This document shows positions 1 through 36,020 of a DNA stretch of 36,020 bases, piece by piece. Below the pieces are notes generated by a model. That model had not been told where the DNA came from. It did not search any database and was given only the letters and a program-made list of their open reading frames with translations. Source of the stretch: Chiloscyllium plagiosum (Eukaryota); contig NW_025213801.1 in NCBI RefSeq assembly GCF_004010195.1, forward strand, positions 1 to 36,020, written 5' to 3'. Position 1 is the first letter of the stretch. The number at the start of each line of letters is the position of its first letter. The translations under genes were made by a program, and so were the position numbers.

Positions 1-63
1 AACTCAATGTTTGACCATATGATTAAATGAGGCAAACTTGTGAATGGAACACTCCTTTCGTGT

Positions 64-610
64 GTTTTGAGAAGATTGTTTAGCTCAAGTTAAGGTTTTG
101 GATGTAGGTTTGCTCGCTGAGCTGAAAGATTCATTTCCAGACGTTTCGTTACCTTACTAGGTAATATCTTCAGTGGACCTCAGGCGAAGCAATGCTGACA
201 CATCCTGCTTTCTTATTATATTTTTGGGTTTCTTTGGTGAGTGATGTCATTTTCTTTGTTCATTTAATTTCCTGTGTGAAGTCACTTTCTGTTTCTTTCC
301 TCAGGAGCAGGTAGATGGGGTCTAACTCAATGTGTTTGTTGATATAGTTTTGGTTGGGATGCCGTGCTTCTAGGAATTCTCGTGCGTGTACTTGTTTGGC
401 TTTTCCTTGGATGGATGCATTGTCCCAGTTGAGGTCGTATCCTTCCTCATCCGTATGTGAGGATACTAATAAGAGAGAGTCATGTGCTTTTGTGGCTAGT
501 TGGTGTTCATGTATCCTGGTGGCTAGTTTTCTGCATGTTTGTCCAATGTAGTGTTTGTTATAGTCCTTGCACGGCAGTTTGCAAATGACGTAAGTTTTGC
601 TCATTGTCCT
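64..610 (-). mobile_element. Penelope-like retroelement (PLE), 3' fragment: GIY-YIG endonuclease remnant plus pLTR-type terminal region with hammerhead motif
   Basis: The minus-strand ORF 260-613 reads like a PLE GIY-YIG domain. Downstream on the same strand is CTGAAGA...GAAACGTC (173-140), typical of PLE pLTRs. Boundaries are approximate. Confidence 0.85.
136..177 (-). ncRNA. Minimal (PLE-type) hammerhead ribozyme motif, probably impaired
   Basis: The minus strand reads UCCA-CUGAAGA-U-AUUACC-UAGUAA-GGUAAC-GAAAC-GUC-UGGA. Stem I is UCCA/UGGA, the core is CUGANGA and GAAA, stem II is UUACC/GGUAA, and there is a palindromic ACGU stem III with a GUC cleavage triplet. The stem II closing pair is A.C instead of G-C. 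Confidence 0.75.
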
Positions 611-613
611 CAA
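260..613 (-). pseudogene. Decayed GIY-YIG endonuclease C-terminal fragment of a Penelope ORF (no RT domain in view)
   Basis: The translation contains YVICKLPCKDYNKHYIGQT (degenerate VIYxIPCxxC...YIGQT), RIHEH, REFLEA and INKH. The first Tyr motif and one Cys are substituted, and the frame is cut off at about 610 by unrelated LTR sequence. Confidence 0.8.
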
Positions 614-624
614 TCAGGTAACAA

Positions 625-1208
625 TGTAACAACCGGTTGAAGACTAAATTAGCTGGTTGCTTAGATACGACCAAACAGATTTGAATTAGGCCAACCAGTT
701 TAAATTATACCCTTAAAAATACCAAACTCCAAATCAGTTTGAACTTAATATATTGTCAATTCTAAAAACCAATGACATAATCTCATGCTTTGAGGGTATA
801 AGAGTGGAGAAAATCGAACAGTTGGAAGGAGAACTGCAAGCTGACAATATCTGCATACCGATCAGAAAAATCGCTCTCAGGTAACAGTAACCTTGTGAAA
901 AGAGGAAAAGAAACAGGAATGCAGAGAAAACTGAAAGCTGCCTGGTTTTGAGATAAGACAATTTGTTTGGCGATTCTTACTTGGGAGTTTTAACGGGCTC
1001 TTATTATAGAAGGGAAGGGAAAACATCGGAAGGAGAAGTCAGTAGTTGTTAGTTAATTATACTCTGTTAAACTTTAAGAAATGAAGTTGTTAAATTTTAC
1101 TTTAACTAGTTCGTGGCCTATCGAATTTTCACAGATTCTGGCACTGGATAAAGCTTTTCTGTGTTGCTGGTTTTAAATTAGCAGTGGAGTTTGCCCCATG
1201 TCATAACA
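625..1208 (+). mobile_element. 5' LTR of an LTR retrotransposon (Gypsy-like)
   Basis: Ends in ...TCATAACA (1201-1208) directly before a tRNA primer-binding site and contains CCAAT and TATA-like motifs. A TGTAAC at 625 is the candidate start, but the left boundary is uncertain and may be truncated. Confidence 0.65.
769..802 (+). promoter_or_regulatory. Putative LTR promoter: CCAAT (769-773) and TATAAG (797-802)
   Basis: Motifs seen in sequence in a plausible position inside the inferred LTR. They are short, so support is contextual only. Confidence 0.4.
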
Positions 1209-1211
1209 TCT

Positions 1212-1238
1212 TGTGGGGCCCGGGTCCGTGATTTGAAC
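1212..1238 (+). other. Primer-binding site complementary to the tRNA-Pro 3' end (degenerate)
   Basis: TGTGGGGCCCGGGTCCGTGATTTGAAC resembles the tRNA-Pro complement TGGGGGCTCGTCCGGGATTTGAAC and begins 3 nt after the LTR-terminal CA. Confidence 0.7.
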
Positions 1239-1393
1239 TAGTTTAGACAGATTTCATTGTATTCGTGGATACGAAAAGCTCCAGCAGATTTAAACAAACG
1301 CAGGCGAGTGTTGTAGATTTTTAAATAAACCGTAGTGGACGAAATTTATTTAATTTCGTTGACTTGTGGTTGGTTCAATTAAAAGTGAGAGAA

Positions 1394-1455
1394 ATGTCTC
1401 TTAAAATTACCGAAGAGATTCTGGGGTTTGCAGATGATTCTCAAGTTTTCCAAGA
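1394..1455 (+). pseudogene. Probable first ~20 codons of the LTR element gag ORF, truncated by the CR1 fragment
   Basis: ATG at 1394, about 155 nt after the PBS, reading MSLKITEEILGFADDSQVFQ before the sequence switches to CR1. Positional inference; too short for domain evidence. Confidence 0.4.
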
Positions 1456-2048
1456 ATGCAGGGAGGAAAGGGTGGTGCGAGGGAGCCGTGGTTTAATAAG
1501 GAATTGGAATCCCTTGTTAAATGGAAGAGGGCGGCCTATCTCAAGATGAGACGTGAAGGTTCAATTGGGGCGACTGAGAGTTATAGGGTAGCCAGGAAGG
1601 ACCTGAAGAGAGACGTGAAGGTTCAATTGGGGCGACTGAGAGTTATAGGGTAGCCAGGAAGGACCTGAAGAGAGACGTGAAGGTTCAATTGGGGCGACTG
1701 AGAGTTATAGGGTAGCCAGGAAGGACCTGAAGAGAGACGTGAAGGTTCAATTGGGGCGACTGAGAGTTATAGGGTAGCCAGGAAGGACCTGAAGAGAGAC
1801 GTGAAGGTTCAATTGGGGCGATTGAGAGTTATAGGGTAGCCAGGAAGGACCTGAAGAGAGAGCAAAGAGCAGCAAGGAGGGGACATGAAAGGTCCTTAGT
1901 CGGTAGGATTAAGGAAAACCCTAAGGCTTTCTATAGGTATGTTAGGAATAAAAGAATGACTAGGGTAGGAATAGGTCCAGTCAAGGATAGTAGTGGGAAG
2001 TTGCGTGTGGAGGCGGAAGAGATTGGGGAGACACAGAATGAATACTTT
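1452..2048 (+). mobile_element. CR1-clade LINE, internal ORF2 fragment (linker between APE endonuclease and RT), truncated at both ends
   Basis: Removing the extra 62-bp copies gives an uninterrupted frame ...REPWFNKELESLVKWKRAAY...YRVARKDLKREQRAARRGHERSLVGRIKENPKAFYRYVRNKRMTRVGIGPVKDSSGKL...EEIGETQNEYF. PWF, KENPKAFYRY and NEYF are characteristic CR1 ORF2 motifs. No stops and retained CpGs suggest a young copy. Confidence 0.9.
1548..1861 (+). repeat. Tandem repeat, 5 x 62 bp plus 4-bp terminal microhomology (GAGA), inside CR1 ORF2
   Basis: ACGTGAAGG recurs at 1551, 1613, 1675, 1737 and 1799. Copies are identical except C>T at 1822 in the last copy. Confidence 0.97.
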
Positions 2049-2415
2049 CAGCTGTGCTAACCACTGAACCACCGTGCTACCACCATGATGCAAACGAGGA
2101 ATTGACACCTGGGGCAGAACAGCTATAATCTTGTAGACTGTCAGGGAGGCTTGAAGAGCTAAATAGCCTACTTCTGCTCCTATTTCTTATTTTCTTACAA
2201 TCTTCGTCAGTAGATATGTGAATTAAAGGATCCCAGGAGTGGGACCATTGACATTGACATGGTGGGACCATGGATTGGATTTCAGTAGATTTCCAGAGTA
2301 GAATCCCAGAGAAAATATTTGAGATGAATTGCAGAAATATAATCCCCAGGTTGATAGCAGCAATCAGGCTATCTGACTTCCTTAACCACCACCTCCTTCC
2401 ACCTTTGATAGACTG

Positions 2416-2541
2416 TTGGGGGATGTTCTTTATGTTAGGGAATTGTCAGCTATGCTGATGGAATCATAGAATTCCTACAGTATGGAAACAGGCCATTTAG
2501 CTCAACAAGTCCATACAGACTCTCCAAAGAACATCCCCCAA
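2416..2541. repeat. Perfect 16-bp inverted repeat in each unit (2416-2431 / 2526-2541, 94-nt spacer)
   Basis: TTGGGGGATGTTCTTT at 2416-2431 is the exact reverse complement of AAAGAACATCCCCCAA at 2526-2541. Confidence 0.95.
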
Positions 2542-2825
2542 AGAACATCACACTCAGACTCAGCCCCCTACCTTATAACTTTGTATTTATCATGGCTAAT
2601 CAACCTAACCTACTCATCCCTGGACACTATGGCCAATTTAGTGTGACTAATTCACCTATCCTGCACATCATTGGACTGTGGGAGGAAACCGGAGTACCCG
2701 GATGAAACTCACACAGACAGAATGTGCAAACTCCACACAGACAGTTGCCCAAGGATGGAATTGAACCCGGGTCCCTGGCACTGTGAGGCAGCTGTGCTAA
2801 CCACTGAACCACCGTGCTACCACCA
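2461..2825 (-). mobile_element. HE1-like tRNA-derived V-SINE, first of 44 full copies (repeats every +740)
   Basis: The minus strand has a tRNA-like head GGTAGCACGGTGGTTCAGTGGTTAGCACAGCTGCCTCACAGTGCCAGGGACCCGGGTTCAATTCC, a V-domain TGTGTGGAGTTTGCACATTC...TCCGGTTTCCTCCCACAGTCCAA, and a CR1/HER-derived tail AATGGCCTGTTTCCATACTGTAGGAATTCTATGATTC. TGATG on both sides (2456-2460, 2826-2830) may be a target-site duplication. Confidence 0.9.
2757..2811 (-). promoter_or_regulatory. Internal RNA polymerase III type-2 promoter of the SINE: A box (2811-2801) and B box (2767-2757), present in each unit
   Basis: A box TGGTTCAGTGG is one mismatch from TRGCNNARYGG. B box GGTTCAATTCC matches GGTTCRANNCC. 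The 33-nt spacing is tRNA-like. Confidence 0.75.
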
Positions 2826-2937
2826 TGATGCAAACGAGGAATTGACACCTGGGGCAGAACAGCTATAATCTTGTAGACTGTCAGGGAGGCTTGAAGAGCT
2901 AAATAGCCTACTTCTGCTCCTATTTCTTATTTTCTTA
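2826..2937 (+). mobile_element. Old CR1-type LINE 3' UTR/tail within each unit (first occurrence 2086-2197)
   Basis: GGGGCAGAACAGCTATAATCTT...GGCTTGAAGAGCTAAATAGCCTACTTCTGCTCCTATTTCTTATTTTCTTA resembles a decayed CR1 3' end (GATCAGCCATGATCTT...GAATGGCCTACTCCTGCTCCTA plus a TTCTTA-type tail repeat). Confidence 0.75.
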
Positions 2938-5900
2938 CAATCTTCGTCAGTAGATATGTGAATTAAAGGATCCCAGGAGTGGGACCATTGACATTGACAT
3001 GGTGGGACCATGGATTGGATTTCAGTAGATTTCCAGAGTAGAATCCCAGAGAAAATATTTGAGATGAATTGCAGAAATATAATCCCCAGGTTGATAGCAG
3101 CAATCAGGCTATCTGACTTCCTTAACCACCACCTCCTTCCACCTTTGATAGACTGTTGGGGGATGTTCTTTATGTTAGGGAATTGTCAGCTATGCTGATG
3201 GAATCATAGAATTCCTACAGTATGGAAACAGGCCATTTAGCTCAACAAGTCCATACAGACTCTCCAAAGAACATCCCCCAAAGAACATCACACTCAGACT
3301 CAGCCCCCTACCTTATAACTTTGTATTTATCATGGCTAATCAACCTAACCTACTCATCCCTGGACACTATGGCCAATTTAGTGTGACTAATTCACCTATC
3401 CTGCACATCATTGGACTGTGGGAGGAAACCGGAGTACCCGGATGAAACTCACACAGACAGAATGTGCAAACTCCACACAGACAGTTGCCCAAGGATGGAA
3501 TTGAACCCGGGTCCCTGGCACTGTGAGGCAGCTGTGCTAACCACTGAACCACCGTGCTACCACCATGATGCAAACGAGGAATTGACACCTGGGGCAGAAC
3601 AGCTATAATCTTGTAGACTGTCAGGGAGGCTTGAAGAGCTAAATAGCCTACTTCTGCTCCTATTTCTTATTTTCTTACAATCTTCGTCAGTAGATATGTG
3701 AATTAAAGGATCCCAGGAGTGGGACCATTGACATTGACATGGTGGGACCATGGATTGGATTTCAGTAGATTTCCAGAGTAGAATCCCAGAGAAAATATTT
3801 GAGATGAATTGCAGAAATATAATCCCCAGGTTGATAGCAGCAATCAGGCTATCTGACTTCCTTAACCACCACCTCCTTCCACCTTTGATAGACTGTTGGG
3901 GGATGTTCTTTATGTTAGGGAATTGTCAGCTATGCTGATGGAATCATAGAATTCCTACAGTATGGAAACAGGCCATTTAGCTCAACAAGTCCATACAGAC
4001 TCTCCAAAGAACATCCCCCAAAGAACATCACACTCAGACTCAGCCCCCTACCTTATAACTTTGTATTTATCATGGCTAATCAACCTAACCTACTCATCCC
4101 TGGACACTATGGCCAATTTAGTGTGACTAATTCACCTATCCTGCACATCATTGGACTGTGGGAGGAAACCGGAGTACCCGGATGAAACTCACACAGACAG
4201 AATGTGCAAACTCCACACAGACAGTTGCCCAAGGATGGAATTGAACCCGGGTCCCTGGCACTGTGAGGCAGCTGTGCTAACCACTGAACCACCGTGCTAC
4301 CACCATGATGCAAACGAGGAATTGACACCTGGGGCAGAACAGCTATAATCTTGTAGACTGTCAGGGAGGCTTGAAGAGCTAAATAGCCTACTTCTGCTCC
4401 TATTTCTTATTTTCTTACAATCTTCGTCAGTAGATATGTGAATTAAAGGATCCCAGGAGTGGGACCATTGACATTGACATGGTGGGACCATGGATTGGAT
4501 TTCAGTAGATTTCCAGAGTAGAATCCCAGAGAAAATATTTGAGATGAATTGCAGAAATATAATCCCCAGGTTGATAGCAGCAATCAGGCTATCTGACTTC
4601 CTTAACCACCACCTCCTTCCACCTTTGATAGACTGTTGGGGGATGTTCTTTATGTTAGGGAATTGTCAGCTATGCTGATGGAATCATAGAATTCCTACAG
4701 TATGGAAACAGGCCATTTAGCTCAACAAGTCCATACAGACTCTCCAAAGAACATCCCCCAAAGAACATCACACTCAGACTCAGCCCCCTACCTTATAACT
4801 TTGTATTTATCATGGCTAATCAACCTAACCTACTCATCCCTGGACACTATGGCCAATTTAGTGTGACTAATTCACCTATCCTGCACATCATTGGACTGTG
4901 GGAGGAAACCGGAGTACCCGGATGAAACTCACACAGACAGAATGTGCAAACTCCACACAGACAGTTGCCCAAGGATGGAATTGAACCCGGGTCCCTGGCA
5001 CTGTGAGGCAGCTGTGCTAACCACTGAACCACCGTGCTACCACCATGATGCAAACGAGGAATTGACACCTGGGGCAGAACAGCTATAATCTTGTAGACTG
5101 TCAGGGAGGCTTGAAGAGCTAAATAGCCTACTTCTGCTCCTATTTCTTATTTTCTTACAATCTTCGTCAGTAGATATGTGAATTAAAGGATCCCAGGAGT
5201 GGGACCATTGACATTGACATGGTGGGACCATGGATTGGATTTCAGTAGATTTCCAGAGTAGAATCCCAGAGAAAATATTTGAGATGAATTGCAGAAATAT
5301 AATCCCCAGGTTGATAGCAGCAATCAGGCTATCTGACTTCCTTAACCACCACCTCCTTCCACCTTTGATAGACTGTTGGGGGATGTTCTTTATGTTAGGG
5401 AATTGTCAGCTATGCTGATGGAATCATAGAATTCCTACAGTATGGAAACAGGCCATTTAGCTCAACAAGTCCATACAGACTCTCCAAAGAACATCCCCCA
5501 AAGAACATCACACTCAGACTCAGCCCCCTACCTTATAACTTTGTATTTATCATGGCTAATCAACCTAACCTACTCATCCCTGGACACTATGGCCAATTTA
5601 GTGTGACTAATTCACCTATCCTGCACATCATTGGACTGTGGGAGGAAACCGGAGTACCCGGATGAAACTCACACAGACAGAATGTGCAAACTCCACACAG
5701 ACAGTTGCCCAAGGATGGAATTGAACCCGGGTCCCTGGCACTGTGAGGCAGCTGTGCTAACCACTGAACCACCGTGCTACCACCATGATGCAAACGAGGA
5801 ATTGACACCTGGGGCAGAACAGCTATAATCTTGTAGACTGTCAGGGAGGCTTGAAGAGCTAAATAGCCTACTTCTGCTCCTATTTCTTATTTTCTTACAA

Positions 5901-8900
5901 TCTTCGTCAGTAGATATGTGAATTAAAGGATCCCAGGAGTGGGACCATTGACATTGACATGGTGGGACCATGGATTGGATTTCAGTAGATTTCCAGAGTA
6001 GAATCCCAGAGAAAATATTTGAGATGAATTGCAGAAATATAATCCCCAGGTTGATAGCAGCAATCAGGCTATCTGACTTCCTTAACCACCACCTCCTTCC
6101 ACCTTTGATAGACTGTTGGGGGATGTTCTTTATGTTAGGGAATTGTCAGCTATGCTGATGGAATCATAGAATTCCTACAGTATGGAAACAGGCCATTTAG
6201 CTCAACAAGTCCATACAGACTCTCCAAAGAACATCCCCCAAAGAACATCACACTCAGACTCAGCCCCCTACCTTATAACTTTGTATTTATCATGGCTAAT
6301 CAACCTAACCTACTCATCCCTGGACACTATGGCCAATTTAGTGTGACTAATTCACCTATCCTGCACATCATTGGACTGTGGGAGGAAACCGGAGTACCCG
6401 GATGAAACTCACACAGACAGAATGTGCAAACTCCACACAGACAGTTGCCCAAGGATGGAATTGAACCCGGGTCCCTGGCACTGTGAGGCAGCTGTGCTAA
6501 CCACTGAACCACCGTGCTACCACCATGATGCAAACGAGGAATTGACACCTGGGGCAGAACAGCTATAATCTTGTAGACTGTCAGGGAGGCTTGAAGAGCT
6601 AAATAGCCTACTTCTGCTCCTATTTCTTATTTTCTTACAATCTTCGTCAGTAGATATGTGAATTAAAGGATCCCAGGAGTGGGACCATTGACATTGACAT
6701 GGTGGGACCATGGATTGGATTTCAGTAGATTTCCAGAGTAGAATCCCAGAGAAAATATTTGAGATGAATTGCAGAAATATAATCCCCAGGTTGATAGCAG
6801 CAATCAGGCTATCTGACTTCCTTAACCACCACCTCCTTCCACCTTTGATAGACTGTTGGGGGATGTTCTTTATGTTAGGGAATTGTCAGCTATGCTGATG
6901 GAATCATAGAATTCCTACAGTATGGAAACAGGCCATTTAGCTCAACAAGTCCATACAGACTCTCCAAAGAACATCCCCCAAAGAACATCACACTCAGACT
7001 CAGCCCCCTACCTTATAACTTTGTATTTATCATGGCTAATCAACCTAACCTACTCATCCCTGGACACTATGGCCAATTTAGTGTGACTAATTCACCTATC
7101 CTGCACATCATTGGACTGTGGGAGGAAACCGGAGTACCCGGATGAAACTCACACAGACAGAATGTGCAAACTCCACACAGACAGTTGCCCAAGGATGGAA
7201 TTGAACCCGGGTCCCTGGCACTGTGAGGCAGCTGTGCTAACCACTGAACCACCGTGCTACCACCATGATGCAAACGAGGAATTGACACCTGGGGCAGAAC
7301 AGCTATAATCTTGTAGACTGTCAGGGAGGCTTGAAGAGCTAAATAGCCTACTTCTGCTCCTATTTCTTATTTTCTTACAATCTTCGTCAGTAGATATGTG
7401 AATTAAAGGATCCCAGGAGTGGGACCATTGACATTGACATGGTGGGACCATGGATTGGATTTCAGTAGATTTCCAGAGTAGAATCCCAGAGAAAATATTT
7501 GAGATGAATTGCAGAAATATAATCCCCAGGTTGATAGCAGCAATCAGGCTATCTGACTTCCTTAACCACCACCTCCTTCCACCTTTGATAGACTGTTGGG
7601 GGATGTTCTTTATGTTAGGGAATTGTCAGCTATGCTGATGGAATCATAGAATTCCTACAGTATGGAAACAGGCCATTTAGCTCAACAAGTCCATACAGAC
7701 TCTCCAAAGAACATCCCCCAAAGAACATCACACTCAGACTCAGCCCCCTACCTTATAACTTTGTATTTATCATGGCTAATCAACCTAACCTACTCATCCC
7801 TGGACACTATGGCCAATTTAGTGTGACTAATTCACCTATCCTGCACATCATTGGACTGTGGGAGGAAACCGGAGTACCCGGATGAAACTCACACAGACAG
7901 AATGTGCAAACTCCACACAGACAGTTGCCCAAGGATGGAATTGAACCCGGGTCCCTGGCACTGTGAGGCAGCTGTGCTAACCACTGAACCACCGTGCTAC
8001 CACCATGATGCAAACGAGGAATTGACACCTGGGGCAGAACAGCTATAATCTTGTAGACTGTCAGGGAGGCTTGAAGAGCTAAATAGCCTACTTCTGCTCC
8101 TATTTCTTATTTTCTTACAATCTTCGTCAGTAGATATGTGAATTAAAGGATCCCAGGAGTGGGACCATTGACATTGACATGGTGGGACCATGGATTGGAT
8201 TTCAGTAGATTTCCAGAGTAGAATCCCAGAGAAAATATTTGAGATGAATTGCAGAAATATAATCCCCAGGTTGATAGCAGCAATCAGGCTATCTGACTTC
8301 CTTAACCACCACCTCCTTCCACCTTTGATAGACTGTTGGGGGATGTTCTTTATGTTAGGGAATTGTCAGCTATGCTGATGGAATCATAGAATTCCTACAG
8401 TATGGAAACAGGCCATTTAGCTCAACAAGTCCATACAGACTCTCCAAAGAACATCCCCCAAAGAACATCACACTCAGACTCAGCCCCCTACCTTATAACT
8501 TTGTATTTATCATGGCTAATCAACCTAACCTACTCATCCCTGGACACTATGGCCAATTTAGTGTGACTAATTCACCTATCCTGCACATCATTGGACTGTG
8601 GGAGGAAACCGGAGTACCCGGATGAAACTCACACAGACAGAATGTGCAAACTCCACACAGACAGTTGCCCAAGGATGGAATTGAACCCGGGTCCCTGGCA
8701 CTGTGAGGCAGCTGTGCTAACCACTGAACCACCGTGCTACCACCATGATGCAAACGAGGAATTGACACCTGGGGCAGAACAGCTATAATCTTGTAGACTG
8801 TCAGGGAGGCTTGAAGAGCTAAATAGCCTACTTCTGCTCCTATTTCTTATTTTCTTACAATCTTCGTCAGTAGATATGTGAATTAAAGGATCCCAGGAGT

Positions 8901-11900
8901 GGGACCATTGACATTGACATGGTGGGACCATGGATTGGATTTCAGTAGATTTCCAGAGTAGAATCCCAGAGAAAATATTTGAGATGAATTGCAGAAATAT
9001 AATCCCCAGGTTGATAGCAGCAATCAGGCTATCTGACTTCCTTAACCACCACCTCCTTCCACCTTTGATAGACTGTTGGGGGATGTTCTTTATGTTAGGG
9101 AATTGTCAGCTATGCTGATGGAATCATAGAATTCCTACAGTATGGAAACAGGCCATTTAGCTCAACAAGTCCATACAGACTCTCCAAAGAACATCCCCCA
9201 AAGAACATCACACTCAGACTCAGCCCCCTACCTTATAACTTTGTATTTATCATGGCTAATCAACCTAACCTACTCATCCCTGGACACTATGGCCAATTTA
9301 GTGTGACTAATTCACCTATCCTGCACATCATTGGACTGTGGGAGGAAACCGGAGTACCCGGATGAAACTCACACAGACAGAATGTGCAAACTCCACACAG
9401 ACAGTTGCCCAAGGATGGAATTGAACCCGGGTCCCTGGCACTGTGAGGCAGCTGTGCTAACCACTGAACCACCGTGCTACCACCATGATGCAAACGAGGA
9501 ATTGACACCTGGGGCAGAACAGCTATAATCTTGTAGACTGTCAGGGAGGCTTGAAGAGCTAAATAGCCTACTTCTGCTCCTATTTCTTATTTTCTTACAA
9601 TCTTCGTCAGTAGATATGTGAATTAAAGGATCCCAGGAGTGGGACCATTGACATTGACATGGTGGGACCATGGATTGGATTTCAGTAGATTTCCAGAGTA
9701 GAATCCCAGAGAAAATATTTGAGATGAATTGCAGAAATATAATCCCCAGGTTGATAGCAGCAATCAGGCTATCTGACTTCCTTAACCACCACCTCCTTCC
9801 ACCTTTGATAGACTGTTGGGGGATGTTCTTTATGTTAGGGAATTGTCAGCTATGCTGATGGAATCATAGAATTCCTACAGTATGGAAACAGGCCATTTAG
9901 CTCAACAAGTCCATACAGACTCTCCAAAGAACATCCCCCAAAGAACATCACACTCAGACTCAGCCCCCTACCTTATAACTTTGTATTTATCATGGCTAAT
10001 CAACCTAACCTACTCATCCCTGGACACTATGGCCAATTTAGTGTGACTAATTCACCTATCCTGCACATCATTGGACTGTGGGAGGAAACCGGAGTACCCG
10101 GATGAAACTCACACAGACAGAATGTGCAAACTCCACACAGACAGTTGCCCAAGGATGGAATTGAACCCGGGTCCCTGGCACTGTGAGGCAGCTGTGCTAA
10201 CCACTGAACCACCGTGCTACCACCATGATGCAAACGAGGAATTGACACCTGGGGCAGAACAGCTATAATCTTGTAGACTGTCAGGGAGGCTTGAAGAGCT
10301 AAATAGCCTACTTCTGCTCCTATTTCTTATTTTCTTACAATCTTCGTCAGTAGATATGTGAATTAAAGGATCCCAGGAGTGGGACCATTGACATTGACAT
10401 GGTGGGACCATGGATTGGATTTCAGTAGATTTCCAGAGTAGAATCCCAGAGAAAATATTTGAGATGAATTGCAGAAATATAATCCCCAGGTTGATAGCAG
10501 CAATCAGGCTATCTGACTTCCTTAACCACCACCTCCTTCCACCTTTGATAGACTGTTGGGGGATGTTCTTTATGTTAGGGAATTGTCAGCTATGCTGATG
10601 GAATCATAGAATTCCTACAGTATGGAAACAGGCCATTTAGCTCAACAAGTCCATACAGACTCTCCAAAGAACATCCCCCAAAGAACATCACACTCAGACT
10701 CAGCCCCCTACCTTATAACTTTGTATTTATCATGGCTAATCAACCTAACCTACTCATCCCTGGACACTATGGCCAATTTAGTGTGACTAATTCACCTATC
10801 CTGCACATCATTGGACTGTGGGAGGAAACCGGAGTACCCGGATGAAACTCACACAGACAGAATGTGCAAACTCCACACAGACAGTTGCCCAAGGATGGAA
10901 TTGAACCCGGGTCCCTGGCACTGTGAGGCAGCTGTGCTAACCACTGAACCACCGTGCTACCACCATGATGCAAACGAGGAATTGACACCTGGGGCAGAAC
11001 AGCTATAATCTTGTAGACTGTCAGGGAGGCTTGAAGAGCTAAATAGCCTACTTCTGCTCCTATTTCTTATTTTCTTACAATCTTCGTCAGTAGATATGTG
11101 AATTAAAGGATCCCAGGAGTGGGACCATTGACATTGACATGGTGGGACCATGGATTGGATTTCAGTAGATTTCCAGAGTAGAATCCCAGAGAAAATATTT
11201 GAGATGAATTGCAGAAATATAATCCCCAGGTTGATAGCAGCAATCAGGCTATCTGACTTCCTTAACCACCACCTCCTTCCACCTTTGATAGACTGTTGGG
11301 GGATGTTCTTTATGTTAGGGAATTGTCAGCTATGCTGATGGAATCATAGAATTCCTACAGTATGGAAACAGGCCATTTAGCTCAACAAGTCCATACAGAC
11401 TCTCCAAAGAACATCCCCCAAAGAACATCACACTCAGACTCAGCCCCCTACCTTATAACTTTGTATTTATCATGGCTAATCAACCTAACCTACTCATCCC
11501 TGGACACTATGGCCAATTTAGTGTGACTAATTCACCTATCCTGCACATCATTGGACTGTGGGAGGAAACCGGAGTACCCGGATGAAACTCACACAGACAG
11601 AATGTGCAAACTCCACACAGACAGTTGCCCAAGGATGGAATTGAACCCGGGTCCCTGGCACTGTGAGGCAGCTGTGCTAACCACTGAACCACCGTGCTAC
11701 CACCATGATGCAAACGAGGAATTGACACCTGGGGCAGAACAGCTATAATCTTGTAGACTGTCAGGGAGGCTTGAAGAGCTAAATAGCCTACTTCTGCTCC
11801 TATTTCTTATTTTCTTACAATCTTCGTCAGTAGATATGTGAATTAAAGGATCCCAGGAGTGGGACCATTGACATTGACATGGTGGGACCATGGATTGGAT

Positions 11901-14900
11901 TTCAGTAGATTTCCAGAGTAGAATCCCAGAGAAAATATTTGAGATGAATTGCAGAAATATAATCCCCAGGTTGATAGCAGCAATCAGGCTATCTGACTTC
12001 CTTAACCACCACCTCCTTCCACCTTTGATAGACTGTTGGGGGATGTTCTTTATGTTAGGGAATTGTCAGCTATGCTGATGGAATCATAGAATTCCTACAG
12101 TATGGAAACAGGCCATTTAGCTCAACAAGTCCATACAGACTCTCCAAAGAACATCCCCCAAAGAACATCACACTCAGACTCAGCCCCCTACCTTATAACT
12201 TTGTATTTATCATGGCTAATCAACCTAACCTACTCATCCCTGGACACTATGGCCAATTTAGTGTGACTAATTCACCTATCCTGCACATCATTGGACTGTG
12301 GGAGGAAACCGGAGTACCCGGATGAAACTCACACAGACAGAATGTGCAAACTCCACACAGACAGTTGCCCAAGGATGGAATTGAACCCGGGTCCCTGGCA
12401 CTGTGAGGCAGCTGTGCTAACCACTGAACCACCGTGCTACCACCATGATGCAAACGAGGAATTGACACCTGGGGCAGAACAGCTATAATCTTGTAGACTG
12501 TCAGGGAGGCTTGAAGAGCTAAATAGCCTACTTCTGCTCCTATTTCTTATTTTCTTACAATCTTCGTCAGTAGATATGTGAATTAAAGGATCCCAGGAGT
12601 GGGACCATTGACATTGACATGGTGGGACCATGGATTGGATTTCAGTAGATTTCCAGAGTAGAATCCCAGAGAAAATATTTGAGATGAATTGCAGAAATAT
12701 AATCCCCAGGTTGATAGCAGCAATCAGGCTATCTGACTTCCTTAACCACCACCTCCTTCCACCTTTGATAGACTGTTGGGGGATGTTCTTTATGTTAGGG
12801 AATTGTCAGCTATGCTGATGGAATCATAGAATTCCTACAGTATGGAAACAGGCCATTTAGCTCAACAAGTCCATACAGACTCTCCAAAGAACATCCCCCA
12901 AAGAACATCACACTCAGACTCAGCCCCCTACCTTATAACTTTGTATTTATCATGGCTAATCAACCTAACCTACTCATCCCTGGACACTATGGCCAATTTA
13001 GTGTGACTAATTCACCTATCCTGCACATCATTGGACTGTGGGAGGAAACCGGAGTACCCGGATGAAACTCACACAGACAGAATGTGCAAACTCCACACAG
13101 ACAGTTGCCCAAGGATGGAATTGAACCCGGGTCCCTGGCACTGTGAGGCAGCTGTGCTAACCACTGAACCACCGTGCTACCACCATGATGCAAACGAGGA
13201 ATTGACACCTGGGGCAGAACAGCTATAATCTTGTAGACTGTCAGGGAGGCTTGAAGAGCTAAATAGCCTACTTCTGCTCCTATTTCTTATTTTCTTACAA
13301 TCTTCGTCAGTAGATATGTGAATTAAAGGATCCCAGGAGTGGGACCATTGACATTGACATGGTGGGACCATGGATTGGATTTCAGTAGATTTCCAGAGTA
13401 GAATCCCAGAGAAAATATTTGAGATGAATTGCAGAAATATAATCCCCAGGTTGATAGCAGCAATCAGGCTATCTGACTTCCTTAACCACCACCTCCTTCC
13501 ACCTTTGATAGACTGTTGGGGGATGTTCTTTATGTTAGGGAATTGTCAGCTATGCTGATGGAATCATAGAATTCCTACAGTATGGAAACAGGCCATTTAG
13601 CTCAACAAGTCCATACAGACTCTCCAAAGAACATCCCCCAAAGAACATCACACTCAGACTCAGCCCCCTACCTTATAACTTTGTATTTATCATGGCTAAT
13701 CAACCTAACCTACTCATCCCTGGACACTATGGCCAATTTAGTGTGACTAATTCACCTATCCTGCACATCATTGGACTGTGGGAGGAAACCGGAGTACCCG
13801 GATGAAACTCACACAGACAGAATGTGCAAACTCCACACAGACAGTTGCCCAAGGATGGAATTGAACCCGGGTCCCTGGCACTGTGAGGCAGCTGTGCTAA
13901 CCACTGAACCACCGTGCTACCACCATGATGCAAACGAGGAATTGACACCTGGGGCAGAACAGCTATAATCTTGTAGACTGTCAGGGAGGCTTGAAGAGCT
14001 AAATAGCCTACTTCTGCTCCTATTTCTTATTTTCTTACAATCTTCGTCAGTAGATATGTGAATTAAAGGATCCCAGGAGTGGGACCATTGACATTGACAT
14101 GGTGGGACCATGGATTGGATTTCAGTAGATTTCCAGAGTAGAATCCCAGAGAAAATATTTGAGATGAATTGCAGAAATATAATCCCCAGGTTGATAGCAG
14201 CAATCAGGCTATCTGACTTCCTTAACCACCACCTCCTTCCACCTTTGATAGACTGTTGGGGGATGTTCTTTATGTTAGGGAATTGTCAGCTATGCTGATG
14301 GAATCATAGAATTCCTACAGTATGGAAACAGGCCATTTAGCTCAACAAGTCCATACAGACTCTCCAAAGAACATCCCCCAAAGAACATCACACTCAGACT
14401 CAGCCCCCTACCTTATAACTTTGTATTTATCATGGCTAATCAACCTAACCTACTCATCCCTGGACACTATGGCCAATTTAGTGTGACTAATTCACCTATC
14501 CTGCACATCATTGGACTGTGGGAGGAAACCGGAGTACCCGGATGAAACTCACACAGACAGAATGTGCAAACTCCACACAGACAGTTGCCCAAGGATGGAA
14601 TTGAACCCGGGTCCCTGGCACTGTGAGGCAGCTGTGCTAACCACTGAACCACCGTGCTACCACCATGATGCAAACGAGGAATTGACACCTGGGGCAGAAC
14701 AGCTATAATCTTGTAGACTGTCAGGGAGGCTTGAAGAGCTAAATAGCCTACTTCTGCTCCTATTTCTTATTTTCTTACAATCTTCGTCAGTAGATATGTG
14801 AATTAAAGGATCCCAGGAGTGGGACCATTGACATTGACATGGTGGGACCATGGATTGGATTTCAGTAGATTTCCAGAGTAGAATCCCAGAGAAAATATTT

Positions 14901-17900
14901 GAGATGAATTGCAGAAATATAATCCCCAGGTTGATAGCAGCAATCAGGCTATCTGACTTCCTTAACCACCACCTCCTTCCACCTTTGATAGACTGTTGGG
15001 GGATGTTCTTTATGTTAGGGAATTGTCAGCTATGCTGATGGAATCATAGAATTCCTACAGTATGGAAACAGGCCATTTAGCTCAACAAGTCCATACAGAC
15101 TCTCCAAAGAACATCCCCCAAAGAACATCACACTCAGACTCAGCCCCCTACCTTATAACTTTGTATTTATCATGGCTAATCAACCTAACCTACTCATCCC
15201 TGGACACTATGGCCAATTTAGTGTGACTAATTCACCTATCCTGCACATCATTGGACTGTGGGAGGAAACCGGAGTACCCGGATGAAACTCACACAGACAG
15301 AATGTGCAAACTCCACACAGACAGTTGCCCAAGGATGGAATTGAACCCGGGTCCCTGGCACTGTGAGGCAGCTGTGCTAACCACTGAACCACCGTGCTAC
15401 CACCATGATGCAAACGAGGAATTGACACCTGGGGCAGAACAGCTATAATCTTGTAGACTGTCAGGGAGGCTTGAAGAGCTAAATAGCCTACTTCTGCTCC
15501 TATTTCTTATTTTCTTACAATCTTCGTCAGTAGATATGTGAATTAAAGGATCCCAGGAGTGGGACCATTGACATTGACATGGTGGGACCATGGATTGGAT
15601 TTCAGTAGATTTCCAGAGTAGAATCCCAGAGAAAATATTTGAGATGAATTGCAGAAATATAATCCCCAGGTTGATAGCAGCAATCAGGCTATCTGACTTC
15701 CTTAACCACCACCTCCTTCCACCTTTGATAGACTGTTGGGGGATGTTCTTTATGTTAGGGAATTGTCAGCTATGCTGATGGAATCATAGAATTCCTACAG
15801 TATGGAAACAGGCCATTTAGCTCAACAAGTCCATACAGACTCTCCAAAGAACATCCCCCAAAGAACATCACACTCAGACTCAGCCCCCTACCTTATAACT
15901 TTGTATTTATCATGGCTAATCAACCTAACCTACTCATCCCTGGACACTATGGCCAATTTAGTGTGACTAATTCACCTATCCTGCACATCATTGGACTGTG
16001 GGAGGAAACCGGAGTACCCGGATGAAACTCACACAGACAGAATGTGCAAACTCCACACAGACAGTTGCCCAAGGATGGAATTGAACCCGGGTCCCTGGCA
16101 CTGTGAGGCAGCTGTGCTAACCACTGAACCACCGTGCTACCACCATGATGCAAACGAGGAATTGACACCTGGGGCAGAACAGCTATAATCTTGTAGACTG
16201 TCAGGGAGGCTTGAAGAGCTAAATAGCCTACTTCTGCTCCTATTTCTTATTTTCTTACAATCTTCGTCAGTAGATATGTGAATTAAAGGATCCCAGGAGT
16301 GGGACCATTGACATTGACATGGTGGGACCATGGATTGGATTTCAGTAGATTTCCAGAGTAGAATCCCAGAGAAAATATTTGAGATGAATTGCAGAAATAT
16401 AATCCCCAGGTTGATAGCAGCAATCAGGCTATCTGACTTCCTTAACCACCACCTCCTTCCACCTTTGATAGACTGTTGGGGGATGTTCTTTATGTTAGGG
16501 AATTGTCAGCTATGCTGATGGAATCATAGAATTCCTACAGTATGGAAACAGGCCATTTAGCTCAACAAGTCCATACAGACTCTCCAAAGAACATCCCCCA
16601 AAGAACATCACACTCAGACTCAGCCCCCTACCTTATAACTTTGTATTTATCATGGCTAATCAACCTAACCTACTCATCCCTGGACACTATGGCCAATTTA
16701 GTGTGACTAATTCACCTATCCTGCACATCATTGGACTGTGGGAGGAAACCGGAGTACCCGGATGAAACTCACACAGACAGAATGTGCAAACTCCACACAG
16801 ACAGTTGCCCAAGGATGGAATTGAACCCGGGTCCCTGGCACTGTGAGGCAGCTGTGCTAACCACTGAACCACCGTGCTACCACCATGATGCAAACGAGGA
16901 ATTGACACCTGGGGCAGAACAGCTATAATCTTGTAGACTGTCAGGGAGGCTTGAAGAGCTAAATAGCCTACTTCTGCTCCTATTTCTTATTTTCTTACAA
17001 TCTTCGTCAGTAGATATGTGAATTAAAGGATCCCAGGAGTGGGACCATTGACATTGACATGGTGGGACCATGGATTGGATTTCAGTAGATTTCCAGAGTA
17101 GAATCCCAGAGAAAATATTTGAGATGAATTGCAGAAATATAATCCCCAGGTTGATAGCAGCAATCAGGCTATCTGACTTCCTTAACCACCACCTCCTTCC
17201 ACCTTTGATAGACTGTTGGGGGATGTTCTTTATGTTAGGGAATTGTCAGCTATGCTGATGGAATCATAGAATTCCTACAGTATGGAAACAGGCCATTTAG
17301 CTCAACAAGTCCATACAGACTCTCCAAAGAACATCCCCCAAAGAACATCACACTCAGACTCAGCCCCCTACCTTATAACTTTGTATTTATCATGGCTAAT
17401 CAACCTAACCTACTCATCCCTGGACACTATGGCCAATTTAGTGTGACTAATTCACCTATCCTGCACATCATTGGACTGTGGGAGGAAACCGGAGTACCCG
17501 GATGAAACTCACACAGACAGAATGTGCAAACTCCACACAGACAGTTGCCCAAGGATGGAATTGAACCCGGGTCCCTGGCACTGTGAGGCAGCTGTGCTAA
17601 CCACTGAACCACCGTGCTACCACCATGATGCAAACGAGGAATTGACACCTGGGGCAGAACAGCTATAATCTTGTAGACTGTCAGGGAGGCTTGAAGAGCT
17701 AAATAGCCTACTTCTGCTCCTATTTCTTATTTTCTTACAATCTTCGTCAGTAGATATGTGAATTAAAGGATCCCAGGAGTGGGACCATTGACATTGACAT
17801 GGTGGGACCATGGATTGGATTTCAGTAGATTTCCAGAGTAGAATCCCAGAGAAAATATTTGAGATGAATTGCAGAAATATAATCCCCAGGTTGATAGCAG

Positions 17901-20900
17901 CAATCAGGCTATCTGACTTCCTTAACCACCACCTCCTTCCACCTTTGATAGACTGTTGGGGGATGTTCTTTATGTTAGGGAATTGTCAGCTATGCTGATG
18001 GAATCATAGAATTCCTACAGTATGGAAACAGGCCATTTAGCTCAACAAGTCCATACAGACTCTCCAAAGAACATCCCCCAAAGAACATCACACTCAGACT
18101 CAGCCCCCTACCTTATAACTTTGTATTTATCATGGCTAATCAACCTAACCTACTCATCCCTGGACACTATGGCCAATTTAGTGTGACTAATTCACCTATC
18201 CTGCACATCATTGGACTGTGGGAGGAAACCGGAGTACCCGGATGAAACTCACACAGACAGAATGTGCAAACTCCACACAGACAGTTGCCCAAGGATGGAA
18301 TTGAACCCGGGTCCCTGGCACTGTGAGGCAGCTGTGCTAACCACTGAACCACCGTGCTACCACCATGATGCAAACGAGGAATTGACACCTGGGGCAGAAC
18401 AGCTATAATCTTGTAGACTGTCAGGGAGGCTTGAAGAGCTAAATAGCCTACTTCTGCTCCTATTTCTTATTTTCTTACAATCTTCGTCAGTAGATATGTG
18501 AATTAAAGGATCCCAGGAGTGGGACCATTGACATTGACATGGTGGGACCATGGATTGGATTTCAGTAGATTTCCAGAGTAGAATCCCAGAGAAAATATTT
18601 GAGATGAATTGCAGAAATATAATCCCCAGGTTGATAGCAGCAATCAGGCTATCTGACTTCCTTAACCACCACCTCCTTCCACCTTTGATAGACTGTTGGG
18701 GGATGTTCTTTATGTTAGGGAATTGTCAGCTATGCTGATGGAATCATAGAATTCCTACAGTATGGAAACAGGCCATTTAGCTCAACAAGTCCATACAGAC
18801 TCTCCAAAGAACATCCCCCAAAGAACATCACACTCAGACTCAGCCCCCTACCTTATAACTTTGTATTTATCATGGCTAATCAACCTAACCTACTCATCCC
18901 TGGACACTATGGCCAATTTAGTGTGACTAATTCACCTATCCTGCACATCATTGGACTGTGGGAGGAAACCGGAGTACCCGGATGAAACTCACACAGACAG
19001 AATGTGCAAACTCCACACAGACAGTTGCCCAAGGATGGAATTGAACCCGGGTCCCTGGCACTGTGAGGCAGCTGTGCTAACCACTGAACCACCGTGCTAC
19101 CACCATGATGCAAACGAGGAATTGACACCTGGGGCAGAACAGCTATAATCTTGTAGACTGTCAGGGAGGCTTGAAGAGCTAAATAGCCTACTTCTGCTCC
19201 TATTTCTTATTTTCTTACAATCTTCGTCAGTAGATATGTGAATTAAAGGATCCCAGGAGTGGGACCATTGACATTGACATGGTGGGACCATGGATTGGAT
19301 TTCAGTAGATTTCCAGAGTAGAATCCCAGAGAAAATATTTGAGATGAATTGCAGAAATATAATCCCCAGGTTGATAGCAGCAATCAGGCTATCTGACTTC
19401 CTTAACCACCACCTCCTTCCACCTTTGATAGACTGTTGGGGGATGTTCTTTATGTTAGGGAATTGTCAGCTATGCTGATGGAATCATAGAATTCCTACAG
19501 TATGGAAACAGGCCATTTAGCTCAACAAGTCCATACAGACTCTCCAAAGAACATCCCCCAAAGAACATCACACTCAGACTCAGCCCCCTACCTTATAACT
19601 TTGTATTTATCATGGCTAATCAACCTAACCTACTCATCCCTGGACACTATGGCCAATTTAGTGTGACTAATTCACCTATCCTGCACATCATTGGACTGTG
19701 GGAGGAAACCGGAGTACCCGGATGAAACTCACACAGACAGAATGTGCAAACTCCACACAGACAGTTGCCCAAGGATGGAATTGAACCCGGGTCCCTGGCA
19801 CTGTGAGGCAGCTGTGCTAACCACTGAACCACCGTGCTACCACCATGATGCAAACGAGGAATTGACACCTGGGGCAGAACAGCTATAATCTTGTAGACTG
19901 TCAGGGAGGCTTGAAGAGCTAAATAGCCTACTTCTGCTCCTATTTCTTATTTTCTTACAATCTTCGTCAGTAGATATGTGAATTAAAGGATCCCAGGAGT
20001 GGGACCATTGACATTGACATGGTGGGACCATGGATTGGATTTCAGTAGATTTCCAGAGTAGAATCCCAGAGAAAATATTTGAGATGAATTGCAGAAATAT
20101 AATCCCCAGGTTGATAGCAGCAATCAGGCTATCTGACTTCCTTAACCACCACCTCCTTCCACCTTTGATAGACTGTTGGGGGATGTTCTTTATGTTAGGG
20201 AATTGTCAGCTATGCTGATGGAATCATAGAATTCCTACAGTATGGAAACAGGCCATTTAGCTCAACAAGTCCATACAGACTCTCCAAAGAACATCCCCCA
20301 AAGAACATCACACTCAGACTCAGCCCCCTACCTTATAACTTTGTATTTATCATGGCTAATCAACCTAACCTACTCATCCCTGGACACTATGGCCAATTTA
20401 GTGTGACTAATTCACCTATCCTGCACATCATTGGACTGTGGGAGGAAACCGGAGTACCCGGATGAAACTCACACAGACAGAATGTGCAAACTCCACACAG
20501 ACAGTTGCCCAAGGATGGAATTGAACCCGGGTCCCTGGCACTGTGAGGCAGCTGTGCTAACCACTGAACCACCGTGCTACCACCATGATGCAAACGAGGA
20601 ATTGACACCTGGGGCAGAACAGCTATAATCTTGTAGACTGTCAGGGAGGCTTGAAGAGCTAAATAGCCTACTTCTGCTCCTATTTCTTATTTTCTTACAA
20701 TCTTCGTCAGTAGATATGTGAATTAAAGGATCCCAGGAGTGGGACCATTGACATTGACATGGTGGGACCATGGATTGGATTTCAGTAGATTTCCAGAGTA
20801 GAATCCCAGAGAAAATATTTGAGATGAATTGCAGAAATATAATCCCCAGGTTGATAGCAGCAATCAGGCTATCTGACTTCCTTAACCACCACCTCCTTCC

Positions 20901-23900
20901 ACCTTTGATAGACTGTTGGGGGATGTTCTTTATGTTAGGGAATTGTCAGCTATGCTGATGGAATCATAGAATTCCTACAGTATGGAAACAGGCCATTTAG
21001 CTCAACAAGTCCATACAGACTCTCCAAAGAACATCCCCCAAAGAACATCACACTCAGACTCAGCCCCCTACCTTATAACTTTGTATTTATCATGGCTAAT
21101 CAACCTAACCTACTCATCCCTGGACACTATGGCCAATTTAGTGTGACTAATTCACCTATCCTGCACATCATTGGACTGTGGGAGGAAACCGGAGTACCCG
21201 GATGAAACTCACACAGACAGAATGTGCAAACTCCACACAGACAGTTGCCCAAGGATGGAATTGAACCCGGGTCCCTGGCACTGTGAGGCAGCTGTGCTAA
21301 CCACTGAACCACCGTGCTACCACCATGATGCAAACGAGGAATTGACACCTGGGGCAGAACAGCTATAATCTTGTAGACTGTCAGGGAGGCTTGAAGAGCT
21401 AAATAGCCTACTTCTGCTCCTATTTCTTATTTTCTTACAATCTTCGTCAGTAGATATGTGAATTAAAGGATCCCAGGAGTGGGACCATTGACATTGACAT
21501 GGTGGGACCATGGATTGGATTTCAGTAGATTTCCAGAGTAGAATCCCAGAGAAAATATTTGAGATGAATTGCAGAAATATAATCCCCAGGTTGATAGCAG
21601 CAATCAGGCTATCTGACTTCCTTAACCACCACCTCCTTCCACCTTTGATAGACTGTTGGGGGATGTTCTTTATGTTAGGGAATTGTCAGCTATGCTGATG
21701 GAATCATAGAATTCCTACAGTATGGAAACAGGCCATTTAGCTCAACAAGTCCATACAGACTCTCCAAAGAACATCCCCCAAAGAACATCACACTCAGACT
21801 CAGCCCCCTACCTTATAACTTTGTATTTATCATGGCTAATCAACCTAACCTACTCATCCCTGGACACTATGGCCAATTTAGTGTGACTAATTCACCTATC
21901 CTGCACATCATTGGACTGTGGGAGGAAACCGGAGTACCCGGATGAAACTCACACAGACAGAATGTGCAAACTCCACACAGACAGTTGCCCAAGGATGGAA
22001 TTGAACCCGGGTCCCTGGCACTGTGAGGCAGCTGTGCTAACCACTGAACCACCGTGCTACCACCATGATGCAAACGAGGAATTGACACCTGGGGCAGAAC
22101 AGCTATAATCTTGTAGACTGTCAGGGAGGCTTGAAGAGCTAAATAGCCTACTTCTGCTCCTATTTCTTATTTTCTTACAATCTTCGTCAGTAGATATGTG
22201 AATTAAAGGATCCCAGGAGTGGGACCATTGACATTGACATGGTGGGACCATGGATTGGATTTCAGTAGATTTCCAGAGTAGAATCCCAGAGAAAATATTT
22301 GAGATGAATTGCAGAAATATAATCCCCAGGTTGATAGCAGCAATCAGGCTATCTGACTTCCTTAACCACCACCTCCTTCCACCTTTGATAGACTGTTGGG
22401 GGATGTTCTTTATGTTAGGGAATTGTCAGCTATGCTGATGGAATCATAGAATTCCTACAGTATGGAAACAGGCCATTTAGCTCAACAAGTCCATACAGAC
22501 TCTCCAAAGAACATCCCCCAAAGAACATCACACTCAGACTCAGCCCCCTACCTTATAACTTTGTATTTATCATGGCTAATCAACCTAACCTACTCATCCC
22601 TGGACACTATGGCCAATTTAGTGTGACTAATTCACCTATCCTGCACATCATTGGACTGTGGGAGGAAACCGGAGTACCCGGATGAAACTCACACAGACAG
22701 AATGTGCAAACTCCACACAGACAGTTGCCCAAGGATGGAATTGAACCCGGGTCCCTGGCACTGTGAGGCAGCTGTGCTAACCACTGAACCACCGTGCTAC
22801 CACCATGATGCAAACGAGGAATTGACACCTGGGGCAGAACAGCTATAATCTTGTAGACTGTCAGGGAGGCTTGAAGAGCTAAATAGCCTACTTCTGCTCC
22901 TATTTCTTATTTTCTTACAATCTTCGTCAGTAGATATGTGAATTAAAGGATCCCAGGAGTGGGACCATTGACATTGACATGGTGGGACCATGGATTGGAT
23001 TTCAGTAGATTTCCAGAGTAGAATCCCAGAGAAAATATTTGAGATGAATTGCAGAAATATAATCCCCAGGTTGATAGCAGCAATCAGGCTATCTGACTTC
23101 CTTAACCACCACCTCCTTCCACCTTTGATAGACTGTTGGGGGATGTTCTTTATGTTAGGGAATTGTCAGCTATGCTGATGGAATCATAGAATTCCTACAG
23201 TATGGAAACAGGCCATTTAGCTCAACAAGTCCATACAGACTCTCCAAAGAACATCCCCCAAAGAACATCACACTCAGACTCAGCCCCCTACCTTATAACT
23301 TTGTATTTATCATGGCTAATCAACCTAACCTACTCATCCCTGGACACTATGGCCAATTTAGTGTGACTAATTCACCTATCCTGCACATCATTGGACTGTG
23401 GGAGGAAACCGGAGTACCCGGATGAAACTCACACAGACAGAATGTGCAAACTCCACACAGACAGTTGCCCAAGGATGGAATTGAACCCGGGTCCCTGGCA
23501 CTGTGAGGCAGCTGTGCTAACCACTGAACCACCGTGCTACCACCATGATGCAAACGAGGAATTGACACCTGGGGCAGAACAGCTATAATCTTGTAGACTG
23601 TCAGGGAGGCTTGAAGAGCTAAATAGCCTACTTCTGCTCCTATTTCTTATTTTCTTACAATCTTCGTCAGTAGATATGTGAATTAAAGGATCCCAGGAGT
23701 GGGACCATTGACATTGACATGGTGGGACCATGGATTGGATTTCAGTAGATTTCCAGAGTAGAATCCCAGAGAAAATATTTGAGATGAATTGCAGAAATAT
23801 AATCCCCAGGTTGATAGCAGCAATCAGGCTATCTGACTTCCTTAACCACCACCTCCTTCCACCTTTGATAGACTGTTGGGGGATGTTCTTTATGTTAGGG

Positions 23901-26900
23901 AATTGTCAGCTATGCTGATGGAATCATAGAATTCCTACAGTATGGAAACAGGCCATTTAGCTCAACAAGTCCATACAGACTCTCCAAAGAACATCCCCCA
24001 AAGAACATCACACTCAGACTCAGCCCCCTACCTTATAACTTTGTATTTATCATGGCTAATCAACCTAACCTACTCATCCCTGGACACTATGGCCAATTTA
24101 GTGTGACTAATTCACCTATCCTGCACATCATTGGACTGTGGGAGGAAACCGGAGTACCCGGATGAAACTCACACAGACAGAATGTGCAAACTCCACACAG
24201 ACAGTTGCCCAAGGATGGAATTGAACCCGGGTCCCTGGCACTGTGAGGCAGCTGTGCTAACCACTGAACCACCGTGCTACCACCATGATGCAAACGAGGA
24301 ATTGACACCTGGGGCAGAACAGCTATAATCTTGTAGACTGTCAGGGAGGCTTGAAGAGCTAAATAGCCTACTTCTGCTCCTATTTCTTATTTTCTTACAA
24401 TCTTCGTCAGTAGATATGTGAATTAAAGGATCCCAGGAGTGGGACCATTGACATTGACATGGTGGGACCATGGATTGGATTTCAGTAGATTTCCAGAGTA
24501 GAATCCCAGAGAAAATATTTGAGATGAATTGCAGAAATATAATCCCCAGGTTGATAGCAGCAATCAGGCTATCTGACTTCCTTAACCACCACCTCCTTCC
24601 ACCTTTGATAGACTGTTGGGGGATGTTCTTTATGTTAGGGAATTGTCAGCTATGCTGATGGAATCATAGAATTCCTACAGTATGGAAACAGGCCATTTAG
24701 CTCAACAAGTCCATACAGACTCTCCAAAGAACATCCCCCAAAGAACATCACACTCAGACTCAGCCCCCTACCTTATAACTTTGTATTTATCATGGCTAAT
24801 CAACCTAACCTACTCATCCCTGGACACTATGGCCAATTTAGTGTGACTAATTCACCTATCCTGCACATCATTGGACTGTGGGAGGAAACCGGAGTACCCG
24901 GATGAAACTCACACAGACAGAATGTGCAAACTCCACACAGACAGTTGCCCAAGGATGGAATTGAACCCGGGTCCCTGGCACTGTGAGGCAGCTGTGCTAA
25001 CCACTGAACCACCGTGCTACCACCATGATGCAAACGAGGAATTGACACCTGGGGCAGAACAGCTATAATCTTGTAGACTGTCAGGGAGGCTTGAAGAGCT
25101 AAATAGCCTACTTCTGCTCCTATTTCTTATTTTCTTACAATCTTCGTCAGTAGATATGTGAATTAAAGGATCCCAGGAGTGGGACCATTGACATTGACAT
25201 GGTGGGACCATGGATTGGATTTCAGTAGATTTCCAGAGTAGAATCCCAGAGAAAATATTTGAGATGAATTGCAGAAATATAATCCCCAGGTTGATAGCAG
25301 CAATCAGGCTATCTGACTTCCTTAACCACCACCTCCTTCCACCTTTGATAGACTGTTGGGGGATGTTCTTTATGTTAGGGAATTGTCAGCTATGCTGATG
25401 GAATCATAGAATTCCTACAGTATGGAAACAGGCCATTTAGCTCAACAAGTCCATACAGACTCTCCAAAGAACATCCCCCAAAGAACATCACACTCAGACT
25501 CAGCCCCCTACCTTATAACTTTGTATTTATCATGGCTAATCAACCTAACCTACTCATCCCTGGACACTATGGCCAATTTAGTGTGACTAATTCACCTATC
25601 CTGCACATCATTGGACTGTGGGAGGAAACCGGAGTACCCGGATGAAACTCACACAGACAGAATGTGCAAACTCCACACAGACAGTTGCCCAAGGATGGAA
25701 TTGAACCCGGGTCCCTGGCACTGTGAGGCAGCTGTGCTAACCACTGAACCACCGTGCTACCACCATGATGCAAACGAGGAATTGACACCTGGGGCAGAAC
25801 AGCTATAATCTTGTAGACTGTCAGGGAGGCTTGAAGAGCTAAATAGCCTACTTCTGCTCCTATTTCTTATTTTCTTACAATCTTCGTCAGTAGATATGTG
25901 AATTAAAGGATCCCAGGAGTGGGACCATTGACATTGACATGGTGGGACCATGGATTGGATTTCAGTAGATTTCCAGAGTAGAATCCCAGAGAAAATATTT
26001 GAGATGAATTGCAGAAATATAATCCCCAGGTTGATAGCAGCAATCAGGCTATCTGACTTCCTTAACCACCACCTCCTTCCACCTTTGATAGACTGTTGGG
26101 GGATGTTCTTTATGTTAGGGAATTGTCAGCTATGCTGATGGAATCATAGAATTCCTACAGTATGGAAACAGGCCATTTAGCTCAACAAGTCCATACAGAC
26201 TCTCCAAAGAACATCCCCCAAAGAACATCACACTCAGACTCAGCCCCCTACCTTATAACTTTGTATTTATCATGGCTAATCAACCTAACCTACTCATCCC
26301 TGGACACTATGGCCAATTTAGTGTGACTAATTCACCTATCCTGCACATCATTGGACTGTGGGAGGAAACCGGAGTACCCGGATGAAACTCACACAGACAG
26401 AATGTGCAAACTCCACACAGACAGTTGCCCAAGGATGGAATTGAACCCGGGTCCCTGGCACTGTGAGGCAGCTGTGCTAACCACTGAACCACCGTGCTAC
26501 CACCATGATGCAAACGAGGAATTGACACCTGGGGCAGAACAGCTATAATCTTGTAGACTGTCAGGGAGGCTTGAAGAGCTAAATAGCCTACTTCTGCTCC
26601 TATTTCTTATTTTCTTACAATCTTCGTCAGTAGATATGTGAATTAAAGGATCCCAGGAGTGGGACCATTGACATTGACATGGTGGGACCATGGATTGGAT
26701 TTCAGTAGATTTCCAGAGTAGAATCCCAGAGAAAATATTTGAGATGAATTGCAGAAATATAATCCCCAGGTTGATAGCAGCAATCAGGCTATCTGACTTC
26801 CTTAACCACCACCTCCTTCCACCTTTGATAGACTGTTGGGGGATGTTCTTTATGTTAGGGAATTGTCAGCTATGCTGATGGAATCATAGAATTCCTACAG

Positions 26901-29900
26901 TATGGAAACAGGCCATTTAGCTCAACAAGTCCATACAGACTCTCCAAAGAACATCCCCCAAAGAACATCACACTCAGACTCAGCCCCCTACCTTATAACT
27001 TTGTATTTATCATGGCTAATCAACCTAACCTACTCATCCCTGGACACTATGGCCAATTTAGTGTGACTAATTCACCTATCCTGCACATCATTGGACTGTG
27101 GGAGGAAACCGGAGTACCCGGATGAAACTCACACAGACAGAATGTGCAAACTCCACACAGACAGTTGCCCAAGGATGGAATTGAACCCGGGTCCCTGGCA
27201 CTGTGAGGCAGCTGTGCTAACCACTGAACCACCGTGCTACCACCATGATGCAAACGAGGAATTGACACCTGGGGCAGAACAGCTATAATCTTGTAGACTG
27301 TCAGGGAGGCTTGAAGAGCTAAATAGCCTACTTCTGCTCCTATTTCTTATTTTCTTACAATCTTCGTCAGTAGATATGTGAATTAAAGGATCCCAGGAGT
27401 GGGACCATTGACATTGACATGGTGGGACCATGGATTGGATTTCAGTAGATTTCCAGAGTAGAATCCCAGAGAAAATATTTGAGATGAATTGCAGAAATAT
27501 AATCCCCAGGTTGATAGCAGCAATCAGGCTATCTGACTTCCTTAACCACCACCTCCTTCCACCTTTGATAGACTGTTGGGGGATGTTCTTTATGTTAGGG
27601 AATTGTCAGCTATGCTGATGGAATCATAGAATTCCTACAGTATGGAAACAGGCCATTTAGCTCAACAAGTCCATACAGACTCTCCAAAGAACATCCCCCA
27701 AAGAACATCACACTCAGACTCAGCCCCCTACCTTATAACTTTGTATTTATCATGGCTAATCAACCTAACCTACTCATCCCTGGACACTATGGCCAATTTA
27801 GTGTGACTAATTCACCTATCCTGCACATCATTGGACTGTGGGAGGAAACCGGAGTACCCGGATGAAACTCACACAGACAGAATGTGCAAACTCCACACAG
27901 ACAGTTGCCCAAGGATGGAATTGAACCCGGGTCCCTGGCACTGTGAGGCAGCTGTGCTAACCACTGAACCACCGTGCTACCACCATGATGCAAACGAGGA
28001 ATTGACACCTGGGGCAGAACAGCTATAATCTTGTAGACTGTCAGGGAGGCTTGAAGAGCTAAATAGCCTACTTCTGCTCCTATTTCTTATTTTCTTACAA
28101 TCTTCGTCAGTAGATATGTGAATTAAAGGATCCCAGGAGTGGGACCATTGACATTGACATGGTGGGACCATGGATTGGATTTCAGTAGATTTCCAGAGTA
28201 GAATCCCAGAGAAAATATTTGAGATGAATTGCAGAAATATAATCCCCAGGTTGATAGCAGCAATCAGGCTATCTGACTTCCTTAACCACCACCTCCTTCC
28301 ACCTTTGATAGACTGTTGGGGGATGTTCTTTATGTTAGGGAATTGTCAGCTATGCTGATGGAATCATAGAATTCCTACAGTATGGAAACAGGCCATTTAG
28401 CTCAACAAGTCCATACAGACTCTCCAAAGAACATCCCCCAAAGAACATCACACTCAGACTCAGCCCCCTACCTTATAACTTTGTATTTATCATGGCTAAT
28501 CAACCTAACCTACTCATCCCTGGACACTATGGCCAATTTAGTGTGACTAATTCACCTATCCTGCACATCATTGGACTGTGGGAGGAAACCGGAGTACCCG
28601 GATGAAACTCACACAGACAGAATGTGCAAACTCCACACAGACAGTTGCCCAAGGATGGAATTGAACCCGGGTCCCTGGCACTGTGAGGCAGCTGTGCTAA
28701 CCACTGAACCACCGTGCTACCACCATGATGCAAACGAGGAATTGACACCTGGGGCAGAACAGCTATAATCTTGTAGACTGTCAGGGAGGCTTGAAGAGCT
28801 AAATAGCCTACTTCTGCTCCTATTTCTTATTTTCTTACAATCTTCGTCAGTAGATATGTGAATTAAAGGATCCCAGGAGTGGGACCATTGACATTGACAT
28901 GGTGGGACCATGGATTGGATTTCAGTAGATTTCCAGAGTAGAATCCCAGAGAAAATATTTGAGATGAATTGCAGAAATATAATCCCCAGGTTGATAGCAG
29001 CAATCAGGCTATCTGACTTCCTTAACCACCACCTCCTTCCACCTTTGATAGACTGTTGGGGGATGTTCTTTATGTTAGGGAATTGTCAGCTATGCTGATG
29101 GAATCATAGAATTCCTACAGTATGGAAACAGGCCATTTAGCTCAACAAGTCCATACAGACTCTCCAAAGAACATCCCCCAAAGAACATCACACTCAGACT
29201 CAGCCCCCTACCTTATAACTTTGTATTTATCATGGCTAATCAACCTAACCTACTCATCCCTGGACACTATGGCCAATTTAGTGTGACTAATTCACCTATC
29301 CTGCACATCATTGGACTGTGGGAGGAAACCGGAGTACCCGGATGAAACTCACACAGACAGAATGTGCAAACTCCACACAGACAGTTGCCCAAGGATGGAA
29401 TTGAACCCGGGTCCCTGGCACTGTGAGGCAGCTGTGCTAACCACTGAACCACCGTGCTACCACCATGATGCAAACGAGGAATTGACACCTGGGGCAGAAC
29501 AGCTATAATCTTGTAGACTGTCAGGGAGGCTTGAAGAGCTAAATAGCCTACTTCTGCTCCTATTTCTTATTTTCTTACAATCTTCGTCAGTAGATATGTG
29601 AATTAAAGGATCCCAGGAGTGGGACCATTGACATTGACATGGTGGGACCATGGATTGGATTTCAGTAGATTTCCAGAGTAGAATCCCAGAGAAAATATTT
29701 GAGATGAATTGCAGAAATATAATCCCCAGGTTGATAGCAGCAATCAGGCTATCTGACTTCCTTAACCACCACCTCCTTCCACCTTTGATAGACTGTTGGG
29801 GGATGTTCTTTATGTTAGGGAATTGTCAGCTATGCTGATGGAATCATAGAATTCCTACAGTATGGAAACAGGCCATTTAGCTCAACAAGTCCATACAGAC

Positions 29901-32900
29901 TCTCCAAAGAACATCCCCCAAAGAACATCACACTCAGACTCAGCCCCCTACCTTATAACTTTGTATTTATCATGGCTAATCAACCTAACCTACTCATCCC
30001 TGGACACTATGGCCAATTTAGTGTGACTAATTCACCTATCCTGCACATCATTGGACTGTGGGAGGAAACCGGAGTACCCGGATGAAACTCACACAGACAG
30101 AATGTGCAAACTCCACACAGACAGTTGCCCAAGGATGGAATTGAACCCGGGTCCCTGGCACTGTGAGGCAGCTGTGCTAACCACTGAACCACCGTGCTAC
30201 CACCATGATGCAAACGAGGAATTGACACCTGGGGCAGAACAGCTATAATCTTGTAGACTGTCAGGGAGGCTTGAAGAGCTAAATAGCCTACTTCTGCTCC
30301 TATTTCTTATTTTCTTACAATCTTCGTCAGTAGATATGTGAATTAAAGGATCCCAGGAGTGGGACCATTGACATTGACATGGTGGGACCATGGATTGGAT
30401 TTCAGTAGATTTCCAGAGTAGAATCCCAGAGAAAATATTTGAGATGAATTGCAGAAATATAATCCCCAGGTTGATAGCAGCAATCAGGCTATCTGACTTC
30501 CTTAACCACCACCTCCTTCCACCTTTGATAGACTGTTGGGGGATGTTCTTTATGTTAGGGAATTGTCAGCTATGCTGATGGAATCATAGAATTCCTACAG
30601 TATGGAAACAGGCCATTTAGCTCAACAAGTCCATACAGACTCTCCAAAGAACATCCCCCAAAGAACATCACACTCAGACTCAGCCCCCTACCTTATAACT
30701 TTGTATTTATCATGGCTAATCAACCTAACCTACTCATCCCTGGACACTATGGCCAATTTAGTGTGACTAATTCACCTATCCTGCACATCATTGGACTGTG
30801 GGAGGAAACCGGAGTACCCGGATGAAACTCACACAGACAGAATGTGCAAACTCCACACAGACAGTTGCCCAAGGATGGAATTGAACCCGGGTCCCTGGCA
30901 CTGTGAGGCAGCTGTGCTAACCACTGAACCACCGTGCTACCACCATGATGCAAACGAGGAATTGACACCTGGGGCAGAACAGCTATAATCTTGTAGACTG
31001 TCAGGGAGGCTTGAAGAGCTAAATAGCCTACTTCTGCTCCTATTTCTTATTTTCTTACAATCTTCGTCAGTAGATATGTGAATTAAAGGATCCCAGGAGT
31101 GGGACCATTGACATTGACATGGTGGGACCATGGATTGGATTTCAGTAGATTTCCAGAGTAGAATCCCAGAGAAAATATTTGAGATGAATTGCAGAAATAT
31201 AATCCCCAGGTTGATAGCAGCAATCAGGCTATCTGACTTCCTTAACCACCACCTCCTTCCACCTTTGATAGACTGTTGGGGGATGTTCTTTATGTTAGGG
31301 AATTGTCAGCTATGCTGATGGAATCATAGAATTCCTACAGTATGGAAACAGGCCATTTAGCTCAACAAGTCCATACAGACTCTCCAAAGAACATCCCCCA
31401 AAGAACATCACACTCAGACTCAGCCCCCTACCTTATAACTTTGTATTTATCATGGCTAATCAACCTAACCTACTCATCCCTGGACACTATGGCCAATTTA
31501 GTGTGACTAATTCACCTATCCTGCACATCATTGGACTGTGGGAGGAAACCGGAGTACCCGGATGAAACTCACACAGACAGAATGTGCAAACTCCACACAG
31601 ACAGTTGCCCAAGGATGGAATTGAACCCGGGTCCCTGGCACTGTGAGGCAGCTGTGCTAACCACTGAACCACCGTGCTACCACCATGATGCAAACGAGGA
31701 ATTGACACCTGGGGCAGAACAGCTATAATCTTGTAGACTGTCAGGGAGGCTTGAAGAGCTAAATAGCCTACTTCTGCTCCTATTTCTTATTTTCTTACAA
31801 TCTTCGTCAGTAGATATGTGAATTAAAGGATCCCAGGAGTGGGACCATTGACATTGACATGGTGGGACCATGGATTGGATTTCAGTAGATTTCCAGAGTA
31901 GAATCCCAGAGAAAATATTTGAGATGAATTGCAGAAATATAATCCCCAGGTTGATAGCAGCAATCAGGCTATCTGACTTCCTTAACCACCACCTCCTTCC
32001 ACCTTTGATAGACTGTTGGGGGATGTTCTTTATGTTAGGGAATTGTCAGCTATGCTGATGGAATCATAGAATTCCTACAGTATGGAAACAGGCCATTTAG
32101 CTCAACAAGTCCATACAGACTCTCCAAAGAACATCCCCCAAAGAACATCACACTCAGACTCAGCCCCCTACCTTATAACTTTGTATTTATCATGGCTAAT
32201 CAACCTAACCTACTCATCCCTGGACACTATGGCCAATTTAGTGTGACTAATTCACCTATCCTGCACATCATTGGACTGTGGGAGGAAACCGGAGTACCCG
32301 GATGAAACTCACACAGACAGAATGTGCAAACTCCACACAGACAGTTGCCCAAGGATGGAATTGAACCCGGGTCCCTGGCACTGTGAGGCAGCTGTGCTAA
32401 CCACTGAACCACCGTGCTACCACCATGATGCAAACGAGGAATTGACACCTGGGGCAGAACAGCTATAATCTTGTAGACTGTCAGGGAGGCTTGAAGAGCT
32501 AAATAGCCTACTTCTGCTCCTATTTCTTATTTTCTTACAATCTTCGTCAGTAGATATGTGAATTAAAGGATCCCAGGAGTGGGACCATTGACATTGACAT
32601 GGTGGGACCATGGATTGGATTTCAGTAGATTTCCAGAGTAGAATCCCAGAGAAAATATTTGAGATGAATTGCAGAAATATAATCCCCAGGTTGATAGCAG
32701 CAATCAGGCTATCTGACTTCCTTAACCACCACCTCCTTCCACCTTTGATAGACTGTTGGGGGATGTTCTTTATGTTAGGGAATTGTCAGCTATGCTGATG
32801 GAATCATAGAATTCCTACAGTATGGAAACAGGCCATTTAGCTCAACAAGTCCATACAGACTCTCCAAAGAACATCCCCCAAAGAACATCACACTCAGACT

Positions 32901-34280
32901 CAGCCCCCTACCTTATAACTTTGTATTTATCATGGCTAATCAACCTAACCTACTCATCCCTGGACACTATGGCCAATTTAGTGTGACTAATTCACCTATC
33001 CTGCACATCATTGGACTGTGGGAGGAAACCGGAGTACCCGGATGAAACTCACACAGACAGAATGTGCAAACTCCACACAGACAGTTGCCCAAGGATGGAA
33101 TTGAACCCGGGTCCCTGGCACTGTGAGGCAGCTGTGCTAACCACTGAACCACCGTGCTACCACCATGATGCAAACGAGGAATTGACACCTGGGGCAGAAC
33201 AGCTATAATCTTGTAGACTGTCAGGGAGGCTTGAAGAGCTAAATAGCCTACTTCTGCTCCTATTTCTTATTTTCTTACAATCTTCGTCAGTAGATATGTG
33301 AATTAAAGGATCCCAGGAGTGGGACCATTGACATTGACATGGTGGGACCATGGATTGGATTTCAGTAGATTTCCAGAGTAGAATCCCAGAGAAAATATTT
33401 GAGATGAATTGCAGAAATATAATCCCCAGGTTGATAGCAGCAATCAGGCTATCTGACTTCCTTAACCACCACCTCCTTCCACCTTTGATAGACTGTTGGG
33501 GGATGTTCTTTATGTTAGGGAATTGTCAGCTATGCTGATGGAATCATAGAATTCCTACAGTATGGAAACAGGCCATTTAGCTCAACAAGTCCATACAGAC
33601 TCTCCAAAGAACATCCCCCAAAGAACATCACACTCAGACTCAGCCCCCTACCTTATAACTTTGTATTTATCATGGCTAATCAACCTAACCTACTCATCCC
33701 TGGACACTATGGCCAATTTAGTGTGACTAATTCACCTATCCTGCACATCATTGGACTGTGGGAGGAAACCGGAGTACCCGGATGAAACTCACACAGACAG
33801 AATGTGCAAACTCCACACAGACAGTTGCCCAAGGATGGAATTGAACCCGGGTCCCTGGCACTGTGAGGCAGCTGTGCTAACCACTGAACCACCGTGCTAC
33901 CACCATGATGCAAACGAGGAATTGACACCTGGGGCAGAACAGCTATAATCTTGTAGACTGTCAGGGAGGCTTGAAGAGCTAAATAGCCTACTTCTGCTCC
34001 TATTTCTTATTTTCTTACAATCTTCGTCAGTAGATATGTGAATTAAAGGATCCCAGGAGTGGGACCATTGACATTGACATGGTGGGACCATGGATTGGAT
34101 TTCAGTAGATTTCCAGAGTAGAATCCCAGAGAAAATATTTGAGATGAATTGCAGAAATATAATCCCCAGGTTGATAGCAGCAATCAGGCTATCTGACTTC
34201 CTTAACCACCACCTCCTTCCACCTTTGATAGACTGTTGGGGGATGTTCTTTATGTTAGGGAATTGTCAGCTATGCTGATG

Positions 34281-34645
34281 GAATCATAGAATTCCTACAG
34301 TATGGAAACAGGCCATTTAGCTCAACAAGTCCATACAGACTCTCCAAAGAACATCCCCCAAAGAACATCACACTCAGACTCAGCCCCCTACCTTATAACT
34401 TTGTATTTATCATGGCTAATCAACCTAACCTACTCATCCCTGGACACTATGGCCAATTTAGTGTGACTAATTCACCTATCCTGCACATCATTGGACTGTG
34501 GGAGGAAACCGGAGTACCCGGATGAAACTCACACAGACAGAATGTGCAAACTCCACACAGACAGTTGCCCAAGGATGGAATTGAACCCGGGTCCCTGGCA
34601 CTGTGAGGCAGCTGTGCTAACCACTGAACCACCGTGCTACCACCA
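34281..34645 (-). mobile_element. Last (44th) full HE1-like SINE copy of the array
   Basis: Same sequence as 2461-2825 offset by 43 x 740. Confidence 0.9.
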
Positions 34646-35211
34646 TGATGCAAACGAGGAATTGACACCTGGGGCAGAACAGCTATAATCTTGTAGACTG
34701 TCAGGGAGGCTTGAAGAGCTAAATAGCCTACTTCTGCTCCTATTTCTTATTTTCTTACAATCTTCGTCAGTAGATATGTGAATTAAAGGATCCCAGGAGT
34801 GGGACCATTGACATTGACATGGTGGGACCATGGATTGGATTTCAGTAGATTTCCAGAGTAGAATCCCAGAGAAAATATTTGAGATGAATTGCAGAAATAT
34901 AATCCCCAGGTTGATAGCAGCAATCAGGCTATCTGACTTCCTTAACCACCACCTCCTTCCACCTTTGATAGACTGTGGTTGCAATATAATATCTATGGAA
35001 TACACCATAGCAACTCCAAGGCTCGTTTGACATAATCTTCAGACATCCCATATCCAATATCTTGAAAGTCAAAGGCAACAGATGTATTCAGAAAACCATC
35101 TACTCCAAGTTTCTTCCAAATCATACTGCATCCTAATGACATGGACATGTATCTGTGTTCCTTCACAATGTTGAAAATAAATGTAAAAAGAACATTGGGT
35201 GCTGAATTTTC

Positions 35212-35285
35212 AGAAAAGCCCTTCTGCTTCTGCTCCTCGGATGCTGCCTGGCCTGCTGTGTTTCTCCAACACCACACTTTTCAAC
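35212..35285 (+). mobile_element. Short fragment of a common fish/shark interspersed repeat (Penelope pLTR-derived type)
   Basis: CTGCTCCTCGGATGCTGCCTGGCCTGCTGTGTTTCTCCAACACCACACTTTT is recognised from memory as the segment that normally follows a CTGAAGAAGGGCTTTTGCCCGAAACGTC hammerhead motif. That core is absent here. Confidence 0.5.
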
Positions 35286-35590
35286 AGGGGTCATAGATTC
35301 AAGCCAAGTGGCAGAAAGATGAGCGGGAATGTGAGGAAAAACTTCTTTATATAGATGATGGTAGGGGTCTGGAATTCAGTAGAATTGAATACCTGAGTTG
35401 GTGGTGGAGGCAGGGACCCCAAACTCTTTCAAAACTTACCTGCATATTCACCTTACGTGCATTAAATTGCAGGGCTTTGAAAGGCCATAAACAGGAAGAT
35501 GGGATTAGACAGGGCATCTGGGTGTTTTTGAGTCAGCATAGACAAGATGGACAGAATGGCCCCCTTCTGTGCTGTATCATTTCCATGGTG
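35286..35590 (+). mobile_element. Old 5'-truncated CR1-clade LINE 3' end
   Basis: Decayed ORF2 C-terminus (GGTCAT = RGH motif, AGGAAAAACTTCTTT = RKNFF, GTCTGGAAT = VWN, GTGGTGGAGGCAGGG = VVEAG) followed by the tail GATGGACAGAATGGCCCCTTCTGTGCTGTATCATTTCCATG. Confidence 0.8.
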
Positions 35591-35593
35591 CTG

Positions 35594-35690
35594 TGGTTGC
35601 TAGTGGTAAAGTCCCTACTTCTGGACTAGAGCTTGGGTTCAAGTCTGACTTCAGGACTTGATAGCCTGAAAAGGTGCATTTAAAACATAG
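35594..35690 (+). mobile_element. Decayed tRNA-derived SINE head (different family from the array SINE)
   Basis: A-box-like GGTTGCTAGTGGTAA followed by GTCCCTACTTCTGGAC and B-box-like GGGTTCAAGTC (about 35635-35645). Confidence 0.45.
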
Positions 35691-36020
35691 GTGATTACTA
35701 TCCCCAATCCTTCTAATTCACATGTTTACGATTATAGATTAATCCAGTACTCTTCCAAGCAGAATCATGAACCAATCCTGTGGAAATTCATGGTCACCAG
35801 CACCATCTTAGAGTGTGGCACCCAAAGAGAGAGAGTATGTCGAAGAGATGAGTCATATGTTTCTATTGACTGTCATCCCCAGGTAATTTCCTTTTTTTTG
35901 CATACTCAACCATTATAATCAGGTGTTTTTAAGACTTACAATGTATTTTCAAATACCTCTGATCAAATAATACTGAACTCTTGAATGCAGATCTCTGCAA
36001 TAGTTTGTTCAGTCATGGTT

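Follow-up and report, generated by a model that had tools for sequence, protein, structure and literature searches.

A perfect 740-bp tandem array in a Chiloscyllium plagiosum contig: a nascent satellite or, more probably, an assembly loop around a small duplication

The window analysed here, that is, the whole stretch of 36,020 nucleotides (assembly GCF_004010195.1, contig NW_025213801.1, positions 1 to 36,020 of the forward strand), contains a perfect tandem array of a 740-bp unit from position 2049 to 34976 on the plus strand. Each base from 2049 to 34236 was compared with the base 740 positions further on, and 0 mismatches were found in 32,188 comparisons. The array spans 32,928 bp and its copy count is 44.497 (44 units and 368 bp), so that it has the form (A+B) x 44 + A, in which part A is 2049–2416 (368 bp) and part B is 2417–2788 (372 bp). 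A preliminary description, made from the letters of the window, had reported an exact 740-bp period with no indel or substitution, about 44.5 units over this interval, and sharp edges without degenerate copies, and the comparison at the 740-bp offset bore this out. The BamHI and EcoRI sites that it had placed in each unit also recur at 740-bp spacing in the array: GGATCC was found 45 times, first at 2228, and GAATTC 44 times within the array, first at 2469, with EcoRI sites outside the array at 374 and 35372. The window contains no N. The sequence shares with satellites a long head-to-tail array; monomer variants and diverged edge copies are absent, as there is no variant and the edges are sharp.

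The unit had been described as aged, consisting of a CpG-depleted SINE and a CR1 tail, and its observed/expected CpG ratio of 0.16, the Pol III boxes and a CR1-type match agree with this description. A tRNA-type SINE was located at 2462–2820 on the minus strand by motif count and tail match; it has both Pol III boxes (A and B), and its 3' tail is of CR1 type. The box scan of the array, performed with motifs that we take to be the A and B boxes of Pol III promoters, gave 45 A boxes and 44 B boxes, which combine on the minus strand into 44 A–B pairs with a spacing of 44 nt, and the only unpaired A box is that at 2071. Positions 2426–2513 match the 3' end of a CR1-type element (L002) at 61 of 88 positions (E = 7e-6), and the SINE tail aligned to the CR1 end in the right flank with a local score of 20. 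The element therefore has what characterises a SINE, Pol III boxes at its 5' end and a 3' tail in common with a CR1-type LINE, and we presume that it may be HE1-like (tRNA-derived, with a CR1-type tail). This SINE copy carries a private 14-bp direct duplication at 2524–2551. According to the box scan and tail alignment, part A (2049–2416, plus strand) comprises the 5' end of the SINE head, which lies on the minus strand with its A box at 2071, together with a decayed tail of CR1 type at about 2100–2190 and old DNA. Because the SINE continues without a break from B into A, this phase of the array is natural DNA and, judged from the sequence, the non-natural joint inside the unit is that from A to B. 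The CR1-type tails of the unit are opposed, and 25 nt of them (2150–2174 and 2485–2509) are 80% complementary, with a local score of 18.5; they form a possible hairpin, which could have stalled a fork. A coding role of the unit was rejected, the longest frames being 88–122 aa and the one frame scanned giving no family match, and the Rfam search of positions 1–3600 of the window returned 0 matches.

At the A-to-B junction (2416–2431, plus strand, once per unit), the inverted-repeat search revealed a perfect 16-bp inverted copy of 2526–2541, and the repeat pairs placed this template on the minus strand across the private duplication. No other inverted match in the unit is as long as this patch, the arms of which lie 94 nt apart, and the first base of the patch is the last base of part A (a 1-bp overlap), which is the last base common to the unit and to the right-hand end of the array. 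Among 5000 units simulated with a similar composition, 9 had a perfect inverted repeat of at least 16 bases at any position. The hairpin fold of the junction gave a z of −5.6, a value that follows from the inverted repeat itself and is no separate line of evidence. Since the template covers the duplication that is private to this SINE copy, the patch was copied from this very locus. The microhomology at the tandem junction is 1 bp beside the patch.

By comparison with known systems, an inverted patch of this kind is typical of template-switch repair in vivo, and it is also known from library chimeras. In SD-MMEJ by polymerase theta, as described in PMC5728401, an inverted motif likewise reaches precisely to the junction and has its source near the break; here the motif is a perfect 16 bp. 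The snap-back primer repeats of that pathway lie mostly less than 10 bp apart, and up to about 25–30 bp (PMC5728401), whereas the arms in our unit lie 94 nt apart. In our unit, primer and newly made bases are indistinguishable without the ancestral allele. Chimeric library molecules, after shearing and end repair, also carry a short inverted copy of nearby DNA at the molecule end (PMC10908179); they would explain the patch, but do not by themselves explain why the sequence returns to where part A ends.

The right join (34976/34977) is probably the natural continuation of part A. The CpG ratio of the right flank is 0.14, near the 0.16 of the unit, and the flank contains the decayed 3' end of a CR1 element (the ORF2 C-terminus and tail) at 35238–35381 and about 35500–35590. 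A putative decayed LINE frame runs across the join. A search of 1.84 billion proteins with a stop-masked frame gave 2 matches, both to unrelated repetitive proteins. No match spanning the right join was obtained when 52 vertebrate CR1 loci were compared by blastn, nhmmer, tblastn and tblastx. A profile built from 120 CR1 C-termini matched only at the CR1 end near 35280–35385, and not across the right join. The CR1-like tail of part A aligned to the right-flank tail with a score of 10.5, which lies within the shuffles (99th percentile 13.5).

To this we can add the public sequencing runs, in which the words of a query consisting of one unit and the right flank were counted (24 runs listed). Eight runs of organism A, from 5 samples and 2 studies, contain 0.54–0.81 of the query words. 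For the 5 runs at 0.76–0.81, hand arithmetic requires that about 40–50% or more of the unit words and about 60% or more of the flank words are present. Ten runs of organisms B and C contain 0.11–0.29, small shares that carry no evidential weight, and 3 small runs of organism A contain 0.00, which is no proof of absence; the other 3 of the 24 are raw-read runs outside the word index. These word shares show that the locus exists; they are silent on copy number and on the joins, and the best runs may include the source animal. The shared low CpG, the co-occurrence of unit and flank in the same public runs and the marks of breakage at the other two joins make the right join probably natural. By elimination, and from the shared CpG loss, the putative LINE frame and the word shares, part A most likely runs on into the right flank.

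These observations bear on the proposal that the array would be a young cluster of an older satellite family, with larger diverged arrays elsewhere in the genome. Satellites are described as seeding new clusters by microhomology-mediated repair, and Rsp-like clusters resemble the present locus in that the tandem units are bordered by a tidy junction on one side and a variable one on the other (10.1101/846238). Those clusters, attributed to microhomology repair and circular DNA, belong however to an existing family with variants (10.1101/846238), whereas our unit looks local and is variant-free. The old DNA of the unit appears to pass into the right flank without interruption. The patch, moreover, has as its source a duplication private to this SINE copy, and this speaks for an origin at the locus itself. 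We therefore regard this proposal as very improbable.

Three stretches of the left flank have CpG ratios of 0.50, 0.73 (651–1440) and 0.59, unlike the unit, and the value at 651–1440 is much higher than those of the unit and the right flank. A GIY-YIG frame lies at 260–613 on the minus strand (a weak Pfam match, E = 0.003, below the cut-off; 1 of 6 frames matched), which is presumably the endonuclease end of a Penelope-like element. At 794–880 on the plus strand there is an 87-bp open stretch with AG before it and GT after it, like a symmetric exon, and no relatives of this possible exon were found. Positions 1450–2048 (plus strand) are an internal fragment of a CR1 LINE ORF2 without its 3' half. 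Alignment to a CR1-type protein of 942 aa (P0002) covers residues 297–413 with 65–71% identity and stops exactly at 2048, and the same LINE matches Heterodontus and Stegostoma proteins with 66–67% identity. The flanks had been called unique on both sides; this does not hold, the left one containing the CR1 ORF2 fragment and the GIY-YIG frame, and the right one the decayed CR1 3' end.

The left join (2048/2049), located by homologue alignment and box scan, cuts the CR1 ORF2 after NEYF and the SINE between its B and A box. After NEYF, 3 of the 3 homologues shown continue with Phe-Ser, so that the next base is expected to be T or A, and not the C with which the array starts. The unit's own upstream bases also differ from the left flank. 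For these two reasons the join is blunt, with a microhomology of 0 bp as deduced from the codons of the homologues. The edge lies within CR1, at a seemingly arbitrary phase and without N. LINE copies normally retain their 3' end, and therefore the missing half of the CR1 copy was removed or was never assembled. The preliminary description had one segment amplified in place between its flanks. On the left, this is contradicted by an edge that cuts both the CR1 ORF2 and the SINE head without microhomology, and a second join is therefore needed.

About 190 bp from this edge, inside the CR1 ORF2, the repeat scan found a second loop, a 62-bp unit repeated 5.1 times (1543–1861, plus strand), which shifts the frame. 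Copies 1–4 differ from copy 5 by a single base, where copy 5 encodes Ile and copies 1–4 encode Thr; five homologues have Leu, Ile or Met. Two template copies suffice to write every word of this loop with a length of at most 27 bases, and the difference between copy 5 and copies 1–4 suits a two-copy original of which the first copy was re-read. A short shared overlap of GAGA type is seen at the joint of this loop. If one event made both repeats, the chance that the lone variant falls in the 62-bp loop (about 310 bp) and not in the 32,928 bp of the array is 0.009, a post hoc figure that depends on one change.

The absence of variants has to be read against the mutation rate of sharks, which was reported as 7e-10 per base and generation in the epaulette shark (PMC10587355). 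With this rate, zero variants in 32,928 bp limit the age of a single burst to at most about 130,000 generations (65,000–650,000 over the rate interval). Identity of the copies therefore neither proves recency nor condemns the array. The statement that the amplification occurred very recently is weakly constrained by the zero variants, which allow as many as about 130,000 generations (65,000–650,000).

Copy number is a separate matter. A stretch of 1.2 copies already contains every 150-base word of the array, and one of 21.3 copies every 15-kb word, and thus only molecules longer than 33 kb fix the number of units. Accurate long reads are described as failing on exact repeats (10.1101/2022.06.24.497523). 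Where an exact repeat exceeds the read length, the assembly graph contains a cycle of which the turns are not fixed by the reads (10.1101/2022.06.24.497523; PMC6550390). The present locus resembles such a loop tangle, in that the exact array exceeds the length of accurate reads and the A-to-B junction would close a cycle. It differs in that the available descriptions leave a gap (10.1101/2022.06.24.497523; PMC6550390) and not 44 written copies; there is no N here.

From the sequence at hand, we consider it somewhat more likely than not that an assembler or gap filler unrolled a read-graph loop made by a low-copy duplication, in which case most of the copies were likely computed. For the copy number and the left edge, assembly looping over a small duplication would be more likely than a newborn satellite. 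In this scheme the true locus would have B, then A, then the right flank, with other DNA upstream of B. The A-to-B junction would stem from a duplication, probably real, in which B+A was repeated in tandem by snap-back or template-switch repair, or else from a chimeric library molecule. The junction would form a cycle in the read graph, the turns of which are uncountable with reads shorter than the array, and the assembler or gap filler would have gone leftwards from the right flank for about 44 turns, writing the same consensus unit each time. Short-read contigs commonly end in CR1 copies. The left contig would end within its CR1 copy, with small-scale looping there to give the 62 bp x 5.1, and the unrolled cycle would have been abutted to it, with the loss of the remainder of CR1 and of whatever lay upstream of B.

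Several observations support this unrolling of a loop. The zero differences in 32.9 kb are given by a consensus loop by construction, and an array of exact copies that is longer than accurate reads is what is found. The left edge is blunt, at a seemingly arbitrary phase and inside an interspersed repeat, the CR1 ORF2, and the second near-perfect loop 190 bp from this edge is explicable by a two-copy template. On the other hand, an unclosed assembly gap would normally leave N, and the window is without N. The identity of the copies is unsuspicious in a shark, since a real amplification as old as about 130,000 generations would still be free of variants, and a patch of this inverted kind is what repair in vivo typically leaves behind. 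Ultra-long reads, if they went into this assembly, could reach across 33 kb. Gap fillers are known to extend contigs with local reads (PMC6550390), but the literature search gave no gap filler that writes tens of perfect copies, and the available part of 10.1101/2021.02.26.432990 holds nothing on gap fillers writing long perfect arrays; this step is our inference. An assembly artefact, which the preliminary description could not exclude, has become the leading, if still putative, reading.

The alternative in which the array is real and arose by a single germline amplification would be a rolling circle of 44 turns followed by a blunt join to CR1, and we hold it to be possible but unlikely. A broken fork end would have snapped back, copied 16 bases off the opposite strand and re-annealed 740 bp behind; alternatively, an excised 740-bp circle would have served as the rolling template, and the join to CR1 would have deleted the intervening DNA. 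A rolling circle is the predicted outcome when the template switch leads to a site that lies behind the break within one molecule (PMC2621351), and the quadruplication of human PLP1 was interpreted as rolling-circle amplification (PMC4352052). One repeated junction, a non-integer copy number and a separate exit junction are what rolling-circle MMBIR predicts (PMC2621351; PMC4352052), and our locus has a single repeated junction, a partial last turn, a separate exit at 2048/2049 and a template switch at the junction, as in MMBIR/FoSTeS. The templated inverted patch, the lack of N at either join and the slow mutation rate of sharks, which preserves a perfect array for long, also speak for a real burst. 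However, the exit join is without microhomology, and microhomology at the junctions, expected for rolling-circle MMBIR, was 0 bp on the left (by codon inference) and 1 bp at the tandem junction. The unit of 740 bp contrasts with about 280 kb, and the 44.5 copies, known here from the assembled sequence, with 4 copies in the vertebrate germline case (PMC4352052), while 20–100 copies come from E. coli (PMC2621351). Further, the 62-bp loop with its one variant in about 310 bp needs a second explanation, and 33 kb of perfect repeats would be difficult to assemble in the first place.

Of the earlier proposal of a single rolling-circle burst, a replicative origin from a single template fits the repeated junction, the non-integer copies and the templated insert. 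The complete version of such an origin, would be the one-step birth of a satellite in a vertebrate germline. A snap-back scar would have closed 740 bp of neutral retroposon debris into a circle, one rolling run would have yielded the 44.5 copies, and these would have been sealed bluntly to CR1, so that the entry and exit junctions and the unmutated copies can all still be read. We consider this version unlikely.

A third possibility is that a real array grew stepwise by unequal exchange from a first duplication, and that its variants were flattened by consensus or polishing and its length was guessed by the assembler. The patch at the junction suits a real founding duplication, and copy number is unreadable from short or medium reads. 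The blunt left join in CR1 would require an added deletion or a mis-join, however, and no diverged edge copies are present. We regard such a history as improbable.

Two facts are new, namely the inverted patch between successive units and the left edge at which CR1 and SINE are both bluntly cut; every reading considered here is of a known kind. The birth of satellites from single-copy DNA by rolling circle is an old proposal. If the array is an unrolled loop, perfect arrays in this assembly and the DNA adjoining them would be untrustworthy, and what remains would be an ordinary small duplication with a templated insertion. A real array would document the start of a satellite with unusual clarity, and the entry scar, the exit join and the copy number would all be typable in a population.

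What the first reader, a model, noticed from the sequence alone, without database searches (positions are those of the whole stretch)
2416..2541. Unit seam contains a 16-bp inverted templated insertion, a template-switch scar copied into every repeat
Seen: the point where the last unit leaves the array for the right flank (GACTGT|, phase 2416/2417) is exactly where a perfect inverted copy of 2526-2541 begins. The copied source spans a 14-bp duplication private to this SINE copy, so it most likely came from this locus. Established: short inverted locally templated inserts at junctions are hallmarks of polymerase-theta end joining and FoSTeS/MMBIR. Inference: the true unit is about 2417-3156. 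Its seam was made once by fold-back synthesis (closing a circle or a first duplication) and then amplified, and the right flank is the native continuation.
Basis: partly seen in the sequence, partly recalled or inferred. Interest (0 to 1): 0.7.

Follow-up and report, generated by a model that had tools for sequence, protein, structure and literature searches.

The report
Repair scar repeated along tandem array
A short backwards-copied patch of DNA marks the joint where a 740-base piece of shark-like DNA was first duplicated, and it recurs in every joint of a long run of identical copies; this kind of repair scar is well known, and only the size of the run is unusual.

Summary
Observation confirmed. 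The array is 44 full 740-bp units plus a 368-bp part (2049-34976), with no mismatch. It exits at phase 2416, where a 16-bp inverted copy of 2526-2541 starts; one base is shared and 15 lie past the exit. 0 of 4000 shuffles reach 15 bp.

The scar reading is partly supported. It fits published microhomology-mediated templated insertions (inverted, template 94 bp away) but fails the 30-bp rule of SD-MMEJ; polymerase theta is not shown.

New here: the array's left end cuts a LINE ORF2 (9 of 9 homologues continue), so it is a second, single-copy junction. A repeated two-switch seam plus one exit junction is the layout of the PLP1 rolling-circle case (PMC4352052). The geometry favours leftward synthesis with snap-back from the ATGTTAGGG side, which predicts that the insert's last few bases are native.

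Not shown: that the right flank is native, that the 14-bp duplication is private, the true copy number, or read support. Unequal crossing-over plus a deletion, or an assembly join, remain open. The scan noted other inverted templated inserts in this genome, none at an array seam. New member of a known kind; interest 0.3.

The parts
2049..34976 (+). Tandem array: 368-bp partial unit plus 44 full 740-bp units, no mismatch, 44 identical seams
2417..3156 (+). First full unit in the phase set by the right exit
2416..2416 (+). 1-bp microhomology (T) shared by the unit end and the inverted copy; 3 bp if one gap is allowed
2417..2431 (+). 15-nt inverted templated segment at the seam; its last few bases may be native primer (inference)
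2526..2541 (-). Template of the inverted segment, 94 nt from the ATGTTAGGG end
2524..2551 (+). Period-14 duplication inside the SINE, two copies differing at one base; privacy untested
2466..2823 (-). SINE-like element with Pol III A-box-like (2811-2801) and B-box-like (2767-2757) motifs; the ends and the family (shark HE1 / V-SINE) are recalled, not tested
   Evidence: for the boxes; Rfam gave no significant match for 2755-2850
2830..2920 (+). Probable decayed CR1-type 3' tail (recalled resemblance, approximate ends)
   Evidence: sequence only; not tested
2048..2049 (.). Left junction, single copy: LINE ORF2 cut and joined to the SINE head; 0 bp microhomology on the side that can be read
1450..2048 (+). 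LINE ORF2 fragment upstream of the reverse transcriptase domain (CR1 label recalled), cut at the array
1543..1861 (+). 62-bp x 5.1 tandem amplification inside that ORF2 fragment, 4-bp microhomology at its seam
34976..34977 (.). Right exit of the array (GACTGT|GGTTGC); probably the native continuation, not shown by any tool
   Evidence: inference

Best explanation
One replicative accident, read right to left. A fork or break-induced replication bubble copied the native locus leftwards (bottom strand) through the SINE and stalled just past ATGTTAGGG. The freed 3' end folded back on its own new strand about 95 nt behind, copied about 15 nt (the inverted segment), let go, and re-annealed one unit back at GACTGT by 1 bp (3 bp with a gap). 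That closed a 740-bp loop or circle, which was copied many times, and synthesis finally left at phase 2049 into a LINE copy further left, dropping whatever lay between. Shown: perfect array, inverted match at the seam, 1-bp microhomology, non-native left end. Inferred: direction, snap-back priming, native right flank, single event. The narrower claim, that the inverted segment was made when the seam was made and was then copied into every unit, is shared with rivals 1, 2 and 4 and stands at about 0.85-0.9. The polymerase is not identified.
For: The inverted match starts exactly at the exit point and is beyond chance. The template is 94 nt from the ATGTTAGGG end and 615 nt from the GACTGT end; templated insertions in PMC8421209 are inverted copies from within 100 bp (passages). 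The left end cuts a LINE ORF2: all 9 of 9 homologues align up to 2048 (one to 2051) and continue for 16-534 more residues. A two-switch junction repeated per turn plus one single-copy exit junction is the layout reported at PLP1 and read as MMBIR rolling circle (PMC4352052, section 13 read). Leftward synthesis explains the native entry, the near template and the foreign exit with one polarity (inference).
Against: No reads or orthologue were seen, so nativity of the right flank and the sequence upstream of ATGTTAGGG are unknown. Perfect identity does not need a single recent event: at 7e-10 per base per generation (PMC10587355, passages; an epaulette shark figure, and this species was not identified) zero differences allow up to about 130,000 generations. 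The strand before insertion has no special fold that would bring the end to the template (z -0.83). Only 1 bp of exact microhomology at the one readable switch and 0 bp at the left junction. The PLP1 precedent made under two turns of 280 kb, not 44 turns of 740 bp. The 62-bp array next door has a variant pattern that suggests more than one step. A 33-kb perfect array is longer than typical HiFi reads (recalled), so its length and the pairing of its ends may come from the assembler.
Confidence: 0.4

Rival explanations
1. Several steps: an end-joining or template-switch event made one tandem duplication with the templated seam, unequal crossing-over expanded it, and a later deletion removed the native left end and joined the LINE to the array.
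For: Needs only common processes. Perfect identity is compatible with up to about 130,000 generations. In the neighbouring 62-bp array four copies share a residue (T) seen in none of 9 homologues while the rightmost copy has I, close to the family's L/I/M, which looks stepwise. PMC4352052 itself gives a two-step recombination alternative (supplement legend seen).
Against: Needs at least three independent events at one locus, with no substitution fixed in any unit in between.
Confidence: 0.3
2. The seam is real but the assembled array is a composite: the unit is amplified at two places or to another length, and the assembler joined a foreign left end to the native right end through identical units, writing one consensus 44 times.
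For: No mismatch in 32,928 bp. The length is about two long reads (recalled read lengths). The two ends are of different kinds. The best public runs hold only 0.53-0.79 of the sampled words of 34200-35700 (8 of 23 rows); loss of the seam alone would explain about 3% (45 of 1471 31-mers, arithmetic).
Against: No N or gap in the window. Assemblers do not usually invent junctions with templated inserts (own knowledge). The assembly method is unknown.
Confidence: 0.15
3. The inverted repeat is older than the array: the native locus already had the 15-nt segment upstream of ATGTTAGGG, and the 16-bp stem guided the break that set the unit boundary.
For: The product folds into a stem of about -28 kcal/mol as single-stranded DNA. 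The native sequence upstream of 2432 is unseen.
Against: It still needs an earlier template switch, and a break that falls on the outer end of the arm to within one base.
Confidence: 0.1
4. Not germline: a small somatic DNA circle closed by end joining was amplified by rolling-circle copying in the cell or during library preparation and entered the assembly as a chimera.
For: A perfect concatemer with one blunt foreign end is what such a product would look like (own knowledge).
Against: It would need support from several reads to enter an assembly; nothing here points to an amplified library.
Confidence: 0.05

Closest known systems
MMBIR templated insertions (MMB-TI; Osia et al. 2021, PMC8421209, passages seen)
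   Same: Inverted copy of 10 bp or more from a template within about 100 bp, with short microhomology that grows when one gap is allowed. About 100 such germline events were found in each of two people in that paper.
   Different: Here the insertion sits at a duplication seam and is repeated 44 times; the second switch cannot be read because the native upstream sequence is missing.
PLP1 quadruplication by rolling-circle MMBIR (Beck et al. 2015, PMC4352052; passages and section 13 read; supplements not seen)
   Same: A junction made of two template switches is repeated once per turn, and a separate single-copy junction ends the amplification.
   Different: 280 kb and under two turns there, 740 bp and 44.5 turns here. 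There copy number and family transmission were measured; here neither. Their junction sequences are in a supplement I did not see, so I cannot say whether their insert is a local inverted copy.
Snap-back SD-MMEJ / polymerase-theta end joining (Khodaverdian et al. 2017, PMC5728401, passages seen)
   Same: Fold-back synthesis turns the insert into one arm of a new inverted repeat made of primer, insert and microhomology; 1-bp microhomologies are accepted.
   Different: Their rule needs the repeat's far end within 30 bp of the joint; here it is 110 bp.
Satellites born from local or element-derived sequence, and circle-mediated spread (Sproul et al., 10.1101/846238, passages seen; PMC5932611, search listing only)
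   Same: A head-to-tail array of a unit built from retroelement pieces, with microhomology-type junctions.
   Different: One locus seen, no divergence between units, and the founding junction still readable.

Membership tests
MMB-TI (PMC8421209) | Insertion of at least 10 bp | tested here: met
   15 nt beyond the exit point; still 10 or more if up to 5 bases prove to be native primer
MMB-TI (PMC8421209) | Inverted copy of a template within 100 bp | tested here: met
   Exact reverse complement; near edge 94 nt away, far edge 110 nt
MMB-TI (PMC8421209) | Microhomology at both switches | tested here: inconclusive
   1 bp exact, 3 bp with one gap at the GACTGT switch; the other switch needs the unamplified allele
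MMB-TI (PMC8421209) | Insertion absent from the ancestral allele | not tested
   No genome held, no reads laid, no orthologous DNA found
SD-MMEJ-consistent junction (PMC5728401) | Repeat motif of at least 4 bp | tested here: met
   16 bp
SD-MMEJ-consistent junction (PMC5728401) | Far end of the repeat within 30 bp of the joint | tested here: not met
   110 bp (rule read)
SD-MMEJ-consistent junction (PMC5728401) | Primer repeat and microhomology repeat of at least 1 bp each | tested here: inconclusive
   Microhomology 1 bp; primer not readable without the native upstream sequence
Polymerase-theta end joining | Dependence on POLQ | not testable with these tools
   Needs genetics; the scar is shared with MMBIR
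MMBIR rolling-circle amplification (PMC4352052) | The same multi-switch junction at every turn | tested here: met
   44 identical seams in the assembly
MMBIR rolling-circle amplification (PMC4352052) | A separate single-copy non-homologous junction ending the amplification | tested here: met
   2048/2049 cuts a LINE ORF2; 9 of 9 homologues continue. Assembly sequence only
MMBIR rolling-circle amplification (PMC4352052) | Native sequence at the entry end | tested here: inconclusive
   Searches for an element or protein spanning 34976/34977 found nothing usable; a LINE resemblance across it is recalled only
MMBIR rolling-circle amplification (PMC4352052) | Measured junction copy numbers | not tested
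   No read depth obtained
MMBIR rolling-circle amplification (PMC4352052) | Origin in one step, without low-copy intermediates | not testable with these tools
   Needs pedigree or population alleles
HE1 / V-SINE | tRNA-derived head with A and B boxes | tested here: met
   Box-like motifs at 2811-2801 and 2767-2757 on the minus strand (motif patterns recalled); no significant Rfam match
HE1 / V-SINE | 80-bp V domain (PMC4824008, passages seen) | not tested

The most novel reading that the evidence does not exclude
A satellite-sized array was born in one germline event: a leftward-moving polymerase snapped back, closed a 740-bp loop, rolled 40 or more turns and exited into an upstream LINE, possibly stuttering again 190 bp later to make the 62-bp array. 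The locus would record entry, loop closure and exit of a vertebrate germline rolling circle at base resolution, at far more turns than the PLP1 case.
Probability: 0.25. Interest if true: 0.6.

Novelty: new member of a known kind. Interest (0 to 1): 0.3.

Why it matters
The scar itself is ordinary: about 100 per person in one human study, and earlier notes report others in this genome. The open question it touches is how new tandem arrays start, by gradual unequal exchange or by a one-step rolling circle. Here the founding seam and both ends are readable, so three junction-spanning read counts in a few individuals would separate the two models. That makes it a clean test case if the array is real as assembled.

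Tried and rejected
No whole genome is held, so other perfect arrays could not be surveyed. No reads or contigs were laid (one search returned no data), which leaves seam support, depth and the ancestral allele open. One search listed 23 runs: 8 of organism A hold 0.53-0.79 of 160 words, 3 of organism B 0.24-0.25; shares are not resolved by position and were not used as support.

Looking for shark DNA in the collections: the ORF2 piece found no relative in viral or genome contigs and 33 distant loci at 32-51% identity in metagenome contigs; a 23-nt SINE stretch had 0 matches in viral and genome contigs.

Testing whether an old LINE spans the right exit: 0 of 6 ORFs at or near the exit or seam are in the protein collection. 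A full phmmer search, which I sent on the minus strand although the suspected element is on the plus strand, gave 1 hit, a repetitive microbial-type protein that proved spurious on realignment (best E 0.05). blastn and tblastn against the 33 loci gave nothing significant. A profile of 14 ORF2 tails scored the exit region below shuffled controls while finding the control fragment at about 35265-35450 at 20.9 bits.

The first shuffle null was discarded because it counted palindromes. A pre-formed hairpin guiding the snap-back was not supported. No 9-bp or longer local template was found for the left junction. Top-strand fold-back from GACTGT was considered and ranked lower (615-nt loop, 1-bp primer); the product sequence cannot exclude it. 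Earlier-finding look-ups near this place, by seam sequence and by words found nothing on this array. Paper searches for a shark or other animal germline case of this layout found none; the library lacks most subscription papers.

Full report
Setting. The window looks like shark DNA: the LINE fragment at 1800-2048 matches proteins of Heterodontus francisci and Stegostoma tigrinum at 66-67% and unnamed proteins at up to 78%, and earlier notes on this genome call it a shark (unchecked). I did not identify the species. No whole genome is held.

The array. Period-740 identity is unbroken from 2049 to 34976: a 368-bp part and 44 full units, with no mismatch and no N. The last unit leaves at phase 2416, reading GACTGT then GGTTGC, where every other unit reads GACTGT then TGGGGG. 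The unit holds a minus-strand SINE-like element with A- and B-box-like motifs; its family name and the CR1-type tail after it are recalled, not tested.

The inverted match. 2416-2431 is the exact reverse complement of 2526-2541. The first base is shared with the exit, so 15 nt lie past it. The source crosses the junction of a 14-bp duplication. With palindromes excluded, 0 of 4000 shuffles give a 15-bp inverted arm anywhere in the unit; my first null, which counted palindromes, gave 59 of 5000. A 16-mer is expected once or twice by chance somewhere in a genome of 3.6 Gb (size from note e1-8025441, unchecked), but a match within the unit has a probability near 1e-6, so a local source is much likelier.

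Which end primed. The template starts 94 nt from ATGTTAGGG and 615 nt from the GACTGT end of a single-copy locus. On the bottom strand the insert continues the ATGTTAGGG end and is copied from that same strand, which is snap-back geometry. In the SD-MMEJ model the new repeat consists of primer, insert and microhomology (PMC5728401, passages). So some bases at the right end of the apparent insert should be native primer, and the T at 2416 is the closing microhomology: 1 bp exact, 3 bp with one gap. No special fold of the strand before insertion supports the long loop (z -0.83). The product sequence alone cannot exclude fold-back from the other end.

The left end. The open frame at 1800-2048 is a LINE ORF2 piece; all 9 of 9 homologues align to 2048 (one to 2051) and continue, two of them through a reverse transcriptase domain. 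The window instead switches to the SINE head with 0 bp microhomology on the readable side. So the array has a repeated two-switch seam and a single foreign junction, and the native sequence upstream of ATGTTAGGG is not in the window.

The right end. It is probably native. The seam version carries the templated segment and the exit version does not, and from memory 34930-35170 resembles the coding end of an abundant shark LINE running across the exit. That resemblance is a lead only: four attempts to confirm it failed (32, 37, 41; 55; 57), although the profile did find a different old fragment nearby.

Mechanism. One polarity accounts for all three junctions: enter from the right flank, stall past ATGTTAGGG, snap back, re-anneal one unit behind, go round many times, exit into the LINE. 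This is the layout of the PLP1 quadruplication, where a junction of two template switches occurs twice and one of a single switch occurs once, read as MMBIR rolling circle (PMC4352052, section 13; its junction sequences are in a supplement I did not see). Mitotic MM-BIR with fold-back synthesis and single-event amplification is also reported in human cells (PMC13065848, passages). I put this one-step reading at 0.4. Duplication, unequal crossing-over and a later deletion (0.3) fits equally well at sequence level. Perfect identity does not decide it: at 7e-10 per base per generation (PMC10587355, passages) zero differences allow about 130,000 generations, or about 18,000 at 5e-9. An assembly join or arbitrary length (0.15), an older inverted repeat (0.1) and a non-germline circle (0.05) remain.

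Evidence missing. No reads were laid, so the seam, both ends and the copy number rest on the assembly. One search shows that related DNA is public: 8 of 23 listed runs, all organism A, hold 0.53-0.79 of the sampled words and 3 runs of organism B hold about 0.25. These shares do not say which part is held.

Comparison and novelty. It works like an MMB-TI and meets the size, orientation and distance features tested; it fails the 30-bp SD-MMEJ rule, so I do not file it under SD-MMEJ, and POLQ dependence is untestable here. Earlier notes on this genome report other inverted templated copies (e1-7858567, e1-7858040, unchecked), which suggests that such scars are not rare in it. Five paper searches found no shark or other animal germline array with this full layout, within a library that lacks most subscription papers. 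Verdict: real, a new member of a known kind, interest 0.3; 0.6 if reads show a one-step origin.

Noticed in passing
window 1543-1861: 62-bp x 5.1 tandem amplification inside the LINE ORF2 fragment, 4-bp microhomology at its seam, ending about 190 bp from the big array. The four left copies share a base giving T where 9 homologues have L (7), I (1) or M (1); the rightmost copy gives I.
   Followed up: partly
window 2048-2049: The array's left end cuts the LINE ORF2 before its reverse transcriptase domain; the native sequence upstream of the unit is absent from the window.
   Followed up: yes
window 1-620, minus strand: Frame with a GIY-YIG-like end of a Penelope-type element (label recalled).
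   Followed up: no
window 35238-35450: Old, broken 3' end of a CR1-type ORF2 on the plus strand: weak tblastn hits to P0003 and P0004 and 20.9 bits with a local profile.
   Followed up: partly
window 34930-35170: Decayed sequence that from memory resembles the C-terminal coding end of another shark LINE and seems to run across the right exit; not confirmed by any search.
   Followed up: partly
window 2423-2436: The end of the inverted segment and the following bases read like the short repeats of CR1-type tails (recalled), so up to 8-10 bases of the apparent insert could be native.
   Followed up: no
window 34200-35700: No public run listed holds more than 0.79 of the sampled words, and two runs of one sample agree with each other (0.79/0.79, 0.75/0.75), which hints at haplotype differences from the assembly.
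   Followed up: no
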